IMG/VR virus record: IMGVR_UViG_3300029788_000157
Source of the DNA: a virus
Direction: 5' to 3' (one strand)
DNA: 64,000 bases
Shown: one piece after another, positions 1-64,000 of the stretch
How positions within the stretch are numbered: position 1 is the first letter of the stretch
How the letters are laid out: every line of letters begins with the position of its first letter
Made by a program: the position numbers and the translations under genes
The notes under the pieces: generated by a model
Told to the model about the DNA's origin: nothing
What the model saw: only the letters and a program-made list of their open reading frames with translations
Database searches by the model: none

Positions 1-392
1 GTGTTTTGCTAAAAAACTTAATGCAACATTTTGTTCGGAAACTTTTTGAGTTTTTATAGGTTTGGAATATTTGAAATCCAAACCAAGTATCTTATGCAAA
101 TATTTAACAGCTTCCAAAAAAGAAATGTTTTTATTATATTCCACTAATGTAATAATATCGGAGTTATCATCAAACTCTTTTTGTCTTGTCCAGTTGACAA
201 CATTTAGATATTGATTATTTTTTACATTTACAGCACCTACATTATCTCCATTATAGTTTGAACACGAATAAAACTCTTTATTATCATGATATTTGATGTT
301 TTTACATCCAATCTCATCTAATACAAATTCAATTTTCTGATTATCATAGATATATTTTTTCAATGAAATAGTATCCATTACACACCTCCGTA
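1..392 (-). CDS. N-terminal fragment of a CDS that continues past the window start; Cys/His-rich N-terminus (possible primase-type zinc-binding domain)
   Basis: Minus-strand frame opens at the ATG at 392 and stays open to position 1. It sits directly upstream of the DnaB-like helicase. It is absent from the ORF track because it is truncated. Confidence 0.3.
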
Positions 393-1892
393 TTAGAATC
401 CATCGGGTGAAATATTCGTAATACCAACCTCATTGATAATATTCCTTGATTTATCATGTTCTGCAACTATCTGAAATTGGTTTGCTGCTCCTTCCTGATT
501 CTTCACAATAAAAAATACTTGGTATCGTTTATTTTTATCCAGTTTGACAGGTATTTTAGATTTCCCATTTTTACCTTCCAATCTGTAAACTTTTAACGCT
601 CTCTTTTCATCTGTATATTCATCTTCAAAAACATCTCGAATCATAATACAGGTAGATGCTACATCGACAATATTCTTTGCAAGTCCAATATTATTTTGTG
701 TATAATACCTCATTACTGAACTTCCCTTTTCCAACTGGAAGGTAATTAAGATATGTACATTTAAAGCTTCCTGTTTTACAGTATCTTTAATGTCTACCAT
801 AGCCTGTTGCATTTCCAACCATGAATTTCCGCTTACTTTTCCAGCATCCATTTTGAAAGTATCAAGAACAAAATATTTAACACCCATTGCCACATATTTT
901 CTGATTTCTTTAATTGCTTTTGCTGTTTGATATTGGACAAAAGGAATAACAGTAATCATATGATTCTGAGTTTTTTCTTCAAGCCAATCTGCTGCCTTAT
1001 GAAGCATTGCTTTAACATCAGGTGCGTACTTACCATCTCTAACAACGTGCTTCTGAATATCATATTTGAAAATATTATTACAAATCCAAACCAACATTTC
1101 TCTCTGCCATTTTGCAAGAGAATCCTCATTAACCATAATTACTATTTTTTCATTTAATTCAATGATACTTGGAATTGTAGTAGAACGTGCTACTGTTGAT
1201 TTACCAGCGTTAGATACACCACCCAACAAAGTAATTGACCCCATATATTGACCGCCTGTTTCTTTACTCAAAATCGGCATATCATGATATGGTAAACCAA
1301 TGGCAATTCCAGCATCTAATTTTTCAATTAAATCATGAATTTTATAACAAATATCATATGATTTTACATCACTATCAATATTGGCAAAAGTATGATTCAA
1401 ATAAGCAGAATACTCATTGTAAATATCTTCAGCGGTCATATCTGCATAATCAGAAAGTCTTTCTTTTACTGGAAATCCTTTTTTACATAACTGAATAACT
1501 GCTTTCCATTTTCTAAGCTCCTGAATATATCCCTGTAAGTTTTCTACCTTTATGTATTCCATAGCAGACCTTATGGTGTCATACTCTCCATATTCAGTAT
1601 ATTTTGCCTTCAATTTGGGATGTTTCTCTAGGTAAACTCCAATAGTAATATCATCAAGGGCATTTTTCTTTTCTGTCAAAATAATCTCATGAGCTATTTC
1701 AAAGTAAACTCTCCAGACATTGTTTGAGAAATCATCAATAGTAAGATTTGTATTATAAATCTCATCAGGACTTTTATATAAAATACTCACGACATTTGCT
1801 TCTGAAGCAATCTTATATTCCAAAACCTTTTTGGCAGCATCAATTGTTTCCTGTTCAAATGCAGTAAGTTTTACTTGATTCTTCTCTGCCAT
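393..1892 (-). CDS. dnaB: DnaB-family replicative DNA helicase
   Basis: 499 aa with Walker A GGVSNAGKST, a DnaB-like N-terminal domain and a RecA-like C-terminal domain. Confidence 0.85.
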   Translation of the reverse strand: MAEKNQVKLTAFEQETIDAAKKVLEYKIASEANVVSILYKSPDEIYNTNLTIDDFSNNVWRVYFEIAHEIILTEKKNALDDITIGVYLEKHPKLKAKYTEYGEYDTIRSAMEYIKVENLQGYIQELRKWKAVIQLCKKGFPVKERLSDYADMTAEDIYNEYSAYLNHTFANIDSDVKSYDICYKIHDLIEKLDAGIAIGLPYHDMPILSKETGGQYMGSITLLGGVSNAGKSTVARSTTIPSIIELNEKIVIMVNEDSLAKWQREMLVWICNNIFKYDIQKHVVRDGKYAPDVKAMLHKAADWLEEKTQNHMITVIPFVQYQTAKAIKEIRKYVAMGVKYFVLDTFKMDAGKVSGNSWLEMQQAMVDIKDTVKQEALNVHILITFQLEKGSSVMRYYTQNNIGLAKNIVDVASTCIMIRDVFEDEYTDEKRALKVYRLEGKNGKSKIPVKLDKNKRYQVFFIVKNQEGAANQFQIVAEHDKSRNIINEVGITNISPDGF

Positions 1893-1902
1893 AACTTACC
1901 TC

Positions 1903-2403
1903 CTACCATAACTCTTCTAAATTACTTGAAGTTTCTTTAGTTTTACGTTGGTAGGAAGCACCTGTATGTGTCGCAGTTTTAACATCCATTGTCTGAGTCT
2001 TTTCCTCTGCTTTAACCGCATTTTTCATTCGTGTATAAACTGTATTGAGATTAGACTCCACAATCTTTAGCACATAATTGAATCGGTGTCTTTCATCTCT
2101 AAATGAATTACTACGCAATCCCCTCTGAATATCTAATGAGCAATACTTAAATGTATTTAATACTGTTTTATAGGAGTAACTTGCAGTATCCTGAATGTGA
2201 TTGTTCTCCATAAATTTATTACTCAGTAGCCCTTTTAATCTCAATACCATTTCTGACGAAAGAGATTGATTCTGGTCATATCCCATAACCTCTGTTCTGA
2301 CATATTCATACAGTTCATCCCAGTCAGCTTTTTCTTGTTTTGACATATGTTTTCGTGTTGTTCTTGCCATAATTATTACTCCTATTTTTGAAATTTCCCC
2401 CAC
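1903..2403 (-). CDS. hypothetical protein (replication module, possible helicase partner)
   Basis: 166-aa ORF directly downstream of the helicase with no recognisable motif. Confidence 0.4.
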   Translation of the reverse strand: MGEISKIGVIIMARTTRKHMSKQEKADWDELYEYVRTEVMGYDQNQSLSSEMVLRLKGLLSNKFMENNHIQDTASYSYKTVLNTFKYCSLDIQRGLRSNSFRDERHRFNYVLKIVESNLNTVYTRMKNAVKAEEKTQTMDVKTATHTGASYQRKTKETSSNLEELW

Positions 2404-2437
2404 GTAAAACGTGAGGGATTTATATTAATTGCAAATC

Positions 2438-3640
2438 TTATTTAAGGGTAAAAGCAAGAATCTTCTTAGCATCTTCAACAGAAGTAATTTCTTTCGGATT
2501 TGCATATCCCATTGATTTAACCTCGTCCATAATAGGCTTAATTACTGTAAGGTCAGATTTATGGGCTGTAAAGAAATCAACAATCTGAGCAATAATTTCA
2601 TCAAGCTCTTTTTCTGTTTTATGCTGCTCTTCCATAGCTGCAACCTTTTCCTCTTTTTTACTTTCAATAGCTGCCTGTTCAGCCTTTGTTTCTTCAAGAG
2701 ACTTGCCAGATTTAGACTGTTCAGCTAAAATAGCATCTGTAATTGCTTTAATGAACTCATCTGGGTCAAGATTAATCTCTGGTACAATATCAGCAAAACG
2801 AGAACCAGAATCTACTGCATAATTATCATCTCTGAATTTAATCTTTCTCTTTTCGTCTTTGACAACATTCTTAACCTCTTCCTTATTGGTAACAATATTT
2901 TTCTTACCTGTTTTCTCTTTCGCAATTGTTCTATCAATATATGCAAGACCAAGGAAATGAAGGTTTTTCTTGAGGGCATTGAAATAATTCTGCTGCTGGT
3001 CAGATGTAAGTGTCTGATAAGTTTCTCCTGAAACAACATCTGTTACATCTTTTGTCTTTACGTGACCAATAACAAATGTCTCAACTCCTACTTTCTTTAA
3101 TTCGGCTTTCATATTGAACATAAGCTCAATAGCCTTCTTTTCTCCTTTACCAAATCCACCCCAAGCAGCATTGATACTCTTTGTACACTTTTCAGGATGC
3201 TGATTTTCTCTACATTCTTTATTCCAAAGACGAATAGCTTCCTGTTCTGCAATAGTGATAAGCTGGTCATATGTATCCCAAACAACTACTTTAAGAGCTG
3301 CATATTCTGTTGATTTGTTTTCAATAATATCTTCACATACATCTGCAAAACCAGCAGAGTTTGTAAGCTCATCAAATTCCATATTCCATTCAGGGCAGTT
3401 TACATGGTTAATACCTTCAATTGCATCTGCACCTCTCTCCTGTCCTAACTCTAAGAACATATATCCATCTTCGCCTACAAGCTTTTCACATACCTGTCTT
3501 ACCAGAGTTGTTTTTCCGACTTTCGCTTCACCTAACAGGCAGCTAGAATATGATAAAGGGTCTAAGTTTACATGATTTTTTCTTCCGAATTTAGCCATTT
3601 CGAATCCTCCAATTTTATTTAATATAAGAGGAGAGAGCAT
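2438..3640 (-). CDS. P-loop ATPase, phage AAA_24/Sak4-like family
   Basis: Walker A GEAKVGKTT near the N-terminus; SD GAGGAGGG sits 6 nt before the ATG; motif A lies just upstream. Confidence 0.6.
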   Translation of the reverse strand: MLSPLILNKIGGFEMAKFGRKNHVNLDPLSYSSCLLGEAKVGKTTLVRQVCEKLVGEDGYMFLELGQERGADAIEGINHVNCPEWNMEFDELTNSAGFADVCEDIIENKSTEYAALKVVVWDTYDQLITIAEQEAIRLWNKECRENQHPEKCTKSINAAWGGFGKGEKKAIELMFNMKAELKKVGVETFVIGHVKTKDVTDVVSGETYQTLTSDQQQNYFNALKKNLHFLGLAYIDRTIAKEKTGKKNIVTNKEEVKNVVKDEKRKIKFRDDNYAVDSGSRFADIVPEINLDPDEFIKAITDAILAEQSKSGKSLEETKAEQAAIESKKEEKVAAMEEQHKTEKELDEIIAQIVDFFTAHKSDLTVIKPIMDEVKSMGYANPKEITSVEDAKKILAFTLK

Positions 3641-3657
3641 ATATCCCTCCTCTGTTA

Positions 3658-3680
3658 ATGTATAACCTTAATAGTTATAC
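3658..3680 (-). promoter_or_regulatory. motif A (gene-strand consensus AACTATTAAGGTTATACA), 14 nt upstream of the SD/ATG of the ATPase gene
   Basis: tgtataaccttaatagttatac on the plus strand. Confidence 0.45.
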
Positions 3681-3686
3681 TGTATT

Positions 3687-4880
3687 TTAAAGATTGTTAA
3701 GCCAATCCATATCTGCTGAAGAACCACCATCTGTTGTTGCAGATGTATCTGCTTCAGGTGCGTTCATAGCATTTTCTACATTCTGCTCTATTGTTTCATT
3801 AAGATAATCAAGAATTAAATCATCTTCCTGATATTTCTCTTCAAATTTCTGTACAACTGGAATCTTATCATCACCAGTCAGTTTAACCATTGGTCTACGA
3901 AGAATCATTCTCTGTTCTCTACCGCCATTAGATGAACATTTTGCAAGAGCTTCCTCTTCAGTAAATACCCCACAAGCAATCAGGTCTTTAATATCTTCTG
4001 GAATATCGTCCAGAGTAGCCTTCACTGTAGCACCACCTTCAATAAATTCTCCTTCAAATGTAACCTGATTAATTCCTTTCTTAACCTTAAACAGCTTTTC
4101 CATAATTGTTGTACACTGTTTCTGATTAGAAATATCAGGAAACTCATACTCAAACTGTTTATTGTAAGGATACTGACCTTTAATTTCGACCCCATTAAGC
4201 TCTTTCAGATAATCAAGTACGATGCCATCCACATACATAACACCCTTATCCTTATCGTAATTATCTTTCAGATTTGCAGAATCCTTATTAAGCAGTACAG
4301 ACTGTGTAAATCTTGCTGCATACTTGGAAACATCATCGGCTTTGCTAAGTACAATACTTGTAACATTCTTTCTGACCTGAACCTTATCCTGATAACTTGA
4401 ATATTTAAGAACACCCTTAACATTTACTACCATACCATCTTCCAAATGCTCTTTGATATATGCGATTGCATCATAAGGGGCAAGGAATTTCTTATAGAAT
4501 GTACTTCCTTTATCAGTCTTTTCAAGTCCTACAGTTAAAAATGATAAATCACCAACTGTCTCAAGAATCTCATCATTAAATCTATCTTCCCAAGCAACCT
4601 GAATCTGTGTCTCAAAATCATCAGAACCATCTTCTTTTTTGCCATGAGCATAAATTAATCCAGCCTGTTCCTCAGAATAACCGCCCATCATTTCACAAAA
4701 TACTGTTCCAAACTTCTCACCACAATCAATACCAAGATTTAACAGATTGTAAATCCAAGAAGATTTCTCACTCTTCTCATCAATCTTGAAAGTATGCTCA
4801 GTAATTTTGGCAGCTCCAATCAGATTAAAACTTGATACCCAGTCACTTTTTTTGATAACTTTCTTTGTAGTATTTGACAT
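3687..4880 (-). CDS. hypothetical protein of replication/recombination module (possible ssDNA-binding/annealing protein by position)
   Basis: 397-aa ORF between the ATPase and a small basic protein; no clear catalytic motif. Confidence 0.45.
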   Translation of the reverse strand: MSNTTKKVIKKSDWVSSFNLIGAAKITEHTFKIDEKSEKSSWIYNLLNLGIDCGEKFGTVFCEMMGGYSEEQAGLIYAHGKKEDGSDDFETQIQVAWEDRFNDEILETVGDLSFLTVGLEKTDKGSTFYKKFLAPYDAIAYIKEHLEDGMVVNVKGVLKYSSYQDKVQVRKNVTSIVLSKADDVSKYAARFTQSVLLNKDSANLKDNYDKDKGVMYVDGIVLDYLKELNGVEIKGQYPYNKQFEYEFPDISNQKQCTTIMEKLFKVKKGINQVTFEGEFIEGGATVKATLDDIPEDIKDLIACGVFTEEEALAKCSSNGGREQRMILRRPMVKLTGDDKIPVVQKFEEKYQEDDLILDYLNETIEQNVENAMNAPEADTSATTDGGSSADMDWLNNL

Positions 4881-4903
4881 TGTATGTCCTCCTTTAAATT
4901 GAT

Positions 4904-5188
4904 TTATTCTGTAACTGCATTATCAGTCTGAGCCTTCTTTTCTTTAAGCCCTGTTAAAAATGACTTCATTGCTCTTAACTGACGTACAATTAACTTACCA
5001 TTGTCATTGTGACGCTTTTTCTTATTAGATGCTTTTCTGGTAACAACTGTATTGCCCTTCATATCTACAGTTTCAACTCTTTTTGAGTGAACCTTATCCC
5101 ACTCTGCTTTAAAATTCTTTGTGTTTCCATTCTTGCGATAACACTGGTTACGAATTACTTCTCTCTGAAGTTTTCTAAGACTACTCAT
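4904..5188 (-). CDS. small basic protein
   Basis: 94 aa, K/R-rich, preceded by motif A and an SD. Confidence 0.4.
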   Translation of the reverse strand: MSSLRKLQREVIRNQCYRKNGNTKNFKAEWDKVHSKRVETVDMKGNTVVTRKASNKKKRHNDNGKLIVRQLRAMKSFLTGLKEKKAQTDNAVTE

Positions 5189-5218
5189 ATTGTCTTACCT
5201 CTCTTTCTTTTATTTGAT

Positions 5219-5238
5219 GTATAACCTTAATAGCTTAC
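5219..5238 (-). promoter_or_regulatory. motif A
   Basis: tgtataaccttaatagctta; a TATAAT-like hexamer lies ~10 nt upstream in the gene direction. Confidence 0.45.
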
Positions 5239-5297
5239 AATATTATTATACGAGAATTACTTTATTTTTAGGAACTACTTTTTCAAGAAATTTTTAT

Positions 5298-5723
5298 TTA
5301 TTTTAAATAAAAATTTGCTACGTGTTCTACCAATTCTCGCATTGAATCACATATACGTGTACTACATTCTACCAACCAAGGATGTAATTTATTACCGTCC
5401 TTATTTAATGCAATAACAGGTATATGATATTCTTTAGCTATCATCAATTCCATAGCAGTACCAATACTTTTAGGGTTATTAAAATTAACCACCACTAAAT
5501 CTGCTTTTCTAAGCCATGCCAATTCAAATTCCATAGCTTCTCTTTCAGATTTATGTTCTGTTGTTGTTGGAGAATAATATTCTGGTGGGCTAAAAAATAT
5601 TGGCTTTTTGATAATATCATAATCACCATATAATAATGCATTTTTAACTTGATTTCTCCATTTTAACTGTTCTTCTAATGTATAGCCAGACATTCCACCA
5701 GCCATATAAATACGCACATCCAT
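5298..5723 (-). CDS. nucleoside 2-deoxyribosyltransferase-like (Rossmann) protein
   Basis: 141 aa starting MDVRIYMAGGMSG; spacing of conserved E/D residues is typical of the PF05014-like fold; ATGA-type overlap with nadM. Confidence 0.5.
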   Translation of the reverse strand: MDVRIYMAGGMSGYTLEEQLKWRNQVKNALLYGDYDIIKKPIFFSPPEYYSPTTTEHKSEREAMEFELAWLRKADLVVVNFNNPKSIGTAMELMIAKEYHIPVIALNKDGNKLHPWLVECSTRICDSMRELVEHVANFYLK

Positions 5724-6319
5724 TACATATCACCTCTCATTTGTTGATAAAATGGTACTGTCATAAGCTCTGCACGAATTTCATCATACATTTTATGAAG
5801 TCTAGGATTTACCCAACGCATCCATTCTTTACGATTATCCTTAACCATATATTCTCTAATCTGAGTAGCGGAAATTGGGATTCTTCCTCTATTAACAATT
5901 AACTGAGACATATCTATAATGTCCTCTGCTGCAAACCATCTGGTTCTTTCTTCATCATTTCCAGAAATCATTAATTCTGGAACTTTATAAATATATCTAT
6001 CAGCATTTCCGAGAAGATATTTACCCCAATCTGGTGTAATATCATTTTCATTTGTCAAATCTGCTAATCCATATATCATAATATTTGAATTGTCACCATA
6101 GATTTCTTTGAGCATTTTGGTTCTAGTATTGATATTCAAAGGATTTCGTTCTGTGCCACATTCTTGAGCAGAACCAATCAAAATCAATACTCTATCACAA
6201 AGTTCTAATCCTGTTTTAACCAATGATTCATGTCCTTTGTGAAAAGTCTGAAATCTACCACAAATCATTCCAACATCATATGGTTTCATATTTCCTCCTT
6301 TAGACAACATATTATCCAA
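5723..6319 (-). CDS. nadM: nicotinamide/nicotinate mononucleotide adenylyltransferase (NadM type)
   Basis: ICGRFQTFHKGH matches the (H/T)xGH nucleotidyltransferase motif; NadM-like size; true start probably the internal MKPYDVG. Confidence 0.7.
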   Translation of the reverse strand: MDNMLSKGGNMKPYDVGMICGRFQTFHKGHESLVKTGLELCDRVLILIGSAQECGTERNPLNINTRTKMLKEIYGDNSNIMIYGLADLTNENDITPDWGKYLLGNADRYIYKVPELMISGNDEERTRWFAAEDIIDMSQLIVNRGRIPISATQIREYMVKDNRKEWMRWVNPRLHKMYDEIRAELMTVPFYQQMRGDM

Positions 6320-6362
6320 AATACGTTAAAATAGGCATTTTTAGACAATATGTTATCCATTA

Positions 6363-6674
6363 TTATTTTCTATTATATCCTAAATCTTGATGCCACTGGC
6401 ACAAATCAAGTAACCATTTAGGAGCTTCTTTCCCTGAATCTTTATAGTAACGCTCTATTTGTTGCGGTCTGGCAATTAATTTGGTGATAAGTTTTCCAGT
6501 ATGATAATTATGTATTAGAATCAATCCTGTATCTGTAATCGAATGTACTTCTAACCCATCCTTATGTCCTTTATCAACTATAAATCCATCAATCATATAT
6601 CCATCACCATTGATAACCTTATTTATTAAGCGTTCTCTTTTATATCTTTGCTTATCATAATGTTTGCTGACCAT
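6363..6674 (-). CDS. hypothetical protein
   Basis: 103-aa ORF. Confidence 0.4.
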   Translation of the reverse strand: MVSKHYDKQRYKRERLINKVINGDGYMIDGFIVDKGHKDGLEVHSITDTGLILIHNYHTGKLITKLIARPQQIERYYKDSGKEAPKWLLDLCQWHQDLGYNRK

Positions 6675-7068
6675 CCTCTTTATCCTCCTGTGAATCAGGA
6701 ATCAACTCAGGATTGTCAAAAATATTACCTACAACTTCTATATTATTCAGACAAATTTCTTTACCTAAAGGATACCATTTATGCTCTGTATAATCCAAAA
6801 ATACATATGCACCATAATCTGAAGAATATGAAATTAAACCAACCATACCCGATTGAATTGCTTTACATATATCTCCCTCAAATATCAACTGTTTATTTTT
6901 ATCCAACAAACCTGTGTCAATTTGATATACATATCTATTCTCTGGTATAAGAGATAAAGTCATATTACCTAAAAGGTTCTTTTTTGCTAAATATAAATCG
7001 TTGTTAGGAGCAAGATAAATATTCTCTTTTACCCATGTAGTTTCCTTTTTGTCATATACTCTATACAT
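6655..7068 (-). CDS. YopX family protein
   Basis: C-terminal GNIFDNPELIP motif typical of SPbeta YopX; start placed at the internal MYRVYDKK to avoid a 70-nt overlap with pnkp. Confidence 0.55.
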   Translation of the reverse strand: MYRVYDKKETTWVKENIYLAPNNDLYLAKKNLLGNMTLSLIPENRYVYQIDTGLLDKNKQLIFEGDICKAIQSGMVGLISYSSDYGAYVFLDYTEHKWYPLGKEICLNNIEVVGNIFDNPELIPDSQEDKEDGQQTL

Positions 7069-9304
7069 TTGCTTCCTCCTGTTCTGCTTTCCATAAGTAA
7101 AATTTCTTTCGGAGATTACAAATATTGGCATATGATTTTGCAGCTTCTTTTTCTTCTGGAGTCATATTTAAGAAAGTTGATTTACACCATCCTAAAAATT
7201 CATTTTCTTCTCTCGTTAATAAACTGCCTGTCCATTTGTAATTACCATATCGTAAAACAGATTGTGCTACTCCTCTTAACTTTTTCCAATACTTATAATA
7301 AAAGAGTTTAAGCTTTGTCATATATCCTACAGAATCTTCTATTACAAATCCCTCTATATCATTACCTTTGTATTTATATCCTTCTGCTGTTACTTCGTTG
7401 TACCAAGCATAAAAATCTTCCCATGATTCAATTACAAATGCCTTTTCTTTTACCTTGATACCTAATTTAGTTGCTAATTGGAATAATTCATCATAAGGCA
7501 ATTTCTCAAACTTCATTTGATTTTTCACTACATCCAATAAAACAACTTTACTTTCTGGATATTCAATAATATGTGGGTCATTTTCCATATCACAACATTC
7601 AAAAACAAATGATACATTATTCTCTTTGATATAATCTTTAATTTTATTCATGGTATCAGTTCCATAAAAGCGATATAAAGCCTGTCTTAAATATTCAGAA
7701 AAGCAGCCTGTAGGTGTTGATTTACTTGTAATTAGCAAATCATCTGATTCTGGATTCCAACCAACAATACCCAAAAATCCATTCTCTTTTACATAAGTTG
7801 TAACTGGGAAATGTAATTTATATTTAAGATTTCCAATTCTAGTTTCAGGTCTTTCATTAATATTAAAGAACTTATCGTATGCTCTGGCTACAATTTTATA
7901 ATCCTGTGTATCAATATAAAGTCCTCTAGCTTTATTCGTAATGGAATCCCATACACCATTTTCAAAAGCCTGTCTTGTGAAATTAAAAGAAGATACTCTA
8001 CCAAATTCTTTTTCAAAAATATATTTGTTCTGTCTTAATTCTGAAACAAAAGAATATACATCAACATCTACATTTTTTGCCATTTCTGATTCTTCAATCT
8101 GTTTTGTTGGTTCTTTAAAAACAGTATTCTGGATTTCAATAGGATATAATTTATCTTCAGTAATCTGAAGAACCCTCAGACATCCACCAAATTCAATTTC
8201 GCCTTCTAAGTTAAAAGTTCTTTCGGTTGTCTGCATAGGTGATTTGACAATATTTCTATGACCATGAATCTGATACATATTATGCGGTGTATTGTCAACA
8301 AATGATTTATCTACAATATCAGCATCCGCATATCTGCCAACACCTTTTATCATCTGTTCTGTTGCAACTTTTAACAAATTATCGTCAGGGAAATTGCTAA
8401 TACCACCATGCGTTACAATAAAAGTTTTTCCTCGATATATAAAATAGCAACACTGATTTAATCTTCGATAAAATTCTCGTACTCTTTTCTGAGATACACC
8501 AGCCTTTACTAACTGTGGCTTTGTCACAAATTCAAATTCTTTTGAACGAGAAATCAGATTATTCGCCCACATCCATAACCATCTCTCATGATTACCTTCA
8601 AGAAAAATAACATTTGGTAATTTACTTAACTCACACAAATAGTTTATTGTTTCTGCATTTTCAATACCTCTATCAATATAATCTCCACAGAATATATAAA
8701 ATTCATCTTCTTTAATATTTTCATTAGAATCCATATACTCTTTAAGAGCTGTATAACATCCATGAATATCACCAAAAACATGAATTTTGTTATACTGGGA
8801 TAAATCCATTGGACGATACCAGATTCTATCTAATTCCTCTGGTTTTAATACAGTAATACCAGATGGAATCTGCTGGGTTTCAAAACGAGAATACATTTTA
8901 TCAATAACTTCTTCAGGAACTCGTTTAAGTGTCTCTCTCTCTGCGTTTCTTCGCTTAGTTTCCTCAATTGGAATATCAGTCATATCAATACAGTAAATTC
9001 TATAACGATAATTTTCAGCCAAATCTTTATACTGATTCATTTCAGATGTCTTTGAATTTGTAGCATCAATCACTGTAAATTCACCATTCTGCATACGTGT
9101 TTCCAATATACGAAACAATGTGTTCCATACAGTTTTTTCATTATTTCCAGAGATAACACATTCTCCATTTATGTCCAATACTGGACTCTGACAAAGCAAA
9201 CGAATATCATCTGCTGATAAAGCATAAGGTTTTAATCCATGCTTTTCAATAAATGTACTTTTGCCACATCCAGCACTACCACGCATAAGTAACAATGCTC
9301 TCAT
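7061..9304 (-). CDS. pnkp: polynucleotide kinase-phosphatase with C-terminal ligase-like nucleotidyltransferase domain (Pnkp-type RNA repair enzyme)
   Basis: N-terminal P-loop MRGSAGCGKST; metallophosphatase motifs GDIHGC, GDYIDRG, GNHE; C-terminal KENG (KxNG motif I of ligases/adenylyltransferases). Confidence 0.65.
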   Translation of the reverse strand: MRALLLMRGSAGCGKSTFIEKHGLKPYALSADDIRLLCQSPVLDINGECVISGNNEKTVWNTLFRILETRMQNGEFTVIDATNSKTSEMNQYKDLAENYRYRIYCIDMTDIPIEETKRRNAERETLKRVPEEVIDKMYSRFETQQIPSGITVLKPEELDRIWYRPMDLSQYNKIHVFGDIHGCYTALKEYMDSNENIKEDEFYIFCGDYIDRGIENAETINYLCELSKLPNVIFLEGNHERWLWMWANNLISRSKEFEFVTKPQLVKAGVSQKRVREFYRRLNQCCYFIYRGKTFIVTHGGISNFPDDNLLKVATEQMIKGVGRYADADIVDKSFVDNTPHNMYQIHGHRNIVKSPMQTTERTFNLEGEIEFGGCLRVLQITEDKLYPIEIQNTVFKEPTKQIEESEMAKNVDVDVYSFVSELRQNKYIFEKEFGRVSSFNFTRQAFENGVWDSITNKARGLYIDTQDYKIVARAYDKFFNINERPETRIGNLKYKLHFPVTTYVKENGFLGIVGWNPESDDLLITSKSTPTGCFSEYLRQALYRFYGTDTMNKIKDYIKENNVSFVFECCDMENDPHIIEYPESKVVLLDVVKNQMKFEKLPYDELFQLATKLGIKVKEKAFVIESWEDFYAWYNEVTAEGYKYKGNDIEGFVIEDSVGYMTKLKLFYYKYWKKLRGVAQSVLRYGNYKWTGSLLTREENEFLGWCKSTFLNMTPEEKEAAKSYANICNLRKKFYLWKAEQEEANV

Positions 9305-9321
9305 ATATAACCTCCTTGTGA

Positions 9322-9340
9322 TGTATAACCTTAATTGTTA
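9322..9340 (-). promoter_or_regulatory. motif A upstream of pnkp
   Basis: tgtataaccttaattgtta. Confidence 0.45.
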
Positions 9341-9801
9341 AGTAATCTATCAACAACCTGATTGATTAATCTGCTGTCTGCTTTTCCTTTTAATTTCGGC
9401 ATAATATTTTTCATAACCATCCCTTTAATCTTTGGACTGATTTTTACATTGACTCCTGTAAGCTCAATAAGTTCACTCTCAATATATTTTTCAAGCTCAT
9501 TTTCAGTCATTTGAGTAGGTAAATATCCACTTAAAATTCCAATTTTAAGTGTAGTAGAAGCATACAAATCAGTATTTTCCTTGCCCTTTAAAGCATCTTT
9601 TGTCTGATTGAGCTGTTTAACCTCTTTCTGAATTGCCTGAAGAATAACATCATCAGGAATATCTTCAGTAACATTGGTCGGATTCTTTTCTTTTACAATA
9701 GCTTTCGCTTTATCGACTACCATCTTTAACACATCTCTTTTCTCTGTGTCTTTGTTCTTCATAGCAGTCTTAATCTCTTCTTTAATCTGTAAATATAACA
9801 T
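9331..9801 (-). CDS. GatB/YqeY domain protein
   Basis: 156 aa with an overall YqeY-like pattern. Confidence 0.5.
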   Translation of the reverse strand: MLYLQIKEEIKTAMKNKDTEKRDVLKMVVDKAKAIVKEKNPTNVTEDIPDDVILQAIQKEVKQLNQTKDALKGKENTDLYASTTLKIGILSGYLPTQMTENELEKYIESELIELTGVNVKISPKIKGMVMKNIMPKLKGKADSRLINQVVDRLLNN

Positions 9802-10191
9802 TTACTCTCCTCCTTCAATTAACTTTGTTATCTGAGAAATCAAATTTAATACACTTGATTTATCTCCACTGAATAACTCACCAGTTGTTTTTATCTGGTA
9901 TTCCCACTCATCAGCATCTACTTTTTTAACTGGATAGCCACTATATACAACTGTACCAACTGGAATAATTCCTTCTGCTCTTGAGTTTGAATATTGATAT
10001 GCTTTTGTTAATATTTTCAAATGTTTTTGACAACCATTTGCATAGAGTCTTGAATTAGTTTTATTAACAAATACATAAGCATATCTAAATCCTTCAGCAT
10101 CTACAATATATTTGAATTTATTGACTATCAACAACACACCATCTTTTATTCGATATATGTCTTGATAATCACATTGGCAAACTACTTCCAT
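9802..10191 (-). CDS. hypothetical protein
   Basis: 129-aa ORF. Confidence 0.4.
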   Translation of the reverse strand: MEVVCQCDYQDIYRIKDGVLLIVNKFKYIVDAEGFRYAYVFVNKTNSRLYANGCQKHLKILTKAYQYSNSRAEGIIPVGTVVYSGYPVKKVDADEWEYQIKTTGELFSGDKSSVLNLISQITKLIEGGE

Positions 10192-10712
10192 ACATCCTCC
10201 TTATATTTAGGGTGTACATAACACATAATATATCTGTTGTCTTTTTCATAAGTTCTTTTTGCCACACAAGACTTATGTTCCATACCTATCATTGTGCCAG
10301 TATTTCCCATTACGACTTCAATTTGATTGTTGATAATATTAATACCAGTTATAATACCAACCTGACATGGATACTCATGTTTATATCCATTACTATGCCA
10401 ATCAAAATAAACAATATCTCCAATTTTAGGATGATAATATTTAGAAGAATATATTTTTGTTCCTTTTTTCTTAAACAACTGTAATTGATGATAGCAAGAA
10501 CATTCTATAGGAATATCTTCTTCTAAACCAGCATATAAAGCCATAACAGATACAAATATACATCCCCATGCATCTCTCTTCATAACTTTATATCCTCTTG
10601 GAATATTCTTTTGTGAATTATATTTGTCTATCATTTCCAAATACATTCTGCTATCTTTATCCATTCCTATATGCTTTTTAGTAAAATATATTAATCTGTC
10701 TACTTTACTCAT
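10182..10712 (-). CDS. putative cysteine peptidase / cell-wall amidase-like protein
   Basis: 176 aa; conserved Cys (DAWGC) with downstream His residues; weak family assignment. Confidence 0.3.
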   Translation of the reverse strand: MSKVDRLIYFTKKHIGMDKDSRMYLEMIDKYNSQKNIPRGYKVMKRDAWGCIFVSVMALYAGLEEDIPIECSCYHQLQLFKKKGTKIYSSKYYHPKIGDIVYFDWHSNGYKHEYPCQVGIITGINIINNQIEVVMGNTGTMIGMEHKSCVAKRTYEKDNRYIMCYVHPKYKEDVWK

Positions 10713-11344
10713 TATCGTTTTACCTTATCATACACATCAAAATCAAATAGTAAGAACTTTCTACTTGCTAGATAATCACACATATGTACAAACTCTTCGA
10801 TTCCAAGTTTGGGCTTTGGAAGAACAACACCTTTTGCATACGGAGCTGTGTCCCATTCACCCATATGCGAAGCGATACAACTATGAACCAATGGAATAAT
10901 CGCCTTCATATAATCCATATTCTCATTTGTCACATATTTGGCAGCAGTATTTTTAAACAAAGTTGCTGCTAACAATGGATGGTCAAATCGTGTACCATGC
11001 TTCGGAGTATCGTCAGGCTTCATACAATCATGTAAAATTAAAGCTGCATAAGCTACATCCTTATAAATCATGATTGTTTCGTAATCATCAGCTCCAACAC
11101 CCAAAGCGATATTCTTAAAAATATCAGTTTCAATCATGCTATGAGCGATTCCAACTGCTGCTCTAACGTGTCTAACCAAACCACCATCACCTAATGAATA
11201 CACTGGATGATACTTTCCAGAACTAGATGCTGGAATGGTTTGAATACATTCTGGAGAAGCATCCAGTGTATCTACCACAATCTTTTTTAATGTCTCATCA
11301 GAAATATATCCAATTTCTTTTGTAAATAACTCAGATGTTTTCAT
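10712..11344 (-). CDS. HD-domain metal-dependent phosphohydrolase
   Basis: H...HD...H...D pattern (GKYHP, LILHDCMK, HGTRFDHP). Confidence 0.55.
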   Translation of the reverse strand: MKTSELFTKEIGYISDETLKKIVVDTLDASPECIQTIPASSSGKYHPVYSLGDGGLVRHVRAAVGIAHSMIETDIFKNIALGVGADDYETIMIYKDVAYAALILHDCMKPDDTPKHGTRFDHPLLAATLFKNTAAKYVTNENMDYMKAIIPLVHSCIASHMGEWDTAPYAKGVVLPKPKLGIEEFVHMCDYLASRKFLLFDFDVYDKVKR

Positions 11345-11805
11345 AAGCTTTCCTTTCTATATCCTTTGTTGTTATCGTGTATAAATCTTAATGTGCCACA
11401 TTTCGGACAAATTTTAATTCTCCCATGAATAGATGAGTTGTACCAATCTTTTTCTTCAGTAAGATAACCACAAGCAGCACATTGAATCTTGTTATCAGAC
11501 TTATCGGCAATACCTGAATTTCTTTTCTGTTGTTCTTCAAAGATTCTCGACTCATCTTTTGATAACCACTTAATCCATTTTCCGCAATCTCCACAATATA
11601 ATCCTATTTGATTGCCATTTGCTTTTGTGAAAAGGTCTTTACTATTACATTTCGGGCAAACAAATTCTTTCATACCAACACCTCCTTTTGTCAAAATAGC
11701 CTTATATAAAATTGAACGAGAATTGCTTATTTTGAATTTAAAATTTTTAAGCAACTTCTTCTTTGTCAAATAATCAATCTTCCAATTATAACAATCCTCG
11801 TTCAA
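11341..11805 (-). CDS. zinc-ribbon protein
   Basis: Two CxxC...CxxC pairs (CPKCN...CGDCG; CAACG...CPKCG); true start probably the internal MKEFVCPKC. Confidence 0.4.
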   Translation of the reverse strand: MNEDCYNWKIDYLTKKKLLKNFKFKISNSRSILYKAILTKGGVGMKEFVCPKCNSKDLFTKANGNQIGLYCGDCGKWIKWLSKDESRIFEEQQKRNSGIADKSDNKIQCAACGYLTEEKDWYNSSIHGRIKICPKCGTLRFIHDNNKGYRKESL

Positions 11806-11829
11806 TTTTTACCGAGAGTATTTAAGATA

Positions 11830-12978
11830 TTACTCTGTTAATAATTGAATCTGCTTCTGCATTTCACGTATAACCTTATCAGTTATATCTGTTGTAATAT
11901 TGTCTGGTAGAGTAATTCTTAACGACTTTACTGCTTCTTCATCAGACAATCCTATAGCTTTCAATACATGAGATGGTACTGAGGAATGTGAATTACAAGC
12001 TGAACCAACGGATACATATATATCACACAAATCCAACAAGTATATCATTGCTTCCCCCATTACATTTTGATTAAAAGTAATATTGATATTATTGGGAAGT
12101 CTGTCAGTATATTGACCATTAAGCTTGCAACCAATTTTATCTAACAATTCACCAATCATATAGTCTCTTTGTTTTATTGTTGTAAGATATTTTTTCTGTT
12201 TCATATCTACAGAACATAATTCAACTGCTTTAGCAAATCCCATTATATAAGGAAGGTTCTCTGTTCCACCTCTTAATCCATTCATTTGACTACCGTAAAT
12301 CAACGGACTGATTTTTACATCTTCTTTTTTATATAAGATACCAATTCCTTTTGGTGTACCAATCTTATGTCCACTGGCACTCAACATATCAATTTTAGAT
12401 GCCTTCACATCAATTGGAATATGACCAAAAGCTTGTACTGCATCAGTATGAAATATTGCTCCATATTTATGTACAGTTAAAGCAATATCGTGAATATGTT
12501 GAATTGTTCCAATTTCATTATTTGCATATTGAATAGACACTAAAATATCTTCTCCACTTTTCTGTGAAATCACATATTTTAAAGTATCTTCTAAAGCTCT
12601 TAAATCAATACAACCGTTTGTATCAACATCTATAAAGTGAACATCAACTCCAATACCATCCACACATGACAATATAGATTTATGTTCGATTACAGAAGTT
12701 ATAACTGAAGGTATTCTACCCTTTCTCAAACGATTTTGTACAAAGCCCTGTATCGCCCAACAATTACTTTCGCTTCCACAACTGGTAAAATATACTTCAT
12801 ACATTTCTGAATTAAGGAAGTGTGCTACTGTTTCTTTTGCAGATTTTAATGCATTAGCAGCTTCTTGAGCTGGACTATATAAAGATGATGGATTATACCA
12901 CATATCCATATAAGAATAAATTGTATCTAAAACCTCTTTCTTTGGTTTAGTTGTTGCTGCTTCATCCAGATATATCAC
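11830..12978 (-). CDS. iscS: cysteine desulfurase (class V aminotransferase, IscS/NifS-like)
   Basis: 382 aa; PLP-lysine motif SASGHK; overall IscS-like layout. Confidence 0.8.
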   Translation of the reverse strand: MIYLDEAATTKPKKEVLDTIYSYMDMWYNPSSLYSPAQEAANALKSAKETVAHFLNSEMYEVYFTSCGSESNCWAIQGFVQNRLRKGRIPSVITSVIEHKSILSCVDGIGVDVHFIDVDTNGCIDLRALEDTLKYVISQKSGEDILVSIQYANNEIGTIQHIHDIALTVHKYGAIFHTDAVQAFGHIPIDVKASKIDMLSASGHKIGTPKGIGILYKKEDVKISPLIYGSQMNGLRGGTENLPYIMGFAKAVELCSVDMKQKKYLTTIKQRDYMIGELLDKIGCKLNGQYTDRLPNNINITFNQNVMGEAMIYLLDLCDIYVSVGSACNSHSSVPSHVLKAIGLSDEEAVKSLRITLPDNITTDITDKVIREMQKQIQLLTE

Positions 12979-12987
12979 AATATCACC

Positions 12988-13479
12988 TCACTTAAAATTA
13001 ATGTATTCTGTTGAACCATAACTGTTATCAATTTTTTTATATAAAACCAACTCCATTCCTTGTCTTGAAACATCGTCAGTTATAATACCTTCAAAATCAT
13101 AACTGGTTATACCATCTACATTATATAATTCATCCAATACAACTTCATGTATTGTATTTGGATAATTTTCATCCAACATTCTATTCAAAGTTACCAAAAT
13201 AGTGTACGCTCTTTGTTCAGCAGAACCACCTTTATATGTAGCAATCTTCAATAAAAATTCATGGTCTATAAAATCCCAATCCATTGACATTCTATCTTGA
13301 AATTTGGTGTACCCATTATCATAATGTGTAACACTACTTTCATTATCATTTATAATAAGTGGTTCTGGTTCGAACTCTTTTACATTGGATTCCTTTAAAT
13401 TTGAATGTGTTGTGCCACAAGAAGCCATAATCAACATCATAGATATTACTATGATACTGCTGACAAACCTTTTAATCAT
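12988..13479 (-). CDS. putative lipoprotein
   Basis: Signal peptide plus lipobox (LIMASCG). Confidence 0.5.
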   Translation of the reverse strand: MIKRFVSSIIVISMMLIMASCGTTHSNLKESNVKEFEPEPLIINDNESSVTHYDNGYTKFQDRMSMDWDFIDHEFLLKIATYKGGSAEQRAYTILVTLNRMLDENYPNTIHEVVLDELYNVDGITSYDFEGIITDDVSRQGMELVLYKKIDNSYGSTEYINFK

Positions 13480-13801
13480 CGACTACAAATCTCCAATCTT
13501 TAAAGAAAGTTGTTTTATCAGGATAGCTTACAAAAAATTTCTCATTCTGAATTAATTGAATTTCATTTTTGTTTTCAAATATACGCACCCAACAATATTT
13601 GTCTTTCTGTATATTTGTAACAGGTTTATCCGTAATGCAAATTAACAAGACCTTTTCATGAGTAGTAACACTTCTTTCAAACCATTTATTTTGAAGAATC
13701 TGTCCATCAACCTCTTTACTTCTTGTGCCAGATGCATACATAAATATCACAAATCCTATTTCTATAATGATAAAAACAACTATTCCAATCAATACCTTCA
13801 T
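13472..13801 (-). CDS. membrane protein
   Basis: N-terminal TM helix. Confidence 0.4.
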   Translation of the reverse strand: MKVLIGIVVFIIIEIGFVIFMYASGTRSKEVDGQILQNKWFERSVTTHEKVLLICITDKPVTNIQKDKYCWVRIFENKNEIQLIQNEKFFVSYPDKTTFFKDWRFVVDD

Positions 13802-13811
13802 TTTTGCTCCT

Positions 13812-14300
13812 TTACTTTTCTAAAGACTCCATCATCTTTCTAATTGTTCTGGAAACATCTTTCTTCGCACCAGTAACCTTATTTAATTCATTCTGAAGGA
13901 ACTGCTCATTACTATTCAGATATTTCTGCTGACAACGGAGATATGCAAGTCTAATACCAAAGAAAAGATTAAATGTATCTCCATGACAAGACGCTTCAGA
14001 GCGAACATTATTGACAGTTCTTACCTGTACCTTTCGTCCATTGGTTCTATAAAAACCAACTACTCCACCATTCTCACCAGCAATCTGTGTCCAAGGTAAC
14101 CATCCCTTTACCTTTTCAGGCTTCTCAAAGTATTCACTTACGACATCAATCGGAAGTGCTGCTACTGCAATTTTTGTTCTTGCATCTCTCATAACTACAG
14201 ATGTCTCTGTAATGTTCGCTACCTCATATGTCATTCCAACCATTTTCATTTTATCGTACTCTTTTGTTAAAATAAGTCTATCTCCTCTTAAAATATCCAT
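13812..14300 (-). CDS. hypothetical protein
   Basis: 162-aa ORF. Confidence 0.4.
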   Translation of the reverse strand: MDILRGDRLILTKEYDKMKMVGMTYEVANITETSVVMRDARTKIAVAALPIDVVSEYFEKPEKVKGWLPWTQIAGENGGVVGFYRTNGRKVQVRTVNNVRSEASCHGDTFNLFFGIRLAYLRCQQKYLNSNEQFLQNELNKVTGAKKDVSRTIRKMMESLEK

Positions 14301-14318
14301 ATCATTACCTCTTCTTTC

Positions 14319-15092
14319 TTATTTTTTATCTTCAAGCCACTTGTTATCCAGATAATAGAATCCTATTACTACTGCAATTATTACAATAATCCAAACAATC
14401 CAGAATATCACAAGTTCAACGCTTGATTCTAAATGGTCAATAGTTTCATCTATATTCAAACCATTATAAAATGATGTATTGTTTGAAATTGTATTATCAG
14501 TCAAAACAGTATATATTGTTCCTGTATATTCTGTTCCAATACCATAATACTTATATCTTATATGACTTGATGTTTTTATTGTATCTATATAATCATCATC
14601 TGGTAATTCTATTTTGCTACTGTCAAATACTACACCACAAAATGATACTTCATTACATTTTATATCTTCGCTACCAACTCTATCCCAAGTCCAATAAGTT
14701 TCTGTTCTAGTGTGAGTCTGCCTTGTTTTACCGCTTCCTGTTGTATAAGTTACTGTTCTGGTATGCATTGTGTATTTTTCTTTGATTTTTTCAACATACA
14801 TATACGCTCCACCGATTTCAGGATAGGTAACTGTATCAACAGCTTTCAAATCACCATGAACAAATGCATTTCCTATATCAGTTCTCATACCATATGAGAA
14901 CATTTCAGAATTATTATCAATCTGTAATGCGGTATTGTATTTTTGATACTCATTCATCAAGTTATCACTTATTTTTCCATGAATCACAAAGCCAATAAGG
15001 GTCATTACAGCTATAATCGCAATGCTGAATAATACCTCTCTCTTTGTAATTTCAAAATCATGCCTTATTTTTCTATAACCGTAATAACCCAT
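14319..15092 (-). CDS. membrane protein (N- and C-terminal TM helices)
   Basis: Hydrophobic segments at both ends; sits upstream of LemA. Confidence 0.45.
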   Translation of the reverse strand: MGYYGYRKIRHDFEITKREVLFSIAIIAVMTLIGFVIHGKISDNLMNEYQKYNTALQIDNNSEMFSYGMRTDIGNAFVHGDLKAVDTVTYPEIGGAYMYVEKIKEKYTMHTRTVTYTTGSGKTRQTHTRTETYWTWDRVGSEDIKCNEVSFCGVVFDSSKIELPDDDYIDTIKTSSHIRYKYYGIGTEYTGTIYTVLTDNTISNNTSFYNGLNIDETIDHLESSVELVIFWIVWIIVIIAVVIGFYYLDNKWLEDKK

Positions 15093-15107
15093 TTTCGTCT
15101 ACCTCAT

Positions 15108-15659
15108 TTAATCAAACAAATTTGTTGGTGCATCATCTGAAACATCAAAATCCAATTTCTGATAATCTCCTTTTTCATATCCCATTAGTCCAAGAATCTG
15201 CTTATTAGGAGAATGTTTTACATACGCATTATACTTCGTAACCCATGTATTATAATTTGTTCTCACATTAGCAATTTTATTTTCTGTTGTGGACAATTCA
15301 TTCATAAGTTCCTTATAATTACTTGAACTCTGTAATTCTGGATATGCTTCAGCAACCGCTTTAATCTGAGTGGTAATCTCTGCTACTGCTGCATCACTCT
15401 TTGTTCCTCTGGAATCAACTACTGCCATCAAGGTGTCATATTCATGTTTATCGTAAGCTTTTACGCAATCTACCAGATTAGGAATCAAATCAGCTCTTCT
15501 CTTTTCCTGAATCTTGATTTCAGATTTAGCAGTTGTAATCTGTTCCTCATAAGAAATTGCTTTGTTCTGTACTCCCCAGAACCCAAATGTAAATGTTCCG
15601 ATAATTGCTACAATAATCGCCATAATAATCAATGGCAGCTTCCATGATTTAGTTTTCAT
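15108..15659 (-). CDS. LemA family protein
   Basis: N-terminal TM helix plus a LemA-like conserved core (YN..V..YN). Confidence 0.6.
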   Translation of the reverse strand: MKTKSWKLPLIIMAIIVAIIGTFTFGFWGVQNKAISYEEQITTAKSEIKIQEKRRADLIPNLVDCVKAYDKHEYDTLMAVVDSRGTKSDAAVAEITTQIKAVAEAYPELQSSSNYKELMNELSTTENKIANVRTNYNTWVTKYNAYVKHSPNKQILGLMGYEKGDYQKLDFDVSDDAPTNLFD

Positions 15660-15673
15660 ATAATCCTCCTTCG

Positions 15674-15695
15674 GTATATAACCTTATCAATTTAT
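15674..15695 (-). promoter_or_regulatory. motif A (variant) upstream of lemA
   Basis: gtatataaccttatcaatttat. Confidence 0.35.
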
Positions 15696-15985
15696 TCTTC
15701 TTTATCTGTAAGTGGTTGGAATCCATCATGTGAATCACTTGCAAAGAATATTTCATAGCCATCTTTTTCTTTACGGAATATAATTGCATCTATGCTTAAT
15801 CCGTCATATTCTGAGCAATTCAATAATGTAAATGATTCTAACCAACCCATAATAATTGATTGTGCTTTTCTGTAATCTGGATAAATACCAGACATAGCAT
15901 CTTCGCAAGGCACAACAACTATATCGTCCTTATATTTAGTAATTGCTATTACATTTTCGTCTTTGAATCCGAACTTTTCAAACAT
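15692..15985 (-). CDS. hypothetical protein
   Basis: 97-aa ORF. Confidence 0.4.
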   Translation of the reverse strand: MFEKFGFKDENVIAITKYKDDIVVVPCEDAMSGIYPDYRKAQSIIMGWLESFTLLNCSEYDGLSIDAIIFRKEKDGYEIFFASDSHDGFQPLTDKEE

Positions 15986-15999
15986 TGCCCTTCTCTTTC

Positions 16000-16920
16000 C
16001 TATTCAATCTTTACACCAATAAACTCAAGCACTTCTTTTAGCCCTAATCCACCTTCTGACATAGGTTTCATACAATATTGCCATAATTTTGGATGGGTTA
16101 TTTTAAGATTTTGAAATCTATTTGGTTCTTTTTCAAGGTGACATCCATACATACAAAAGACACATCCTGTTCTACTGCATTTTGTTGTTTGCCATTTTCC
16201 TTTATTGTCTTGTACAATCTCTCCATATACAGGAGCATAAGGTAAATTGTATTTTTTGATATACTCAAGAATATCTTGCTCTGTCCAAAATGATAATGGT
16301 TGAGAAGTTGGTCGTTTTGTATCAAAAGCATTACACCCATGTACTTTCCATGCAGTTTTTCTTGCCTGACTCTCACAAGCCATAGTTCCGATTATTGGAT
16401 GCTTGCCTGTTTCTTTTTCATATTTCTTTGCTGGCTTCTTTTTCATAATATTGCAACATTTATTACTAATAAGAAATGGAGCATTTAATAAAAATTTCCA
16501 TTTTTCACAATTATAAATACTTTTATTTCCATTTTTATCCAGCAATTCTCCATTTAATCTTTTTATCCGATATGTATATTTTCCTGTTGTTTCATGCCTT
16601 CTTGCTTCCTCAATAACTTGAGAGATTTCTTTACTTACAATCGGATAACCATATGTTTGAATTACTTTTTTGAAATTCATTTCAGGTCTTACCCATGTAA
16701 CATTTTCAACCGATTTTACAAACTCTCTTAATTCTGGATATTCAAGTCCTGTATCAACAAATACTGCTGGTGTATTTGGATAAAGCCTTCTAACCAAATG
16801 TAATAAAACTGTACTATCTTTTCCACCCGAAAAAGAAACATAAATTTGATTGTAAAAAGGAGTAAAGTTAATGGGTAAACAACCTAAAAGTAAGTTCACA
16901 AATGATGATTTAAAAACCAT
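16000..16920 (-). CDS. PAPS/APS reductase-family PP-loop ATP pyrophosphatase with C-terminal Cys cluster
   Basis: SFSGGKDS PP-loop; LHLV...P.PAVFVDTG..YPE matches the CysH-like core; C-terminal CSRTGCVFCMYGC. Confidence 0.65.
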   Translation of the reverse strand: MVFKSSFVNLLLGCLPINFTPFYNQIYVSFSGGKDSTVLLHLVRRLYPNTPAVFVDTGLEYPELREFVKSVENVTWVRPEMNFKKVIQTYGYPIVSKEISQVIEEARRHETTGKYTYRIKRLNGELLDKNGNKSIYNCEKWKFLLNAPFLISNKCCNIMKKKPAKKYEKETGKHPIIGTMACESQARKTAWKVHGCNAFDTKRPTSQPLSFWTEQDILEYIKKYNLPYAPVYGEIVQDNKGKWQTTKCSRTGCVFCMYGCHLEKEPNRFQNLKITHPKLWQYCMKPMSEGGLGLKEVLEFIGVKIE

Positions 16921-17073
16921 GCAAAACTGGAATTTAGACCGTAAAATTGCAACCTCACTTACAAGAATCGCTGAATTTTATGCTAAATATCCTCATGAAA
17001 TTTATGTTTTAAGTGTTGTTAGATACAATATATAGTGTATTCATTTATATACTTATCTATATATTGTATTGCT

Positions 17074-17829
17074 TTATTCCTCACAACAATGTTCGCAATC
17101 GCCCTGACAACACTCTCCACAACATTCCTCAGAACAACACTCTTCAGAACCAACCATAACCGCATTTGCTAATACTTCCTGTAAGAAATACGCTTCCAGT
17201 TCAAAGATTTTTTCCTTAATTTTCCTCTTACAAATCTCAACCCCAATATCCTGACTGTAATTATCAGGAGATACTGATGCTGAAGATTCAGTAATAACAA
17301 ATCCATTAGGCAGCTTGCAAGCAACTACTGTACATTTACCAAATACTGTAGAAATATTAAACTCTGAAGCTTCCATGATTTCATTAACAGCTTCCTCAGA
17401 AACACTTAACATACCTTCATCAATTCCAACCGCTACTTCGGTTACTTCTGCAAAGCACTCATGAAGAATCTCTTCTGATATATAAAATGTTCTGTCTGTT
17501 ACCTCTGATATAATTGTTGCAACTCCAAGTGAAATACCATCAAGTTTAAAAATTTCACCAAGATTTAATCCCTCAAGACCTTCTCTCTCTTTAATCAGAA
17601 CATATTTACCATCTGAGTTTTTGCTATAGTGTATAACCTTATCAGTTATAACCTTCTCAAAATATTTATCAGCTTCATCAGCCGACATTGTTCCCATATG
17701 GCAACCACCAAATCTAAAAGAGATTTCACCATCTGGTTTTATCTCTGTAACTTCACACTCCTCACCAATATTAGTGAAAGCTCCCATTGCCTTGATTAAT
17801 CTGATTTTCTCTCCTACCTTAACTTGCAT
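17074..17829 (-). CDS. hypothetical protein with Cys-rich C-terminal tail
   Basis: Ends ...ECCSEECCGECCQGDCEHCCEE. Confidence 0.45.
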   Translation of the reverse strand: MQVKVGEKIRLIKAMGAFTNIGEECEVTEIKPDGEISFRFGGCHMGTMSADEADKYFEKVITDKVIHYSKNSDGKYVLIKEREGLEGLNLGEIFKLDGISLGVATIISEVTDRTFYISEEILHECFAEVTEVAVGIDEGMLSVSEEAVNEIMEASEFNISTVFGKCTVVACKLPNGFVITESSASVSPDNYSQDIGVEICKRKIKEKIFELEAYFLQEVLANAVMVGSEECCSEECCGECCQGDCEHCCEE

Positions 17830-18973
17830 CCTTTAGTTCCTCTCTTTCTTCATATTTTTTAGAATACCAAGTATTCCACTTGTCAATAACCTCTTGCTGC
17901 TCATCAGATACAGGGTCATTGAATTTTTGTCTTGCCTGAACAATCTTACCTTTTCTTACCTCAATGGTAACAAGTGATTTATCAGGTGAATCTTTATATC
18001 TCAGGAAAAGTATATGACAATTTCCTTCAATAACATTTTTGATATATGAAGCTACACAATTGTTCTGACTTACCGCTTCATCTTTTATGGCTTCTGTTGA
18101 TTCAGGATAAATAAAAGTATAATCTCCAAAAGTCTTTTCCATTCCTTTATTTATTCTTGCTTTAAATTTATCCTCCTCAAACTGTTGAGACAACCTTGAA
18201 TAATTTCTACTTGCAATCTTATGAGTTGTAAGAAAATGCCTTGGATATTTGTCAAACTTATTACTAATTTGTCTCATCATATTGGCATAGTCATAAACTT
18301 CTTCAACTGCAAAACCAGTATCTTCTATTGCTTCAAAAGTCTTTAGATAATCCAGATAATTGAATAATCCTTTAGCAGTATAACCATACTCATTCAACAA
18401 GGTATTTAATATACCTATTTCTTTCCAATTATATTGCCATCTATTCTCTCCATAATATTCTTTTACACTTTTTAATTTGGTAAGGATACGGTGTATATCT
18501 TTATCATCTAATGATATAAACTCCATTTGATACGGAAGATTATAAGCATTTGGATTTTCTTTATAGAATAAAACCAGTTCGTCACTCAATGTTATCTTAT
18601 GGTCTTTGCAGATTTTAATTAAACCTTTTGGTATTTCTTTGATTGTTCCTGAAAAGCTACCACATATATCTTCAAATCCAGCAGAAAAAATTTGCTCATA
18701 TCGTTGATAATATGGAATTTTTGAAAGAATTGTACCAATATTATATATTGGATAATCCCATTTTCTTTGCACAAATTCAAGGAATTTTGCATACTGCTTA
18801 TCCTCACAAGCTTCAATCAATTCATTCATTGAAATACCACTTAACTGTGAACATAAATTTTTTACTATTTTTCCTTTCTTTCCGATACAGGTTTTAGTAG
18901 CAAAATCATATTTTACAGTTTTACCATCCTGAAAATCGAATATGAGGAACTGCTTTTCTTTGTAAACTAACAT
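17819..18973 (-). CDS. hypothetical protein
   Basis: 384-aa ORF; a (GA)n tract lies immediately 5' of its start. Confidence 0.45.
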   Translation of the reverse strand: MLVYKEKQFLIFDFQDGKTVKYDFATKTCIGKKGKIVKNLCSQLSGISMNELIEACEDKQYAKFLEFVQRKWDYPIYNIGTILSKIPYYQRYEQIFSAGFEDICGSFSGTIKEIPKGLIKICKDHKITLSDELVLFYKENPNAYNLPYQMEFISLDDKDIHRILTKLKSVKEYYGENRWQYNWKEIGILNTLLNEYGYTAKGLFNYLDYLKTFEAIEDTGFAVEEVYDYANMMRQISNKFDKYPRHFLTTHKIASRNYSRLSQQFEEDKFKARINKGMEKTFGDYTFIYPESTEAIKDEAVSQNNCVASYIKNVIEGNCHILFLRYKDSPDKSLVTIEVRKGKIVQARQKFNDPVSDEQQEVIDKWNTWYSKKYEEREELKDAS

Positions 18974-18976
18974 AAG

Positions 18977-19029
<53 letters not shown>

Positions 19030-19065
19030 AGAATTTCATCAATCTAAAAATCATATTCTCACCTC

Positions 19066-19308
19066 CTAGAACATTGCTGCAATATCCACACCTGTTAATA
19101 CACAAAGGCAATAAATAATACTAAGCATTGAAATCACACTCAAATATACCCCAAATTTTGTCAGTGCTCTAGTCTTACTGAGTAAAATAATCAATGTGTA
19201 CATGAAAACTGCCAAAGAATAAAACAACAACCAACCAACTCTAATCTTCTGAAAAATTGTTAATAAAAACAATACAATATGCAATACTGCTATTCCAAAT
19301 CCCAACAT
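19066..19308 (-). CDS. small integral membrane protein
   Basis: 80 aa with three hydrophobic helices. Confidence 0.4.
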   Translation of the reverse strand: MLGFGIAVLHIVLFLLTIFQKIRVGWLLFYSLAVFMYTLIILLSKTRALTKFGVYLSVISMLSIIYCLCVLTGVDIAAMF

Positions 19309-19317
19309 AACTCCTCC

Positions 19318-19956
19318 TTATTCAGCTTTTAAATCTTCATATCTTTTGTATAAGTGATTCTCGGCATAATACAAATTGTAATCACATTGTTCAATATACC
19401 ACCAATCCTTTTTATGACCAGCTTTTAATTCGTCATGTAAATGAGAGGATGTATTATAGTTGGAATCTACCATTTGACGAAAACTAAGTTCATCAATTTC
19501 GTTGCTGTTTTTTACAAATTCAGCAATCTCCAAAATGTCTTGCATAGTCATATCATCTGTAACAACATAAACGACTCTAACAATTTCATTTTCCTGTCTG
19601 AAAATTTTTGATAATTGTTCTTTATTCCTTAAATGGTAAACAACCCTTCTGCACATTTTCATTGGAAAATTACTGTCAATATAACTGGTGTGCATTTCTA
19701 AAGGAATACCCATCTCTTCAAGAATATCAAACAACTTTTCATACCAATCTGTATGCTTTTCATATTCGTGCAATGGGTCACCACCACCAGATACAGATAC
19801 AATATTGCAGCTATTTCCAATTAACATTTGTTTCAGATTATTTAATCCTGTTATTGTCGTTTTAGGAACTTTGATATTATTGTTTTTTACAATGCAATAT
19901 GGACAACTATAGTGACATCCAAAATTTGTGATAATACTCAAATATTTTTCAATCAT
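19318..19956 (-). CDS. radical SAM protein (small QueE/NrdG-like)
   Basis: CHYSCPYC matches the CxxxCxxC motif; a GGGDP glycine-rich motif follows. Confidence 0.6.
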   Translation of the reverse strand: MIEKYLSIITNFGCHYSCPYCIVKNNNIKVPKTTITGLNNLKQMLIGNSCNIVSVSGGGDPLHEYEKHTDWYEKLFDILEEMGIPLEMHTSYIDSNFPMKMCRRVVYHLRNKEQLSKIFRQENEIVRVVYVVTDDMTMQDILEIAEFVKNSNEIDELSFRQMVDSNYNTSSHLHDELKAGHKKDWWYIEQCDYNLYYAENHLYKRYEDLKAE

Positions 19957-19970
19957 GTTACTCCTTTCAG

Positions 19971-19993
19971 CATATAACCTTAATTGTTATCAC
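19971..19993 (-). promoter_or_regulatory. motif A upstream of the radical SAM gene
   Basis: catataaccttaattgttatcac. Confidence 0.45.
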
Positions 19994-20651
19994 TTTCATC
20001 ATCATCTTCGACTTCTTCCATCTCCATAACAACATCACAATTGCCACATTTAATAGCAATATCTTTCTTTCCTTTTGCAATTTGCTTACATTCAGGACAA
20101 GTATATTTGAATAAAGTTTTCTTTCGCTTAATTTTAGGCTTAACAGTAATTCCAGCTCTAAAATATTCAAATGCATTTTCGTCTGGTTTAATGTTGGTCT
20201 GAATATATTCTTTTAACTCATCTGACAAAGAGGTATATCCCCAACCAACGCTCTTTCCCTTTTCTACAACAAGTCCTACCGCTTCTGCAAGGGTTTTGAA
20301 TTTTTTGTTGTGGACATTTCCGCTGCAATCTTTAATTTCATTTACTTTATTACAATAATGAACCATTTCATGTAACAAAGTTTCTACAATTTCTTCTGCT
20401 GAACGATTGCCAAACCAACGTGGGTCAATATTGATTTCATAATATGCTTCAGGTTCTTCTGTCGTACTCTCATTTGTTTCCAGAACTTTTTTATCTTTCC
20501 ATACTTTATCCACAGTAAAGTGTCCAAGCGTTATTCCCTTGGTTTTCTGGATAGTAATAACTGGTTCTGGAAGGTTTTCATCGAACTTATCTTTATTTAA
20601 AATATTGAAAATTCGATACAACTCATCTAATGCAATACCAATTACATTCAT
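19980..20651 (-). CDS. SprT-like zinc metalloprotease-domain protein with C-terminal zinc ribbon
   Basis: HEMVH zinc motif; C-terminal CPEC...CGNC. Confidence 0.6.
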   Translation of the reverse strand: MNVIGIALDELYRIFNILNKDKFDENLPEPVITIQKTKGITLGHFTVDKVWKDKKVLETNESTTEEPEAYYEINIDPRWFGNRSAEEIVETLLHEMVHYCNKVNEIKDCSGNVHNKKFKTLAEAVGLVVEKGKSVGWGYTSLSDELKEYIQTNIKPDENAFEYFRAGITVKPKIKRKKTLFKYTCPECKQIAKGKKDIAIKCGNCDVVMEMEEVEDDDESDNN

Positions 20652-20848
20652 TTATCAGTTTCCTCCGTTTCCTTTAATATCAAATCAGGTTCTCTATCTT
20701 TCAGACGAGTTATAATAGCTCTTACTCCTTCAAGATATAATGGATTAGCGTTTATTGAATTAGCTTCTGTCTCAAACTCAACCAATTCAGTAATCATATT
20801 TTCTTTATGAAAATATTCTCCTGATTTATTTACTTTTAAATCGTTCAA
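20648..20848 (-). CDS. hypothetical protein
   Basis: 66-aa ORF preceded by motif A and a sigma-A/operator promoter. Confidence 0.35.
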   Translation of the reverse strand: MNDLKVNKSGEYFHKENMITELVEFETEANSINANPLYLEGVRAIITRLKDREPDLILKETEETDK

Positions 20849-20869
20849 GGTATCCTCCTTTCGATATGA

Positions 20870-20890
20870 TGTATAACCTTAATTGTTACT
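20870..20890 (-). promoter_or_regulatory. motif A
   Basis: tgtataaccttaattgttact, downstream of a sigma-A/operator promoter. Confidence 0.45.
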
Positions 20891-20912
20891 ATACATAAGA
20901 TACCACACATCT

Positions 20913-20929
20913 ATGTTGTTGTCAAGTAG
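20913..20929 (-). promoter_or_regulatory. sigma-A-type promoter (TTGACA-N17-TATCTT on the minus strand) overlapping operator ATGTTGTTGTCAAGTAG
   Basis: Conserved operator/-35 block. Confidence 0.45.
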
Positions 20930-20943
20930 TTATTTGATATAAA

Positions 20944-21747
20944 TTACATAGATTTAAGGTTTTTTAGAATCCATGCTATAACATCTACCGTCCAACCATT
21001 TCCACACAATTCCACTCTTTTTGAAGCAGATTTTACACATTCAGTAAAGCCATCTGGTAGTGTCTGCAATCTTTCAGCTTCAATAGGGTGTATTTTTCTA
21101 AATGAATATTCACCAAGATAAATATTATTTTTGTCATTACCAGAAGAAGGCAGCGTATTCATCTTGATAGTATTATATCTGGCTCTATTTTGTTGTGAAT
21201 AATTTCCTTTTCCGCTTGTATCCCAACTAACAATAGTGTTATCCCTATTAAATCTAATTGTATCTTTGTATTTCTCAAAGCTTTTAATATCATGTTTGCA
21301 TGAATACTCAATATCTTTAATAACTTTATCAGAATGTGGATACTCTTTTGAAAATGGTATATTAGTCCAATACAACCTTTTTCGCATTTGAGCAGAAAAC
21401 TCCATTGAATTTATTTCAACAGGTTCAACCTGTAATCTTTTGGAAATTTCATTTTGAATATCTTTAGATATTGAAGAATTGTTTTCATATAAAAAATACT
21501 CGCAATGGCTTTCATTCAATGCCCTTACAAACTGCATAAACAACTTGAATCCCATGCCATCACAAGTAACCTCTCTATCTGCTCCTCCTCTTGCAATACT
21601 CCAGTATGTACATGGACTTCCACCAATCAGCAAATCAAATCCCTGATATTGCGTGAAATCTCCTTCAAATACATCTCCTAAATATTCATCAGATGGATAA
21701 TTATATTTCGCTACAGCATTGGCAGCTTCTTCTATTTCATACGACAC
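20944..21747 (-). CDS. dcm: DNA (cytosine-5)-methyltransferase (annotated from GTG; conserved motif I lies upstream, see findings)
   Basis: GGSPCTYWS is motif IV (PC box) and YFLYEN the ENV-like motif. The frame continues upstream to ~21876 and encodes VLSLFNGISCGRVALERAGI (motif I), but no in-frame ATG/GTG/TTG occurs there. Confidence 0.6.
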   Translation of the reverse strand: MSYEIEEAANAVAKYNYPSDEYLGDVFEGDFTQYQGFDLLIGGSPCTYWSIARGGADREVTCDGMGFKLFMQFVRALNESHCEYFLYENNSSISKDIQNEISKRLQVEPVEINSMEFSAQMRKRLYWTNIPFSKEYPHSDKVIKDIEYSCKHDIKSFEKYKDTIRFNRDNTIVSWDTSGKGNYSQQNRARYNTIKMNTLPSSGNDKNNIYLGEYSFRKIHPIEAERLQTLPDGFTECVKSASKRVELCGNGWTVDVIAWILKNLKSM

Positions 21748-21854
21748 ATATCTCTCTACTGGAATACCAGCTCTTTCTAAAGCAACTCTTCCGCATGATA
21801 TTCCATTGAATAAACTTAATACTGTAATCCCCTTATCTGGAATTACTCTTTTAT

Positions 21855-21912
21855 GTTGGGTGGCTTCCTTATTTTAAATACTTTGTAGTATTCATTTATT
21901 TAGCCACCCAAC
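21855..21912 (-). promoter_or_regulatory. 11-bp-stem hairpin (GTTGGGTGGCT..AGCCACCCAAC) enclosing a small uORF and sequestering the 5' end of the C5-MTase reading frame
   Basis: Perfect inverted repeat; the second arm begins the motif-I-encoding frame. Confidence 0.4.
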
Positions 21913-22017
21913 ATTTTTATATTATTCTCAAACGAAAGGAGCTTATTTTATGCTTTTTGAACCTCATAAAAGAGTAATTTTATGTGTACTCAAAGTCCTT
22001 ATTTTAAAGCTTTAAAA

Positions 22018-22040
22018 GGTATAACCTTAATAGTTTGCAT
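22018..22040 (-). promoter_or_regulatory. motif A upstream of the structured leader of the C5-MTase
   Basis: ggtataaccttaatagtttgcat. Confidence 0.4.
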
Positions 22041-22548
22041 AGCAACTAAGTTTTTTTTGTACCTTTTTCTTTAATTGTCTTTCATATCGTTCTGACACAT
22101 TCATCAGAACTGCAATTTCTCTACCTTTCAGTCCTTTTAAAAGATAATGAACTAATGTTTGTTCCTGTTCGTTTAAAACACCAAGAAGATATTCGCAATG
22201 CATATTTCCTATCACATCATCAATGACAGATTTAGAGTCAGCAAATGTCTCAGCGAAACTTTCTTCTCCCTCACTATCTGTTGATGCATCGTAAGATAGT
22301 ATGTTTTCCTCTGGAATACTCCTTTTTAAACTAATAGCTCTCCAATAATCATTAATTACGTTCTGCATACAAGAATACGCATATGTTGAAAATGTATTCT
22401 CATTCTCTGAAGAATAAGAAGTTGCTGCATTACATAACCCTATCGCAAGTAATCCATAATAATCTTCAACTACTAAATTTCTCTTTTTTGCAAAATCATA
22501 AATAAGATTATGATTTTCCTCTGCTAATTTTTGCTCTTTTTCTGTCAT
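22027..22548 (-). CDS. sigma-70 family sigma factor
   Basis: Region-2-like YSCMQNVINDYWR and region-4 HTH REIAVLMNVSERYERQLKKK. Confidence 0.65.
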   Translation of the reverse strand: MTEKEQKLAEENHNLIYDFAKKRNLVVEDYYGLLAIGLCNAATSYSSENENTFSTYAYSCMQNVINDYWRAISLKRSIPEENILSYDASTDSEGEESFAETFADSKSVIDDVIGNMHCEYLLGVLNEQEQTLVHYLLKGLKGREIAVLMNVSERYERQLKKKVQKKLSCYANY

Positions 22549-22567
22549 TGATATTCTACCTTTCTTG

Positions 22568-22849
22568 CTATTTTATTGTGTACACCGCAACATTCCTTAA
22601 ACTGATTTCATCAAATCGCTTTCCGATAATAATAACTCTTCCATCGTCAACCAGTTCTGTCAGTCGAGGTGCTGTAGCTTGTCTTTCGTTGCTTCTTAAC
22701 AAGCCTTGATTATAAAGAATAACCGCTACTTCTCTTGCTGTCAGCCCATTTTCTTTATTATCATGTAAAGTTGACAGAATTAAATTATACAATCCATTTC
22801 TATCCAATTTTTCAAGACTTTCAAATCTTGTATCGGTTGTAATTGACAA
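22568..22849 (-). CDS. winged-helix DNA-binding protein
   Basis: 93 aa with an HTH-like segment LTAREVAVILYNQGLL. Confidence 0.4.
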   Translation of the reverse strand: MSITTDTRFESLEKLDRNGLYNLILSTLHDNKENGLTAREVAVILYNQGLLRSNERQATAPRLTELVDDGRVIIIGKRFDEISLRNVAVYTIK

Positions 22850-22861
22850 CTTTATACCTCC

Positions 22862-23620
22862 TTAAATTGCAACAGGTAAATCATTCGGTGTATAAACTGG
22901 CATTGGTTTTAGCTTGAAAATATTCTTCTTATGCATAGAGTCAATCTTATGTTTGATATTTTCATCTTCACATTCACCTGTTCTGATATATCTGTTAAGT
23001 ATTGCATATGAAAATCCCAAATTATCTTCATCTGTAAGTCCACACAAGCCATCAATCGGAACTTTTCTTGTCAACTCTTTAGGTAATCCAAGATACTCTC
23101 CAATAGCAATTACTTCATCTGTTGTAAGCAGAGATAATGGACTAAAATCACCAGCTCCATCACCGTAACGTGTAGCGTATCCAACCCAATCTTCACTAAG
23201 GTTACAAGTATTTGCCACTCTGCCATTTAAAGTCTGTGCAATAGCATATAATGTAACCATTCTAATTCTTGCTGGAAGATTAGTGCTTGTCTGCATACTC
23301 CAATGGTCACACAATTGAGGTTTGATTTCATGTTTCAATGATTTAATTGCCCCATGAATGTCCACCGTATAGTTTTCAATACCAAGATGTTCAACAAGTT
23401 TGTATGCCATATCAATATCTGACTGTTCACCATTTGGCATAAGAACACCAATCACTCTATCTTTTCCCAGAGCTGCTACACATAATGCAGCAACTACGCT
23501 TGAATCTTTACCACCTGAAATACCCACAACAGCATTACAACCATTTCCATTAAGTGAAAACCAGTCCTGAATCCATGCGATAATTTCTTTTGTTGTCTTT
23601 TCTACATTAAATTTATACAT
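22862..23620 (-). CDS. nadE: NH3-dependent NAD+ synthetase
   Basis: GISGGKDSSVVAALCV PP-loop; ~250 aa. Confidence 0.8.
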   Translation of the reverse strand: MYKFNVEKTTKEIIAWIQDWFSLNGNGCNAVVGISGGKDSSVVAALCVAALGKDRVIGVLMPNGEQSDIDMAYKLVEHLGIENYTVDIHGAIKSLKHEIKPQLCDHWSMQTSTNLPARIRMVTLYAIAQTLNGRVANTCNLSEDWVGYATRYGDGAGDFSPLSLLTTDEVIAIGEYLGLPKELTRKVPIDGLCGLTDEDNLGFSYAILNRYIRTGECEDENIKHKIDSMHKKNIFKLKPMPVYTPNDLPVAI

Positions 23621-23680
23621 TCTGTACTTTCCTTTCTATTCAATTTGAGGTGGACTTTCATCCACCTCACTAACAGTTGC

Positions 23681-24208
23681 TTAACCTAAATCATATCTCC
23701 AAATTTCTACATCTACAGAAGATTTACCAAACACATCCTGAATAATTTTATACACATCATTCCAATTTGCACCACCTCTATAGCTTCCAATTCGATATGG
23801 CATAGCAACTGTCGCTCCAATCTTTTCAGCTTTCTCACGAATATCCAAGAAAGCCATTTTCATTGCAGTTAAATCAGTCTGCTGCTCATCCATACCAAAA
23901 TTCTTCTGACCAAAAAGATTGACAATATACTGATACTTAGAATCATATGCTTCAACATTTTCATTCTTCATAGTATCAACCATTACCATAGCCCATGTAT
24001 CAACTGGAACATACTGAACTGTTCCAAGCATTTCAATTTTATTCTTATTACAATGCTTCACATATTTAACATATGCCTTTTCAACATGAGGGTATCTGTC
24101 GGCTACCTGTGCTGCTACACCGCTTCCCATGACACCTAAACAATTTGTCTGGTGTACGATAAAATTTGCATCTGAATCAAAAAGATTTCCATTGATGTTT
24201 TTAATCAT
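23681..24208 (-). CDS. macro domain (ADP-ribose binding/processing) protein
   Basis: Start MIKNINGNLFDSDANFIVHQTNCLGVMGSGVAAQ matches the macro-domain N-terminus; start placed at the internal Met to remove overlap with nadV. Confidence 0.5.
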   Translation of the reverse strand: MIKNINGNLFDSDANFIVHQTNCLGVMGSGVAAQVADRYPHVEKAYVKYVKHCNKNKIEMLGTVQYVPVDTWAMVMVDTMKNENVEAYDSKYQYIVNLFGQKNFGMDEQQTDLTAMKMAFLDIREKAEKIGATVAMPYRIGSYRGGANWNDVYKIIQDVFGKSSVDVEIWRYDLG

Positions 24209-24221
24209 TTTTATCCCTTTC

Positions 24222-25976
24222 TTAGAATCCTTTGCTTTCTGCATGGATGCTATTTCTGATTTCATTTAATGTCTGGTTACGAACAACCTTACCATTAAGG
24301 AATACAGTCTCAAGCATATTAATATCAGACTCTTTCACATCATCTGTTACAACCTGACCCTTTTGGATTCCATCAATATATTTGATTTCTCCATCTTTGT
24401 TACGATATACTCTGACCATACCCTTCTGAGATTTCTTAACACCATCACCTGTTTTCGGGTCTTTATAAACCAAAATAGGTTTACCATTGATTTCAGCATA
24501 TGTAGCTTTATAAGCCCAGCCCTGTGTATCTCTTGTGTTATACTGGAAACTGTAAGAACCAGCACCAAATACTACATTTTCAACTGCATAGCCAAGGTTA
24601 GTCATATGATTACAAATGCTTTCACATCTTTCAAGTGTAATAGCATCTCCGTACACCATTCCAATATGAGGGTCTAATACTTTATACCCCTTAGAGTTTA
24701 TAGTTCCACCGAAAATCTCCCAAAGAATATCCAGTGTTCCTCTCTCTTCAATAGTGGCATCACGATATGTGAATGTGTCGTTTTCACCATCATTAGACCA
24801 TGTAGCAATATATTTCTTATTTCCAATCTCAAGGTAAATTGGAACAAGCTGTCCAGACGTATCTGTTTCATTGCAATAAAGTGACTGCATCATTGGACTT
24901 CTGGTATAGTAAGATTCAAATGCTTCTTTACTTTCATGGGCTTTCCACATTGGGGCAATACCACAAATAATCTCTTCTGGGTCACCGCTGTCAGGTCTAA
25001 TATTGATTCTGCCTGTATGATTAAGAATTACATCCTTATTTTTTCTAACAATATTGTCAACAAAATTCCAGTAATCATAACTGTCTGCCACAAAGCTGAA
25101 AGGTTTATTTGGATAAAGCTCTTTACACATTCTTACAAAAAATGTTTCTTCATCTCCATCTACTGCATAATTGCTTGTAGTACAAGAATGTTCAACAGAT
25201 GCAGACCAGCTTCCAACATCCTCATTTTCAACATCAGCTCCATAGTAATCACAAAGATACTGAATTGAAGGGATTGTAGATGTTTTATCGAAGCTTGTTA
25301 AAAATGCAGCTCCGCTTGTAATAGCAGCATCAAGACTAGCCATACCTCTAAAAGAAAAATCGCCACAACCAACTCTCTTCCAATTCGGATTGTCAGATGT
25401 TAAAACAATATATTTTTCAATAATCTTTCTGTAAATATAAGCTCTTGTTGCTGTTGTTGTAGGTAACCATAAATTACAAGAAAATAATGTCTCAAGATAA
25501 TTTGTTACCCATGCAAAATCAGGATGTGTATTTTCGACTGTACAACAAGGTACTCTATATGGTACTTTTGTACCTTCTGGCAAAGCCTTAATCTCAATCG
25601 GGAGATAGCCAAGTTTATGAAGTGCTTCAATATGTTCTGTATGAGCATTTTCATCAAATGTATTATGGATATACAATTTATACTCATTAAGCACTTCGTC
25701 TAACGGTCTATCAAAGAAATATTCATTAAACTGTTTTACCAAATATTCCTTAATAAATCCCTGTAATCCAAACCAGATTACAAATTTGCTCTGAGGAAAG
25801 AATTTATTACTACGTGGTGTCCAAGTGGAATACATCATTGTCATTCCATCTGGGTACATAGCCCGATGTGCAATTTTATAAAAATCGCATAATAACATCA
25901 TATTCTTCATTTTACTTATCCTCCTTACAATGGCATCCACAACCGCAATCACACACGTTCTCAGCATAATCAACAT
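24222..25976 (-). CDS. nadV: nicotinamide phosphoribosyltransferase-family protein (NadV/NAMPT or Namat-like)
   Basis: LCDFYKIAH and GYLPIEIKALPEGTKVP...VENTHPDFAWVTNYLETL align with NAMPT signature segments. Likely start is the ATG at 25910, 1 nt after the prs stop. Confidence 0.7.
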   Translation of the reverse strand: MLIMLRTCVIAVVDAIVRRISKMKNMMLLCDFYKIAHRAMYPDGMTMMYSTWTPRSNKFFPQSKFVIWFGLQGFIKEYLVKQFNEYFFDRPLDEVLNEYKLYIHNTFDENAHTEHIEALHKLGYLPIEIKALPEGTKVPYRVPCCTVENTHPDFAWVTNYLETLFSCNLWLPTTTATRAYIYRKIIEKYIVLTSDNPNWKRVGCGDFSFRGMASLDAAITSGAAFLTSFDKTSTIPSIQYLCDYYGADVENEDVGSWSASVEHSCTTSNYAVDGDEETFFVRMCKELYPNKPFSFVADSYDYWNFVDNIVRKNKDVILNHTGRINIRPDSGDPEEIICGIAPMWKAHESKEAFESYYTRSPMMQSLYCNETDTSGQLVPIYLEIGNKKYIATWSNDGENDTFTYRDATIEERGTLDILWEIFGGTINSKGYKVLDPHIGMVYGDAITLERCESICNHMTNLGYAVENVVFGAGSYSFQYNTRDTQGWAYKATYAEINGKPILVYKDPKTGDGVKKSQKGMVRVYRNKDGEIKYIDGIQKGQVVTDDVKESDINMLETVFLNGKVVRNQTLNEIRNSIHAESKGF

Positions 25977-26847
25977 TCATAGCAAACACAGTTACATTTT
26001 CATCACTCTTAAAAGGATAAATGCTATCTGTTGTGAACACATGGTCAATCAGCTTTCTGTGCTGAGTTGTTCCAAAAATACTTTTCTTTTCATAGTCCAC
26101 TGTAAGAAGATTCATTTTATCGTCACCAAACTGACCATCATAAATACTCTTTTCACAATGAGAAACAAACAGATAAATGTTTCTTGCTCCCATCTCTTTC
26201 AATTTCTTTGCTGCATAATAGAAAGTTCCACCCTTACTACAAATATCATCACGAATAAGAATATCTCTTCCTTTAATATCTTCAGGTTTAATCCCCATAA
26301 CATCTAATCCAAGAATCCGACCTGTTTCCCATTCTCTCTTCTTAACACCAAATGCATACGGAATCTTAATCCCTTTGGAATATCTCTTCATAGCCCCCTC
26401 ATCAGGGAAAAACATAATCGGTGTAATACCATCGTGAATCAACATATCAAGCACGTTGCTCACAAAAATATTAGTATTGATTACATTGCAATTCTTGATA
26501 GTTGCTGCTACAACACTTGAATGTGGGTCAACTACAAATACTCTGTCAAAATTCAGAGAATTAATCATTTCTGCAAAATACTTCATAGCAAAAATATCAT
26601 TTGGCTCTTCGATTCTGTCCATTCTTGCGTTAGGTACATATGGAAGGAAAAGAGATACATTCATTCCATGTGCCTGATAGAATTTTGTTAAAAATGAAAC
26701 TGCTACAAACTCAGCATCATCCTCATAATTCCAAGTAATAACAACTGTTTCTCCCTGTAAGCTAACATCACCTTTTACATTTGCTGTTCCATCAGGAAAT
26801 CTCTTTACTTCAACTTCTTTTCCATTTACTCTAATCATAATCTTCAC
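25912..26847 (-). CDS. prs: ribose-phosphate pyrophosphokinase-family protein (Prs or ADPR-pyrophosphokinase Adps-like)
   Basis: Prs-like segments FLPYVPNARMDR, DRVFVVDPHS and a PRPP-binding loop; unusual Cys-rich C-terminus CDCGCGCHC. Confidence 0.7.
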   Translation of the reverse strand: MKIMIRVNGKEVEVKRFPDGTANVKGDVSLQGETVVITWNYEDDAEFVAVSFLTKFYQAHGMNVSLFLPYVPNARMDRIEEPNDIFAMKYFAEMINSLNFDRVFVVDPHSSVVAATIKNCNVINTNIFVSNVLDMLIHDGITPIMFFPDEGAMKRYSKGIKIPYAFGVKKREWETGRILGLDVMGIKPEDIKGRDILIRDDICSKGGTFYYAAKKLKEMGARNIYLFVSHCEKSIYDGQFGDDKMNLLTVDYEKKSIFGTTQHRKLIDHVFTTDSIYPFKSDENVTVFAMNVDYAENVCDCGCGCHCKEDK

Positions 26848-26860
26848 CTTTCTTTTTTGA

Positions 26861-26880
26861 TATATAACCTTAACAGATAT
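26861..26880 (-). promoter_or_regulatory. motif A upstream of the prs-like gene
   Basis: tatataaccttaacagatat. Confidence 0.4.
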
Positions 26881-26889
26881 GACTGTTAT

Positions 26890-27525
26890 TTAGTTTTCAT
26901 TTGCCTGTGTGGATTCATCTGTATCTGCCTTTGCTTCCGTTGTTTCTGTAGATTCTGAATTTTCTCCATAATGTCTACCAATTACATCAACCTGACAGCT
27001 TGCCATTGTTCTAAGAGCTGCATTATGAGCTTTAATACTTGTACCAGCACAACAATGACTATCAACTTTAATTACTGTATTTGGCATAGCAGTTCTTAAA
27101 CCAATGGCATTTGCTACAACACAAATATCTGTGCATACTCCACAAAGTTCGATTTCATCACTACTACTGCACACCTGAGAAAGAATTGCAATCAAATCTT
27201 TGCTTGCAAATGTATTTTTATCAACTACACCTACATACTTTTTCTGTTTGCGAAGCATCTGAACAGCTTCCCAAACATCCTTGTTGATACTTTCTCCACC
27301 AGATTTTTTAATACAATGTGGTACAGGAAGTTTCTTGCCTTCAAGAGTATCCAGATAATTGTCATAATGAATATCTCTTGTCAGATAAATAGAATCATAA
27401 TCCTTTCCGTATTTCTTCAGCTTTTTTACAAGCTTTGGCACAATGGCTTTTGTCTCGTCATTTCCTAACGCACCATCAATAAAGTCATTCTGCACATCCA
27501 CTACAACCAAAATCTTTTTGTTCAT
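26890..27525 (-). CDS. pncA: isochorismatase-family hydrolase, nicotinamidase-like
   Basis: VVVDVQNDF and GVCTDICV (catalytic Cys) motifs; 211 aa. Confidence 0.55.
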   Translation of the reverse strand: MNKKILVVVDVQNDFIDGALGNDETKAIVPKLVKKLKKYGKDYDSIYLTRDIHYDNYLDTLEGKKLPVPHCIKKSGGESINKDVWEAVQMLRKQKKYVGVVDKNTFASKDLIAILSQVCSSSDEIELCGVCTDICVVANAIGLRTAMPNTVIKVDSHCCAGTSIKAHNAALRTMASCQVDVIGRHYGENSESTETTEAKADTDESTQANEN

Positions 27526-27576
27526 AGTTTTAACTCCTTTACATTCATATTATCGTTGATTATGATTAACCAACAG

Positions 27577-27660
27577 TGCTGGTGATGGGATTCGAACCCA
27601 CACGTTGTTTCCAACAATAGATTTTGAGTCTACCTTGTCTGCCAGTTCCAACACACCAGC
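27577..27660 (-). tRNA. tRNA-Leu (anticodon CAA), long variable arm
   Basis: Hand-folded: acceptor GCTGGTG/CACCAGC, anticodon loop CTCAAAA, T-loop TTCGAAT. Confidence 0.6.
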
Positions 27661-27664
27661 TTAG

Positions 27665-27737
27665 TGTGCCATATGGGATTTGAACCCATGACCCTTTGAT
27701 TAAAAGTCAAATGCTCTACCAACTGAGCTAATGGCAC
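27665..27737 (-). tRNA. tRNA-Lys (anticodon TTT)
   Basis: Hand-folded: acceptor GTGCCAT/ATGGCAC, D-arm GCTCAGTTGGTAGAGC, anticodon loop CTTTTAA. Confidence 0.6.
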
Positions 27738-28027
27738 ATATCCATAATGACCTTTCATAACATTATGGCGATTTGAGCGATTTCCATTTCTGTTTCATAA
27801 GAATTTTCAGATATTCTCTTATCTTACTTTTTTACTTGAATTATATATCATTTCAAATTCTAAGCTATCTTATAACGGTACTGTGTCTGGGGCTACTCCA
27901 GAGCTGCTAATTTAATAGCTGTCTAATTATCAGTGACACTCCTTTAGTTTTACGTTTCATTCGGGCTTTTGCTCCAATTCTTAATAATGCACACCATATA
28001 GGCGAAACGACAGGTTTTGATATTTAA

Positions 28028-28099
28028 CTGGGGTAATCGGATTCGAACCGATGTATGCAGCAGTCAAAGTGCTGTGCCTTACCGCTTGGCGATACCCCA
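28028..28099 (-). tRNA. tRNA-Gln (anticodon TTG)
   Basis: Hand-folded: acceptor TGGGGTA/TACCCCA, anticodon loop CTTTGAC. Confidence 0.6.
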
Positions 28100-28396
28100 A
28101 TGGGTAGATACAGTTTAACCTATAATTAGTAGCTAATCTAATTATGTTCTCCTACTGTCTAAAGGATGCACATTTTCATTTTAACCCACGCATTGTCTGC
28201 ATTTACAACACTTGAACACTGACGCAGTTCCTTACGCTATCTTCAATATAGCTGTTTATGTTTCTCCAGTGGCGAACTGGCAATGGTTAGCCAACCCATA
28301 TATAATGAAAATAGTCTAAGCGTTAGATAGATTGCTCTATCCGCTGGAATCGTACCAGCCCATCAACTATTGTTGAATCGAACCTCGCTTATTTCG

Positions 28397-28418
28397 TGTA
28401 TAACCTTAATAGTTATAT
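28397..28418 (-). promoter_or_regulatory. motif A at the head of the minus-strand tRNA operon, abutting the IS right end
   Basis: tgtataaccttaatagttatat. Confidence 0.45.
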
Positions 28419-28547
28419 TGTTAAAAGAAATTTTGTTTTCTATCTCTTAACTTGTGTTTAGTATAGCATATTCGTTTCTACTTGTCAACAACTTTTTTAA
28501 AGTTTTTATCACTTATTTATGTTGTTGTAAAATAGTTACCGTTCCTG

Positions 28548-29849
28548 TTATTTTACAAAATTAACTGATTTCGCTATGTTCTTTGCTGCATTAAAATCCG
28601 CATTTTCTTCATGACCACATTTAAGACATCTAAAATAAGATTGACCCTTTTCATTTTTGGGTCTATTCTTTTCATCCACATATCCACAACAACTACAGGT
28701 CTGAGAAGTATAATGTGGGTCTATTTTTCTAACCTCAATGCCATACTTATTTGCTTTGTATGTAATAAAAGACTGTAATTGATAATACGACCATCCTTTT
28801 AAAAATTTATTTACATTTTTACCTTTTGTAATTCCAGACAAATCTTCTATGTTAATATATTTAGCTTTGTTTTTTAAAGCAAAATCAATTACTTGTTTAC
28901 TAATATAATGATTATATGATTGAACCCAATTTCTTTCATAATCAGTAAACTTATCCATTGTTTTTAATTTTCTTTTTCTGCCATGACCACCTTTAGTCAT
29001 TTTAAGATTTGTCTGTAATCTACTCTTTTGATGTTGAATTTTTGTTTTTACTCGCATAAAATCATTTACACTACCAATATATTTTCGTGAATAATCATTT
29101 ATATTTAATCCACAAACCGCTGGTATTGCAATACCAACATCCACTCCAACTACCACATTTTCATCTAATTCCCTCTTTTCTTTTGGAATATCCATAGAAA
29201 GATTTAAAATAATTTTTCTTCCATCAATTTCTATAGAACTACTACAAACCTTATAATATTCTTCGAAAATCATTTGTATTTCGTGTCTAAGTGAAGCAGA
29301 TTTTTTCACATTTCCCAAAATTAATTTAAACGTAATATTATTAGCAAATTTAATAAACACTTCCAAATCTTTGTTATCTAAATGTTCCAAAAATTCTGCA
29401 TGATTTTTATAATTATGATATAAACCAGAATCACGATGCGGATTGTTGCTTCTTAAACGAACATAATCAACATGAATCAAAAGCGGATTATCACTTCTAT
29501 ATGTAGGTAAAGAGACTTTTCCATACATTAACCCATTTTTACAAGATTGTTTAAAATCCTGTTTTACTTTCATAGATAAACTTGAAGCAACTGGCAAACC
29601 TTTTGGAAATACAATATCTTGTGAATACGCAGAACCTTTTTTACTATTTGAAATTCTGCCATATAACTGATTCAATTCTTTTCTATCTTCTTTACTAGCT
29701 TTATTTAATTCTGCTAAATATAACGCAGACATATATTCATTCATAGCTTTATTTTGAGAAATCATACCTTCTCTTATATAATTAAAAACTCTATTTACTT
29801 CATCATTATTACCAACTATTAATAATTGAATTTTTCTTGTTAAAATCAT
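28548..29849 (-). CDS. tnpB: TnpB (IS605 OrfB) RNA-guided endonuclease-like protein
   Basis: RuvC-I VGVDVGIAIPAV; C-terminal HYTSQTCSCCG...FRCLKCGHEENADFNAAKNIA zinc finger plus RuvC-III. Confidence 0.85.
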   Translation of the reverse strand: MILTRKIQLLIVGNNDEVNRVFNYIREGMISQNKAMNEYMSALYLAELNKASKEDRKELNQLYGRISNSKKGSAYSQDIVFPKGLPVASSLSMKVKQDFKQSCKNGLMYGKVSLPTYRSDNPLLIHVDYVRLRSNNPHRDSGLYHNYKNHAEFLEHLDNKDLEVFIKFANNITFKLILGNVKKSASLRHEIQMIFEEYYKVCSSSIEIDGRKIILNLSMDIPKEKRELDENVVVGVDVGIAIPAVCGLNINDYSRKYIGSVNDFMRVKTKIQHQKSRLQTNLKMTKGGHGRKRKLKTMDKFTDYERNWVQSYNHYISKQVIDFALKNKAKYINIEDLSGITKGKNVNKFLKGWSYYQLQSFITYKANKYGIEVRKIDPHYTSQTCSCCGYVDEKNRPKNEKGQSYFRCLKCGHEENADFNAAKNIAKSVNFVK

Positions 29850-30048
29850 TTTTATTTCCTTCTATTTTATATCTCTTAAAGTCTTGATGATTACTCTAGG
29901 TCTGGCAGCAATTTGATACCTATGTAATTTTATATATATCTTAAAGGTCAAAATTTACATAGAATAAAACTACATAGATTTTAGTGAGTAGATATACTCT
30001 CACTTTTTGGCAGTCAAATCTACCAAACAGATATATTCTGTTATTGTT

Positions 30049-30076
30049 CTACTTGTTGTTATAAACAACAAGTAGC
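30049..30076. repeat. perfect 12-bp-stem palindrome CTACTTGTTGTT-ATAA-AACAACAAGTAG (candidate IS200/605 subterminal hairpin, left end)
   Basis: Exact inverted repeat ~200 bp upstream of the tnpB start. Confidence 0.5.
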
Positions 30077-30237
30077 TTTTACGCATAAAACTAATATTTT
30101 ATGTGTTAGTGAGTATGAAATGCCACCTGATTTTAAGTGTGTTTGGGAAAAGCAAGTAACATCCAGCTTAAAAGTTCATGAGCATATAGCCCGAACAGAA
30201 AAGCTTTTTATGTTGCATCCAGATAAATTATATACAT

Positions 30238-30873
30238 TTAAAGGGTGTTAATAGATACGTTGAAGCATAAAATATTAGTTTCTGCCACTTTTCTACACCA
30301 ATCATAGAACTGTTCATAGTCAAATTCACCTGTAGAATACTTTGTAACCCCTTTATATGGTGGGTCACAATAGATTAAAGCACCAGATAATGTATTCATA
30401 TCAATATCCAGATAATTTTTACTGGTCAATTTAACATCTTGAATAAGCGGAACTTGTTTCATAATATTCCTTATTGCTTCATTTGGAATATCTCTAGGGG
30501 TTACACCATCTGCTTTAAATCCTCTGGCATAACCACCAAAGTATTTTGAACCAAATGTACTACAGAATCCAACCAATCCAACATAATAATCAGGATAATT
30601 CTCTTTGTTTAATCTGACAGAATTATATTCATCTTCTGATATTGTTGATGGTGGTATCCAGCCTTCCTGAAGTTTTTTCAATAAAGCAATCAGTTCTTTA
30701 TGAATGTCATTACCCACACGAACCTTGCAATGAATTTTATCCATCATGTTCAATCCACCGCAGAATGGTTCGTAGTAGATACTGACATTATTATCATCAA
30801 TTAGTGATTGTAATATTGGTGCAATTTGTTTTGATACCTTATTTTTGCTTCCAACGTACTTAATAACAATCAC
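30238..30873 (-). CDS. dam: DNA N6-adenine methyltransferase (Dam/D12 class)
   Basis: N-terminal IKYVGSKNK (motif I-like) and LIYCDPPY (DPPY motif IV). Confidence 0.7.
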   Translation of the reverse strand: MIVIKYVGSKNKVSKQIAPILQSLIDDNNVSIYYEPFCGGLNMMDKIHCKVRVGNDIHKELIALLKKLQEGWIPPSTISEDEYNSVRLNKENYPDYYVGLVGFCSTFGSKYFGGYARGFKADGVTPRDIPNEAIRNIMKQVPLIQDVKLTSKNYLDIDMNTLSGALIYCDPPYKGVTKYSTGEFDYEQFYDWCRKVAETNILCFNVSINTL

Positions 30874-30876
30874 TCC

Positions 30877-31176
30877 TTATGCTGCTTTTACCTTCTTTTT
30901 CTTGTTCTTCACAACTACCTTACCATCATCCTTATCCTTACCCCAGAATACATTGCCACTTACAGGGTCAACATAAGGCTTAGTCTGTACAGTATTACGA
31001 ATAAGTGTATCCCACTTCATATCAGATGTCTTAGGTGTCTTACGAGACTTAATCTTCTTACCAACAGCAATTTTCTTTGCCTTTTCCTGTTTGTTGATGA
31101 TATGTCTACCTTCTGCCTTATATTTTGCACAAGCCTTTGCTCTTGCAGAATCCTTACCATGTTTAGTTCTTCCCAT
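30877..31176 (-). CDS. lysine-rich basic protein
   Basis: 99 aa, >30% K/R. Confidence 0.4.
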   Translation of the reverse strand: MGRTKHGKDSARAKACAKYKAEGRHIINKQEKAKKIAVGKKIKSRKTPKTSDMKWDTLIRNTVQTKPYVDPVSGNVFWGKDKDDGKVVVKNKKKKVKAA

Positions 31177-31195
31177 TATTGTGTCCTCCTTTTAA

Positions 31196-32803
31196 TTAAA
31201 ACATTTTATCTTCATCAATGTCTGTATCAACATTGGTGTCGGTGCTTTTATCTGTAGAGATACCTACATTCACACTTGGTACAGATGGTGTACTTAATTT
31301 TCCACCAAGAAAACCACCCAGTAATGCAGTAATATCAATACCTGTAGACTCTTTGATTCCATCTGTAACCTGACTCATAGTTGTCATGATGTTACCAGCT
31401 AACTGTGAAGAATCTCCACCGAACATTTTGATAGAATCAACATTTGTATAACCCTTACCAACAGCTTCGGCAATCTTCGGTAACTGTTCAAAATAAACCT
31501 TGATAGTATCAAGTTCCATCTGCTGTCTAGCTGCCTCACCATATTCTTTCATGGCTTCTGCCTTTTTCTGAATACCAGCAGCTTCTGCTTCTGCTTTAGC
31601 TCTTGTGGCTTCCGCTTCTGCCTGTCCTTTTGCTGCAATAGCTTCTGCTTCTGCTTTACCAGCAGCTTTTACTGCTTCTGCTTCCTGTTCCTTAGAGAAT
31701 CTTTCTGCTTCTGCCTTTGCTTTGCGTGACTCGGCTTCTTTCTCTGCTTCAAACTTGTCTGCTTCTGCTCTTTTCTGTCTTTCAAAAAGCTCTGCTTCTG
31801 CTTCTTTCTGTCTCTCATACTGTTCTGCATCGGCTTTCTGTTGTGCTGCATATTTATCTGCTTCTGCTTTCTTTTTAATAGATGCTTCCAGAGTCTTTTC
31901 CTGAATAGCAACCTCACGTTCCTTCAACTCAAGCTCTTTTTCCTGTTTTGCAAGATTGGCATTAGCAGTTGTAATTTCTACAGTCTTTCTCTGTTCCTCT
32001 TCCTGAATAGTGTAAGCTGCATCTGCTTCTGCCTTTTTAATATCAGACTCTTTCTTTAATTCAGCTTTCTTAATATCCAGTTCATTCTGTTTAATAGCAA
32101 TTTCGGATTCAGACTGTACTCTTGCATCATTCGCTTCCTTAGAAGCTTTTGCCTTTGCGATTTCTACCTCTTTATCAGCATTTGCTTTTGCAATAGCAGC
32201 ATCCTTTTTAATCTGAGAAATGTTATCAATTCCTAAATCATTGATAACGTGATTTTCGTCAGAGAAACGTTGTACATTAAACGATACCAATTCTAACCCC
32301 ATCTTTTTAAGGTCTGGAATAACATTTTCAGACACTTTCTCAACAAAAGTTTTTCTATCGCCAATCAGCTCACGAAGCTTCATTGTACAGATAATCTCTC
32401 GAATATTTCCTTCAAGAACTTCTGTAACAATATCTCCAATTTCCTCTGTAGATTTATTAAGGAAGTTCTGTGCTGCAATCTCAACCATCTCAGATGTAGA
32501 ACCAACCTTAACATTGACAGCAGAATCAACATAAATGTTGATACAATCCGCAGTAGGTACTGCATCTCCTGTTTTAATATCCAGCGGAATAAGCTTGAGA
32601 GAAAGCTTATCCATTCTCTCAAAGAAAGGAACTTTAATACCAGCTTTTCCGATAAGTACCTTTGGCTTTTTTCTAAGTCCTGAAATAATCAATGCTGTAT
32701 CAGGAGATGCTTTAACATATCCAGATGCCAGTACACCTACTCCACCAACACCAACAACAAAAGGTAACGCAACTGTAATTCCATTCATAACTTCATTTAA
32801 CAT
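31196..32803 (-). CDS. SPFH/band-7 (flotillin-like) membrane protein with long coiled coil
   Basis: N-terminal TM helix, SPFH core, then ~250 aa A/E/K-rich coiled coil. Confidence 0.6.
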   Translation of the reverse strand: MLNEVMNGITVALPFVVGVGGVGVLASGYVKASPDTALIISGLRKKPKVLIGKAGIKVPFFERMDKLSLKLIPLDIKTGDAVPTADCINIYVDSAVNVKVGSTSEMVEIAAQNFLNKSTEEIGDIVTEVLEGNIREIICTMKLRELIGDRKTFVEKVSENVIPDLKKMGLELVSFNVQRFSDENHVINDLGIDNISQIKKDAAIAKANADKEVEIAKAKASKEANDARVQSESEIAIKQNELDIKKAELKKESDIKKAEADAAYTIQEEEQRKTVEITTANANLAKQEKELELKEREVAIQEKTLEASIKKKAEADKYAAQQKADAEQYERQKEAEAELFERQKRAEADKFEAEKEAESRKAKAEAERFSKEQEAEAVKAAGKAEAEAIAAKGQAEAEATRAKAEAEAAGIQKKAEAMKEYGEAARQQMELDTIKVYFEQLPKIAEAVGKGYTNVDSIKMFGGDSSQLAGNIMTTMSQVTDGIKESTGIDITALLGGFLGGKLSTPSVPSVNVGISTDKSTDTNVDTDIDEDKMF

Positions 32804-32842
32804 TTATTTTTCCTCCTAAATTAAATTCATACTTGTTTTGAT

Positions 32843-32866
32843 GTATAACTTTGATAGTTATTATAT
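32843..32866 (-). promoter_or_regulatory. motif A (variant) upstream of the SPFH gene
   Basis: gtataactttgatagttattatat. Confidence 0.35.
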
Positions 32867-32867
32867 G

Positions 32868-33464
32868 TTATACGTTAGACAGCTCTTTATACTCTTTAAG
32901 CATTTCAGCCATATCTGGATTAGCTTTTGCTAACATTTCATAAAGTACAATCTCCTGATTGTCTTTAATCATAGCGTCCATTCGCTTCTTCAGAGCATTT
33001 TTCTTCTTACGATTTTCCTTGCGTTTCTCAAAATCTGCAAAGTCAACCTTACACACAACTTCCTTTGTAACTGTAACACCATCATAGTCAACCTGAGATT
33101 TTACTTCAGATACTTTTCCTACAGAAAAACCTCTTGTTGTATCAACCAAGACAAAATCATCCTTTTTGATAGTATCATCGAATAATGCAAATGCATAATC
33201 CTTTGTGGTATTAACCCATTCAGGGAATCTGACCATTGCTACTTTGTAATTACCCTTAACTGCCATATTATCTTCATACCTTTCTAAATATATTTCTTTA
33301 ATCACTAATTCTTTTCTTCCCAGTCCATTCCAATTATCAAAACAGATTTTACAACTGGTCGGAGAATAGTAATTTAAAATTGTTCCTATTTGTTCATATG
33401 ATTGAATATGCTCGGCAGTAACAATTATTCTGTCACCAGATTTAAACTTTTTCATCTGTATCAC
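32868..33464 (-). CDS. hypothetical protein
   Basis: 198-aa ORF. Confidence 0.4.
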   Translation of the reverse strand: MIQMKKFKSGDRIIVTAEHIQSYEQIGTILNYYSPTSCKICFDNWNGLGRKELVIKEIYLERYEDNMAVKGNYKVAMVRFPEWVNTTKDYAFALFDDTIKKDDFVLVDTTRGFSVGKVSEVKSQVDYDGVTVTKEVVCKVDFADFEKRKENRKKKNALKKRMDAMIKDNQEIVLYEMLAKANPDMAEMLKEYKELSNV

Positions 33465-33701
33465 CTATCCAATCTTTCTCAAAGATTCTTCTCTATATTG
33501 ATTAATCCTTCCACTATCCAATTTTACTTGCACGTACTTTCTATTGTATTGTGGTGGATAATCAATATATCGAATTACTTCTCCAGTGCCTTTTGTAGTT
33601 CCACAACTACTTTGTATTTCAACTCTATTACCTTTACAGAATCGCATTAATACTGTACAGCTTCCTGTCTGGTGATAAAGAAATGGATTCCAGCAGCACA
33701 T
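33465..33701 (-). CDS. hypothetical protein
   Basis: 78-aa ORF. Confidence 0.35.
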
Positions 33702-34867
33702 TCATCCCATCTGTCTGTCTCAAAATCCTCTACTTCAACCGTTGTTCCTACACGATAAATGAAATCACTATCGTAATTACTCGGAATTGAAGTTAATCCA
33801 TCATCCTCACCATCTAAAGTTGTAATAGAAAGAACTTCTGCTTTAGAACAACGACACTTACGACTTGTGGCACTGGAACGTAAAGCATCTTCCGTTATTC
33901 TAAGTTTTACAATATGACCATTTGCTTTCTTATAACCAATGAATGAACCCTCTTCAGGGCATACAAGAGCAAAGAACCCTGTACACTCATCATATCTAAC
34001 ATTCAGGAGGTTAGCACTTCTGAGGTCAGCACCACTGAGGTTAGCACTTCTGAGGTTAGCACCACTGAGGTCAGCACCACTGAGGTTAGCACTTCTGAGG
34101 TCAGCACCACTGAGGTTAGCACTTCTGAGGTTAGCACCACTGAGGTTAGCACTTCTGAGGTCAGCACTTCTGAGGTTAGCACCACTGAGGTTAGCACTTC
34201 TGAGGTCAGCACCACTGAGGTTAGCACTTCTGAGGTCAGCACCACTGAGGTTAGCACTTCTGAGGTCAGCACTTCTGAGGTCAGCACCACTGAGGTTAGC
34301 ACTTCTGAGGTCAGCACCACTGAGGTTAGCACTTCTGAGGTTAGCACCACTGAGGTTAGCACTTCTGAGGTCAGCACTTCTGAGGTTAGCACCACTGAGG
34401 TTAGCACTTCTGAGGTCAGCACCACTGAGGTTAGCACTTCTGAGGTCAGCACTTCTGAGGTTAGCACCACTGAGGTTAGCACTTCTGAGGTCAGCACTTC
34501 TGAGGTCAGCACCACTGAGGTTAGCACTTCTGAGGTTAGCACTTCTGAGGTCAGCACCACTGAGGTTAGCACTTCTGAGGTTAGCACCATAAAAATCATA
34601 TTCATTTAATTTATTCTGATTGCCTTTGGCAATCAGTTCCAGAACTTCTTCCCTGTTAAATGGTTTAATGTGACCGATTTTCTCAAAATACTGTGCTTCT
34701 ACTACATAAGATGCTCCAAGACAAAACGGATTACTCTTATGAGACATTACACGTACTTCGATTTCATCTCCATGAACAGAAAGGATTCTACCCCTTGTCA
34801 TATCCATGTCTGTGATACAATACTTATCTGATATTCCTTTTACAATATCATCTACAACAAAATTCAT
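33647..34867 (-). CDS. pentapeptide-repeat protein (about 38 consecutive A(D/N)LRS / ANLSG pentapeptides) with unique N- and C-terminal domains
   Basis: Uninterrupted pentapeptide repeats encoded by a 15-bp periodic DNA repeat at 34003..34590; flanking non-repetitive domains. Confidence 0.7.
34003..34590. repeat. 15-bp periodic tandem DNA repeat (ctgaggt[ct]agcac[ct][at], about 39 units) encoding the pentapeptide repeats
   Basis: Direct inspection; units alternate between two variants. Confidence 0.9.
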
Positions 34868-34893
34868 ACTATTTACCTAACCTTTCTTTGATA

Positions 34894-35166
34894 TTATCCT
34901 GTAAAATTCCATTTAATTGGATATACATTACTTCCGCTGCCTATAAATGTGAAATTATCGCCACAATAAGGACATTTGCCCTGACAAGGTGCATAATGCG
35001 GATTATCCTTTGAATATCGTTCTCTTTCACGATAATCAAATACATGACCTGTTTTGCACTGACACAGAAAACTCATTTTATTTTGCATGGTTTTCTTTTT
35101 CTTTCGGGTGTACTCAGGATGTTCCCTTGCAAATTCTTCCCAAGTCATACGACTTTTCTCTGCCAT
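34894..35166 (-). CDS. small zinc-finger protein
   Basis: CQC...H...CQGKCPYCG. Confidence 0.4.
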   Translation of the reverse strand: MAEKSRMTWEEFAREHPEYTRKKKKTMQNKMSFLCQCKTGHVFDYRERERYSKDNPHYAPCQGKCPYCGDNFTFIGSGSNVYPIKWNFTG

Positions 35167-35636
35167 TATTTTTCCTTTTTCAATGACAGATTCTTAATCA
35201 TTGGCTTATGCTTTAACATTGCTGCATCTGTTGACTGAGTAATATCCACAACAGTTACTACAACCTTTTTTCTGCCCTTCTTTGTATCAGAGACAACCAA
35301 TACATCATCTCCTACTTTTACAGGAATACCTCTAGTGTTCTTCCATGTATATTTCTTATGGCAGTTCCTAAACATCCCAATGATGTAAGTTACTGGTGGT
35401 CTTTCTACCTTATCCTCCTGAGTAATGCAAGGAATTTCTTCCAGACCACATTGATTTGCAACCAGATAACGTACATAATTATCTGTCAGAACTCCATCAG
35501 AATTAACAACAATCGGTTTATCAATGGTATTATGCTTTTCAACATAATTCTTGACTCTTTCAATCTTGTCACTTCTGGGAGTACTTTGAGTGAACTCTTT
35601 CGGAATAATCACTTCCGAAACTTTAATGGTTCTCAT
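35166..35636 (-). CDS. ParB-like nuclease domain protein
   Basis: IVVNSDGVLTDNYVRYLVANQCGLEEIPC matches the ParB N-terminal domain pattern. Confidence 0.5.
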   Translation of the reverse strand: MRTIKVSEVIIPKEFTQSTPRSDKIERVKNYVEKHNTIDKPIVVNSDGVLTDNYVRYLVANQCGLEEIPCITQEDKVERPPVTYIIGMFRNCHKKYTWKNTRGIPVKVGDDVLVVSDTKKGRKKVVVTVVDITQSTDAAMLKHKPMIKNLSLKKEK

Positions 35637-35654
35637 GTTCTTCTCCTTTCTTGG

Positions 35655-35675
35655 TGTATAACCTTAATAGTTTAT
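35655..35675 (-). promoter_or_regulatory. motif A upstream of the ParB-like gene
   Basis: tgtataaccttaatagtttat. Confidence 0.45.
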
Positions 35676-35695
35676 TGTAATTAACTAAGCATAGC

Positions 35696-36049
35696 TTAGA
35701 TAACAACCAAAAGTTTATAAGTAACACTATGTATCCGAAACACAAATTCATACTGTGCTTCGCTATATTTCTTGAACATACACTCTGTAATTTCATTTTG
35801 TAATACATTGAATAAGAATGTATGTTTTCTATCATTCTTGTAAAAGATGATTCTGCCATCCTCAATACTTCCCGACACTTTCTTTTCAGCAAGTCTTGAT
35901 AACAACATATAGGGATTCTCAATATAAATATCCATGTGGATTTCTGATAATTTCAGAATTGTTGACTGCAAAACTTTTAAATCATTATCATTTGCAAATC
36001 CACAATTCTTATAATTTTCAATCTGACTCATAGAATTGACTCCTTTCAA
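35696..36049 (-). CDS. hypothetical protein
   Basis: ORF from the track; start uncertain. Confidence 0.35.
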   Translation of the reverse strand: MKGVNSMSQIENYKNCGFANDNDLKVLQSTILKLSEIHMDIYIENPYMLLSRLAEKKVSGSIEDGRIIFYKNDRKHTFLFNVLQNEITECMFKKYSEAQYEFVFRIHSVTYKLLVVI

Positions 36050-36230
36050 CTAGACAAGAAGTTTTAGATGTGCTAAAATATGGTTGCACAAATATACCTC
36101 TTGTTGGTAATTTAGATGCTGCCTTCGATAGTCGCTCGCCAAAGTCATTATCGAAGGTATTTTTTATTGTATGGACATAATACCATAAATCAAAATGTTT
36201 TGCAAGATTATTTCGAACAAGTGTTCTGTC

Positions 36231-37184
36231 TTATTCTTCGAAAACATCAATATGTCCTTTAACTATTTCTCTAAAAGCTCTAACTTCGTTGTTATAATTA
36301 CATCTTTCCAGCTCTTCAGAAATAATCCTGTGTATTGTTCTGTCTTTCTCTTCTCTTCCAAAGGCTTCCTGTAATGTTATATCATGTTCTGCAAAAATGT
36401 TTTTCAGTCTGTACATGATACCACTTATATATAATTGCATTGGAAGTAAATTATATTCGACATACTCTTCAGAAATCTTTCTCAATTTATTATAGTAACT
36501 AAATTTAACATTTGGAGAATCATTTCTACTTTCCAACTTAAAAACTGTATCTGGATAATCGCCATGCACTTTCATTTCAAATACTCCATAACGATTTTTG
36601 CGTTCCCATGTATCAGTTTGAGATAATTCAATCAAATCTCCGCATAATTCAGATGAAATTTCTAAATCATATCTATGTCCATTTGATTCTTCTAATGTAA
36701 CTTTATTTCCTTGAATGTGAGAACCCCTAAGATTCTTTATTACACTCATATCATTATTATAAATTCCTTCATATAGACAGGAAAATAATGCTTGATAATA
36801 TAACGTATTTAATGGTTCAAAACATTTTATGTCATGAATCACTTCTAAATATTTTTTATGAGATATAAATTTCTGTGCTGCTTTAGGTTTAGCTTTCATC
36901 CATAACACTGACCTGTCCATTGATTGAATCATTTGGTACAGATTATCATTATCAACCAGTCCATCATTTTTTAGCCATTTAGCGTATAACGATAATACAT
37001 AACATATTGTAGTTATATCTTTTTGACTTTTTGGTTTTGAATCCAATATTAGATTCTCCAATTGGATTAGATTGTAATTGATGATGCCATTCCAGTCATG
37101 TTTCGAATTAATTATCGCTGCTTTAACAACCTTTTCCGTATTAGGAGATTCTATTGAGTTTATAAATCTATCTACATTACTCAT
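36231..37184 (-). CDS. hypothetical protein
   Basis: 317-aa ORF downstream of a sigma-A/operator promoter at 37343. Confidence 0.4.
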   Translation of the reverse strand: MSNVDRFINSIESPNTEKVVKAAIINSKHDWNGIINYNLIQLENLILDSKPKSQKDITTICYVLSLYAKWLKNDGLVDNDNLYQMIQSMDRSVLWMKAKPKAAQKFISHKKYLEVIHDIKCFEPLNTLYYQALFSCLYEGIYNNDMSVIKNLRGSHIQGNKVTLEESNGHRYDLEISSELCGDLIELSQTDTWERKNRYGVFEMKVHGDYPDTVFKLESRNDSPNVKFSYYNKLRKISEEYVEYNLLPMQLYISGIMYRLKNIFAEHDITLQEAFGREEKDRTIHRIISEELERCNYNNEVRAFREIVKGHIDVFEE

Positions 37185-37342
37185 GATATGCTCCTTTCTT
37201 TTTCGTTGTTGTTCTTTTATTTCAGCTAATATTATTATACGTAAATTGCCTTAATTTTAGGAACTAACAACCAGATATTTTTTTATTTTTTCTGTAGAGA
37301 TATGTATTTCATCTCTGTATCTATATATTAGCATACATGAGT

Positions 37343-37360
37343 GTAGTTGTCAACAACATT
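37343..37360 (-). promoter_or_regulatory. sigma-A-type promoter (TTGACA-N17-TAATAT) overlapping operator
   Basis: tgtagttgtcaacaacat. Confidence 0.5.
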
Positions 37361-37390
37361 TGTGGTGTTTTTTACCAGAAATCTTACCGT

Positions 37391-37747
37391 CTAACCAGAC
37401 ACAACTCCATATCCTTCATTGGGTTTACAAGTTACAATAAGCTCAACACCATATGCCTTTTCTATCTCTTTAATATGGTCTATTCGCCTTAAAATAATAC
37501 TTTCATGTACATTGGTATATAATACCATGTACTTTCTGCCAGAATCAAAATCTGGATTTGCTCTCAGTTCTCTGGACAATTCAAAACAAATAGCCTGTAA
37601 GAACTCTTCAAATGTATCTGCATCGTAAATAATTGCATTTGGAACTGTATTAAGCTCTTCTTTGTAAGACGCAACCTTTACACCATTTTCCTTTGCCAGC
37701 ATACCAACGATATACGCTTTACCAGCAATGCCCTTTAAAAGTAACAT
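37391..37747 (-). CDS. hypothetical protein
   Basis: Start moved to the internal MLLLKG because motif A occupies 37763..37782. Confidence 0.4.
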   Translation of the reverse strand: MLLLKGIAGKAYIVGMLAKENGVKVASYKEELNTVPNAIIYDADTFEEFLQAICFELSRELRANPDFDSGRKYMVLYTNVHESIILRRIDHIKEIEKAYGVELIVTCKPNEGYGVVSG

Positions 37748-37762
37748 ATAATCTCCTTTCAA

Positions 37763-37782
37763 TGTATAACCTTAACAGGTAG
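37763..37782 (-). promoter_or_regulatory. motif A
   Basis: tgtataaccttaacaggtag. Confidence 0.4.
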
Positions 37783-37825
37783 GAAAGGCGGTAAAACTAC
37801 CGCTGTTCCTACTCTATTATATATT

Positions 37826-39040
37826 TTACGCTTCATGCTCTTCTGAATCTGCCATAATGCTCTCAGCAAAGCTTTCATATCCATCGTTTACATCGTTTTC
37901 AGAATCAACGGTTTCCTCTGATTCTTCTACAGATTCAGAATCAACTTCCTCATTAACTTCCGTATTATCTTCAGCTCCATCCTCATCCATTTTAAAGAAC
38001 TCTGCATAGCTGTCTGCTAATGCCTTATCTCTTGTCTGGATATTCATATTTTTAGATACACCAGAAGTGGCTGCCATATTGTAATCTTCAGATACGCTTG
38101 CACCATCGTCTGTTTTAAAGAAATCAACAATCCAGTCTGCCATAAGGTTTTCATCAATACCAGCTTCTACAGCCTTTTTAAAATAAGGAATAAGTGATAC
38201 CATATGAGTTTCAGTAAACAGTTTCTTAGCAACCTTTTTCTCTTTACGTTCAATCAGATTGTAATGAGTATCAAAGATAAGGTCAAACACTTCAATCAGT
38301 GCCAACTTTTCAGTTTCAGTAATCTCTGTGTTTTCAAGCAATGGATTAAATACTTTACTCTCAAAGCTTACATCCTGAATATCCTGATTCATCATGCACC
38401 AGCACTTCATTACTAATGCTGCCTGATTCTTGTTTTCGATTGCCTTCTCTGTCAACATACCATCTGTAGAACTAAACAGTTTATGAGAACCAATATTTAA
38501 CAGACCTTCAATATCTTTGCAAGATGCAAGTGTTCTTGATTTTGCACTCAGAGGTTTGCCAGCATTTAATCTCTTGAAAAGTTCTTTAGATTCTTCGTTT
38601 GTCAGGTTATCAAAGTAAATAACACTAATACGTGCGTTCTTTACCTTCTCCTGAAGTCCTTCTGGAAGGTCTGAAAATTTCATACCTGAAATATCAACTG
38701 TTTCGTCTGTATCTGTAAGTTCATCATAATATGTTACAGGTGGTAAATCTGTCAATGCAAATTCATCATTGATAAAACTTGCAATAGTAGAAAGTCTCTG
38801 TTTACCATCCATAATGTCATATACATTACTGTTTCTCTTACCAGAACCATCATCAAATCTTCTTGCATATACCGCTGGAATCGGAACACTGATAATTGTA
38901 CTCTCAATCAATCCAGACTTTCTTGCTCTTTCCCATACCAGACCTCTCTGTACAAGATTTGTAAAGACGATTCTCTCATTCTTTACCATAGCTGCTAACT
39001 GTTTTGCTCCCCATGTAATACTTGCGTTTTCAAATGACAT
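37826..39040 (-). CDS. DUF262 (ParB-like/GmrSD N-terminal) domain protein with strongly acidic C-terminal tail
   Basis: IMDGKQRLSTI matches the DGQQR-type motif; last ~55 residues are D/E-rich. Confidence 0.6.
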   Translation of the reverse strand: MSFENASITWGAKQLAAMVKNERIVFTNLVQRGLVWERARKSGLIESTIISVPIPAVYARRFDDGSGKRNSNVYDIMDGKQRLSTIASFINDEFALTDLPPVTYYDELTDTDETVDISGMKFSDLPEGLQEKVKNARISVIYFDNLTNEESKELFKRLNAGKPLSAKSRTLASCKDIEGLLNIGSHKLFSSTDGMLTEKAIENKNQAALVMKCWCMMNQDIQDVSFESKVFNPLLENTEITETEKLALIEVFDLIFDTHYNLIERKEKKVAKKLFTETHMVSLIPYFKKAVEAGIDENLMADWIVDFFKTDDGASVSEDYNMAATSGVSKNMNIQTRDKALADSYAEFFKMDEDGAEDNTEVNEEVDSESVEESEETVDSENDVNDGYESFAESIMADSEEHEA

Positions 39041-39132
39041 AATGTTTCCTCCTTGATATTTAAAATGTTGTGTTTGTGTGTGTTGGGATTTTTATTTCCC
39101 TCTCTTAACTTAACTACATGATACCATATATT

Positions 39133-39149
39133 CATGTAGTTGTCAAGTA
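39133..39149 (-). promoter_or_regulatory. sigma-A-type promoter (TTGACA-N17-TATCAT) overlapping operator; drives the DUF262 gene
   Basis: atgtagttgtcaagtag. Confidence 0.5.
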
Positions 39150-39164
39150 GTTTCAAAATATTTT

Positions 39165-39959
39165 TTACATATATTCTAAACCAAGTTCTACAGAATAATA
39201 CATATCGGCTACTTCTTCATCCTGTAAACCGATATATTTCATTGTTACCTGTGTGCTGGAATGACTAAAGCAACATTGTAACATAACTAGAGCTTTCTGC
39301 TTATCTTTGGCATTATGCCAACACCAATAACCCCAGCTCTTTCTAAGACTATGAGAACCAATGTTCTGTACAATACCAGCTTCTTTTGCTGTATCACTTA
39401 TAATTCGCCACAACGATGCTACAACAATAGGTTTCTCTCCTTTTCTGGAGGTAAATAAATACTCATTAATATTATCGTAAGGATATTCAGATAAATAATC
39501 TTGTACTGCTTTTTTTACAGTCTGATTAAAATAGAGTTTAACGAATTTACCCTGTTTTCTCTGCTTCATCGGTTGTAATACATAGACATCTTTAAATGTA
39601 CCATCTTTATTCAAAAAGAATGACCATTTAAGTGTTCGCAAATCACTTGCACGAATCCCCACATTCATACCAATAAAAAATAGCAGTCTATTTCTATATG
39701 CAATCTGTCTTTTGTTATCGTCTGGTGCTTCTGCAATATGCTTATCAAATATCTGCACCATAGCAGCAATATCTTCCTCTGTCTTAAAAGCATAAACTTC
39801 AGAACTCTCTCCTGATTGTTTATTACAATGAGTACGCTTAACGCTGCCATCTTTATTATACAGTTTTTCGGGCTTTCTCTGGGCTTTCCCATCAACAACC
39901 ATAAGTTGAATCACATTTGAATTTTCACTCTGCTCAATAGCAGCGTTTGTTATATTCAT
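39165..39959 (-). CDS. tyrosine recombinase (phage integrase-family catalytic domain)
   Basis: Catalytic R in IRASDL, HSLRKSWG (HxxR) and a C-terminal Y in TMKYIG. Confidence 0.65.
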   Translation of the reverse strand: MNITNAAIEQSENSNVIQLMVVDGKAQRKPEKLYNKDGSVKRTHCNKQSGESSEVYAFKTEEDIAAMVQIFDKHIAEAPDDNKRQIAYRNRLLFFIGMNVGIRASDLRTLKWSFFLNKDGTFKDVYVLQPMKQRKQGKFVKLYFNQTVKKAVQDYLSEYPYDNINEYLFTSRKGEKPIVVASLWRIISDTAKEAGIVQNIGSHSLRKSWGYWCWHNAKDKQKALVMLQCCFSHSSTQVTMKYIGLQDEEVADMYYSVELGLEYM

Positions 39960-39960
39960 A

Positions 39961-40359
39961 TTACTCCTCCTTTACCCAGTATCCATACATAGAACATTCT
40001 CCAGAATCCCATGTGTCAAAATAATGACCATCCTTGCTACATACATAATGATTTGCCACAATTAAAACGTATGTGCCTTCTAAATGTTCTTTTGTAAAAC
40101 TATCAACAGTAGGACGCTTTGTACCTTTCTTATTACTGATGCCTGTATAAACATATCCTTTGCTTTTTAGAATATGCTCAAATCCATATTTGCAATTCAT
40201 TGGACACTGAACTTCTCTGGAAAGTCTATACATCATATCATAAGCATCAAGCCATGAAAGATTCTCTGCTTTACAGATTGTTCTGATAGCACAATCTCCA
40301 TAATTGTCTTTCAAGTCTTTATCATTAGGTTGATAATAAGTATATCTTCTTTTGCTCAT
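39961..40359 (-). CDS. hypothetical protein
   Basis: 132-aa ORF with its own sigma-A/operator promoter. Confidence 0.4.
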   Translation of the reverse strand: MSKRRYTYYQPNDKDLKDNYGDCAIRTICKAENLSWLDAYDMMYRLSREVQCPMNCKYGFEHILKSKGYVYTGISNKKGTKRPTVDSFTKEHLEGTYVLIVANHYVCSKDGHYFDTWDSGECSMYGYWVKEE

Positions 40360-40402
40360 ATCAATTACTCCTCTCTTAACTTAACTACATGATACCATAT
40401 AT

Positions 40403-40419
40403 TCATGTAGTTGTCAAGT
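40403..40419 (-). promoter_or_regulatory. sigma-A-type promoter (TTGACA-N17-TATCAT) overlapping operator (near-identical duplicate of the 39133 site)
   Basis: atgtagttgtcaagtag. Confidence 0.5.
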
Positions 40420-40425
40420 AGGTGT

Positions 40426-41139
40426 TTAGATTCTCTCTATACTATTTTTATTCAACTCAAAGAGATTAACAACAACTTCGGACTCTCCTCTGCTATCAAA
40501 ATAAGCTAAAATATTTGACCTAGATATATCTACCTTTAAAATATACCCTTCTTCACTACCAGTATCATATCTATGAGCAAACCATTCTGCTTTAGAATAA
40601 TCAGTTGTCCATGATAGACCATGAGGATTTCTATTTACTGCAACACCTCTATACACTGTTAAACACTCTGGGAAATCTTTATATACTTTATACTCCTGTT
40701 CATCCATCAGTATTGTTTTATTGCAGCTCTTAAACCATTTGACAATAGTTTTTAAAGATACGTTTACATCTCCATTTGGATTTTCGCTGGTAACCCATGC
40801 ATGAGCTAACAATTCAGACATATCATTAACCGACAGATATTCTGTTATATACTTGATAAAAGTCAATCTGTATGATTTTCTGATAACTAAATATACATCA
40901 TACACTGTAGCAGCACTATCAATAGTTTCACACACTTGATTCTGAACCTGTTTCAAATTATCTTCATTTGCTGTTATATCAACCATTTTCATTTCGCCAT
41001 TAACTTTAATAGCTTGTATTCCTGTTTCAAAAATTGGATGCATAACAAACATAGGATATAATGATGTTTCAGTTACTTCGATATAAACAAATGATTTTGC
41101 AACCGATTTGATTGCATTTATATCAGATTTCTTTTTCAT
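40426..41139 (-). CDS. hypothetical protein
   Basis: 237-aa ORF with its own sigma-A/operator promoter. Confidence 0.4.
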   Translation of the reverse strand: MKKKSDINAIKSVAKSFVYIEVTETSLYPMFVMHPIFETGIQAIKVNGEMKMVDITANEDNLKQVQNQVCETIDSAATVYDVYLVIRKSYRLTFIKYITEYLSVNDMSELLAHAWVTSENPNGDVNVSLKTIVKWFKSCNKTILMDEQEYKVYKDFPECLTVYRGVAVNRNPHGLSWTTDYSKAEWFAHRYDTGSEEGYILKVDISRSNILAYFDSRGESEVVVNLFELNKNSIERI

Positions 41140-41208
41140 TTTGTTTTCTTAACAACTCCTTTTTCATTTTCTCTCCGTATTCTGTACAAATACATTGTAT
41201 CACTTTTC

Positions 41209-41228
41209 TATGTAGTTGTCAACTACAT
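41209..41228 (-). promoter_or_regulatory. sigma-A-type promoter (TTGACA-N17-TACAAT) within a 19-bp near-perfect palindromic operator ATGTAGTTG-T-CAACTACAT
   Basis: tatgtagttgtcaactacat. Confidence 0.5.
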
Positions 41229-41229
41229 A

Positions 41230-41730
41230 TTATATATTTTTATCACATTCAATTTCAGAATCATAATACCGCCATTTACCATCTGTATCCAGAAATACTC
41301 TTGTAAATGAATCATTCCCTGTTGCAATCACTTTACTATTCAGGTCTTTATACCGCTTTCGTTTCTGCTGCTCCTTCTGCAACTGTGATTCTTCAGCGGT
41401 CAGATTATATCTCCCTAATTGCTTAAATTGCTCTATCTGCACTGTAGAATATTGATGTGAGTTTACATCCTCCCAGAACAGCACTGTATTATCAATAATA
41501 ATATTACCAACATTGTCTCTGTGTGGTTCTGATGCCTGTTCTGGTTTTCTGTATTTTCCATTAGCAAGATTCTTCATGAACTGGTTATTACTGCAATCAG
41601 GATTTAATATGTCTTTCTGTATCAGCTCTCTGTTCTGCCAGTTCTCCGCTGGTATCACTGGTGTACACTTTTCCTGTATCAGTTCTTTACCAGCAAACAA
41701 AACTCCAATTATCCCCAACATATCAAACAT
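41230..41730 (-). CDS. hypothetical secreted/membrane-anchored protein
   Basis: N-terminal hydrophobic segment. Confidence 0.4.
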   Translation of the reverse strand: MFDMLGIIGVLFAGKELIQEKCTPVIPAENWQNRELIQKDILNPDCSNNQFMKNLANGKYRKPEQASEPHRDNVGNIIIDNTVLFWEDVNSHQYSTVQIEQFKQLGRYNLTAEESQLQKEQQKRKRYKDLNSKVIATGNDSFTRVFLDTDGKWRYYDSEIECDKNI

Positions 41731-41776
41731 AATCTCACATCCTTCCTATAAAATCTCAATTTTAAGTGTTCAATCC

Positions 41777-41797
41777 TTACTATTAAGGTTATACGCT
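41777..41797 (+). promoter_or_regulatory. motif A in plus orientation without a downstream plus-strand ORF
   Basis: cttactattaaggttatacgc. Confidence 0.35.
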
Positions 41798-41885
41798 AAA
41801 TAAATAATAGCATATAAATTACCTTAAATCAAGTCCTTTTAAAACAAAAAGGGATAAAGCCTTAAACTTTATCCCTTTGCCTTTT
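41798..41885 (+). ncRNA. candidate small RNA (motif A followed ~50 nt later by an intrinsic terminator; no ORF)
   Basis: Plus-oriented motif A at 41777..41797, then hairpin AAAGGGATAAAGCCTTAAACTTTATCCCTTT and a T-run; both flanking genes are on the minus strand. Confidence 0.25.
41848..41878. terminator. bidirectional intrinsic terminator hairpin AAAGGGATAAAG-CCTTAAA-CTTTATCCCTTT
   Basis: GC-containing stem flanked by A-runs and T-runs on either side. Confidence 0.5.
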
Positions 41886-42099
41886 ATTCCTCTTCGGTTG
41901 TATCTCCCAAGTCTACACTCAGGTTGTTGGATTTTCCGAACTTCAATGTAAATTCTCCATCTGCAAACTGCTTCATGAATGTTTCAATAATAATATTCAT
42001 ATTGATACCTGACTCTTTGCAAGTGTCCTTGAAAGCTGCCAGAACCTCTTCATTGATGGTAGTATTTAACATTGCTCTCTTAGGTTTAATACTAGCCAT
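41884..42099 (-). CDS. small hypothetical protein
   Basis: Start set at MASIKPKR, preceded by SD GAAGGAGAA. Confidence 0.35.
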   Translation of the reverse strand: MASIKPKRAMLNTTINEEVLAAFKDTCKESGINMNIIIETFMKQFADGEFTLKFGKSNNLSVDLGDTTEEE

Positions 42100-42175
42100 G
42101 TTTAGTTCTCCTTCGATAATTTTTTTATGGACTATACAATCTTCCATAATAGATTAACTATATGATACCATACAT

Positions 42176-42194
42176 TCATGTAGATTGCAAGCAT
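42176..42194 (-). promoter_or_regulatory. sigma-A-type promoter (TTGCAA-N17-TATCAT), operator variant
   Basis: tcatgtagattgcaagcat. Confidence 0.4.
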
Positions 42195-42223
42195 ATTTTA
42201 TAAATTTTCCATGATGTACCAAT

Positions 42224-42640
42224 TTATCGAACAGGTTTACTAATTTTGCATCTGGAAATGTAATATTTTGCTAATTGAAAGATATTTCTAATTTCCTGAA
42301 AAGCTGCAATCAGAACGTCAGACATAGATACTTCGTCATAATCTTCTTCGTACTCATCGTCATATTCTTCCAGCTCATCTTCTAATTCGTACTCATCTGC
42401 TTCACACTCAAAGAAATAATCATCCATCCAATATTTCTCTTTTGTAAAAATCAATATGAGTCCAAACGGTATAGATAATAGAGCTATTGTCCAGTCATTT
42501 CCCTGAATTTCTTCATTATAAAGTAATCCAGAATTGCATACAACAATAGTTCCTACTATTGTTACCACTCCAATGAATTTTTGTTTGAGGAAATAGAATT
42601 TTTCCTTCAGTTCCCTCTCTCTCTCAGATTCTTCGTACAT
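42224..42640 (-). CDS. membrane protein with acidic C-terminus
   Basis: Two TM segments followed by an E/D/Y-rich tail. Confidence 0.4.
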   Translation of the reverse strand: MYEESERERELKEKFYFLKQKFIGVVTIVGTIVVCNSGLLYNEEIQGNDWTIALLSIPFGLILIFTKEKYWMDDYFFECEADEYELEDELEEYDDEYEEDYDEVSMSDVLIAAFQEIRNIFQLAKYYISRCKISKPVR

Positions 42641-42667
42641 TTTCCTTTCCTCACTTTCAACAATTTC

Positions 42668-42695
42668 CCCACTCTGCTTTCATACTGACTTGTGA
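42668..42695 (-). promoter_or_regulatory. motif C (gene-strand GTCACAAG-N16-GAGTGG), candidate alternative-sigma promoter
   Basis: ccactctgctttcatactgacttgtgac. Confidence 0.4.
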
Positions 42696-42753
42696 CAGTT
42701 AATCTTCCAGATTAGTAGCATTAAGGAAGCACACATTTCCATGTGTGCTATAG

Positions 42754-42775
42754 TGTATAACTTTAACTATTATCA
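42754..42775 (-). promoter_or_regulatory. motif A (variant), followed by motif C and then a gene
   Basis: tgtataactttaactattatca. Confidence 0.3.
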
Positions 42776-43092
42776 ACTAATTTTCCAGCCTTATATAATT
42801 CCTGTTTGTATCTTCTATGTTCCCTTTGAGTCGCAGCCCATTCTTCCTTCGATGGTTTATATCTTCCATCCGCTTTTCTTTCTTTGAGTTGTTGTGCTGC
42901 TACTTCGGCTTTCTCAGGAAAAAGAATGAAACTTATTAAACGTCTTGACACATTGTATTCTCTTGCCAATGCTCTTTGAGAGAAAATTCCAAGCTCATAC
43001 TTATGTCTTATTTCATCTTTCTGTTCGTCTGATAATTTAACCCTTCTATCCTGTTCTCTTGATAATTTGATTCTTTCTGATTTGTATGGCAT
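42763..43092 (-). CDS. HTH DNA-binding protein
   Basis: FSQRALAREYNVSRRLISFIL helix-turn-helix. Confidence 0.5.
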   Translation of the reverse strand: MPYKSERIKLSREQDRRVKLSDEQKDEIRHKYELGIFSQRALAREYNVSRRLISFILFPEKAEVAAQQLKERKADGRYKPSKEEWAATQREHRRYKQELYKAGKLVDNS

Positions 43093-43094
43093 AG

Positions 43095-43445
43095 TTATTT
43101 CTCCCTTACTATATAATTCCTTGTATTATTCTCATCACGCTCAACGATTTTATCCGCTTTATGATTAAGTAACATCTTTATATGTAATCTACTTGTTTCT
43201 GCTTTTAAAAAGCCCTCAGACCTTAATTCTTTCATAGTTTTTCCAGACAGTAGATACAATCTATCTGTTACTTTCTGATACTGTAAAGCAATCAAACAAT
43301 TTCCATAGCAACCTTTATACCAAGGATAACCATGTTCGTCTGTCTGCTCCTTATCGGACAAATCAGCCATACATAATTTTTCCAGAGAATCATTATAATA
43401 AAGTACATAATCTATTCCATCTAACTCTTTATATGCCATTATCAA
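43095..43445 (-). CDS. hypothetical protein
   Basis: 116 aa; SD AAAGGAGAAA before the ATG. Confidence 0.4.
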   Translation of the reverse strand: MIMAYKELDGIDYVLYYNDSLEKLCMADLSDKEQTDEHGYPWYKGCYGNCLIALQYQKVTDRLYLLSGKTMKELRSEGFLKAETSRLHIKMLLNHKADKIVERDENNTRNYIVREK

Positions 43446-43698
43446 TTTCTCCTTTTATCTCATAGATTGGATGGAAGAGATAGTTAGACTAGCCATGTAC
43501 CGTAGCACTCCACATATTCGCCCCATATCTAGTTTGTCAGGCTTTAGAAACCCTCTCCACTGTATATCAGTTACCTTTTATACCATTCAACCTTTTCCTT
43601 GTAAGCATATCGGATACTTTGGATTTTCCGATGTAGCTTTAATGGATAGGTTTTATCCTATCCACCCATCAGCTTTTATGCTCTGCCTTTGCAGCTTT

Positions 43699-43920
43699 TC
43701 AATCATCAATTAAAACTTCTAAAAATTCTAAATATTTTGCAATTTCTTTTCTGCACTCTAAAAGACCTTCCTCTAATTCTTTTTGTTTTCCTTCATATTC
43801 AAGTGCGAGTCTTTTATTATTACTTATTTTTAACATTTCACAAGTTTCTCTATTATATTTCATATCCAAAACAAGCCTGTGTTCTTCTTTAAGTAACATT
43901 AACAATGATTTATTTAACAT
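43699..43920 (-). CDS. hypothetical coiled-coil protein
   Basis: 73 aa; hammerhead ribozyme HH4 sits in its 5' leader. Confidence 0.4.
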   Translation of the reverse strand: MLNKSLLMLLKEEHRLVLDMKYNRETCEMLKISNNKRLALEYEGKQKELEEGLLECRKEIAKYLEFLEVLIDD

Positions 43921-43955
43921 CTTTCTTCCTCCTTACCTTTTACTGTAGATGTTAT

Positions 43956-44020
43956 CCATCCGACTAGCTGAATTATTCCAGCTAGTTTCGTGCCATTTCA
44001 GGACTACTCATCAGGGATGT
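43956..44020 (-). ncRNA. type I hammerhead ribozyme (HH4, irregular helix II)
   Basis: RNA ACAUCC-CUGAUGA-GUAGUCC..GGCAC-GAAAC-UAGCUG GAAUAAUU CAGCUA-GUC|GGAUGG. Confidence 0.55.
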
Positions 44021-44425
44021 TTAGAAATTGATTGAAAGACCTTTGATTTCTTCCTTAATCTGTTCTGCTAATTCTTCTGTAAGCTCAACCTCATCATTCC
44101 AAACTTCTTCCACGCATTTACACTGACCAATCAGATTTGCACAACCTTCAATAATCATACAAACCATCCATGCTTCAGGATTTTCAAAGGGATTCTGAGA
44201 TACCGAACCATAATTTTCCATCTGATAATCATACACTTCAGCAGCTTCATCAAACCATTCTTTAATGTAATCCATAGCTTTTTGTCTACTGAAAGTAGCA
44301 CTACCATTTACATTGATTTCTTCCGTTAAGGTGCTTGATAAATCACAACCATAGACATCTGTTCCAACATACGCATCCAGATTATCAACGATAAAGTCCT
44401 TACAATATTCTTCAAAAGTTTCCAT
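44021..44425 (-). CDS. acidic hypothetical protein
   Basis: Start at the second ATG, preceded by SD GGAGGA. Confidence 0.4.
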   Translation of the reverse strand: METFEEYCKDFIVDNLDAYVGTDVYGCDLSSTLTEEINVNGSATFSRQKAMDYIKEWFDEAAEVYDYQMENYGSVSQNPFENPEAWMVCMIIEGCANLIGQCKCVEEVWNDEVELTEELAEQIKEEIKGLSINF

Positions 44426-44547
44426 AAATTTATCCTCCATCTTTTTAATTTTCCATTCAACAATTCAGTTAAAGTAGGTACAGGAAGCACCTTCTGGTGC
44501 TTACCTTCCAGTGCTTCCTCCTGATTTCATCTAAAGAAATTTTCCAG

Positions 44548-44712
44548 TTACTTTGTATCTGGAATGTTCAAATAGAATCCATCAGTTTTTGGTTCTGTTG
44601 AGATTTCTTCCATTGGCTTGTCTGCATCCATTAAGGCTTTCTTGATTGTTACACAACCAACTGTTACCTCAAGTATGTAATATCCATCGGATTTTTCCTC
44701 AAGCTTTCCCAT
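44548..44712 (-). CDS. small hypothetical protein
   Basis: Start set at the internal MGKLEE because motif C and SD AAGGAGG occupy the upstream part of the track ORF. Confidence 0.35.
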   Translation of the reverse strand: MGKLEEKSDGYYILEVTVGCVTIKKALMDADKPMEEISTEPKTDGFYLNIPDTK

Positions 44713-44739
44713 ACTGGTGTACCTCCTTTTCCTAAATTC

Positions 44740-44768
44740 TCCACTCTGCATCTTTATGGGCTTGTGAC
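44740..44768 (-). promoter_or_regulatory. motif C (spacing 16)
   Basis: ccactctgcatctttatgggcttgtgac; SD AAGGAGG and ATG follow. Confidence 0.4.
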
Positions 44769-44807
44769 CATTTGGAATTTCTTCCAAGCTGCATTAAAGA
44801 AAAGGGA

Positions 44808-44838
44808 ATGGATTATTTTTCCATTCCCTTACTTATGA
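44808..44838 (-). terminator. intrinsic terminator (AAGGGAATGG..CCATTCCCTT + U-run on the minus strand)
   Basis: Hairpin followed by T/A-runs. Confidence 0.5.
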
Positions 44839-44994
44839 TTATTTCGACCAGACACAATCAACTAATTCTCCATCATCGTCATACTCAAAAATTTCTGTGA
44901 TATTAGAATTTTCCGCTGCTTTCTGTTTTGCTTCTTCCAAGCTCTCTGCTCTATCTAAAGCATAATCATTACCATCTTCCAGTGAGTACCACAT
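44839..44994 (-). CDS. small acidic protein (51 aa, not in ORF track)
   Basis: ATG..TAA frame MWYSLEDGNDYALDRAESLEEAKQKAAENSNITEIFEYDDDGELVDCVWSK, followed by the terminator hairpin at 44808. Confidence 0.3.
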   Translation of the reverse strand: MWYSLEDGNDYALDRAESLEEAKQKAAENSNITEIFEYDDDGELVDCVWSK

Positions 44995-45004
44995 AATTTT
45001 CCTC

Positions 45005-45676
45005 CTATGCCATTGCTAATTGTCTGCTACTAATTGCATTTCTTCCAACTCTGTTACCTTCAGCTCTTGATTCTTCCGCATAATAGCTTCTTGCTTTGAT
45101 TCTATTATTGATTTTCTTAGCATCTTTTGTTCTTTCCGCATAGCCTTCATTAACTTCTTGCGGTACAACAATCATTAAAGCTGTACACTGTTTATCCAGA
45201 ACTTCAGATATTCCTTCCAAAAATCCAACCAAAAAGCAATTCTTAATGCCTGTTCCATCAAAGAATCTTCCACATCTCACAGCTTCATTTCTCATTTTAT
45301 TATAGAAATTTGTAGCAGCTTTATTTCCTGTCTTGAAAAGGAATTTAAAAGTTTCCGCTGCAATCTCTGCATCAACTTCATATCCATAAAAGACAACTGT
45401 AGATTTTCCGTAAAAGAAATGTCTACATCTGAAGTTCTTTGCAATTATTCCAGCTAATGTATATTTCCACTTGCTTCCAGTTCCTATGCTAACAGATTTT
45501 TCCACAATGCTATCAATATCTTCCACCTCATCGACTTCACTCATAGAAATATGATATTCAGCCATAAGCTTTTGAGCTTTTAAAGCTGCTGATTTAGCTT
45601 CTTCCTCTGAAGGATTGTTTCTTGAAAGCTCCAGCACCTTTTTGATTTTCGCAATGATTTTTTCCGTATCCATCAT
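45005..45676 (-). CDS. DUF2786-like protein
   Basis: N-terminus MMDTEKIIAKIKKVLELSRN...EEEAKSAALKAQKLMAEY; SD GGAGGA upstream. Confidence 0.4.
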   Translation of the reverse strand: MMDTEKIIAKIKKVLELSRNNPSEEEAKSAALKAQKLMAEYHISMSEVDEVEDIDSIVEKSVSIGTGSKWKYTLAGIIAKNFRCRHFFYGKSTVVFYGYEVDAEIAAETFKFLFKTGNKAATNFYNKMRNEAVRCGRFFDGTGIKNCFLVGFLEGISEVLDKQCTALMIVVPQEVNEGYAERTKDAKKINNRIKARSYYAEESRAEGNRVGRNAISSRQLAMA

Positions 45677-45724
45677 AAGTTTTTCCTCCAACCTTTTCAC
45701 TATTTTTATTCCACTCTGTATTTC

Positions 45725-45755
45725 TCATCAAGGCTTGTGACTTGCATTGGCTACA
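45725..45755 (-). promoter_or_regulatory. motif C (spacing 19)
   Basis: ccactctgtatttctcatcaaggcttgtgac. Confidence 0.4.
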
Positions 45756-45789
45756 TTAGAATTTTTCCAAATAAAAAAGGAAGCTGCTT

Positions 45790-45813
45790 TTACACAACTT
45801 CCTTTTCCGTATT
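45790..45813 (-). terminator. intrinsic terminator GGAAGUUGUGUAAAAGCAGCUUCC + U-run (minus strand)
   Basis: Hairpin followed by CCTTTTTTATTT. Confidence 0.4.
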
Positions 45814-45893
45814 GATATTGATTATTGAGTTACTTTTTCGATTTCATTCATCTCTGAAAATTCCAGAGGACAAATAGTAGCTTTATTTTCCAT

Positions 45894-46175
45894 CTAAATT
45901 TCTTCCATTGGATTTCCTTTAATAATTGTATAATCATTAGCTTCTAAACATTCTTCCAGTCCTTCTTTGAAGAAATACTGGATAACTGTTTCTGTCTGTA
46001 CATCTTCAGAAAATTCTTCCGCTGGTTGCCATCCATTATGTTTCCAACCGCAAACTAACTCAAGATTGTAATGTAATGAATCATATCCATCATACCCTTC
46101 ATAAGATACGACTTTATATACCAACTTATCTTCATTCTGCACATAGAGTTTTTTATTTTCCAAATATACTCTCAT
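45894..46175 (-). CDS. hypothetical protein
   Basis: 93-aa ORF. Confidence 0.4.
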   Translation of the reverse strand: MRVYLENKKLYVQNEDKLVYKVVSYEGYDGYDSLHYNLELVCGWKHNGWQPAEEFSEDVQTETVIQYFFKEGLEECLEANDYTIIKGNPMEEI

Positions 46176-46482
46176 AAAAGCCCTCCTTATCTATTGGCTT
46201 GAAATTTTCCAATTAAACCCTCCCACTTTCATGTATGTGGTAACTTCCGTTCTTCCTTTAGGTGTAAAAGAAATTTTCCATCTTTGTCCATCAGAGCCAC
46301 CGCACATTTCGGATGCATGGTTGACTGTACTTTTCTTTTTACACTGAAAACCTAGTGGATGCTATTCTCTTAACAATTAGTAGGACTAGGCGGTGTTCAG
46401 TTGTCGGATTTTCCATCAAGATAAACTACCTTGATTTTAACAATTTTTCCAACCAATATCAATACCTTTTATCTTCTTTTCT

Positions 46483-46510
46483 CCACTCTGCATTTACAAG
46501 GGCTTGTGAC
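46483..46510 (-). promoter_or_regulatory. motif C (spacing 16), immediately after the terminator at 46548
   Basis: ccactctgcatttacaagggcttgtgac. Confidence 0.4.
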
Positions 46511-46547
46511 CTTTAGTGTATAAAATTCTCCACTAGCTGCATTAGAG

Positions 46548-46564
46548 AAGGCGGTTGTCTACCG
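46548..46564 (-). terminator. intrinsic terminator GGCGGUAGACAACCGCC-UUCUCU (minus strand)
   Basis: GC-rich stem plus a U-rich tail, followed by motif C. Confidence 0.5.
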
Positions 46565-46574
46565 CCAAATCTCT

Positions 46575-46667
46575 TTAATCTTCCAGTAAGCTATCTAACA
46601 ACCTGTTTACTTTTTCCATGTCGTTGTTGTCTGCTGCTTCCAGAATATCATCAATGATTTTTTCCAT
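46575..46667 (-). CDS. small ORF (30 aa) translationally coupled to the upstream lipoprotein gene via ATGA overlap
   Basis: MEKIIDDILEAADNNDMEKVNRLLDSLLED; its ATG overlaps the upstream TGA; followed by terminator GGCGGTAGACAACCGCC. Confidence 0.3.
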   Translation of the reverse strand: MEKIIDDILEAADNNDMEKVNRLLDSLLED

Positions 46668-47113
46668 CAGTTATCAACCTCTCTGTCAATTACATAATCA
46701 AATCTTTCCAGAATATCATCCGTATAGTTTGTATCAGGATTGTAAATGAAGTAAGTTAAAATTGTATCGCCTTCCTGAAAATCTTCCACACTTCTATATG
46801 AAATGTAATAATAATCAGGGTCAGCACAATTCAAAACTCTTCCATCTCCATCAGAATTTTCCACAACCCCAATGCACTTTTCAATGATGATTTTTCCTTT
46901 TCGATTTTCCAAATCTTCCAGACTTAAATCAGCACTATCAATTATTTCAATAGCACCGATTTCTTCCGAAAGTTCTCTGTAAAAGTCCAAAGAATCAGAC
47001 TTAAAAGAACCAGCTTCTACCTTTACAGGTTCTACTGCTTTAGTATTGCATCCAGAAAATACTCCAGTCGCAACCATAGTTATCATTGATAATACAAGAA
47101 ATTTTTTCCTCAT
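46667..47113 (-). CDS. putative lipoprotein
   Basis: Signal peptide with lipobox VFSGC; hammerhead HH1 in its leader. Confidence 0.5.
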   Translation of the reverse strand: MRKKFLVLSMITMVATGVFSGCNTKAVEPVKVEAGSFKSDSLDFYRELSEEIGAIEIIDSADLSLEDLENRKGKIIIEKCIGVVENSDGDGRVLNCADPDYYYISYRSVEDFQEGDTILTYFIYNPDTNYTDDILERFDYVIDREVDN

Positions 47114-47147
47114 AATAAATTCTCCTTTTCCTTATTCAGTTTGTAGT

Positions 47148-47230
47148 TTCCTACGACAAGCGGAAGAGGTTAGGAAGGTAGAAACTTCCGCTTGTTTCGG
47201 CTGGTTACCATCCAGCTCTCATCAGGTAGG
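47148..47230 (-). ncRNA. type I hammerhead ribozyme (HH1)
   Basis: RNA UCCCUAC-CUGAUGA-G(A)GCUGG..CCAGCC-GAAAC-AAGCGGAAG..CUUCCGCUUGUC|GUAGG. Helix III is an 11-bp hairpin; the GUC cleavage site is followed by the helix I 3' strand. Confidence 0.7.
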
Positions 47231-47237
47231 GAATTGG

Positions 47238-47522
47238 TTAGATTTCCACTATAACTGTTTTTCCATCATCAACAAAACTTCCACGACCGCCAAAATTTTC
47301 TCCAGCGATTTCATAATATTTCCTTCCATTAGAAAGTGTTTTTACTTCACAAGTTGCCTTTTGCAACCAATATAAAACTTCCTTCCTAGTGTTTGGATTT
47401 TCTGGCAATCCCATTTTAAGGAGAATTTTCCTTGCAAGTCCTTCTGTTTTATTCTTCAGTGATGTTTTAACAAAAACATCCTTGCTTCCCAGTGGAAATG
47501 TAAATCCATTCATAATATCCAT
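47238..47522 (-). CDS. hypothetical protein
   Basis: Start at MDIMNG with SD AAAGGAGAAAAAAG; the upstream part of the track ORF overlaps HH2. Confidence 0.4.
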   Translation of the reverse strand: MDIMNGFTFPLGSKDVFVKTSLKNKTEGLARKILLKMGLPENPNTRKEVLYWLQKATCEVKTLSNGRKYYEIAGENFGGRGSFVDDGKTVIVEI

Positions 47523-47544
47523 CTTTTTTCTCCTTTTATCTTTA

Positions 47545-47608
47545 TTTGTGGATTCCCACGACACTCCCAACTTCGGGAGTGTTTCGGCTGCTATCCCTGT
47601 CAGCCATC
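47545..47608 (-). ncRNA. type I hammerhead ribozyme (HH2, one extra U between A9 and helix II)
   Basis: RNA CCCAC-CUGAUGA-U-GGCUG..CAGCC-GAAAC-ACUCCC GAAGUU GGGAGU-GUC|GUGGG. Confidence 0.6.
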
Positions 47609-47619
47609 ATCAGGTGGGG

Positions 47620-48063
47620 TTAGAGTTCTTCTAACTCTTCTTTCAGCTCGTCAATACGTTCCTTGACATCTGCTATCTTTTCTTGTAAATCATCATAAGA
47701 TTCTTTGTAATCTTCATCCCAGAGTTCTTTACGTTCCCAGTCAGCGATACCAATACATTCATCATCGTATTCTGTCTGAAGGTCTGCTACTTCTTCATTA
47801 AGGTCTGATAACTCTTCTTCTGCTTCGTCAATTTCTCCCTGAATTTCACTTTCAGTTCGCAAACCTACCCAACTATAAATCTCATCAGCTTCAAACCATA
47901 ACAGGTCATTTAGTTCTGTTTCGGTCATACCATCAGGGTATGTATCTTCTAAAACTGACTCCAGCTCTTCACATTTCCCTTCACGTTTGATTCTATCTAA
48001 TGTATCAATCGCTCCACTCCATGCCTTAAAAGAGTTTAAATCTAATTCATAAGTAATAGTCAT
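47620..48063 (-). CDS. acidic coiled-coil protein
   Basis: Start at MTITYELD with SD AAAGGAAGG; the upstream part of the track ORF is HH3. Confidence 0.4.
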   Translation of the reverse strand: MTITYELDLNSFKAWSGAIDTLDRIKREGKCEELESVLEDTYPDGMTETELNDLLWFEADEIYSWVGLRTESEIQGEIDEAEEELSDLNEEVADLQTEYDDECIGIADWERKELWDEDYKESYDDLQEKIADVKERIDELKEELEEL

Positions 48064-48096
48064 AATATTTACCTTCCTTTTCCTATATTTGGGTAT

Positions 48097-48158
48097 AATC
48101 CCGACTCCCTGATATTCAGGGAGTTTCGTCTTAATTTTCAAAGACTCATCAGGGGATT
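48097..48158 (-). ncRNA. type I hammerhead ribozyme (HH3)
   Basis: RNA AAUCCC-CUGAUGA-GUCUU UGAAAAUU AAGAC-GAAAC-UCCCUGA AUA UCAGGGA-GUC|GGGAUU; all three helices are canonical. Confidence 0.75.
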
Positions 48159-48416
48159 TTATGCAACTCTTATAACTTCATCTAAATAGATTCTTAAAGA
48201 ACCTTTTCTGATAAAAGCTCTACCAGAAGTTGAGTAGTGTACCATATGTTTATGAAAACCCCACTCATTTTCGCCATTATGCCAACTGCATACATAATCA
48301 CAATCGTATTTATCATTTTCATCAGGTTCGTAAACCTGAAGTCCAAAAGTACCACTGATATATGCAGCTCCTACTGGTTTCTGATTTGCGTATCTTTTAT
48401 ACATAGCTTCCTTCAT
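48159..48416 (-). CDS. hypothetical protein
   Basis: 85-aa ORF with a structured leader. Confidence 0.4.
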   Translation of the reverse strand: MKEAMYKRYANQKPVGAAYISGTFGLQVYEPDENDKYDCDYVCSWHNGENEWGFHKHMVHYSTSGRAFIRKGSLRIYLDEVIRVA

Positions 48417-48528
48417 TTTTATTTACCTTCCTTTTTACCTTTTTATAGGGTTTTCCCTACCCCATCCCCGAAGGGATGGACGCTTGCAACCTAAAGGGCT
48501 ATTTATACACGTTGCAACGTGTTATAAT

Positions 48529-48549
48529 GTATAACCTTAATAGTTATGC
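48529..48549 (-). promoter_or_regulatory. motif A, followed by a 16-bp palindrome and two hairpins before the gene
   Basis: tgtataaccttaatagttatg. Confidence 0.4.
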
Positions 48550-48843
48550 TAAACAAGAATCATCACAAATATCTTTGTTATCAATAGCTTTTTCAATAGC
48601 TTTCTTGTTTACACTCCAGCCTAAAAACTGATATAAGAACTGATACAAGTATTTCATAGTAGTTACACTATAATCCCAGTCTCTACCCAGTGTGAGCTTC
48701 GCAGCTCCCTCTTTTGAGTTGTCAATGATTGCAATAGTGCTGTCATAAGACTGGAATACAATTCTAGTATCATCTCTGATAATAAACTGATTTGCTACTT
48801 CTCTACCACTTCTTGAGCTTGTCATGTTTTCAACTTTCATCAT
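48544..48843 (-). CDS. hypothetical protein
   Basis: Start at ATGATG after SD AAGGAAGG; motif C and motif A lie upstream. Confidence 0.4.
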   Translation of the reverse strand: MMKVENMTSSRSGREVANQFIIRDDTRIVFQSYDSTIAIIDNSKEGAAKLTLGRDWDYSVTTMKYLYQFLYQFLGWSVNKKAIEKAIDNKDICDDSCLA

Positions 48844-48886
48844 AATTTTATACCTTCCTTTTTTATAATCTCTTTTTACTTTGTAG

Positions 48887-48917
48887 CCACTCACATTTTT
48901 ACAATCGGACTTGTGAC
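48887..48917 (-). promoter_or_regulatory. motif C (spacing 19)
   Basis: ccactcacatttttacaatcggacttgtgac. Confidence 0.35.
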
Positions 48918-49013
48918 CGCCTTCGGTATGTTTAACCCTGATAAGATTTTACACGTATTGCAAATAGTATATACGCAACTTATAACCACATGGGTAGCAC
49001 TCAACTATTTTAG

Positions 49014-49035
49014 TGTATAACCTTATCAGTTAGTA
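49014..49035 (-). promoter_or_regulatory. motif A, followed by motif C and then a gene
   Basis: gtgtataaccttatcagttagt. Confidence 0.4.
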
Positions 49036-49216
49036 AAAAGATAAAAGGAAAAGGAATATTCACTTTCCTGAAGCGTTACTTTCTAAAGTGGACAAGTCAC
49101 ACCTTATACGGACTACTTCAGGCACTTATTAAGTTATCAATGTGCAGTTACAAACAACTTTTTGCTTCGCTTAATTGCTTTGCTTTGTTCTTTGTATCTT
49201 TATACTATCATATCTT

Positions 49217-49234
49217 TATGTAGTTGTCAAGTAG
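49217..49234 (-). promoter_or_regulatory. sigma-A-type promoter overlapping operator; first of two tandem leftward promoters at the hub
   Basis: tatgtagttgtcaagtag. Confidence 0.45.
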
Positions 49235-49368
49235 TTATTTTAACTTTTTTAAAAAGTTTTTTGCTGCTTTTCAACTGCTTTTTATATGATGTTTTAAAGG
49301 TACTTTACAACTCCGCTTTGTTTTCTTGCGTTGTCTTGTTTGTTTGTAGCTTTATATTATCATGCTTT

Positions 49369-49388
49369 TATGTAGTTGTCAACTACAA
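49369..49388 (-). promoter_or_regulatory. sigma-A-type promoter (TTGACA-N17-TAATAT) within the palindromic operator; second tandem leftward promoter
   Basis: tatgtagttgtcaactacaa. Confidence 0.45.
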
Positions 49389-49439
49389 ATTTATATTTTT
49401 TTCAATTTATTTTTTGGGGTTGTTTTTCTGCTTTTATTC

Positions 49440-51200
49440 TTTCCAGATTATTATATATAATTTGTTTCTGCTTTTCTTTTCTATGGGGTTTATTTAAGCT
49501 TTAAAGGGCTTTTATTGTTTTAATGTATATTATATAGGGTTATGGGGTTATATTGATTGTATAGGGCTTTAAAGGCTTTTAAAGGGGTATAAAGGTATAT
49601 AATAGGGCTTGTATAGGTGTATAAGGTTGTACAATGATATAAAAGGGATATAAAGCAGCATACAAGGGATATAAAAGGGCTTCAGGGGGTGGAGCTGGAA
49701 AGAATGAAAAGAGGAAAAGAAAAGAAAATATAATTGCTTTATTGTTTGGGTTTATGGGGTATGGTATGAGGTGGAGGGGTGGACTGTATAAGGGTATAAA
49801 GTGGAGATTATAGGGTTGTTTGTGGGTATGTTTAGGTGTATTTGTGGGGGTTGTATGGTATTATATGGGGTTATATTTATATAAAAGTGGGGGAAAGTAT
49901 GGAAAAATGGGAGTTTTTTGTGGGTTTTTAGCTGCTTTTTTGTGTGGGAGTGGGTGGAAGTCTGGAAAGTTTGGAAGGGGTGGAGGGTGTAAAGGGGTTT
50001 ATTTTATGGGGTTATGGAAGTATCTATATAAATTTTTTGAGCTGGAAAGAATAAAATAATAATCGTTATTATTTTCTGAAAACTTCTATATTTGTTATAC
50101 ATATAGTTATGAATACTATATGAAACAATATTCTATACTATGGGAGGGGGTATTTATATAAATTGAATGTGATAAAAACACAGTCTTTCACATTGAAAAA
50201 ATTAAATCCTTAAAACAAGGGGGTAGGGGGCTATTTTACAAATATTTTTTGATTTGAGCCGACCAGCAGCCGACTGTCTGATAAAACTCTTCCCAACCAA
50301 AAAATTTTTTACACTTATCTTTCATTCTAAATCATCCCAAATCATCCCAAATTACTAAAAATCATCAACATATAACCTAACATTATCTCAACACTCAATC
50401 CACTATTCTCCCTTTATCACATCAACATATATCTTTATGCACAACGGTACAATCAACGGTACAAATCCATCTCTTACTCTCTTATTTACCAAATTATCTA
50501 TCAGAAATCATCTGTTTTTCCTGAATCATATTCCAAATTACAATTCATTCCAACTTATTTACACTACAATCAATATACCAATCTAATCTCATTCTATTTC
50601 AAGCCTAACAAATACCCTCTTATCTTATCCTATCTAAAATACCTAATTTATAATACCATTTAATACTATCTCAACATTCTTAAATAGTTCCAAATATTCA
50701 AACTTAATATCCAGAATATTATTATTCCTCTTTTATTCTTCCTCTATCTCTCTTACCAGAACCGATTCAAATAGCTCAAATTAATCATATGAAACAATCC
50801 AATATCAACTACATTCTAACTACAAGTATATTTTAATCCTTCGCCAGAGAACTTTATTTAACAGAATCTTTATTAAAAAGTATTTAAAATAAAGTTCTAT
50901 TTTTGCTTCTACCGTTAATTATTTCCGTTAATTTATATTCTACCTTAATTTCAATACTTTCTAAATTTTTACCGTCTAATTCGATTTTACATAAAATAAA
51001 GTAATATGGTTTTTACCGTTATTTTCAATCATTTTCGAAGTTATTCATAGGTATCCAATAAGTATCTATTCGTAAGTATCTATTCATTCTTAACTATTCA
51101 TCAAATACTTTGATTACTTTACATAGGTTACTTCCTAAATTTGAGAAAAATCTCGTATAATAATTTTAGGCATCACTTTTAATGTCACATGGCAACAAGA
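49440..51200. other. non-coding hub with mirrored strand composition: plus strand is C-poor and G-run-rich to ~50230, then G-poor and C/A-rich; contains iteron-like short repeats. Candidate replication origin / divergent early control region.
   Basis: No credible ORF over 2.3 kb. G-runs (ggggtggagggtgtaaagggg) on the left; atcccaaatcatcccaaat, ggtacaatcaacggtacaa, gtaagtatctattc x2 and taccgtt repeats on the right. Leftward and rightward gene blocks diverge from here. Confidence 0.5.
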
Positions 51201-51281
51201 TTTTTAACCTCATCTCTCGCCAGAGAGATAACTATTCTTATTGTAATAGGTATCTTATATGTTTAGAACTGCAAAAACGTG

Positions 51282-51342
51282 ACAAGATTTGTACCAGCTT
51301 TTCATACCTTGAGAAAAAGCAGGTACAAGATTTGTACCAGCT
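51282..51342 (+). promoter_or_regulatory. two 18-bp direct repeats (iterons) ACAAGATTTGTACCAGCT, each containing the inverted repeat GTACAA..TTGTAC, upstream of the rep-like gene
   Basis: Copies at 51282..51299 and 51325..51342. Confidence 0.5.
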
Positions 51343-51401
51343 ATTGCGTTTTACCTATAATGTGATTATTTGATAGTGAAATATATTATCTTTCTTGGCG
51401 A

Positions 51402-52286
51402 TTGGAGGTGATTAACATTGCTGAAACAAAAAGTGAATACATACCTGTGCAATTAACAGGGGATGCTGGGAAGTATATTACTATCCCATCTTCTATTATC
51501 TTAAACAAGGATATGGATGTCATGCGTGTTGCAGCTTATTCATTTTTTATGTTTCGAAGAGGATTAGACAGTTGTTTATATTTTTCAATCAATGCAATGA
51601 TACATTGGTTCAACAAAAAGCCCAACAGGAATAAAGGACGTATCAATGATAAATTACTTGGGGTAATTAACGATTTAAAGGACTTGGGGTATTTAACATA
51701 TCCTGAAGATGCATTTACCAAAACAAGTAAAGGTACTGCTCCTATTTGGGAACAATTTGTAGAAGCTTCTTTTGACACAGTTAGTGCTGCACAAGAAAAC
51801 AATCATAATAGATTTGCTATTATTTATCTTGATGAGATAAAGGCTATTATGAATTATCAGGGTAATCCTAAAGATGTGTATTTGAACAGTTTTTCATTAT
51901 TGTTGGTATTTGCTTATTTGCGAATGTCGATTATGCGAAGGTCTAATCAGTATAGATTGGACGAAGATATTCTGGAAAAGCAGATACAATTTCCTGAAGC
52001 TTATAATGATTATTATAAAGATATGGCTGATGAATTGGGAGTGTCTGTACGCACATTTGGAAAAATTGTAAATTGTCTCAGAGATGAATTACATTTGATT
52101 CAGTTCGAGGAAATTGGAAGAACAAAATATATAACTGAAGATGGAAAAGTAAAATGGAAAACCAATCATACTATATTTTGTAATTCCTATAAACGAGAGC
52201 GTGATTATCTACTCACTGATTCAGAATCATATTGGATTACTGAAATAGCAAATAAAAAACAAAAAATTGGAATCAAAGGAGATTAG
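51402..52286 (+). CDS. putative replication initiator / origin-binding protein
   Basis: First gene of the rightward block, directly downstream of 18-bp iterons; track start is TTG embedded in SD GGAGGTG (true start uncertain). Confidence 0.4.
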   Translation: MEVINIAETKSEYIPVQLTGDAGKYITIPSSIILNKDMDVMRVAAYSFFMFRRGLDSCLYFSINAMIHWFNKKPNRNKGRINDKLLGVINDLKDLGYLTYPEDAFTKTSKGTAPIWEQFVEASFDTVSAAQENNHNRFAIIYLDEIKAIMNYQGNPKDVYLNSFSLLLVFAYLRMSIMRRSNQYRLDEDILEKQIQFPEAYNDYYKDMADELGVSVRTFGKIVNCLRDELHLIQFEEIGRTKYITEDGKVKWKTNHTIFCNSYKRERDYLLTDSESYWITEIANKKQKIGIKGD

Positions 52287-52289
52287 AAT

Positions 52290-52472
52290 GTGGATACTTT
52301 AGCAAATAAAATTTCTGATAGTTATTATGAATTATCAGAACGAGATTTTTACCCTCCAGAAGATAAACGCACTTTTCGTTCTGGTGTGTTGAATACTGAT
52401 GGAGATAGTTATGAAGAATTTGCACAAGACTATAATGATATGTGTGAAGAGGAAGAAATGTATGAATTATAA
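52290..52472 (+). CDS. small acidic protein
   Basis: GTG start 6 nt after SD AAAGGAGAT. Confidence 0.35.
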   Translation: MDTLANKISDSYYELSERDFYPPEDKRTFRSGVLNTDGDSYEEFAQDYNDMCEEEEMYEL

Positions 52473-52473
52473 T

Positions 52474-52493
52474 TAACTATTAAGGTTATACGC
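52474..52493 (+). promoter_or_regulatory. motif A upstream of the DxDGD-protein gene
   Basis: aactattaaggttatacgc, 20 nt before the SD/ATG. Confidence 0.45.
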
Positions 52494-52516
52494 TTGATAG
52501 TAAGAAAGGTGAAATT

Positions 52517-55366
52517 ATGTTAGATACTCAAATCAATATATATAGTGTGGATACAGGTAACTTTTATAGTAATCACGAAGCCCATCTACACTGGTTAAAT
52601 CACAAATTGCGTTCCGAAAGAAATGCTTTGGTGCAAAAATCAAAAGATATAACCAGTGAACTTTTTAAATACGGAATTGAGCAAAGTGATTTGGATACAA
52701 TGTTAAAATCTGAATATGATTATTCAGGTTGGGGCGAAGATACAGAACGTATTCAATCTCTTGGAAATGAATATGTCAATCTTAAAGAATTGATTGTCAT
52801 GAAAAACAGAAAAATCAAGTATAGCAAAGATACTCTTTTGCAACTTCTGGAAAATAAAGTCAATGCAAATATTGTTTCTGATGGAAAGCATCATATTCGT
52901 GAATTAAAGGAAAATGATGTTTCTGATAAAAAAATAATTTCTGTGTTTGATTCTTCTTTTACAAGAATGATACACGCACAACCTAATGAACTGTCAGAAG
53001 ATTTTATGGTTGTTCAGGTATATTATTTTGATATAATCAAGGATTTAATATACTACGGATTTACATATAAGGGAGAAAAGTATATTTACTTTACTTCTTC
53101 TGCTGGTCAAATTCGAACAAAGAAAACTGTATTCATTAAAGAGTCAACATGGAAAAAATATGAAAAAACAATTATGTGTGGACTAACAATAGATGTCATT
53201 AATTCAAAAGGTGGTAATAATCCTAATAAGCATTTGGCATACACTGCATTAACCAATTCTGCTACAGATGCATGGGAAGAATTTGATATTGACAAAACGA
53301 TTGTTATTGATGATTTTGAGACAAATGTGTTTGGAACATATGACTTAGTAGATGATGCAGACTATTCTATCAAGCGTGTATCAGATTATGTGCCAATTAC
53401 TCATACTGATGGAGCTGGAATGATGTTACCTCATATGGGTAAAAATAGAATGGTTCGTTTACCTTGGGTAAAAGGACTGCTTGGAAAATTTGATTATGTT
53501 CATTTTATAGAGGTTAATGGTTGCTCTCCTATCATCAAGGACATTTATGGAAAAGAACATGATATTATCGCAGAAGGCATTGAAATCATATTTACAAAAT
53601 CACAATTCAAGATGTGGAAGTATTATGATTCATGGGAGCAATACAAAGAGTATTATAAAAAATATCATTGTACTGCTGGATATACTAATCTTGAAGAGGA
53701 TAGAATAAGAAATGCAAAAATCAATTATCAAATGCTTCAGACATTAACCGATATTACTGATGAGGAGATATTGGAAATTGCAAAACCATCTATCAATAAA
53801 TTGCAAAATCTTTGTTCTTCTGTTGAGAACATTAAAGATGCATTTGGTATTACCCCTTATAATTTACATAAAAATTCGTTTCAAAAGTCTGTAGAGCTAT
53901 ATCCTGACCTATTGAATGACGAATATGTAAAAACACAACTGAGGAATACTAAAGATAGCATGATAAAACAGTATAAGTCTGGAAAATTACAGATTTATGG
54001 AAAGTATACTTTTTTACTTCCTGATTTTTATGCAGCTTGTCAATATTGGTTTCAGGGAATAAAAGACCCTGAAGGATTATTGGCTGACCAAGAAGTATTC
54101 TGTTGGTTATTTAGAAAATCAGATAAGTTGGATTGTTTACGTTCTCCTCATCTTTACAAAGAACACGCAATAAGAAAAAATATTGCATATTGTAAAAATG
54201 AACGTCAAAAACTTATAAGAGAATGGTTTGATACTGATGCCATTTATACCAGTTGCCATGACTTAATTAGTAAAATTCTTCAGTTTGATGTAGATGGAGA
54301 TAAGTCTCTTGTGGTGTCTGACAGGAAATTTATTGAAGTCGCAGAAAGAAATATGAAAGGGATTGTTCCTTTGTATTACAATATGCGAAAAGCATCCCCC
54401 ACTCTTCTAACATCTGAGAATATTTATAATGGATTGGTGGCTGCTTTTACAGGTGGAAATATTGGATTGTATAGTAATAATATTTCTAAAATTTGGAACA
54501 GTGAGGTATTTATTTCAGGAACACCAGAGGAAAAACAAGAAGCTATTGACCTTGTTAAACTACTTTGTATGGAAAATAACTTCGTCATTGATTATGCGAA
54601 AACTTTATATAAACCGCAACGTCCAAAAGATGTTCATGAAAAAATCATTGCTCACACCAAAGAGAATGTTCCTCATTTTTTCAAATATGCAAAGGATAAG
54701 GATGAAGTACAGGTTTCAAATATAAATGCAAGTTTTGTAAATAAGCTAAATAGCATTATCCCAAATCCGAGAATTAATTGTAGGTCATTAAAATTAGGAA
54801 CTATAGATTATAAGTTGCTTATGCACAATCCCGATATTGAATGTCGTGTTGATTTTACTGATAGAGGAAAATTAATAAAGGAAAAGACTGACCCCTTGAT
54901 TGTAAAATATTGTGAGTTGAGTAGCAAACATCATTTTCAAATCAATCTCAACTATAAAGAAAATCTTTCTCCTGATTTAATGAAACATTCTCAAATAGTA
55001 CAAGATTTATTATATAAAAATATTTCAAATGAAATAAAAACAGCTTTATCCGAATTTGGATATAGTGAATCAGAAATAGCTGACATACTTGTAAAATATT
55101 TATACGGAATTAAGAAAAGTAAACACAAAGTTGCATTATGGTTATGTTATGGAAATATCATTTATGAAAATATAAAAGAAAATGGATGTAAAAATAATCA
55201 TAAAAGTATTCAGTGTGTAGATTGCGGAGAATGGTTTGATGTGTTGACAAAAAATAATAATACTTGCAGATGTCCAGATTGTTATGAAGAATATAGAAAA
55301 AATCGTAAATTAGAGACTCAAAGAGCAAGAAGAAACAAAATGAAGTCGGGTCAAAAAATTTTATAA
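52517..55366 (+). CDS. large DxDGD-motif protein; candidate YonO-like single-subunit RNA polymerase (alternative: primase-polymerase)
   Basis: 949 aa; QFDVDGDK resembles the two-barrel RNAP catalytic DxDGD motif; C-terminal CVDCG...CRCPDC zinc ribbon; YopX also present elsewhere in the window. Confidence 0.4.
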   Translation: MLDTQINIYSVDTGNFYSNHEAHLHWLNHKLRSERNALVQKSKDITSELFKYGIEQSDLDTMLKSEYDYSGWGEDTERIQSLGNEYVNLKELIVMKNRKIKYSKDTLLQLLENKVNANIVSDGKHHIRELKENDVSDKKIISVFDSSFTRMIHAQPNELSEDFMVVQVYYFDIIKDLIYYGFTYKGEKYIYFTSSAGQIRTKKTVFIKESTWKKYEKTIMCGLTIDVINSKGGNNPNKHLAYTALTNSATDAWEEFDIDKTIVIDDFETNVFGTYDLVDDADYSIKRVSDYVPITHTDGAGMMLPHMGKNRMVRLPWVKGLLGKFDYVHFIEVNGCSPIIKDIYGKEHDIIAEGIEIIFTKSQFKMWKYYDSWEQYKEYYKKYHCTAGYTNLEEDRIRNAKINYQMLQTLTDITDEEILEIAKPSINKLQNLCSSVENIKDAFGITPYNLHKNSFQKSVELYPDLLNDEYVKTQLRNTKDSMIKQYKSGKLQIYGKYTFLLPDFYAACQYWFQGIKDPEGLLADQEVFCWLFRKSDKLDCLRSPHLYKEHAIRKNIAYCKNERQKLIREWFDTDAIYTSCHDLISKILQFDVDGDKSLVVSDRKFIEVAERNMKGIVPLYYNMRKASPTLLTSENIYNGLVAAFTGGNIGLYSNNISKIWNSEVFISGTPEEKQEAIDLVKLLCMENNFVIDYAKTLYKPQRPKDVHEKIIAHTKENVPHFFKYAKDKDEVQVSNINASFVNKLNSIIPNPRINCRSLKLGTIDYKLLMHNPDIECRVDFTDRGKLIKEKTDPLIVKYCELSSKHHFQINLNYKENLSPDLMKHSQIVQDLLYKNISNEIKTALSEFGYSESEIADILVKYLYGIKKSKHKVALWLCYGNIIYENIKENGCKNNHKSIQCVDCGEWFDVLTKNNNTCRCPDCYEEYRKNRKLETQRARRNKMKSGQKIL

Positions 55367-55372
55367 AAGTCT

Positions 55373-55390
55373 TACAATTAAGGTTATATG
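55373..55390 (+). promoter_or_regulatory. motif A directly followed by an intrinsic terminator
   Basis: acaattaaggttatatgc. Confidence 0.35.
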
Positions 55391-55407
55391 CCAAAATTGA
55401 GAATTTT

Positions 55408-55441
55408 TAAAAGCCCTTAAAACAAGGGCTTTTAAATTTTT
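55408..55441 (+). terminator. intrinsic terminator AAAAGCCCTT-AAAAC-AAGGGCTTTT + T-run
   Basis: Hairpin followed by TTAAATTTTTT, after the DxDGD-protein gene. Confidence 0.6.
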
Positions 55442-55527
55442 TGAAATGTTCATTAGGGGGAAAACAAGCTAATTTGTGTAGTTTTAAAAAATTCCCATGA
55501 AATTTAAGTAAGAAGGAGGTTATACCA

Positions 55528-55842
55528 ATGGGTACAGTTAATAAAGAAAAGTTCACAAAAGAACGTCTTATTAAGCGTATTGCGGATGCAGAGCATAAAG
55601 ATATTGCTCTTGTACGTTCTATATATAACTCTTTAGAAGATACTGTAGTTGAAGCACTTGCTTATGCTACACCTGAGACAGATGTTTCAGTAAAATTATT
55701 TGAAGGAATTACTCTTGAAAGTTCTCATGTTCCTGAGAAGGTTAAGAAAAATAACCTTACTGGAAAGAACATTACTGTTGCGGAACATATTAAAGTAAAA
55801 GCTAATATTACACGCAATTATCAGGAAAAGATTAATTCTTAA
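55528..55842 (+). CDS. hup: HU/IHF-family DNA-binding protein
   Basis: 104 aa with the HU-fold pattern (N-terminal helices, beta-arm with conserved R/K/G). Confidence 0.6.
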   Translation: MGTVNKEKFTKERLIKRIADAEHKDIALVRSIYNSLEDTVVEALAYATPETDVSVKLFEGITLESSHVPEKVKKNNLTGKNITVAEHIKVKANITRNYQEKINS

Positions 55843-55953
55843 TTTGTTATAAGCAGTTAAACTGTTTATATAAAACCACCTGTTGATTCTTGTGGTTACT
55901 TCTTACATTCATATTTAACCTTTCTTAATGAGGGTGTACATACACCCGACTTT

Positions 55954-56026
55954 GGCTCTATGGTATAAAGGCAATTATATCCGACTGTCTCTCGGAAGAT
56001 TTGGGTTCGATTCCCAATAGAGTCGC
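55954..56026 (+). tRNA. tRNA-Asp (GTC)
   Basis: Hand-folded: acceptor GGCTCTA/TAGAGTC, anticodon loop CTGTCTC. Confidence 0.55.
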
Positions 56027-56084
56027 TTATTGGAATGTAGTTCAACAAAAGTTGGATGATTTCGTTCCAATTATTCCCTTATAG

Positions 56085-56147
56085 CTCAGTTGGTAGAGCG
56101 TCTGGCTGTTAACCAGAATGTCACAGGTTCAAGTCCTGTTGGGGGAG
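56085..56147 (+). tRNA. tRNA-Asn (GTT)
   Basis: D-arm AGCTCAGTTGGTAGAGC, anticodon loop CTGTTAA, T-loop TTCAAGT. Confidence 0.55.
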
Positions 56148-56152
56148 CTTAT

Positions 56153-56224
56153 AGGAAGTTGGTGTAATGGCAACACAACAGTCTCCAAAACTGTAAGTTT
56201 AGGGTTCGAATCCTTAACTTCCTG
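56153..56224 (+). tRNA. tRNA-Trp (CCA)
   Basis: Acceptor AGGAAGT/ACTTCCT, anticodon loop CTCCAAA. Confidence 0.6.
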
Positions 56225-56230
56225 TTTTAT

Positions 56231-56314
56231 GGGCGAGTATGCAAAATGGTGAAGCGAGCTGACTGTAAATCAGTGACGTAAGATACATTGTGGGTTCGAA
56301 TCCTACCTCTCCCA
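56231..56314 (+). tRNA. tRNA-Tyr (GTA), long variable arm
   Basis: Anticodon loop CTGTAAA, long variable arm, T-loop TTCGAAT. Confidence 0.5.
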
Positions 56315-56320
56315 TTTATA

Positions 56321-56400
56321 GTGAAAGTATTTTAAAAGTAGAATATCCGAATTTATGAATAAGACAACGGAAGGTAGAGGTTCAAATCCTCTCTTTCACT
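56321..56400 (+). tRNA. tRNA-like gene with aberrant/expanded anticodon arm (isotype unassigned)
   Basis: Perfect 7-bp acceptor GTGAAAG/CTTTCAC and T-arm AGAGG-TTCAAAT-CCTCT, but the region between is 8 nt too long for a standard anticodon arm. Confidence 0.3.
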
Positions 56401-56405
56401 AATTT

Positions 56406-56488
56406 GCTGGTGTGGTGGAATTGGCAGACACATTGGGTTTAAGCCCCAATTGCATATAGCAGTACGAGTTCAAATCTCGTCACCAGCA
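56406..56488 (+). tRNA. tRNA-Leu (TAA), long variable arm
   Basis: Acceptor GCTGGTG/CACCAGC, anticodon stem TTGGG/CCCAA with loop TTTAAGC. Confidence 0.55.
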
Positions 56489-56522
56489 TTGTGCTTCTCT
56501 ACATAATGAGAACCTTTATTTT

Positions 56523-56593
56523 AGAGTGTGTGGTGTAATGGTAGCATACGTGATTTGGGGTCATGGGGAGCAGTTCAAATCTGACACATTCTA
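56523..56593 (+). tRNA. tRNA-Pro (TGG), slightly degenerate T-stem
   Basis: Anticodon arm CGTGA-TTTGGGG-TCATG resembles bacterial tRNA-Pro(UGG); acceptor AGAGTGT/ACATTCT. Confidence 0.45.
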
Positions 56594-56600
56594 TTTCTAT

Positions 56601-56673
56601 TGCGGAATAAAGCAGCGGTTAGCTTACCAGTCTCATAAGCTGGGTGTCGTGAGTTCGAATCTCACTTCCGCAT
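56601..56673 (+). tRNA. tRNA-Met/Ile2 (CAT)
   Basis: Acceptor TGCGGAA/TTCCGCA, anticodon loop CTCATAA, T-arm GTGAG-TTCGAAT-CTCAC. Confidence 0.55.
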
Positions 56674-56748
56674 TAATAATGGTATAACTTTGCGGAGTTA
56701 TAGCAGATGAAAACCTACTGCATTAAGGTAAGCAATGACCTTAATTAT

Positions 56749-56821
56749 GGCTTCGTGGTCAAATGGTTAAGACACCACTCTTTCAAGGTGGGATTGATGG
56801 GTTCGATTCCCTCCGAAGTCA
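56749..56821 (+). tRNA. tRNA-Glu (TTC)
   Basis: Acceptor GGCTTCG/CGAAGTC, anticodon loop CTTTCAA. Confidence 0.5.
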
Positions 56822-56825
56822 TTAT

Positions 56826-56897
56826 GGTGTATTTAGTTTAATGGTAAAACGCTAGATTGTGATTCTATGGTTGAGGGTTCGATTCCTTCAATACACC
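56826..56897 (+). tRNA. tRNA-His (GTG) with encoded G-1:C73
   Basis: G-1 paired to discriminator C; acceptor GTGTATT/AATACAC; D-stem GTTT/AAAC; anticodon loop TTGTGAT. Confidence 0.55.
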
Positions 56898-56901
56898 TTT
56901 T

Positions 56902-56984
56902 GGAGAGTAAATCTATATGGTATAGAGCCTGTCTGCTAAACAGTGCGTACCGAAAGGTATTTAGTTCGATTCTAATGCTTTCCG
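56902..56984 (+). tRNA. tRNA-Ser (GCT), long variable arm
   Basis: Anticodon loop CTGCTAA, long variable arm, acceptor GGAGAGT/GCTTTCC with two G-U pairs. Confidence 0.5.
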
Positions 56985-56987
56985 TAT

Positions 56988-57060
56988 GGGATTGTAGTTC
57001 TAATGGGAGAATAACTGCTTTGCAAGCAGAAGGTTGTGGGTTCAAATCCCACCAGTTCCA
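56988..57060 (+). tRNA. tRNA-Ala (TGC)
   Basis: G3:U70 identity pair present; anticodon loop TTTGCAA; T-arm GTGGG-TTCAAAT-CCCAC. Confidence 0.55.
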
Positions 57061-57064
57061 TTTT

Positions 57065-57146
57065 GGATGTGTAGCCAAGCGGTATGGCAACTGGCTTTTA
57101 ACCAGTATATCGAAGGTTCAAGTCCTTTCACATCCACTATTGCTCC
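57065..57146 (+). tRNA. tRNA-Lys (TTT)
   Basis: Acceptor GGATGTG/CACATCC, anticodon loop CTTTTAA. Confidence 0.55.
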
Positions 57147-57151
57147 TATAG

Positions 57152-57223
57152 TGATAATGGCAGCACGTTTGACTTGTAATCAATTAGTCACAGTTCGAAT
57201 CTGTGTGGGAGCTTATGCATTAT
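57152..57223 (+). tRNA. tRNA-Thr (TGT)
   Basis: Anticodon loop CTTGTAA, T-arm CACAG-TTCGAAT-CTGTG. Confidence 0.5.
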
Positions 57224-57226
57224 TGG

Positions 57227-57298
57227 TCTAAAGGCTATGATTTCTGATTTCCAATCAGACGATATGGGTTCGATTCCCATATAATGCTTGTATCCGTA
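57227..57298 (+). tRNA. tRNA-Gly (TCC)
   Basis: Acceptor GCATTAT/ATAATGC, anticodon arm TCTGA-TTTCCAA-TCAGA. Confidence 0.55.
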
Positions 57299-57301
57299 TA
57301 G

Positions 57302-57366
57302 CTCAATGGAATTAGAGCATCGTTCTTCTAAAGCGGTTGTTTTCGGTTCGAATCCGAATACGGATG
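57302..57366 (+). tRNA. tRNA-Arg (TCT)
   Basis: Acceptor ATCCGTA/TACGGAT, anticodon loop CTTCTAA. Confidence 0.5.
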
Positions 57367-57371
57367 TTTAT

Positions 57372-57461
57372 GGAAGTGTACTCAAACTGGTGAAGAGGTC
57401 TGTCCTGAAAACAGATAGGTCGGTGTGAATCGGCATAGGGGTTCGAATCCCTTCGCTTCCG
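57372..57461 (+). tRNA. tRNA-Ser (TGA), long variable arm
   Basis: Acceptor GGAAGTG/CGCTTCC, anticodon arm TCTGT-CCTGAAA-ACAGA, long variable arm. Confidence 0.55.
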
Positions 57462-57494
57462 CTATTAAAATTATGCAATGAAAGGACTGAGAAA

Positions 57495-58838
57495 ATGAAT
57501 CTAACAGATGAAATATCTAAACTTGGATTAACCTCTGAGCAGTATGAAGAGTGTGTCCAGTTAATTATTGATAAAAAAAACAATATCAATGATATTGATT
57601 GGCAAGAAATTTGTAATAAGTATAACTTGCAGATTTCAGCAGATACGCTTCGAAAAGCAAATGGAACAATTTTCGGTGGTGCTTTTGTTGCAGAATATTT
57701 CAATCAAAAAGAAGATACATCAGATGATGATGCTATTGCAAAAATGCAAAAGAATTTTAATTCTGAAACATCTATTAATAAAGATGGTACATATTCATCT
57801 AACAAGCTTTTGATTATGAATGAGGAAGATTCAAAAGACCCTTCATTCATTTTAAAGGCACATGGTTTTGATACTGCTTGTTGGAAAATTGTTAGTGCAA
57901 GAAATAATATTCGCCAAGTAATTAGCAAACAAGATGGTATTGTTACTTTGTATGCAAGTTTTATTACGGTGAAACCTATAGTAGATTTAACTCTGGAGCA
58001 GATAGATACATTTTATAGTGAGTTGGTGAATAAATACACCTCTCCTATTGTTAAGGCTTTAAAACCTTCTCAGAGTGAATTAATGCTAGAAGTACCTATA
58101 GAAGATGTGCATTTTGGAAAATTAAGTATGTCTGAAGATGTTGCAGAACCATATAATTATAATTTAGCAAAAGAATGTGTAAATTCTGTTGTTGATAATA
58201 TTATATCAAATGTTTCAGGAATGAAATTTGAAAAAATTATTTTTCCTGTTGGTTCTGATTTCTTTCATGTAGATAATGTAAATTGTACTACTACTGCTGG
58301 CACAAGACAGGATACAGATTTAAGTCCACAATTAATTTTCAAATATGGGTTGGAATGTTTAATTGAAAATATTCTTAAATTATCTCAACTTGCTCCAGTT
58401 GAAGTGTTTTGTATAAATGGAAACCATGATTTTCTTTCTTCATATCATGCAATTTGTTCATTACAATGTTTCTTTCATAATAATGAAAATGTAATTGTTA
58501 ATACAGATACATCACCTAGAAAATATATTGAATATGGAAACAACCTTATTGGATTTACTCATGGTGACAAAGAAAAGAAACGTATTGAAGGATTAATGCA
58601 GATTGAAGCTAGAGAAGCTTGGGGTAGAACTAAGTTTCACGAAATACATATGGGGCATTTACATAGTGAACACGTAAGAGAGGTAAATGGAATCATTATC
58701 AGAAACTTATCTTCTTTTACAGGAACAGATGCTTGGCATCATAATAGTGGTTATGTTGGTGCAATTAAAAAGTGTCAGTGTTTTATTTGGGATAAAAATA
58801 AAGGTCTAAAAAATATTATAATGACAAATTTTGAGTAA
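57495..58838 (+). CDS. calcineurin-like metallophosphoesterase-domain protein
   Basis: CINGNHDF (GNHD motif), GFTHGDK and HMGHLHS (GHxH motif) in the C-terminal half. Confidence 0.45.
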   Translation: MNLTDEISKLGLTSEQYEECVQLIIDKKNNINDIDWQEICNKYNLQISADTLRKANGTIFGGAFVAEYFNQKEDTSDDDAIAKMQKNFNSETSINKDGTYSSNKLLIMNEEDSKDPSFILKAHGFDTACWKIVSARNNIRQVISKQDGIVTLYASFITVKPIVDLTLEQIDTFYSELVNKYTSPIVKALKPSQSELMLEVPIEDVHFGKLSMSEDVAEPYNYNLAKECVNSVVDNIISNVSGMKFEKIIFPVGSDFFHVDNVNCTTTAGTRQDTDLSPQLIFKYGLECLIENILKLSQLAPVEVFCINGNHDFLSSYHAICSLQCFFHNNENVIVNTDTSPRKYIEYGNNLIGFTHGDKEKKRIEGLMQIEAREAWGRTKFHEIHMGHLHSEHVREVNGIIIRNLSSFTGTDAWHHNSGYVGAIKKCQCFIWDKNKGLKNIIMTNFE

Positions 58839-58887
58839 GAGTGAATTTTTATATTCACTCTTATTTTTATGGAAAGGTGGTGTCGTA

Positions 58888-59880
58888 ATGGGTAGACCTT
58901 CAAAAGCAATGAGCAAAAAACCTACGGTTACGACACTTCAATGTTGTAATTGTAAAACAGATTATGAAGAAACTGAATTTTATGATTCTAACAGTGTGTT
59001 TTTTCAGGGTTCTGGAAAAATACCATATTGCAAAAATTGTATAAATGAAATTTATACGCATTATGTTGAGAAATATGCTTCAGAAGGTTGTGATTTCCCA
59101 GAGCAGAAAGCCATCAAGCGTTTATGCATGGGATTAAACATTTATTATAGTGATGCTATTTTTGATACTGCAAATAGAAATTCTCAGAATCAGCCTAATC
59201 AATCATTGGTCTCTTCCTATTTTCAGTTGGTAAATTTACGACAATATCGAAAAAAGAATTATGATACTACTCTATTTGATTACGAAAAGAGTAATGCGGA
59301 TGATGATAGTTCGTATAAAAAGACTGGTTCAAGAATCAATAAGAAAACCCGAAGATTTTGGGGAGAAGGATTTCCAGATGAAGATTATGAATTTCTTCAG
59401 GAACAATACGATGATTGGACTACTCGGCATGAGTGTAATACAAAAGCTCAAGAAGAGGTTTTTAAACAGATATGTTTTACTCAGCTTGAACTTTTAAAAG
59501 CAACTAAAGCAAAACAGGATACCAAGGATTTGACTGAGACATTTAGAAAATTGTTGGATACAGCAAAATTGCAACCAAAACAAAATTCTTCAGATACGAT
59601 GTCTGATGCTCAAACATTTGGTACTTTAATTGATAAATGGGAAAATACTCGTCCTCTTCCAGAGATAGATGAACAACTACAAGATGTTGATAAAATCGGA
59701 CTCTATATGGATGTATTTTTTAGAGGGCATCTCTCTAAGATGATGGGAATTAAAAATGCATTTTCCAATTTATATACAAAATTCATCAAAAAATATACGG
59801 TTAATAAACCCGAATATGATAGTGATGATAGTTCAGAAGTTATTTTTGATGCAATTTTTGGCAATCATGATTCTGAATAG
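58888..59880 (+). CDS. putative terminase small subunit / DNA-packaging protein with N-terminal zinc ribbon
   Basis: Immediately upstream of terL; start at MGRPSK after SD GGAAAGGTGGTG; CCNC...CKNC. Confidence 0.3.
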   Translation: MGRPSKAMSKKPTVTTLQCCNCKTDYEETEFYDSNSVFFQGSGKIPYCKNCINEIYTHYVEKYASEGCDFPEQKAIKRLCMGLNIYYSDAIFDTANRNSQNQPNQSLVSSYFQLVNLRQYRKKNYDTTLFDYEKSNADDDSSYKKTGSRINKKTRRFWGEGFPDEDYEFLQEQYDDWTTRHECNTKAQEEVFKQICFTQLELLKATKAKQDTKDLTETFRKLLDTAKLQPKQNSSDTMSDAQTFGTLIDKWENTRPLPEIDEQLQDVDKIGLYMDVFFRGHLSKMMGIKNAFSNLYTKFIKKYTVNKPEYDSDDSSEVIFDAIFGNHDSE

Positions 59881-59894
59881 GGGGTGTTGCTTAT

Positions 59895-61676
59895 ATGGCA
59901 GAAACATCCCGAAAAAAATCTGAAAAACAGATTATAAAAGAAAAAGCCCAGCGTTTAATGGAAGGAATTGCAATTTGGGCTTCATTTTACAGGTGTAATC
60001 CTCAAAGATTTGTAAAGGATTATTTGAATATAAATTTAAAATTATTTCAAAAGATATTGCTTTTTGAAATGATGCGTAACAACTATTTTATGTATGTAGC
60101 TGCCAGAGGACAAGGAAAAACGTGGCTTACTGCCCTATTTTGTATCGTTCGATGTATTTTATTCCCTAAGACTAAAATATGTATAGCTTCTGCAACCAGA
60201 CCACAGGCAAACGAGGTTTTGTCTAAAATCACAGACGATTTTATGAAAAACTATGGTTGGGGGTCTGAAAATTTAAAGAATGAAATTTCATACAGTGTTG
60301 TTGGTAATAACAAAGCTGTTATTGAATTTAAGAATGGTTCTTGGATAAAGGTTGTTACTGCTGCTGATAGTGGTCGTGGTAATCGTGCGAATATTCTGAT
60401 TATTGATGAGTTCCGAATGGTTGATTTGGATACTATTAATACAGTTTTAAAAAGATTCTTAACTGCACCTAGACAACCAAATTATTTAAACAATCCTAAA
60501 TATGCTCATTTGCTTGAACGAAATAAAGAAATCTATATGAGTTCTGCATGGTATAAAAGTCATTGGAGTTTTGAAAAGGCAAAAGCATATGTGGTTAATA
60601 CATTGGATGATAAGAAAAAGTATTTTATTTGTGGATTGCCATACCAAATTTCTATTATGGAAGGTTTGCTTTCAAGAGAACAGATTGAAGATGAGATGTC
60701 TGAAAGTGATTTTGATGAGACAAAGTTTTCTATGGAAATGGAATGTCTATGGTATGGAGATACAGATGGTGCTTTCTTTACATTTGATGATATTACCCAA
60801 CGTAGGAAATTACAAACTGCTATATACCCACCAAGTATAACTGGTAATAGTAGATTGTTAAAAATTCCTGAATTACTTCCAAATGAAAGACGAATATTAT
60901 CAGTTGACGTTGCGTTAATGGCATCAAAGAAAAACAAAAATGATGCCAGCTCTATTATTATAAATAGTGCTATTCCAACAAGTAATAATAATTATTTGTC
61001 AAATATTGTATTCCTTGAAAATCACGAAGGTTTAACAACGGATGAATTAGCATTAATAGTTCGAAGATTATATCATCAATATAAATGTACCGATTTAGTT
61101 ATTGATACAAATGGTGTTGGTCTTGGTGTATATGATGCTCTTGTTCAAGATATGTTAGACCATGAAACAGGTGAATTATATCCAGCATTATCTTGTTGTA
61201 ACGACAAGCTCATGGCAGAAAGATGTAAAGTTGAAAATGCTCCAAAAGTTATTTGGTCTATAAAAGCTAATGCCAACTTTAATAATGAAGCTTGTATTTT
61301 ATTAAGAAGTGGTTTCCAATTAGGAAAAATAAATCTTTTGGTTTCTGAATTTGAATCTGAAGAGATTTTGAAAGATAGAATTAAAGGATTTAATAAAATG
61401 CTTCCTTATGAACAAATGCAATATAAAATGCCTTATGTTCAGACTACTCTTCTTGTATATGAGTTAATCAATCTGGAGCATGAAATCAAGGGAACAAATA
61501 TTAAAATCACAGAAAAAAGCGGTATGCGTAAGGATAGATATAGTTCTTTGGCATACAACTATTGGGTTCAATGTCAACTTGAAAGAGAGATGTTGAGGAA
61601 ACCTAAGAGTGGATTTAATGCCGAAGAATATGCTAGTAAATTACGGAAATTAAATAAAAAGCCTAGAGCTTATTAA
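59895..61676 (+). CDS. terL: terminase large subunit
   Basis: Walker A AARGQGKTW, Walker B ILIIDEF, C-terminal nuclease-like region. Confidence 0.8.
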   Translation: MAETSRKKSEKQIIKEKAQRLMEGIAIWASFYRCNPQRFVKDYLNINLKLFQKILLFEMMRNNYFMYVAARGQGKTWLTALFCIVRCILFPKTKICIASATRPQANEVLSKITDDFMKNYGWGSENLKNEISYSVVGNNKAVIEFKNGSWIKVVTAADSGRGNRANILIIDEFRMVDLDTINTVLKRFLTAPRQPNYLNNPKYAHLLERNKEIYMSSAWYKSHWSFEKAKAYVVNTLDDKKKYFICGLPYQISIMEGLLSREQIEDEMSESDFDETKFSMEMECLWYGDTDGAFFTFDDITQRRKLQTAIYPPSITGNSRLLKIPELLPNERRILSVDVALMASKKNKNDASSIIINSAIPTSNNNYLSNIVFLENHEGLTTDELALIVRRLYHQYKCTDLVIDTNGVGLGVYDALVQDMLDHETGELYPALSCCNDKLMAERCKVENAPKVIWSIKANANFNNEACILLRSGFQLGKINLLVSEFESEEILKDRIKGFNKMLPYEQMQYKMPYVQTTLLVYELINLEHEIKGTNIKITEKSGMRKDRYSSLAYNYWVQCQLEREMLRKPKSGFNAEEYASKLRKLNKKPRAY

Positions 61677-61692
61677 AGGAGGTGAGATATGC

Positions 61693-63246
61693 ATGAGTAG
61701 AAAACGAAACAGAAATAAGTCTCAAAATTCTCAGAAAAAATATGCTTATGTTCCTGTGTATTCAAAAGCAGACTATGAAAAAGATGAACGTGATTTTTCT
61801 AAAAGCGAGAAAAATGGAAAAATAAATTGGAGTGCTTTTCAGCGTTTGATGTTAAGAGATTTGTGTACAAATTCACATATTATAGAAACAGGCTATATTG
61901 GTGAAGTAAAATTGGAAGATGCTGAATTGGCTCTAAAATACCCTAAACAGGGTTGGCGAATCTTATTGGCTATTTCTGAAGAACTTATGCATATTTCTCC
62001 ACATTATTTTCGTTTAAATAGTCTTTATAGTAATATGGCATTATTTTGTTGGTGGATTGATTTATATGATGTCAAAGAAAATGCCAATATCACTACTATA
62101 AAAAAACTATATGGAAATTTGGCTGCAAAGCTTGAAACAATGAATCTAAAACATGAATTTGCTAAAATTATGAAGGTAATTCCTTATCAAGATATATATT
62201 GTGGTTTACTTGTTGAAAATCAAACTGATTTTTTTATTCAACAAATAAATTATAAAATATGTCGATTATATGAGGTTCAAGATGGATTATATAATTTTAT
62301 TATTAATCTTTCTGCTATTCAACCTCAGAAGTTGTCAGCTTATCCTGATTACGTTCAAAAGGCTTATCTTGATTTTCAGGATGGAAAGTTGAGTAGCAAT
62401 TGGTATTACCCACCAGCAGACAGGCAGATTTGTGTAAAATTGAATAGTCAGTGGACATATCCCTACCCTCTTCTTATTGGATTGGTTAGGGATATTTTAG
62501 ATTTAGATGTTTATAAAAAACTCAAATTGCAATCTGCAAGAACTGATAACTATAAGGCAATTATGGTTAAAGTTCCAATTGATGAAACAACGGTTGACAA
62601 ACCATTATTAACCCCAGATACTCTTGGAATTTTTGCGGAAATCAACAGAGAAAGTATGAGTGATGATATTGGTTTAATTCATACCCTTGGTTCTGATGGG
62701 GAAGCAATTAGTTTTAAAGACTCAAGCAATACCAGAAACAATGTTTCAGATGCTATTGATGAAATATACAATGCATCTGGAGAAACAAAAGAACTATTTA
62801 ATGGTTCTTCTTCTGGTACAGCGGTTACATTTTCTGTGGAAAATGATTCTGGATTCATTTATGGATTATATCGTCAGTTTGAACGATGGATGAACAGATA
62901 TATCAAACTGAGAAAATATAATAAGTCAACATTTAAGTTCTATTTTTATCTTTTAGATATAACGATTTTTAATCGTGACAATGTATCAAAAAGGTATAAA
63001 GAAGCTTGTACTCTTGGTGCAAATGTCATTGATAAATGGCTTGCCACTTTAGATATGACCCCTTCAAGAACTTTAGGAGCAAAAATTATTCATCAAGATA
63101 TTTTTGATTTTTACAATAATTTTATCCCCCTCTCCTCTTCATACAATGGTGGGGAAGCTGGTAGACCTACTAATGAATCTCAAGGAAAAACTTTGGATGT
63201 TAGCGGAGAAGTAACTAAAAATCGTGATAGCAATAAAGATAGGTAG
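61693..63246 (+). CDS. putative portal protein
   Basis: 517-aa ORF immediately after terL (synteny). Confidence 0.45.
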   Translation: MSRKRNRNKSQNSQKKYAYVPVYSKADYEKDERDFSKSEKNGKINWSAFQRLMLRDLCTNSHIIETGYIGEVKLEDAELALKYPKQGWRILLAISEELMHISPHYFRLNSLYSNMALFCWWIDLYDVKENANITTIKKLYGNLAAKLETMNLKHEFAKIMKVIPYQDIYCGLLVENQTDFFIQQINYKICRLYEVQDGLYNFIINLSAIQPQKLSAYPDYVQKAYLDFQDGKLSSNWYYPPADRQICVKLNSQWTYPYPLLIGLVRDILDLDVYKKLKLQSARTDNYKAIMVKVPIDETTVDKPLLTPDTLGIFAEINRESMSDDIGLIHTLGSDGEAISFKDSSNTRNNVSDAIDEIYNASGETKELFNGSSSGTAVTFSVENDSGFIYGLYRQFERWMNRYIKLRKYNKSTFKFYFYLLDITIFNRDNVSKRYKEACTLGANVIDKWLATLDMTPSRTLGAKIIHQDIFDFYNNFIPLSSSYNGGEAGRPTNESQGKTLDVSGEVTKNRDSNKDR

Positions 63247-63254
63247 GAGGATAT

Positions 63255-64000
63255 ATGGCTTATTCAAAAATTAAAAAATCTGTATTATCCTTTCCTGTCA
63301 TGTTTCAAAAAACTGAGGAAATTGAAAATTCAGATTGTCGATTTACAAAAGTAAAAATTTGGTTAATGCATCTTGGTCAGAATTATAACGGAAGTGTTTT
63401 TGAAAAATCAGTTGTTGATGATGCGTTGCCTACATTGGGATATATTCCTATTGTAGCATTTATTGAAAACAATCGTTCTGGAGAACAGGACTGTTCTGAC
63501 CATAGATATATTATTACAAAAGACGAAAAAGGTGTTCGTAGAAAATATCAGGGTGTTGCATATGGTGTAATTACTTCTGGTGCGGATAACAACGCTCATT
63601 ATGAAGAAAGACTTTGTGATGATGGAGAAACACGAACATTTTTAGTTGTTGATGGATTAATTTGGAATATGTTCGAAGATAGCTCAAACATTATCAATAG
63701 AGATTTGATTAAATCACAATCAATGGAATTGTGGGATGATGGTTCATCTGTAGAGGGCTATGAGGACGAAAATGGAATTTTTCATTTTACCAAATTCTCA
63801 TTCAGAGCTGCTTGTATCTTAGGAAAAGATTATGAGCCAGCAATGATTAATTCAACTGTTGAAGTTCAATTCACTATTAGTGATTTTGTTAAGAATATCC
63901 AGAGTGAATTAAACGATAAATTTACAACTTTCACCAAATTGGTGAATGAGAAAAATACTAAAGGAGGTATTGGAACTATGCCAAATACAGACTTCACACA
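63255..64000 (+). CDS. head morphogenesis protein (partial; continues past window end)
   Basis: Open frame from the ATG at 63255 after SD TAGGAGGA, with no stop before the window end. Confidence 0.3.
   Translation, partial: MAYSKIKKSVLSFPVMFQKTEEIENSDCRFTKVKIWLMHLGQNYNGSVFEKSVVDDALPTLGYIPIVAFIENNRSGEQDCSDHRYIITKDEKGVRRKYQGVAYGVITSGADNNAHYEERLCDDGETRTFLVVDGLIWNMFEDSSNIINRDLIKSQSMELWDDGSSVEGYEDENGIFHFTKFSFRAACILGKDYEPAMINSTVEVQFTISDFVKNIQSELNDKFTTFTKLVNEKNTKGGIGTMPNTDFT

Follow-up and report, generated by a model that had tools for sequence, protein, structure and literature searches.

A repeated element in front of genes

A short conserved sequence recurs in front of genes throughout the stretch of viral DNA analysed here (the window, 64,000 nt), which raises the question of what reads it. 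An earlier note on this DNA had counted 18 copies, 15 facing leftward genes and three facing rightward ones, and had interpreted them as promoters of a phage single-subunit RNA polymerase, with a protein-binding site or a leader RNA element as fallbacks. The count was borne out: allowing at most one mismatch, TTAAGGTTATAC matched the window 18 times (15 on the minus and three on the plus strand), against a shuffle expectation of 0.56 and a shuffle maximum of 4. A position-weight matrix scan gained two diverged copies, 15676(−) and 32843(−), extending the set to 20; shuffled windows yielded 0.45 matches to the matrix at a far lower threshold. The consensus is a contiguous, asymmetric 24-nt block, TAAC-W-R-TTAAGGTTATAC-R-Y-Y-A-n-A, of ∼31 bits, whose conserved positions run from −5 to +18 counted from the first T of TTAAGG. 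No second conserved block was found at a −35-like distance from the box. Nearly all copies are intergenic and 19 of the 20 share the orientation of the local genes, so that the earlier statement that the motif always lies on the gene strand fails for 41783(+) only. The 24-nt repeat in front of genes is real and functional.

The copies, named in the text by their core positions (e.g. 41783 for 41777..41800 and 20871 for 20865..20888), are as follows.

3654..3677, minus: box, 19 nt before the start of the AAA_24 (YorG-like) gene 2438-3640
5213..5236, minus: box, 30 nt before the start of gene 4904-5188
9317..9340, minus: box, 18 nt before the kinase-phosphatase-RNA ligase gene 7061-9304; holds the stop codon of a YqeY-like gene
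11862..11885, minus: box, within the last ∼13 codons of an aminotransferase gene; same place in relatives L290, L292 and L337
15670..15693, minus: diverged box (22 bits), 16 nt before the LemA gene start; orthologous in L290 and L293
17625..17648, minus: box, within the gp49_66-domain ORF 17074-17829; same intragenic position in L290
19966..19989, minus: box, 15 nt before gene 19318-19956; holds the stop codon of a SprT-like gene
20865..20888, minus: box, placed like an operator, beginning ∼3 nt past the start predicted for canonical promoter 20925..20897
22013..22036, minus: box, overlapping the stop codon of the sigma-factor gene 22027-22548
26856..26879, minus: box, 23 nt before the NAD-salvage gene cluster (25912-26838 onward)
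28392..28415, minus: box, ∼45 nt past canonical promoter 28488..28460; followed by a RAGATH-36-like RNA and three tRNA genes
32837..32860, minus: diverged box (24.5 bits), 39 nt before the flotillin-like gene 31196-32803; orthologous in L290
35650..35673, minus: box, 19 nt before gene 35166-35636; first co-oriented copy downstream of the repressor operon
37758..37781, minus: box, 16 nt before gene 37391-37747, just upstream of the repressor gene's promoter; orthologous in L333
41777..41800, plus: box, the sole inverted copy, with neighbouring genes on the minus strand
42749..42772, minus: box (TTAAAG variant), 28 nt before the twister-P1-like ribozyme 42727..42666
48523..48546, minus: box, 6 nt before the Pistol ribozyme 48522..48455
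49009..49032, minus: box, 170-330 nt downstream of two leftward early promoters, 49230 and 49382
52474..52497, plus: box, between a yonP-like ORF and the YonO-like RNA polymerase gene, 25 nt before the latter's ATG
55372..55395, plus: box, 6 nt past the polymerase stop codon and 10 nt before the terminator hairpin 55406-55436

Eleven copies end 15-39 nt before an SD-bearing start codon. RNAs detectable with Rfam directly follow three others (Pistol, a twister-P1-like ribozyme, and a RAGATH-36-like RNA with tRNAs behind it), and the remainder lie at or inside ORF 3′ ends or have longer spacers. Because of this spread, the earlier claim that the motif ends 8 to 25 nt before the SD is true of only about half of the copies. 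The TAA within TTAAGG is the stop codon of the upstream gene in four copies.

A host-type promoter occurs near only 2 of 18 copies, no more than in random sequence. Tandems of a sigma-A promoter followed by the motif occur at 20925 and 28488 of the window, in L290 and, twice, in L293. A motif copy lies upstream of the YonO-like polymerase gene, and no canonical host-type promoter was found upstream of that gene or operon. The terminator-like hairpins reported downstream of 41783 and 55378 are real; the former, a bidirectional hairpin at 41848-41878, lies 54 nt to the right of the inverted copy. Read by eye, this copy covers ∼+5 to +28 of a minus-strand promoter-like site, TTGATT-17-TGcTATTAT, of gene 41230-41730.

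Candidate readers encoded in the window

The window comes from a temperate phage of the SPbeta type whose hosts are gut Clostridia, and encodes the SPbeta-type families YonO, YonN/HU, YonJ, YonG, YonF, YonE, YonD and YonB, as well as YomW/U/N, YorH, YorG and YopX. The two proteins that the earlier note had named as candidates are indeed present: a YonO-like RNA polymerase of 949 aa (Pfam RdRP) and a 173-aa sigma factor with region 2 (22027-22548; Sigma70_r2), both above the Pfam cut-offs. Homologues of the sigma factor have region-4-type HTH matches. The third candidate is the proposed box reader.

36231..37184, minus: MrpR/YopR/SroF-family (integrase-fold) repressor gene, 317 aa

This gene has its own box-free canonical promoter (37353..37325), is flanked by boxes 37764 and 35656, and stands in the order integrase-family, GmrSD_N, repressor, which resembles yopP-yopQ-yopR. 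Pfam MrpR_C_cat matched the 317-aa protein weakly and a 75%-identical homologue at E≤1e-5; PF22823 occurs in nearly all of at least 216 homologues. In a single-sequence search of the PDB, YopR/MrpR were the only matches. A profile-based PDB sequence search returned no match at E≤0.01, and the MrpR homology therefore rests on the single-sequence match, Pfam and the fold match. The best fold match of the AlphaFold model (pLDDT 91) was DNA-bound phi3T SroF (E 3e-10, TM 0.66); YopR and MrpR were also top matches, with Cre far behind (∼1e-4). The protein is thus predicted with high confidence to be a structural homologue of the SPbeta/phi3T master repressor MrpR/SroF. The 24-nt motif was the only over-represented intergenic oligomer in the window, and is therefore the sole conspicuous candidate for the repeated element expected of an MrpR-type repressor.

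Comparison with validated repressor boxes

SPBRE is the binding site of the SPbeta master repressor MrpR/YopR/SroF, and Phi3TRE, CAGTAATTTTATTTTTATTCTTAATG, is the 26-bp SroF box of Bacillus phage phi3T. In a crystal structure, monomeric phi3T SroF clamps round the DNA and reads 24 of the 26 bp. By synteny and shared protein families the window phage is of the SPbeta type; like SPbeta, it encodes an integrase-fold repressor and has at least 10 dispersed copies of a long, non-palindromic box upstream of early/lytic genes. SPBRE occurs in 11 copies and Phi3TRE at ∼17 per 50 kb, and every copy points the same way as the genes downstream of it. Phi3TRE is also like the window box in length, asymmetry, density and strict co-orientation, some copies lying beside promoters and others 0-8 nt before an SD. 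The ChAP-seq-validated SPBRE sites at yopM, yopV and the second yonX box, and many Phi3TRE sites, likewise have no −35 and end 0-8 nt before the SD. At the position of 52474..52497(+), directly upstream of the yonO SD, phi3T has a Phi3TRE box and SPbeta a degenerate SPBRE. Overall, the window motif mirrors SPBRE and Phi3TRE in its length and asymmetry, in the number of copies and their orientation, and in where they lie, the site directly before the polymerase gene included.

At the sequence level, no similarity with statistical support links the motif to either SPBRE or Phi3TRE. SPbeta and phi3T have unrelated boxes and repressors that share 30% identity; in structural alignment, the window repressor is only ∼18% identical to that of phi3T. 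Sigma-A promoters (TAGACA-17-TATAAT) enclose about half of the SPBRE copies. The window motif, by contrast, is almost never promoter-associated, is ∼4× denser (20 per 64 kb versus 11 per 134 kb), and is also present downstream of the polymerase gene and, in one copy, in the late operon. Promoter-associated Phi3TRE copies stand just upstream of the −35; the box is instead downstream of the −10 in the window's two clear cases. The hosts also differ (Bacillus versus a gut Clostridia lineage), and SPBRE binding has been validated, whereas the window box is known from sequence.

In light of these comparisons, the element is most likely a docking site for the master repressor rather than a promoter of the phage's own polymerase. 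The fallback of the earlier note, a protein-binding site, is thus the part of its interpretation that is now favoured, by the MrpR/SroF-fold repressor and the likeness to validated boxes. For the more specific reading, that the element serves as an operator and roadblock box of an MrpR/SroF-type repressor, we put the chances at about even.

Conservation and distribution in relatives

Relatives retain the motif at orthologous sites, most widely at the position of 55372..55395(+). It is restricted to a subclade with RNA polymerases at least 64% identical, in which most, not all, loci have it. It is absent from SPbeta, D-1873 and ∼50 YonO-bearing loci with polymerases at most 60% identical, except for one two-mismatch match common to L163 and L216. 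In relatives whose repressor is 48-75% identical, the box drifts gradually. Divergence of the box with that of the repressor, both between SPbeta and phi3T and within the window subclade, counts for the repressor reading.

Motif-bearing relatives have copies on both flanks of the polymerase gene; L135 has one before a yonG-like late gene, and L208 and L227 have full inverted pairs after the polymerase gene. Sigma homologues of 40-81% identity lie amid motif copies in all relatives examined (L290, L292, L293, L294, L325 and L335). The repressor, sigma factor and polymerase co-occur wherever the sequence sufficed, for example on the equal-length L335 and L211 contigs, so co-occurrence does not tell the three candidate readers apart. 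Phages with sigma factors at most 39% identical have a different box, ATAACAAGAAATACAAG, one copy of which fills exactly the 17 nt between the two hexamers of a perfect TTGACA/TATAAT promoter.

Alternative readings

The copies before ribozymes, tRNAs and the polymerase gene, together with the purine at +13 after TATAC, fit a promoter equally well. The likelier form of this idea, which we nonetheless consider unlikely, is a middle promoter to which the phage sigma factor (22027-22548) would direct host RNA polymerase. Eight canonical promoters (Set A), including that of the repressor gene, share cTAC-TTGACA-ACTACAT...TGnTAnnAT. In such a cascade, these would serve as host sigma-A promoters for early genes including the sigma factor, which would activate the 20 motif sites including that of the polymerase gene; late genes would follow, transcribed by the polymerase from another element, one conserved family-wide. 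The window encodes a region-2 sigma whose homologues, with region-4-type HTH matches, occur amid motif copies; read-through from canonical promoter 28488 could reach the sigma gene, while the polymerase operon has the motif only; and the conserved sigma-A promoter and motif tandems are typical of early-plus-middle promoter pairs. TAAnGT at positions 2-7 would keep the key −12T, −11A and −7T, with the start falling on the purine at +13. However, the block is contiguous, with nothing 15-18 nt off, though the sigma factor seems to have a −35-reading domain, and a bipartite reading would make the most invariant bases spacer. A −10 at TATAC is excluded because the SD can start as little as 4-5 nt past C12. 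The placement of ATAACAAGAAATACAAG as a promoter spacer is operator-like, not promoter-like. As the one other candidate for the repeated element, Set A could itself be the true repressor box, leaving the 24-nt motif to another reader.

The original proposal, a T7-style promoter of the YonO-like single-chain two-barrel polymerase spanning ∼−17 to +6 and initiating at or just after TATAC, now appears improbable. It has in its favour the 949-aa YonO homologue, the block length and the TATA before a conserved purine, which resemble single-polymerase promoters, and the use by other phage two-barrel single-chain polymerases of their own conserved motifs adjacent to start sites. Promoters of the T7 and P23-45 two-barrel types are likewise contiguous blocks of ∼20-24 nt near gene starts, in many copies, in phages that encode a polymerase. 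The copies that flank the polymerase gene in relatives, precede the yonG-like gene of L135 and lie in the late operon would also fit. If the polymerase reads through hairpins, as a missing domain might suggest, the terminators behind two copies would do no harm. By contrast with those systems, the motif is not found throughout the family as the polymerase is, given the motif-free loci above, and the clades without it have no alternative element common to both polymerase-gene flanks. A different, family-wide element heads the late operon: a CTATATGGAGAA-like 'block 2' after the polymerase gene, and TTAATGAGGGTG after the HU gene. Its SPbeta counterpart is within the primer-bracketed interval of the YonO start site. 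SPbeta YonO transcribes the late operon only, from a single start site, whereas the motif is concentrated in the replication/metabolism arm. Finally, the polymerase gene would depend on a promoter read by its own product and has no independent host one. The polymerase reading is thus not favoured because the motif is lineage-restricted, the late-operon element differs and the polymerase gene lacks a host-type promoter.

An mRNA-leader element (a hairpin AUAAC-N7-GUUAU, a processing site or an antisense-pairing target, for which inverted 41783 would put an exact complement into the leader of gene 41230-41730) is very improbable: the element would always be co-transcribed with genes if read-through occurs, the region is rich in self-cleaving ribozymes, and inverted copies exist in the window (one) and as the pairs in L208 and L227, but the conservation is at the DNA level, the 3′ arm being invariant and the 5′ arm varying without compensation (just 37 of 149 deviations in 108 distinct copies can still pair). 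The folds predicted for individual copies are weak (−1 to −9 kcal/mol) and not alike, no Rfam family covering the motif was found, and its distances to the SD and start codon are variable. The leader RNA suggestion thus goes unsupported, as both covariation and a stable common fold are absent.

Proposed mechanism of repression

Under the favoured repressor-box reading, the 24-nt element would be this phage's counterpart of SPBRE and Phi3TRE, a long non-palindromic box bound by a monomer of the 317-aa MrpR/SroF homologue. We infer two parts of this reading, the binding of the repressor to the box and a polar block to elongation. In the lysogen, the repressor would occupy ∼20-27 boxes, before nearly every transcription unit of the replication/metabolism arm, on both flanks of the YonO-like polymerase gene and at one late-operon site. 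A box over a promoter start region would be a classical operator, as for 20871 behind 20925 and 41783 behind the promoter-like site near 41830. Most copies have no nearby promoter and would act as orientation-dependent, stoperator-like roadblocks to elongating RNA polymerase.

Such a box would functionally resemble the stoperators of mycobacteriophages, without being a member of that family. In L5 and Cluster A phages, the repressor acts as a monomer on more than 20 asymmetric sites, some at promoters and others in short gaps between genes, and site orientation tracks the direction of transcription, as it does for 19 of the 20 boxes of the window; in L5, repression hits elongation as well as initiation and requires that orientation. 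The L5 repressor is unrelated (HTH and 'stoperator' domain, 183 aa, versus an integrase fold, 317 aa), its sites are 13 rather than 24 bp, and its hosts are actinobacteria. In the window phage, the roadblocks would insulate lytic genes from read-through out of the constitutively expressed lysogeny and defence island at 36.2-41.8 kb. This island has canonical promoters, and 37764 is its sole co-oriented box.

A repeated asymmetric element in the window

A search of the window for the core TTAAGGTTATAC, allowing at most one mismatch, returned 18 matches, 15 on the − strand and three on the + strand, against a mean of 0.56 and a maximum of 4 in shuffled sequence. These figures bear out what an earlier note on this DNA had reported of the copies. 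When aligned, the copies formed a single contiguous, asymmetric conserved block from −5 to +18, TAAC-W-R-TTAAGGTTATAC-R-Y-Y-A-n-A, holding ∼31 bits; no second conserved block was found upstream of these 24 nt. A weight matrix added two diverged copies, 15676(−) and 32843(−), each intergenic and facing a gene start, to give 20 in all. Whole-locus k-mer enrichment for analogous motifs in other RNA polymerase clades was too noisy in AT-rich DNA and was replaced by intergenic-only discovery and flank comparison. By the former, the motif alone was over-represented among intergenic oligomers of the window.

The orientation of the motif was that of the local genes in 19 of the 20 copies, 41783(+) being inverted. 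A start codon with a Shine-Dalgarno (SD) sequence lies 15–39 nt past the motif end in 11 copies, and copy 52480 lies between a yonP-like ORF and the RNA polymerase (RNAP) gene. Three copies are directly ahead of RNAs detected with Rfam:

Pistol, 6 nt past the motif
twister-P1-like ribozyme, 28 nt past the motif
RAGATH-36-like RNA, then three tRNAs, 35 nt past the motif

The remaining copies have longer spacers or are located at or inside ORF 3′ ends. The statement that the motif ends 8–25 nt before the SD consequently holds for about half of the copies. In four copies, the upstream gene ends with the TAA within TTAAGG of the motif (9331–9333, 19980–19982, 22027–22029 and 42763–42765), showing that the box is tightly packed into gene junctions.

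The phage and its relatives

The 949-aa ORF at 52517–55366 (+ strand) passes Pfam RdRP and shares 43% identity with YonO of SPbeta and 52% with a protein of Clostridium phage D-1873. The surrounding gene order is SPbeta-like: yonP-like ORF, polymerase, terminator, HU/YonN, exonuclease/YonJ, YonG, terminase/YonF and portal/YonE. Extensions beyond the window bring in the YonD, YonB, YomW, YomU, YomN, YorH and DnaE/YorL families. Among the loci fetched, the 130-kb IMG/VR contig 3300045988_142724 matches the window at ∼99–100% protein identity; the relatives are prophages and MAG contigs from gut Clostridia and Lachnospiraceae. Cultured or annotated phages and the literature yielded only chance matches to the motif, a 14-mer scan of viral contigs was flooded by chance singletons, and a search for orthologues of the RNA-ligase gene returned the same phage only.

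In relatives, the box occupies orthologous sites upstream of LemA and of the RNA ligase, downstream of the sigma gene, at the 3′ end of an aminotransferase gene and within a gp49_66 ORF. Its sequence drifts gradually as the repressor falls to 48–75% identity; the sigma factor and RNAP diverge in parallel, and this co-variation therefore does not single out the repressor. The left-arm extension carries further boxes before the genes for a DnaE-type polymerase, a RecD-like helicase and a glycosylase. The late region past the polymerase gene, of which ∼18 kb was covered, has two; the first immediately follows the polymerase stop codon and the second lies past a YonB-like gene.

Several structures were observed after the polymerase gene. 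In two relatives (L208 12932–12975 and L227 12917–12960), the full motif is followed ∼20 nt on by a perfect inverted copy (TTAAGGTTATAT...ATATAACCTTAA). Relatives of the L149 type have a 9-bp version of this inverted pair, followed by TTTT, such that the motif is the 5′ arm of a terminator-like hairpin. The terminator hairpin of the window (55406–55436) and that of the near-identical IMG/VR contigs L126 and L128 (12884–12914) have identical stems and an inverted loop, AAAAC in the former and GTTTT in the latter.

A putative MrpR/SroF-type repressor and its proposed box

The master repressor of SPbeta, MrpR, binds ten sites carrying the SPbeta repeated element (SPBRE). Its homologue SroF of phage phi3T binds as a monomer to a 26-bp box (Phi3TRE), clamped round the DNA and reading 24 bp; the boxes vary among phages. 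The window encodes a candidate protein of this family:

36231–37184, − strand, 317-aa MrpR/SroF-type protein (Pfam, PDB sequence and fold)

Pfam MrpR_C_cat matches the 317-aa protein weakly and a 75%-identical homologue at E ≤ 1e-5, and nearly all of its 216 or more homologues carry PF22823. Its PDB sequence matches were to SPbeta YopR/MrpR only. The repressor-family profile retrieved nothing from PDB sequences at E ≤ 0.01, and fold comparison took the place of that search. According to Foldseek, the AlphaFold model (pLDDT 91, pTM 0.84) is closest to DNA-bound phi3T SroF, YopR and MrpR (E ∼3e-10, TM up to 0.66), with the Cre and lambda integrases behind (E ∼1e-4). The gene has its own canonical promoter and comes after integrase-family and GmrSD_N genes, an order resembling yopP-yopQ-yopR of SPbeta.

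We mapped 11 SPBRE, and ∼17 Phi3TRE in 50 kb, all co-oriented with the downstream genes. Validated SPBRE at yopM, yopV and the second yonX box, and many Phi3TRE, are without a −35 element and end 0–8 nt before the SD. Directly upstream of the yonO SD is a Phi3TRE box in phi3T and a degenerate SPBRE in SPbeta. The window motif resembles these boxes in length, asymmetry, density, orientation bias and placement: it is long (∼24–26 bp in this class), non-palindromic and rich in information; its 20 copies are dispersed among early/lytic genes, nearly all of them intergenic and 19 co-oriented, and one lies between the yonP and yonO counterparts; and copies are found directly upstream of the SD of the polymerase gene and ahead of YorG-type replication genes. 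By contrast, it has no significant sequence similarity to either SPBRE or Phi3TRE. The SPbeta and phi3T repressors are themselves 30% identical, and their boxes are unrelated. By-eye matches of 10/13 and 13/16 between the motif and SPBRE or Phi3TRE, and between SPBRE and a second element described below (Set A), did not exceed those of column-shuffled controls and were not used.

Overlap or adjacency with host promoters was not a feature of the motif. Sigma-A-like sites near it scored a mean of 8.56 against 8.35 in random sequence, and strong sites occurred near 2 of 18 copies, the same as random. Hexamers of a host sigma-A promoter, or of an SPBRE-style promoter plus operator, were at neither fixed nor enriched positions, and both readings were rejected. 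Several validated SPBRE sites and many Phi3TRE copies likewise lack such adjacency, which is therefore not strictly defining.

Eight textbook sigma-A promoters, which we term Set A, are present on the − strand at the following positions (start of the −35 element):

49382
49230
41222
40417
39146
37353
28488
20925

They have in common cTAC-TTGACA-ACTACAT-N9-TGn-TAnnAT (cTACTTGACAACTACAT), and GTAGTT, which repeats ACTAC in inverted form, often comes next. Among relatives, L334 keeps this sequence, L293 has the variant ACTTTAT and L335 lacks it. Set A promoters drive the lysogeny/defence island at 36.2–41.8 kb, in which 37764 is the sole co-oriented box; boxes 37764 and 35656 bracket the repressor gene. 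Set A could be read by a second regulator, or could itself be the real repressor box.

Overall, the comparison with SPbeta and phi3T gives an even chance that the 24-nt motif is the box of the MrpR/SroF-type repressor, that is, an SPbeta-family repeated element. This reading accounts for the architecture, lineage restriction and placements of the motif and has direct precedents within the same phage family. Weighing against it are the predicted nature of the binding, the alternative offered by Set A, the dissimilarity to known boxes and the parallel divergence of all three candidate readers (repressor, sigma factor and polymerase). The small probability left over by this reading and by the sigma, polymerase and RNA readings considered below lies with dual or other functions. 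If the motif is the repressor box, the repeated-element system of SPbeta reaches beyond Bacillus to a large group of uncultivated temperate phages of gut Clostridia, of ∼130–150 kb, and a ready operator consensus is available for studies of immunity and induction in them. The data suggest that an uncultivated lineage of gut phages has its own repeated element of the SPbeta family, and the unusual, promoter-independent distribution of this element suggests stoperator-like action.

A different clade (L296, L297, L303, L304 and L309; sigma ∼34–39% identical) has its own repeated intergenic box, ATAACAAGAAATACAAG, abutting the SD of many genes. In one copy, the box exactly fills the 17-nt spacer between the TTGACA and TATAAT of a promoter. 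This box is probably the repeated element of its own clade.

A possible silencing mechanism

Repressors of the mycobacteriophage L5 type bind as monomers to more than 20 asymmetric sites, either operators at promoters or stoperators in short intergenic spaces, and repress only from sites in one orientation relative to transcription. As most boxes of the window are without a promoter and strictly co-oriented, the simplest mechanism for a MrpR/SroF-type repressor here would be of this type. Box 20871, ∼3 nt past the predicted start of promoter 20925, would be in an operator position, and the leader of promoter 28488 contains box 28398, ∼40 nt past the start; at most other boxes, the bound protein may act as a roadblock. 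The likeness to mycobacteriophage stoperators is a functional analogy only: L5 gp71 has an HTH and a stoperator domain and recognizes 13-bp sites, whereas the repressor of the window has an integrase fold and the box is 24 nt long. To our knowledge, polar roadblock silencing has so far been documented only for the unrelated stoperator repressors of mycobacteriophages. The promoter-free, co-oriented copies suggest that integrase-fold clamp repressors also silence in this manner.

A promoter for the phage sigma factor

The window also encodes a sigma factor:

22027–22548, 173-aa sigma factor, Sigma70_r2 above cut-off

Its homologues have region-4-type HTH matches, and in every relative examined those of 40–81% identity are interspersed with motif copies, as would suit a sigma-dependent promoter. 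For the phage sigma, TAAnGT could conceivably serve as a −10-like element, with transcription starting at the conserved purine +13. Nevertheless, the motif is contiguous, and a bipartite reading would make spacer of its most invariant bases. Two conserved elements separated by a non-conserved spacer of 15–18 nt were not found, nor was any conserved element at a −35-like distance from a plausible −10. TATAC is ruled out as the −10, since the SD can begin 4–5 nt past C12. We therefore consider it unlikely that the motif is a sigma-dependent promoter. This reading and the repressor box would be compatible if the motif doubled as promoter and operator, which SPBRE does in part. The sigma factor, repressor and polymerase all co-occur on the long contigs seen, such that presence or absence could not part them; diverged sigma genes also escape single-protein and pattern-based locus searches.

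A promoter for the YonO-like polymerase

YonO of SPbeta transcribes the late operon only, and does so from a single start site. The earlier note had read the motif as the promoter of a phage single-subunit RNAP. Were it the promoter of the YonO-type single-chain two-barrel RNAP of this subclade, perhaps overlaid by a repressor box, it would give this polymerase family its first promoter consensus. The enzyme would also transcribe replication and metabolism genes, beyond late genes, and would start upstream of host terminators and read through them. The position of the SD limits any transcript start at the motif to ∼+16 or earlier.

Among 159 polymerase-centred loci, ∼90 were tabulated and scanned with the relaxed consensus TAACTAWTAAnGTTATAY. 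With an RNAP at least 64% identical, the consensus was present in 29 of 39 loci, at 1–5 per locus and, in the typical case, flanking the polymerase gene on either side. With an RNAP at most 60% identical, it was essentially absent from ∼50 loci, and from SPbeta and D-1873, the sole exception being a 2-mismatch match common to L163 and L216; flank comparison in these clades revealed nothing common to the two flanks of the gene. The motif does not, then, co-distribute with the polymerase across related phages. Nor is the polymerase gene preceded by a host-type promoter: no canonical + strand promoter was found upstream of 51182–55366, only motif 52480. A polymerase-specific promoter at 52480 would face a bootstrapping problem because the motif is the operon's only signal.

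A different element is family-wide. Some 90–130 nt past the polymerase stop codon is CTATATGGAGAA or CTATAAGGGAAAC, in the version TTCATTAGGGGGAAAACAAGCTAATTT in the window (55446–55475) and GTCATAAGGGAGACAGAAAGCTAATTT in SPbeta (L121 10612–10655). A related sequence, TTAATGAGGGTG, is found past the HU gene and immediately ahead of the tRNA array (window 55921–55945). The YonO start site (168 coordinate 2225998) was placed on the phage record by its primer bracket: the primer-extension primers confine it to L121 11306–11497, an interval containing TCATTTATGAGGGTG (11405–11430), the SPbeta counterpart. The CTATATGGAGAA/TTAATGAGGGTG element, beside the mapped SPbeta start site, is a concrete candidate for the YonO promoter. 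Together with the motif-free YonO-bearing loci and the bootstrapping problem, this element makes it improbable that the motif serves the polymerase.

RNA elements

The earlier note's idea of a leader RNA element is very improbable: the potential hairpin ATAAC-N7-GTTAT showed no covariation among 108 distinct copies (149 deviations in the 5′ arm, 37 still pairable; 3′ arm invariant), folds were weak and inconsistent, and no Rfam family covered the motif.

Self-cleaving ribozyme candidates are clustered between small early genes, comprising a Pistol above the gathering score, four twister-P1-like RNAs just under it (42–64 bits, E 5e-6 to 3e-12) and one weak match to hammerhead III:

42666–42727, − strand, ribozyme candidate
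44738–44800, − strand, ribozyme candidate
45708–45762, − strand, ribozyme candidate
46480–46548, − strand, ribozyme candidate
48118–48172, − strand, ribozyme candidate
48455–48522, − strand, ribozyme candidate

In relatives L149 and L208, Pistol or twister ribozymes are upstream of the polymerase gene. The RAGATH-36-like RNA (28211–28362, − strand; 60.9 bits, E 1e-9, under the gathering score) is upstream of three tRNA genes and just downstream of 28548–29849 (− strand), a gene with a Cas12f1-like TNB domain (TnpB-like). A guide-RNA relationship is possible.

Other sequence features

The ORF-poor region at 49500–51180 (∼1.7 kb) is at a strand switch and a GC-skew turning point, with early promoters pointing leftward on one side and the rightward polymerase operon on the other. 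In L128, a k-mer scan hinted at repeated TGGAAAATT-like words. The region could be an origin or a packaging region, the pac site of SPbeta being located between yonR and yonP.

The product of gene 33647–34867 (− strand) is a pentapeptide-repeat protein that has a DUF5758 domain at its C terminus; inside the gene, at 34007–34589, is a 15-nt coding tandem repeat of ∼39 units (91–93% matches). Finally, a perfect (CT)22 microsatellite occupies 18984–19027, in the spacer between genes 17819–18973 and 19066–19308.

Follow-up and report, generated by a model that had tools for sequence, protein, structure and literature searches.

Here, we describe eight leftward sites in a 64-kb window (the whole stretch of viral DNA analysed, 64,000 nucleotides), and our results support two statements about them: they form a coherent class of near-consensus promoters of the host σA type, and they all share a sequence block, foreign to the promoter itself, which lies over and beside the -35 box. 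On balance, and by analogy with the Bacillus subtilis prophage SPβ, we lean towards reading them as operator-promoter cassettes resembling those that carry the SPBRE, under the control of a SroF-like repressor whose binding we infer.

All eight sites of the original prediction are present, each reading on the minus strand as (A/T)nCTAC/GTAG–TTGACA–ACTACAT–N10 (with TGn)–TAnnAT. The predicted arrangement of TTGACA, 17 nt and a TATAAT-like hexamer was borne out: the spacer is 17 nt at every site, with TGn at its end, and the -35 is TTGACA except for TTGCAA at 42190, in the degenerate copy at 42176 (TTGCAA TCTACAT). A search with the 19-mer ATGTAGTTGTCAACTACAT, allowing up to 3 mismatches, gave 9 matches at 6 loci for 0.03 expected, to which a 12-mer core search added the site at 20914. 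The strict pattern TTGACA-N17-TAnnnT occurs 8 times in the 64 kb (1.4 expected), only on the minus strand; seven of these matches are predicted sites and the remaining one is a variant at 28488. With a PWM spanning -41 to -7, the eight sites scored 38-47 bits and the best shuffle 19; the next in rank in the window are, at 24 bits, a decayed copy at 28531 and, at 15 bits, 28488. The window thus holds eight sites and two relatives, and one more site lies just beyond it, on a near-identical 130-kb contig, a copy number and spread similar to the ten sites of SPβ.

Every site coincides base for base with a full σA promoter followed by a suitably spaced ribosome-binding site (Table 1). Hexamer matches to the consensus number 10-11 of 12, in addition to the TGn, and promoters this strong in themselves are most naturally regulated by negative control. 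The eight sites are wholly intergenic and 5′ of minus-strand genes, in a stretch where intergenic bases make up only 14%. All of them point leftward into early genes and, as had been proposed, behave as a repressor-controlled early or lysogeny class would. The proposal that they drive single small genes holds for some sites only, since those at 39133 and 40403 each serve two ORFs and that at 20913 a long operon.

Table 1. Coordinates of the promoter cassettes and associated features in the window
Feature	Position	Strand	Sequence or evidence	PWM score (bits)	Context
Cassette 1 (site 20913)	20897..20931 (-35 20920-20925, -10 20897-20902)	-	AACTAC TTGACA ACAACAT ...TGg TATCTT	43.4	Drives 66-aa ORF 20648-20848, then long operon beyond
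Cassette 2 (site 37343)	37325..37359	-	ATGTTG TTGACA ACTACAC ...TGc TAATAT	39.3	Distal promoter of MrpR/SroF-like gene
Cassette 3 (site 39133)	39118..39152	-	AACTAC TTGACA ACTACAT ...TGg TATCAT GTAGTT	46.9	Drives GmrSD_N/DUF262 ORF 37826-39040 and 123-aa ORF 37391-37762
Cassette 4 (site 40403)	40389..40423	-	ACCTAC TTGACA ACTACAT, -10 TATCAT; 52-bp duplicate of cassette 3	43.6	Drives 132-aa ORF 39961-40359 and 264-aa Phage_integrase-family ORF 39165-39959
Cassette 5 (site 41209)	41194..41228	-	19-bp palindrome ATGTAGTTG-A-CAACTACAT at 41210-41228, -10 TACAAT	40.0	Drives 237-aa ORF 40426-41139
Cassette 6 (site 42176), degenerate	42162..42196	-	ATATGC TTGCAA TCTACAT ...TGg TATCAT	38.3	Drives 87-aa ORF 41884-42147, followed by terminator 41848-41878
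Cassette 7 (site 49217)	49202..49236	-	AACTAC TTGACA ACTACAT ...TGa TAGTAT	43.6	Proximal member of tandem leftward pair at divergent hub
Cassette 8 (site 49369)	49354..49388	-	TTGTAG TTGACA ACTACAT ...TGa TAATAT	41.5	Distal member of same pair
Decayed copy	-35 start 28531, within 28460..28537	-	AACTAT TTTACA ACAACAT	24	Pair with next, 5′ of tRNA-Gln/Lys/Leu cluster
Variant promoter	-35 start 28488, within 28460..28537	-	AAGTTG TTGACA AGTAGAA ...TGc TATACT	15	Pair with previous
MrpR/YopR/SroF-like 317-aa protein	36231..37184	-			Candidate binder of cassettes; gene directly downstream of cassette 2
Proximal motif-free repressor-gene promoter	37211..37260 (approximate)	-	TTCCTA-18-TATAAT, AATATTAG after -10; core CGTATAATAATATTAG at 37226-37241		Like architecture again at 51154-51169 (+)
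LexA (Cheo) box	36214-36227, within 36177..36227	-	AGAACACTTGTTCG, motif match
111-aa ORF, fast-evolving	35696..36031	-			After LexA-controlled promoter and long conserved 5′ leader
YonO-type single-subunit RNA polymerase	52517..55366	+	phrog_8308; 43% over 928 aa to SPβ YonO

What distinguishes these promoters is the block. Its upstream part, at -41 to -36, is a hexamer that reads (A)nCTAC or, in complement, GTAG; its downstream part is the heptamer ACTACAT, which spans -29 to -23. With the -35, the two form one contiguous element of about 19-24 bp. What stays constant across the sites is the -35 together with the heptamer, and the positions richest in information are cTAC, TTGACA and ACTACAT. 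The deviant heptamer of cassette 2 is deviant at that position in all relatives too. The register of the block relative to the -35 and the -10 is identical at all sites. A fixed -35 register would arise equally from a duplicated promoter cassette, a point against the operator reading.

Could the block belong to a strong promoter cassette that was simply copied, its copies being held similar by gene conversion or because strength is selected for (through a favourable spacer, the shape of the upstream DNA or what the host RNA polymerase prefers), with no repressor acting in trans? The constant register would suit this, as would the evident duplicates, 49217/49369 and 39133/40403, the latter, predicted to be near-identical, being identical over about 52 bp. 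So would two features found clade-wide whatever the heptamer, a CTAC that precedes the -35 and a (G/A)TAG that follows the -10, which resemble a common promoter architecture. However, in σ70-type promoters σA makes no contacts from -41 to -36 or from -29 to -23, and the heptamer is fixed whereas the spacer bases adjoining it vary freely. Moreover, the block is absent from other functional-looking promoters of the window, namely the LexA-controlled TTGCAA-17-TATTAT, the TTCCTA-18-TATAAT class and the 28488 variant. Comparison with relatives points the same way. In two of them (L174 and L175, repressor 57-59% identical) the orthologous promoters keep AACTAC TTGACA (A/T)CTACAT while the intergenic DNA around them can no longer be aligned, which indicates purifying selection on the block. 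In a third (L127), four promoters read CTAC TTGACA AGTAGAT, and a fourth (L128) carries three copies of the heptamer ACCATGT and two of AATAG(C/T)T: the heptamer switches by lineage as a unit, and at several promoters of one genome, while the σA hexamers are retained. Against the operator reading, no comparable block was found at the TTGACA promoters of more distant relatives (repressors 33-52% identical). Overall, we hold a copied promoter cassette to be quite improbable, and favour a block that is read as an operator.

Which protein would read it? The 317-aa protein is homologous to the integrase-fold master repressors of SPβ and phi3T. It matches the Pfam family MrpR_C_cat with an E of 9e-4 (19.4 bits, below the cut-off of 27), its best phmmer matches in the PDB are YopR/MrpR (E 1.4e-3), and tblastn against SPβ yopR gives an E of 6e-4. 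The profile of its family finds no match among PDB sequences; aligned to YopR with hhalign, it reaches a probability of 88% (E 3e-6, 224 columns). Its 216 homologues are nearly all tagged PF22823. An AF2 model (pLDDT 90.8) retrieves with Foldseek the phi3T SroF-DNA complex 9rd5 first (E 1.7e-10, TM 0.66) and MrpR 8a0a (E 3.6e-10), against only about 1e-4 for Cre and Int. PDB entries 9rd5 and 9rgl belong to the phi3T SroF system. The gene is part of a conserved trio with an integrase-family gene and a GmrSD_N gene. No residue positions of the MrpR-like proteins were found to vary with the heptamer class, and two of these proteins that are 80% identical (P0013 and P0011) come from loci with TCTACAT versus (A/T)CTTTnn promoters, so that the assignment of this protein as the probable binder rests on analogy.

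This lack of covariation leaves some room for another phage regulator as the ligand of the block, be it the 264-aa integrase-family protein (39165-39959), whose ORF is positionally as conserved as the MrpR-like gene, a small early protein such as the unannotated 109-aa and 93-aa ORFs of the original prediction, or a protein encoded outside the window. The symmetry of the sites bears on this point. A palindromic operator overlapping the -35 had been proposed, and the dyad does exist at two of the eight sites, 41210-41228 (9/9 pairs) and 49370-49388 (one mismatch), or at three if the weak 37341-37359 is counted, the remaining sites being devoid of it. At 20913, 39133, 40403 and 49217, the (A)(A/C)CTAC located 5′ of the -35 is a direct repeat of the (A)ACTAC downstream, so that half of the sites have the form AnCTAC-N5-AACTAC in place of an inverted repeat. 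Among 99 related promoters, palindromy reaches 2.37 of 6 pairs versus 1.95 ± 0.11 in shuffles, a modest excess. The two good palindromes and this slight enrichment would suit a dimeric binder, and the AnCTAC/GTAGnT hexamer, present in up to 3 copies per promoter in varying orientation, also speaks for another regulator. However, dyad symmetry is missing at most sites, and the dimeric repressor of the original prediction found no support. Nothing in Pfam matches ORF 42763-43092 or ORF 22568-22849, its helix-turn-helix candidates for the repressor, and both are unsupported. In SPβ and phi3T, the sole studied relatives, it is MrpR/SroF that binds the multi-copy element (PMC10516654; 10.1101/2025.11.27.690993). 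We therefore consider another regulator unlikely, if credible, and retain the SroF-like protein as the candidate.

The wider genome is consistent with this choice. The window comes from a distant relative of SPβ whose genome follows the SPβ plan: it shares with SPβ a backbone of YonO (43% identical), the YonF terminase (50%) and YonG (29%), in the same order. The YonO-type polymerase marks it as SPβ-like and explains why the late, right-hand side has no σA cassettes. The acronym SPBRE stands for SPβ repeated element, which reportedly goes back to in silico work by Lazarevic in 1999. About ten copies lie at early σA promoters spread over tens of kb, and in the SPβ promoters that we read (yonP, yorZ, yosX and yorE) the element falls within the promoter itself, in the -35/-10 spacer of TAGACA-17-TATAAT. 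As here, the gene of an integrase-fold repressor closes an operon in which an integrase-family gene is also found. MrpR gave ChAP-seq peaks on about ten SPBRE-bearing promoters (Kohm et al. 2023, PMC10516654). Our block (AnCTAC-TTGACA-ACTACAT) spans the -35 at every site, in a single register. The SPBRE, ATACAAAnAATATGTAT, is unrelated to it in sequence and sits in the spacer or up- or downstream of promoters. Repressor identity is only 17-25%, and the host is Bacillus there and gut Clostridia here, where binding is deduced.

In phi3T, SroF binds as a monomer and reads 24 of the 26 bp of an asymmetric box found at many genome sites (Chmielowska et al., bioRxiv 10.1101/2025.11.27.690993). SroF is the best structural match of the predicted model of the 317-aa protein, and a monomer that reads about 24 bp asymmetrically, with no need for symmetry, would explain why most of our sites are not palindromes; the box of phi3T, rich in A/T tracts, has no sequence relation to the block. 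A non-exhaustive search of the annotated ORFs of the window found no arbitrium genes.

Other known systems resemble the cassettes less closely. Lambda-type operators are 17-bp dyads bound by the dimeric helix-turn-helix proteins CI and Cro; they too are multi-copy, overlap early promoters and include an autoregulated repressor-gene promoter. However, dyad symmetry marks only 2-3 of our 8 sites, no CI-like helix-turn-helix protein is detectable among the candidates, and our sites lie dispersed across 28 kb or more, whereas lambda operators cluster at one switch region. Large Firmicutes phages have conserved families of strong σA early promoters with a TGn extended -10. Like them, the cassettes are near-consensus (-35/17/TGn/-10), multi-copy and tandem at the start of an early region, but their block lies outside the σA contacts and varies between related phages while the hexamers are fixed.

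Since genes for two proteins with an integrase fold lie among the sites, one may also ask whether the repeats are recombination sites of a tyrosine recombinase, by which gene units could be deleted, inverted or exchanged, the promoter reading being secondary. The identical 52-bp direct repeats flanking the 132-aa/264-aa ORF module and the variable gene content between sites among relatives would agree with this. Nevertheless, the sites have a single orientation throughout, and each is a complete σA promoter with a properly spaced ribosome-binding site. Tyrosine-recombinase core sites have arms of 11-13 bp, far longer than the 6-7 bp found here around 5-7 bp. Furthermore, SPβ MrpR has lost recombinase function (PMC10516654). 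We regard recombination sites as very improbable.

How would the operator-promoter cassettes be relieved of repression? Directly past the stop codon of the repressor gene, a LexA box, one of only two matches to GAAC-N4-GTTC in the window, precedes a TTGCAA-17-TGgTATTAT promoter by 8 bp, an arrangement conserved in seven relatives. The 111-aa ORF that follows is a candidate antirepressor, equivalent by position to Sar/YopT, as in phi3T, where a LexA-box-controlled small gene also lies just downstream of the repressor gene. It has only 10 homologues, its low-confidence model has no fold match, and no resemblance to Sar/YopT could be detected in sequence or fold.

In conclusion, we read the eight sites as the early promoters that this phage offers to host σA, and the block as the probable functional counterpart of the SPBRE, the operator of a phage master repressor which is most likely the MrpR/YopR/SroF homologue. 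A monomer of this protein, clamped around the DNA like phi3T SroF, would cover the -35 and exclude the σA-RNA polymerase, so that binding would entail repression of transcription and all early units would be silenced together in the lysogen. The distal promoter of the repressor gene, cassette 2, is deviant and presumably a weaker operator; backed by the motif-free proximal promoter, it could provide an autoregulated maintenance expression of the repressor. Induction would come through the SOS response, by way of the LexA-controlled small gene in the position of the Sar antirepressor. The phage is large, its host group is the gut Clostridia and it is probably temperate, although no integration junction was seen. 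The control system itself is already known from SPβ, and this phage of gut Clostridia is most likely a further example of it.

The eight sites named in the original prediction are real. In the 64-kb window the 19-mer ATGTAGTTGTCAACTACAT, searched with up to three mismatches, gave nine strand-matches at six loci against 0.03 expected; a search with the 12-mer core added the site at 20914, and the one at 42176 is degenerate, reading TTGCAA TCTACAT. On the minus strand each consists of TTGACA (TTGCAA at 42176), a 17-nt spacer ending in TGn and a TAnnAT-type hexamer. By the criteria used for σA promoters (TTGACA-like -35, 17 ± 1 nt spacer, TATAAT-like -10 and, in Firmicutes, TGn), they have the make-up of host-type promoters as claimed, matching at 10-11 of 12 positions and with the 17-nt spacer and the TGn in all eight. 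The strict pattern TTGACA-N17-TAnnnT occurs eight times in the 64 kb, where 1.4 are expected, on the minus strand only, and seven of these occurrences are predicted sites. When a weight matrix was built over -41 to -7 of the sites and scanned against the window and shuffles, the eight scored 38-47 bits and the best shuffle 19. They are spread over 28.5 kb in one orientation, each correctly oriented upstream of a same-strand gene, and ribosome-binding sites are visible at 20913, 40403, 41209 and 42176, the four whose sequence was followed as far as the start codon. All eight are wholly intergenic, in a region whose intergenic share is only 14% of bases. The sites at 39133 and 40403, described as near-identical duplicates, share identity over about 52 bp. 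The window is contained in a near-identical IMG/VR contig of 130 kb, which has one more site (AACTAC TTGACA TCTATAT, 30 bits) in the 18.8 kb to the left of the window. An exact 14-base scan of IMG/VR for TTGACAACTACATNA returned at least 120 single chance matches and was uninformative.

Information content peaks at the cTAC just 5' of the -35, at the -35 itself and at the heptamer ACTACAT directly 3' of it, with the TGn and the -10 next. We refer to the upstream hexamer and this heptamer, which flank the -35, as the block. The sites had been presented as a palindromic operator for a dimeric repressor, with HTH proteins as candidates, a model of the lambda type; the dyad symmetry that it calls for is absent from most sites. 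At least eight of nine dyad pairs are found in only two of the eight sites (41210-41228, perfect, and 49370-49388, with one mismatch), a third is weak (37341-37359), and at 20913, 39133, 40403 and 49217 the upstream (A)(A/C)CTAC repeats the downstream (A)ACTAC in direct orientation, at an 11-bp spacing. Over 99 promoters from relatives the mean was 2.37 of six outer pairs, against 1.95 ± 0.11 in shuffles. In view of this modest enrichment, we dropped the palindrome as the defining feature. The two HTH-candidate ORFs (42763-43092 and 22568-22849) gave no Pfam family at E <= 0.01. Outside the promoters, AnCTAC-N5-AnCTAC has one extra copy, in the divergent hub region (50807-50823, plus strand), which is not significant alone.

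GTAGTT also stands right 3' of the -10 at 39133 and 40403. Often the hexamer before the -35 reappears inverted right behind the -10 (AACTAC...GTAGTT, ATCTAC...GTAGAT, AGCTAC...GTAGCT); 7 of 11 testable promoters match, in three variants, a sample too small to judge. These pairs hint at a third contact point or at a DNA or RNA structure.

The window is a low-GC (32%) phage segment that encodes a terminase, a portal protein and a polynucleotide kinase/RNA-ligase fusion. A near-identity search of 14 kb of it against the INPHARED phages found no relatives, only a 38-nt match that is the core of a hammerhead ribozyme. With tblastn against SPβ (NC_001884), the YonO RNA polymerase has a 949-aa counterpart at 43% identity over 928 aa; the terminase is 50% identical to YonF and a neighbouring ORF 29% identical to YonG. 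These counterparts stand in SPβ order, the early genes diverge leftward from the hub, and an HU-like YonN equivalent is present; judged from its sequence, the backbone is SPβ-like. Relatives are found in metagenome-assembled genomes of gut Clostridia, e.g. Oscillospiraceae, Ruminococcus and Faecousia.

In SPβ, the SPBRE element lies at about ten early promoters and is bound, by ChAP-seq and EMSA, by the master repressor MrpR (YopR/SroF), which has a tyrosine-recombinase fold (PMC10516654). The phi3T homologue SroF binds as a monomer, wrapping around an asymmetric 26-bp box of which it reads 24 bp, and Sar (YopT in SPβ), a small antirepressor under LexA control whose gene lies just downstream, inactivates it (2025 preprint 10.1101/2025.11.27.690993). 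Among the promoters that we took from NC_001884, those of yonP, yorZ, yosX and yorE carry ATACAAAnAATATGTAT in a TAGACA-17-TATAAT spacer, and at aimR, yopV and yopM the SPBRE lies upstream or downstream of the promoter. The arrangement in the window resembles the SPβ regulon in having one conserved element in many copies at promoters spread over the phage genome, as well as a YonO polymerase, YonF/YonG packaging genes and divergent early and late arms.

A candidate for the corresponding repressor is the 317-aa protein encoded directly downstream of the second cassette. Its AlphaFold (AF2) model is confident (pLDDT 90.8), and its top Foldseek matches are phi3T SroF-DNA (9rd5, 1.7e-10), MrpR (8a0a, 3.6e-10) and YopR (8bj6/8bpz), with the SroF-Sar complex also among the best. 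YopR/MrpR came on top in a phmmer search of PDB (E 1.4e-3), and hhalign of the MrpR-like family profile with YopR gave a probability of 88% (E 3e-6, 224 columns). The family profile searched against PDB sequences found nothing, whereas the single sequence, hhalign and the fold search do find MrpR/SroF. Pfam MrpR_C_cat (PF22823) scored 19.4 bits (E 9e-4) on the protein, against a curated cut-off of 27, and a precomputed match exists on its 99%-identical cluster representative and on most of 216 homologues. A tblastn search against phage records gave no match; at least 216 proteins belong to the family, many of them encoded on contigs of 130-160 kb. Sequence and model together predict an integrase-fold protein, with CB and CAT domains, of the MrpR/YopR/SroF family. 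PF00589 had no match on the protein, and Cre and λ Int were about 10^5-fold weaker in Foldseek than MrpR and SroF. An integrase-family gene precedes the MrpR-like gene in every relative examined with enough upstream sequence. Between these two genes stands a GmrSD_N gene in all such loci except L130. The 264-aa and 404-aa ORFs showed no significant BLASTP similarity to SPβ YopP and YopQ, and the parallel with yopP-Q-R is therefore limited to domain family and gene order.

A second, proximal promoter of the repressor gene is motif-free (TTCCTA-18-TATAAT), and the heptamer of the gene's distal cassette is deviant in every relative (ACTACAC, ACTATAC or ACTTTAT/C). The proximal promoter belongs to a second class, with AAT(A/T)TTAG after the -10, which has three matches against 0.3 expected.

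Comparison with relatives separates the promoter from the block. Where the repressor is 77-80% identical, the heptamer is retained as (A/T)CTA(C/T)AT. In two loci with 57-59% identity (L174 and L175) the intergenic flanks are fully diverged and AACTAC TTGACA (A/T)CTACAT is retained at the orthologous promoters. The locus L127 (56%) has CTAC TTGACA AGTAGAT at four promoters, two of which are good palindromes of the other polarity, and L128 (54%) carries three copies of ACCATGT and two of AATAG(C/T)T. The σA hexamers are fixed, and the block is conserved within lineages and switched between them, the behaviour expected of an immunity-specific operator. Three results qualify this: no repressor residues tracking the heptamer class were found by covariation among the relatives, and two repressors 80% identical are paired with different heptamers, on very few sites; at repressor identities of 33-52% no such block was seen at the TTGACA promoters; and palindromy over the 99 promoters is enriched only modestly. 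We favour, as the most probable reading of the combined analysis, that the SroF/MrpR-like repressor uses the block over the -35 as its operator. That a different phage regulator uses the same sites seems to us unlikely, a promoter-cassette family without a repressor is a doubtful reading to which we give little weight, and that the eight sites serve recombination we rank low, as very improbable.

The stop codon of the repressor gene is immediately followed by a LexA box (AGAACACTTGTTCG), with a TTGCAA-17-TGgTATTAT promoter 8 bp downstream of the box, and then by a long conserved leader and a 111-aa ORF. Box, promoter and small ORF are kept in seven relatives. The ORF is fast-evolving, with only 10 homologues, and its low-confidence model (pLDDT 61) gave no match in the fold search. 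Its 5' leader contains a conserved hairpin (ACCTTCGATAATGACTTTGGCGAGCGACTATCGAAGG) common to three relatives (L172, L173 and L129), and matched no Rfam family at the gathering threshold. As a small gene just downstream of the repressor gene and behind a LexA box, it is by position a candidate counterpart of Sar/YopT.

Taken together with an SroF/MrpR-like repressor, the eight sites would, on a judgement slightly better than even, make up an early regulon of the SPβ type as its operator-promoter cassettes, marking the early transcription units of the phage. We infer binding, repression, lysogeny and the antirepressor role as follows. The protein would bind the block as a monomer, a mode that needs no palindrome; once bound, it would block σA-RNA polymerase, and derepression would come from the SOS-controlled gene downstream of its own.

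Other elements of the window deserve mention. The leftward early operon, which the tandem cassettes drive, has self-cleaving ribozymes between its ORFs: a Pistol (62.6 bits, cut-off 34.5) and a type III hammerhead below cut-off (32.6 bits, E 1e-4), whose 38-nt core is 100% identical to the crAss-like phages cr131_1 and cr272_1; there is also a very weak twister-P1 match. A 173-aa ORF with a Sigma70_r2 domain (E 1.4e-6) has a counterpart in L130 and stands immediately downstream of the ORF originally called wHTH; from its sequence, the phage appears to encode a sigma factor besides the YonO-type polymerase. The hub, about 2 kb of non-coding DNA between the divergent arms, contains a G-rich part with GGG/TATAAAGG-like repeats, a C/A-rich one in which ATCATCCCAAAT is repeated, and the promoter-less AACTAC-N5-AACTAC copy; a role as an origin, in packaging or as an array for protein binding is conceivable. 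A NAD-salvage cluster, conserved in L130, encodes NAD synthase, a Macro-domain protein, a 584-aa nicotinamide phosphoribosyltransferase and a PRPP-synthetase-like protein, and may serve to counter host defences that deplete NAD. The 747-aa polynucleotide kinase-phosphatase-RNA ligase fusion co-occurs with 19 tRNA genes in two clusters (18 by ARAGORN, one by Rfam), a combination that resembles a kit for repairing and supplying tRNAs. A transposase-like 433-aa ORF (phrog_506) is the neighbour of the tRNA promoter and of the decayed cassette copy, whose decay an insertion here may explain. The early region has genes for a 406-aa pentapeptide-repeat protein with a DUF5758 domain and for a 535-aa flotillin/SPFH protein, and in L129, L130 and L173 the two are again found downstream of the repressor gene.

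Positions of the promoters, genes and other elements discussed (window coordinates unless a locus is named)
Feature	Position	Strand	Remark
Decayed cassette copy	28531	-	24 bits; upstream of tRNA cluster
Variant promoter	28488	-	15 bits; upstream of tRNA cluster
317-aa ORF	36231-37184	-	candidate repressor
TTCCTA-18-TATAAT class	37226-37241	-	proximal promoter of repressor gene
TTCCTA-18-TATAAT class	51154-51169	+	heads rightward operon leading to YonO polymerase
TTCCTA-18-TATAAT class	5237-5252	-	motif match
Leader of 111-aa ORF	36050-36176	-	hairpin
Inverted hexamer pairs	39118, 40389; L127 1032, 1376, 2638; L128 8450		promoters
Ribozymes	48455-48522, 48118-48172, 48884-48938	-	leftward early operon
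Sigma70_r2 ORF	22027-22548	-	173 aa
Hub	49400-51400		non-coding
G-rich repeats	49440-50030		in hub
C/A-rich stretch	50280-50830		in hub
NAD-salvage cluster	22862-26847	-	
PNK/phosphatase/RNA-ligase fusion and tRNA clusters	7061-9304 (-), 27576-28100 (-), 55954-57462 (+)		
tRNA found by Rfam	56321-56400		
Transposase-like ORF	28548-29849	-	433 aa
Pentapeptide-repeat/DUF5758	33647-34867	-	406 aa
Flotillin/SPFH	31196-32803	-	535 aa

In conclusion, the design principle is already known and nothing is overturned; the value of the finding is moderate and lies in its extension to a large uncultured clade and in testable sequences. The sequences of eight defined operators, of a candidate repressor and of a candidate antirepressor under SOS control can all be synthesised and tested without culturing phage or host, and the motif is a convenient marker for immunity groups among the relatives. 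A wider proposal, tentative and as a whole rather improbable, is that a large, hitherto undescribed clade of phages of gut Clostridia, SPβ-like and 130-160 kb in size, with YonO, retains the integrase-fold repressor and SOS-antirepressor switch of the Bacillus phages, with the operator fused to the -35 in a fixed register, the short hexamer AnCTAC/GTAGnT repeated on one helix face at -41, -30 and -6, and a lineage-switched orientation and variable base (ACTACAT to AGTAGAT) defining immunity groups. If this were true, a monomeric recombinase-fold clamp would compete directly with σ region 4, and operator and promoter would evolve as one mobile cassette. To our knowledge, studies of a master repressor of the integrase fold acting on an operator in many copies have until now been confined to Bacillus SPβ and phi3T. 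Should our reading of the regulon be right, the system would reach a large family of uncultured phages of gut Clostridia, with at least 216 repressor homologues.

Follow-up and report, generated by a model that had tools for sequence, protein, structure and literature searches.

A stretch of 64,000 nt from a gut phage (hereafter called the window) was found to carry five leftward genes (22862..27525) that encode a nicotinamidase (PncA), homologues of Prs (Adps type) and NAMPT (Namat type), a macro protein of Poa1p/DarG type and an NH3-dependent NAD+ synthetase (NadE). We give about an even chance (probability roughly 0.5) to the reading that this cluster is an extended variant of NARP1 operating most probably via nicotinate, in which nicotinate derived from nicotinamide and ADPR-PP derived from ADP-ribose (ADPR) would be combined into NaAD, the precursor of NAD+. 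The Adps, Namat and macro proteins themselves match published NARP1 and NARP1-AP; the novelty lies in the altered nicotinamide pocket. No earlier description of a nicotinate-type NARP1 route was found in the literature and, if the reading is true, this is an undescribed route that rebuilds NAD+ via nicotinic acid after bacterial immune attack.

The phage identity of the window is indicated by genes for a terminase, a portal protein, a primase/helicase and a tRNA array, and two IMG/VR contigs (94 kb and 130 kb) are 99% identical to it across the locus. ORF checks and profile matches bore out all five genes and their identities as proposed in an earlier note on this DNA, and the motifs quoted there (VVVDVQNDF, CTDICV and CDCGCGCHC) are all present. 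The start codons of the adps, namat and macro genes were reassigned using ribosome-binding sites at the gene junctions, which reduced the sizes originally given for Adps and Namat (311 and 584 aa) to 308 and 562 aa. The last four genes had been described as abutting or overlapping. The Adps/Namat and Namat/macro junctions measure 1 base and 13 nt, respectively; the macro and nadE genes are not abutting but 60 nt apart. This spacer contains an 8-bp hairpin, GAGGTGGA-TGAAAG-TCCACCTC (23647..23668, minus strand), with no T-run after it, and the terminator scan made no call there. Three tRNA genes (Gln-ttg, Lys-ttt and Leu-caa; 27576..28100) immediately precede pncA and share its (minus) strand, and the module of Phass-1 likewise sits directly after a tRNA array. 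A promoter-like site (TTGACA-17-TATACT with TG; 28460..28488, minus strand), located 5' of the tRNAs and the cluster, is the top site of the region, with 11 of 12 consensus matches. As a consensus match it marks a possible start of the transcription unit of the cluster; such sites are no more frequent here than expected from shuffled sequence.

HMM and structure-chain comparisons, proposed in the earlier note as a means of distinguishing Adps/Namat from Prs/NadV, placed the central pair with the former (NARP1) kind. The Namat-type transferase (562 aa; 24222..25910, minus strand) starts with ATG at 25910, one base past the adps stop codon. Its ORF (24222-25976) scored 486 bits against NF006629 (cutoff 405), and the protein matched chains 9w5x/9w5w with 503 bits, human NAMPT with ~208 bits and NARP2-type Nampts with at most 121 bits. 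Chain 9w5x corresponds to SPbetaL1 Namat (100% identity over the stretch tested). The catalytic core is conserved, and the pyridine-base pocket is changed: the pocket loop FDKTSTIPS (25266..25292, minus strand) carries Lys209 in place of Gly213 and Ser211 in place of Asp215 (SPbetaL1 numbering), while Ser238 (codon 25197..25199, minus strand) replaces Ala242. The pocket is altered throughout a variant clade, with Ser at the Ala242 position in all 32 distinct sequences (Ala in 43/43 canonical ones), Lys, Asn or Arg at that of Gly213, and, in much of the clade, a natural Ala at that of Asp215. In SPbetaL1 Namat, Asp215 hydrogen-bonds nicotinamide, and the D215A substitution cuts nicotinamide-dependent NAD+ synthesis 8.1-fold (PMC12774641). 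The equivalent Asp219 of human NAMPT sets specificity for nicotinamide versus nicotinate, and for its D219S variant (Khan et al. 2006) two reviews report only a switched substrate affinity (PMC4919578, PMC7096376). Taken with the gene context, the three pocket residues suggest that the Namat of the window would be specific for nicotinate.

This context is provided by the two outermost genes of the cluster. PncA (211 aa; 26890..27525, minus strand; Pfam Isochorismatase, 4e-17) has nicotinamidases as its best solved relatives, namely those of P. horikoshii (1im5, 3e-10) and M. tuberculosis (PncA), and contains the Asp10/Lys103/Cys136 triad and an Asp51-His53...His70 metal site. NadE (252 aa; 22862..23620, minus strand; Pfam NAD_synthase, 2e-52; TIGR00552, 176 bits with a cutoff of 64) carries the SGGKDS P-loop. 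Both genes were sought within 8 kb of namat in a set of 81 viral loci. With a Ser/Ala+Ser pocket, both are adjacent in 33/37 loci, the four exceptions being truncated contigs, whereas with a canonical Asp/Glu+Ala pocket neither occurs within 8 kb in any of 44 loci. The Fisher p value of 2e-8 overstates independence, since the covariation traces back to a single ancient event or two at the most; in a tree built without the pocket columns, the variant lineages except Phass-1 grouped together in 233/300 bootstraps, with Phass-1 lacking a settled placement. The arrangement PncA-Adps-Namat(-NadE) is repeated in an independent set of 79 variant loci from bacterial genomes, mostly of gut Clostridia. 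Among the fully flanked ones, 45/46 have both PncA and Adps, of which 44 keep the same-strand order PncA-Adps-Namat, and NadE is present as well in 36. Only module genes recur in the gene neighbourhoods, with no recurrent PncB or NadD families. The complete Phass-1 genome, searched with tblastn, contains PncA, Adps, Namat and NadE.

The replacement of nicotinamide-contacting Namat residues strictly alongside adjacent PncA and NadE does not fit the original proposal that these two enzymes form a deamidated route of their own, parallel to NARP1; they rather appear to be integral to the NARP1-like pathway. In such a pathway, a host NADase would cut NAD+ into ADP-ribose and nicotinamide, PncA would convert nicotinamide to nicotinate and NH3, and Adps would convert ADPR and ATP to ADPR-PP and AMP. 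The Namat-type enzyme, with its adenine clamp kept and its amide-reading Asp lost, would join nicotinate and ADPR-PP directly into NaAD, releasing PPi, and NadE would use ATP and NH3 to turn NaAD into NAD+. The macro protein would act as a feeder, releasing free ADP-ribose from ADPR-1''-phosphate or another ADP-ribosyl adduct, and a distant NMNAT would serve as an optional side branch. We infer NaAD as the Namat product, a NaAD-specific NadE and an anti-defence role in this phage. The deamidated route costs more ATP with no evident advantage in return, which counts against the nicotinate reading.

The foremost alternative, which we regard as unlikely, is an ordinary NARP1-AP, with Namat joining nicotinamide and ADPR-PP into NAD+, accompanied by PncA and NadE that boost the host Preiss-Handler pathway via host PncB and NadD. 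The Adps, the Namat clamp and the macro protein are all consistent with NARP1/NARP1-AP, some activity with nicotinamide may persist when Ser occupies the Asp219 position, and assorted NAD-salvage genes are known in phages, including the pncB-nadD-nadE clusters of gut jumbo phages. However, such a supporting role does not explain why Asp and Ala were lost exactly in the PncA+NadE lineages and nowhere else. The Ala that naturally occupies the Asp215 position in much of the clade equals the substitution that lowers the nicotinamide-dependent activity of SPbetaL1 Namat eightfold, and PncB and NadD never accompany the module. Moreover, in the chromosomal pncA-adps-namat operon of Ruminococcus albus 8, the co-operonic nicotinamidase would compete with, and starve, a nicotinamide-using Namat.

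The nicotinate reading also requires ADPR-PP as the second substrate. The Adps homologue (308 aa; 25912..26838, minus strand) lies next to Namat and most likely starts with ATG at 26838; its maximal ORF (25912-26847) scored 97 bits against TIGR01251, under the cutoff of 113. It shares 38% identity (149-160 bits) with the validated SPbetaL1 Adps versus 26.5% (72 bits) with E. coli Prs, and keeps the catalytic Lys (K185 of ICP1), Ile194, the PP loop DDICSKGGTF and the lid residues Phe221/Tyr223. The same Lys and Ile194 are invariant in 106 Adps homologues associated with variant Namats. The C-terminal tail CDCGCGCHC (25927..25953, minus strand), singled out earlier as atypical, is real but confined to this phage lineage (3/144 Adps homologues: the window and the near-identical contigs L003 and L004). 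It is followed by KEDK, whose codons provide the Shine-Dalgarno sequence of namat (AAGGAGG), so that the tail region overlaps this ribosome-binding site.

Both parts of the adenine clamp were recognized in the Namat of the window. The selectivity-clamp loop (SCL) TPRSNKFF (25797..25820, minus strand) has an aromatic residue right after Lys, which it shares with Bas63-type Namat and which agrees with the published rule (PMC12774641). The selectivity-clamp helix (SCH) GSYSFQYNTRD (24528..24560, minus strand), whose third and seventh residues are aromatic, fits the published Namat motif GS-X-phi-X-phi-X-phi-TRD exactly, in contrast to the GGGLLQ..RD carried there by NARP2-type Nampts. Use of ADPR-PP is less secure for most variant members than for the window Namat, because their SCH contains insertions (e.g. 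GSFSMQC...PFTRD). A separate insertion of ~69 aa (aa 319-387; 24750..24956, minus strand), visible as an alignment gap with SPbetaL1 Namat after the IRPDSGDP strand, has no Pfam match and appears to be specific to this phage lineage; near-identical Namats occur only in contigs L003-L005, where ORF length implies the same insertion.

The macro protein (175 aa; 23681..24208, minus strand; ATG at 24208, 13 nt beyond the stop of namat, maximal ORF to 24265) matched Pfam Macro (1.5e-5), the NCBIfam DarG macro region (7e-16) and, among PDB chains, the DarG macro domain (8e-9) and Poa1p (8e-7). It is 39% identical to FADO gp33. In NARP1-AP, the macro-domain phosphatase Adpp yields ADPR from ADPR-1''-phosphate, and the macro protein suggested earlier as a processor of ADP-ribose adducts agrees with this published extension. 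By analogy, we propose that it may release ADPR from ADPR-1''-phosphate, as Adpp does, or from another ADP-ribosyl adduct. A macro gene is present in 32/80 viral loci; NADAR occupies the macro slot in locus L125, and Tpt1 stands beside the macro gene in L059. Tpt1 consumes NAD+, and its by-product gives rise to ADPR-1''-phosphate.

These observations bear on a second alternative, a PRPP-based Preiss-Handler module without ADP-ribose, in which a true PRPP synthetase and a NAMPT-family nicotinate phosphoribosyltransferase (a PncB analogue) would produce NaMN, which NadD of the host or the NMNAT of the phage would convert to NaAD, and NadE would complete NAD+. The pocket change and the PncA/NadE linkage are just as compatible with nicotinate use in this scheme, SPbetaL1 Namat keeps PRPP activity in vitro, the SCH is disrupted in many variant members, a pncA-prs-pncB-like operon makes sense in bacterial salvage, and the NadM family to which the window NMNAT belongs is able to use NaMN. 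Nevertheless, we give this scheme little credence: all 106 variant-associated Prs-like proteins, with their Adps-type PP loop and lid, score higher against SPbetaL1 Adps (median 157 bits) than against E. coli Prs (median 60), and the published assay of SPbetaL1 Adps gave no product of Prs type. In addition, the clamp, relevant only to ADPR-PP, is intact in the window, Phass-1, L095, L098 and L100, and the module includes the ADPR-releasing enzymes macro and NADAR, as well as Tpt1.

For the final step, the top PDB matches of NadE were P. horikoshii NadE (119 bits), an archaeal short form, and chain 3fiu (113 bits), which we take to be the NaMN-amidating NMN synthetase of Francisella. The specificity of NadE for NaAD is thus a prediction, given this second-best match; the characterised archaeal enzyme, M. 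jannaschii NadE, is a strict NaAD synthetase. The second gene pair reported at 5298..6319 is real, with a stop/start overlap at 5723. It encodes an archaeal (NadM)-type NMN(NaMN) adenylyltransferase that lacks a Nudix domain (5723..6319, minus strand; NF002243, 4e-16; HxGH and ISATQIR motifs) and a translationally coupled nucleoside 2-deoxyribosyltransferase-like protein (5298..5723, minus strand) that scored 30.3 bits against PF15891 (cutoff 30) and 27.8 bits against PF05014, under the cutoff of 28.8, and has a homologue in no related locus. The NMNAT is an accessory gene outside the conserved core. A Francisella-type route, in which NadE would amidate NaMN to NMN for the NadM-type NMNAT, draws on the 3fiu match, on an NMNAT in the window and directly after NadE in 4/80 viral loci. 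NMN-synthetase-type NadE homologues are known to pair with NadM (PMC3376133). This route is highly improbable, given the archaeal short form as best structural match, the strictness of M. jannaschii NadE, the lack of an NMNAT in the complete Phass-1 genome (tblastn) and in the 8-kb flanks of 31/35 NadE-carrying viral loci, and its presence in just one of the 79 variant bacterial-genome loci.

The cluster shares with NARP1 of SPbetaL1, Bas63, FADO and ICP1 an adjacent, translationally coupled pair in the order Adps-Namat, the Adps catalytic Lys and SPbetaL1-type PP loop, and the Namat catalytic core, SCH motif and SCL stacking residue. It differs in the replacement of pocket residues Asp215, Ala242 and Gly213 by Ser, Ser and Lys, in the attached PncA and NadE, in the predicted product (NaAD instead of NAD+), and in the Namat insertion and Cys-rich Adps tail. 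With NARP1-AP (Adps, Adpp and Namat; Vibrio phage Gary) it has in common a Poa1p/DarG-branch macro protein in a NARP1 operon, and a gene of the Pfam Macro family lies within two genes of NARP1, as specified in the NARP1-AP paper. In the window, however, the macro gene follows namat instead of separating it from adps, its product, of predicted function, is just 24% identical to the NARP1-operon macro protein of the related Thalassavirus Chazly21, and in related loci the macro slot is taken by NADAR or is empty.

The earlier suggestion that the window also encodes NARP2, defined by a KVP40-clade, PRPP-preferring Nampt with an Nmnat, was not upheld. Common features are an NMN adenylyltransferase in the same genome and the ability of Namat-type enzymes to use PRPP as a side reaction, but the window lacks a KVP40-clade Nampt, its sole NAMPT-family gene encodes the clamp of Namat instead of the GGGLLQ region of Nampts, and the Nudix-less NMNAT is 17 kb away. 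An NMNAT by itself is not NARP2, and strict NARP2 is absent. The Preiss-Handler pathway (PncA, PncB, NadD and NadE) shares its first and last enzymes and the predicted nicotinate intermediate with the cluster, in which, as we propose, a single step from ADPR-PP, provided by Adps and the variant Namat, takes the place of PncB and NadD. Adps-Namat pairs also occur in bacterial chromosomes, as in Paenibacillus foliorum (pfAdps/pfNamat), where pfNamat shares 72% identity with SPbetaL1 Namat and acts in the canonical way, in that it regenerates NAD+ from ADPR and nicotinamide (PMC12774641); the Clostridia operons differ in their variant pocket and co-operonic pncA. A parallel to the pocket change, human NAMPT D219S, agrees in position, Asp-to-Ser change and enzyme family. 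That variant is engineered and acts on PRPP, whereas the change in the window arose naturally, has become fixed across a deep clade and is joined there by Ala242Ser and Gly213Lys/Asn/Arg.

All five leftward ORFs that the earlier note had described in the window were recovered at the positions it gave, and their family assignments were supported by profile searches. In order of transcription, they encode an isochorismatase-family protein (PncA; 26890-27525, minus strand; profile match 4e-17), a Prs-family protein (maximal ORF 25912-26847, minus strand), which matched Prs models and reached 97 bits with TIGR01251, under the curated cutoff of 113, a NAMPT-family protein (maximal ORF 24222-25976, minus strand; NF006629, 486 bits, over the cutoff), a macro protein (maximal ORF 23681-24265, minus strand; Pfam Macro 1.5e-5, macro half of the NCBIfam DarG model 7e-16), and NadE (22862-23620, minus strand; Pfam NAD_synthase 2e-52, TIGR00552 176 bits, cutoff 64). 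From a reading of the junctions on the coding strand, the likelier start of the Prs-like gene is ATG 26838, and that of the NAMPT-like gene is ATG 25910, 1 base past the preceding stop, with the last codons of the Prs-like gene, AAG GAG G, as its Shine-Dalgarno sequence. The likelier start of the macro gene is ATG 24208, 13 nt past the stop codon of the NAMPT-like gene. The description of the last four genes as abutting or overlapping thus holds for the 1-nt gap within the Prs/NAMPT-like pair and fails before nadE, which is preceded by a 60-nt spacer with an 8-bp hairpin.

The region directly upstream of pncA holds three tRNA genes and a promoter-like site close to the consensus. Directly upstream of these lies a TnpB/Cas12f-like ORF (28548-29849, minus strand; 433 aa; Cas12f1-like TNB domain, 1.6e-25); a different TnpB (OrfB_IS605; L125:13233-14570) is found ∼3 kb from the related module in a prophage of Lachnospiraceae bacterium A4. 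A search near the cluster revealed neither an NAD+ riboswitch nor any other family of regulatory RNA, and a Pfam search with the 93-aa ORF downstream of nadE gave no match. The window is phage DNA, with genes for a large terminase, a portal protein, a primase/helicase and a PNK-phosphatase-RNA ligase, and an array of 15 tRNAs. Two IMG/VR contigs (94 and 130 kb) are 99% identical to it across the locus. The sole match of region 22000-28000 in a megablast search against GenBank phages was 57 nt long, indicating that this region has no close cultured relative.

In PncA, both the Asp-Lys-Cys triad and the Asp-His-His metal site of the isochorismatase fold are complete, and the motifs VVVDVQNDF, VVDKNTF, CTDICV and TRDIHYDNY...PHC were aligned to P. 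horikoshii PncA. NadE, which scores above the curated cutoff, consists of a single synthetase domain with an SGGKDS loop and is devoid of a glutaminase domain. Its top two PDB matches were nearly tied: the archaeal NadE of P. horikoshii (119 bits) and chain 3fiu (113 bits), which we take to be the Francisella NMN synthetase. Similarity thus favours neither NaAD nor NaMN as the substrate.

The Prs/NAMPT-like pair had been proposed to represent Adps and Namat, the two enzymes of NARP1. In this system, Adps uses ATP to turn ADPR into ADPR-PP, which Namat then joins with nicotinamide to form NAD+. Comparison of profiles, bit scores and motifs favours this proposal, since both the scores and the motifs place the pair with the NARP1 kind. 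The assignment of the first protein as Adps and not Prs was based on bit scores and motifs: it is 38% identical to the biochemically validated Adps of SPbetaL1 (149-160 bits) and 36% identical to that of ICP1 (100 bits), compared to 26.5% for E. coli Prs (72 bits). Published rules tell Adps from Prs by the loss of C-terminal helices (the PRPS alpha11-alpha12 module) and by a remodelled site for the ATP donor, with its PP loop, a Phe221/Phe223 lid and the catalytic Lys185; the donor site of ICP1 Adps comprises the Cys215-Ser220 PP loop, Phe221, Phe223 and hydrophobic residues at 194, 195 and 197. The corresponding segment of the window protein, DDICSKGGTFYY, supplies Cys215, Phe221, Tyr223, Ile194, Leu195 and Leu197. 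Its PP loop resembles the SPbetaL1 loop DDLSSFGGTF; E. coli Prs has Leu221 and Lys223. The catalytic Lys (K162 in SPbetaL1, K185 in ICP1) is present on the beta-hairpin (VKKRE). The C-terminus, with an insertion of ∼25 aa, an SPbetaL1-like KLIDHVFTTDS segment and a Cys tail, aligns only weakly to that of E. coli Prs. Members of the Adps clade have a Namat homologue at most 10 genes away in 97% of cases, and here it is the very next gene.

The tail in question, CDCGCGCHC (25927-25953, minus strand), is as atypical as had been noted: it was found in 3 of 144 Adps homologues, i.e., those of the window and of the near-identical loci L003 and L004, which rules out a family-wide conserved metal site. 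A putative metal-binding or regulatory role of the tail is possible. The DNA encoding it is a short TGT/GGT-rich run, and the codons that follow double as the ribosome-binding site of namat.

The NAMPT-like protein scored 503 bits with chains 9w5x and 9w5w, compared to ∼208 bits with human NAMPT; over the stretch that was compared, chain 9w5x and SPbetaL1 Namat are 100% identical. In BLAST comparisons, 456 bits were obtained with SPbetaL1 Namat and at most 121 bits with NARP2-type phage Nampts. Namat is distinguished from Nampt by a selectivity-clamp helix (SCH) of the form GS-X-phi1-X-phi2-X-phi3-TRD, in which aromatic X residues at positions 3 and 7 clamp the adenine, and by a selectivity-clamp loop (SCL) with Arg, or with Lys/Tyr followed by a stacking residue (PMC12774641). 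According to published mutagenesis, the intact adenine clamp is required only for ADPR-PP. The window protein carries the exact helix signature (GSYSFQYNTRD, aa 451-461), where NARP2-type Nampts have GGGLLQ..RD, and the loop TPRSNKFF, in which Lys followed by Phe reproduces the Bas63-type arrangement. The catalytic core (Asp13, Tyr15, Phe189, Arg192, the catalytic His, Arg306, Asp308, Arg399 and Asp400) is kept in this protein and in all full-length variants discussed below. An insertion of 69 aa (24750-24956, minus strand), without a Pfam match, follows the IRPDSGDP strand and seems specific to the lineage of this phage; other Namat homologues have insertions 9-40 aa long that fall elsewhere, within the SCH clamp.

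The nicotinamide pocket of SPbetaL1 Namat is formed by Phe189, Arg192, Asp215, Ala242, Arg306, Asp13' and Tyr15'. Asp215 hydrogen-bonds nicotinamide, and the D215A substitution lowers nicotinamide-dependent NAD+ synthesis 8.1-fold (PMC12774641). Its equivalent in human NAMPT, Asp219, has been called fundamental to substrate specificity, and D219S is listed as switching substrate affinity (PMC4919578, PMC7096376). The window protein departs from this pocket at three positions, with Ser211 for Asp215, Ser238 for Ala242 and Lys209 for Gly213 (motifs FDKTSTIPS and SASVEHS), and retains every other pocket and catalytic residue. The human D219S switch, described by Khan and colleagues in 2006, reportedly goes toward nicotinic acid. 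The altered pocket is derived, as NARP2-type outgroups have the Gly-Thr-Asp plus Ala state. Judged by its residues, the window transferase appears Namat-like on the ADPR-PP side and should not be classed as a nicotinamide-specific Namat.

The distribution of the two pocket types was compared with gene content in a viral set of 80 loci, gathered with the window protein as the query, and one GenBank faecal-phage contig. None of the 44 loci with the canonical pocket (Asp/Glu215 and Ala242, SPbetaL1 numbering) has PncA or NadE within 8 kb. Both genes are present in 33 of the 37 loci with the variant pocket (Ser/Ala215 and Ser242), and the remaining four are on contigs that end before the expected gene. 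The viral sublineages differ in gene order and show identities of only 36-62%, and so do not represent a recent clone. When all ORFs of 12 representative neighbourhoods were clustered, the recurring families were NadE and Namat (12/12 each), PncA and Adps (11 each) and macro (7), with no PncB-like or NadD-like family among them. The same order of nicotinamidase, Adps, Namat and NadE was found in the complete 136-kb genome of the gut phage Phass-1, whose Namat has Ala215, Ser242, Arg213 and a canonical clamp; tblastn revealed neither NMNAT nor macro homologues in this genome. The catalytic Lys of Adps is invariant in all 138 aligned homologues, 106 of them variant-associated and 32 canonical-associated.

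A scan of prokaryotes, with one genome per species, relied on patterns from an alignment of variant sequences, so that its 80 loci, 79 of which have the variant pocket, cannot test the canonical class. Nearly all come from gut or rumen Clostridia, cultured isolates included. PncA and Adps accompany the transferase in 45 of the 46 variant loci with complete flanks; 44 of these 45 have the order PncA-Adps-Namat on one strand, and NadE is also present in 36. The cultured rumen bacterium Ruminococcus albus 8 has a chromosomal three-gene pncA-adps-namat operon (L130:6609-9509), with genes for acetate kinase, an MFS transporter and a GH2 glycosidase as neighbours and no NadE in the inspected neighbourhood.

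In a midpoint-rooted NJ tree, all variant sequences formed one deep clade. The base of a bootstrapped NJ tree with NARP2-type outgroups was poorly resolved. After removal of the pocket columns, the window lineage and two large gut sublineages grouped together in 233 of 300 replicates, and Phass-1 joined the variant group in only 38 of 300. These groupings imply that the pocket switch occurred once, possibly twice. On these grounds we dropped the view that the covariation arose many times independently; the Fisher p of 2e-8 with 90% clusters overstates independence. The weight of the argument lies in long retention without exceptions, together with the pathway logic: divergence since the switch amounts to about 0.8-0.9 substitutions per site, compared to 0.79 across the whole canonical Namat family.

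The macro gene has a counterpart in a described system. According to a January 2026 preprint on NARP1-AP, 15% of NARP1 phages hold a Poa1p-like macro protein (Adpp) in the operon. Adpp removes the phosphate from ADPR-1''-phosphate, which RES-type NADases produce, and so yields ADPR. The published operational rule for such a protein is a macro family (PF01661, PF14519 or PF20016) no more than two genes away from NARP1; in the window, PF01661 was matched at 25.4 bits (cutoff 22) by the gene immediately downstream of namat. The PDB matches of the protein (Poa1p 6lft, 8e-7; DarG macro 5m3i slightly better, 8e-9) indicate that it probably belongs to the Poa1p/DarG/TARG1 branch. It is only 24% identical to the macro protein that the Vibrio phage Chazly21 has in its NARP1 operon, and no macro gene was found adjacent to NARP1 in phage FADO.

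In the related locus L059 (9930-10469 and 10901-11395), one small ORF separates the macro gene from a gene for a Tpt1/KptA RNA 2'-phosphotransferase (2.6e-48). Tpt1 uses up NAD+, and this leads to the classical Poa1p substrate, ADPR-1''-phosphate. This proximity raises the possibility that macro proteins also clear by-products of phage RNA repair. In Lachnospiraceae bacterium A4, where the module is located in a prophage-like region, a NADAR domain (L125:9450-9878; 2e-28) occupies the slot of the window's macro gene, between namat and nadE. This suggests that the module has an interchangeable "ADPR-releasing" position, filled by macro or NADAR. Together, the NADAR domain and the Tpt1 gene beside macro point to a common ADPR-centred theme.

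The second gene pair (5298-6319) proved to be of the kind originally proposed. It encodes an NMNAT of the NadM/archaeal type (5723-6319, minus strand; NF002243, 4e-16; HxGH and ISATQIR motifs) and a nucleoside 2-deoxyribosyltransferase-like/DUF4406-like protein (5298-5723, minus strand), whose start overlaps the NMNAT stop in an ATGA-type coupling and which has no homologue in any related locus. The window thus combines an Adps/Namat pair (24222-26838) with NMNAT; in four viral loci (L059, L075, L076 and L078), NMNAT directly follows NadE. The suggestion in the earlier note that NARP2, i.e., a KVP40-type, PRPP-preferring Nampt plus Nmnat, is encoded alongside NARP1 stood for Nmnat, which is present in the same genome. 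It did not stand for a KVP40-clade Nampt: strict NARP2 is absent, as there is only one NAMPT-family gene in the window, and this carries the Namat clamp. The authors who described NARP considered about 20,000 genomes and reported no phage that carries NARP1 and NARP2 together. Archaeal-type NadM enzymes can adenylylate NaMN as well as NMN, and the NMNAT would be accessory here; it could channel what the transferase makes in a PRPP-dependent side reaction into the step from NaAD to NadE.

The four conserved genes most likely encode a closed route from both NADase products to NAD+, as judged from their sequences. PncA would convert nicotinamide to nicotinate and NH3, Adps would make ADPR-PP from ADPR and ATP, the variant Namat would join ADPR-PP with nicotinate to give NaAD, and NadE would convert NaAD, ATP and NH3 to NAD+. 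The NH3 released by PncA would be a co-substrate of the NH3-dependent NadE, which makes for a neat predicted fit, and the macro protein could, like Adpp, release free ADPR from ADPR-1''-phosphate. The nicotinate route would explain the loss of the amide-reading Asp, the presence of PncA/NadE, never PncB/NadD, alongside the pair, and the location of pncA in one operon with the transferase on a bacterial chromosome. It would also explain why the chromosomal versions get by without a NadE gene beside them, given that bacteria in general have a housekeeping NAD synthetase encoded elsewhere, and why phage versions usually carry one. Possible reasons for the costlier deamidated route are hosts that rapidly deamidate nicotinamide, or a pull exerted by the irreversible step of NadE. 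A further-reaching and tentative reading, with a probability of roughly 0.45, is that of a hitherto unrecognised four-enzyme "deamido" pathway in which a nicotinate ADP-ribose transferase, a re-tuned Namat, forms NaAD from ADPR-PP in a single step and thereby bypasses PncB and NadD; the pathway would be native to the chromosomes of gut and rumen Clostridia, with pncA-adps-namat of R. albus 8 as an example, and phages would have captured it repeatedly, adding NadE and feeders (macro, NADAR), to counter NAD+-depleting defences.

It is unlikely that the locus is a canonical NARP1-AP to which PncA and NadE add an unrelated boost of host Preiss-Handler salvage: the pocket change and the strict PncA/NadE linkage would be left unexplained, and PncA would compete with Namat for its substrate. 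A PRPP-based module, with a true Prs and the transferase as a PncB analogue, agrees with nicotinate use, and the SCH insertions seen in most gut variants speak to some extent for it. It is nevertheless quite improbable, because all 106 associated Prs-like proteins resemble validated Adps more closely than Prs and have the Adps features at the donor site, and the adenine clamp is intact in the window, Phass-1 and several other variants. A Francisella-type route from NaMN via NMN to NAD is very improbable, as NMNAT was undetected in Phass-1 and in the flanks of most loci.

Several other features of the window were recorded. DNA-modification-type genes surround the cluster (16000-21747 and 30238-30873, minus strand), encoding PAPS-reductase-like and SprT-like proteins, a C5 cytosine methylase, a Dam-type N6-adenine methylase and a protein with a weak radical-SAM match; a sigma-70 region-2 protein is encoded at 22027-22548. 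A 535-aa SPFH/Band-7 and flotillin-domain protein (31196-32803, minus strand) has homologues near the NAD module in two related loci (L032 and L035). A 406-aa pentapeptide-repeat protein with a C-terminal DUF5758 (33647-34867, minus strand) may be a DNA mimic or an anti-defence candidate. The 747-aa polynucleotide kinase-metallophosphatase-RNA ligase fusion (7061-9304, minus strand; phrog_8238, 1e-225) is an enzyme of tRNA/RNA repair, and its presence implies that anticodon nucleases exert pressure. A full-length Pistol self-cleaving ribozyme (48455-48522, minus strand; Rfam RF02679, 62.6 bits, gathering threshold 34.5) sits in the early or accessory gene region. The 15-tRNA array (55954-57462, plus strand) is located ahead of the terminase/portal block; there is no suppressor tRNA in the window, in contrast to the recoded phage Phass-1, which also carries a NAD module.

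NAD+ depletion is one of the most frequent ways in which bacteria fight viruses, and of the known phage answers NARP1 is the most frequent. Should the "deamido" reading be true, it adds a new reaction, nicotinate + ADPR-PP → NaAD, and newly links ADP-ribose recycling to the deamidated branch of NAD synthesis. Genes annotated as "PRPP synthetase" and "nicotinate/nicotinamide phosphoribosyltransferase" beside pncA/nadE would then form a single coherent pathway in many gut Clostridia and their phages, and a three-residue rule (213, 215, 242) would separate nicotinamide-type from nicotinate-type Namat. The pathway may matter to the gut nicotinamide/nicotinate balance, and the R. albus 8 operon would offer a tractable organism for its study outside phages.

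Among known systems, RyDEP is an add-on that converts cADPR to ADPR. NARP3 consists of PnuC and NadR and was ruled out as a cover for NadE/PncA. NadE, nicotinamidase and nicotinate use are unmentioned in the RyDEP, aRES, Namat-structure, Adps-structure and ICP1 papers, and the module is undescribed in the Iyer 2022 survey and in the Phass-1 paper. A paper on gut jumbo phages reports pncB-nadD-nadE clusters, not the arrangement seen here. In the literature covered, which is incomplete, we found no prior description of the PncA/NadE-linked arrangement or of a nicotinate-using Namat. The Adps-Namat-macro part is already known; on present evidence, what is new is the fixed linkage of PncA/NadE with a re-tuned base pocket, wide in Clostridia.
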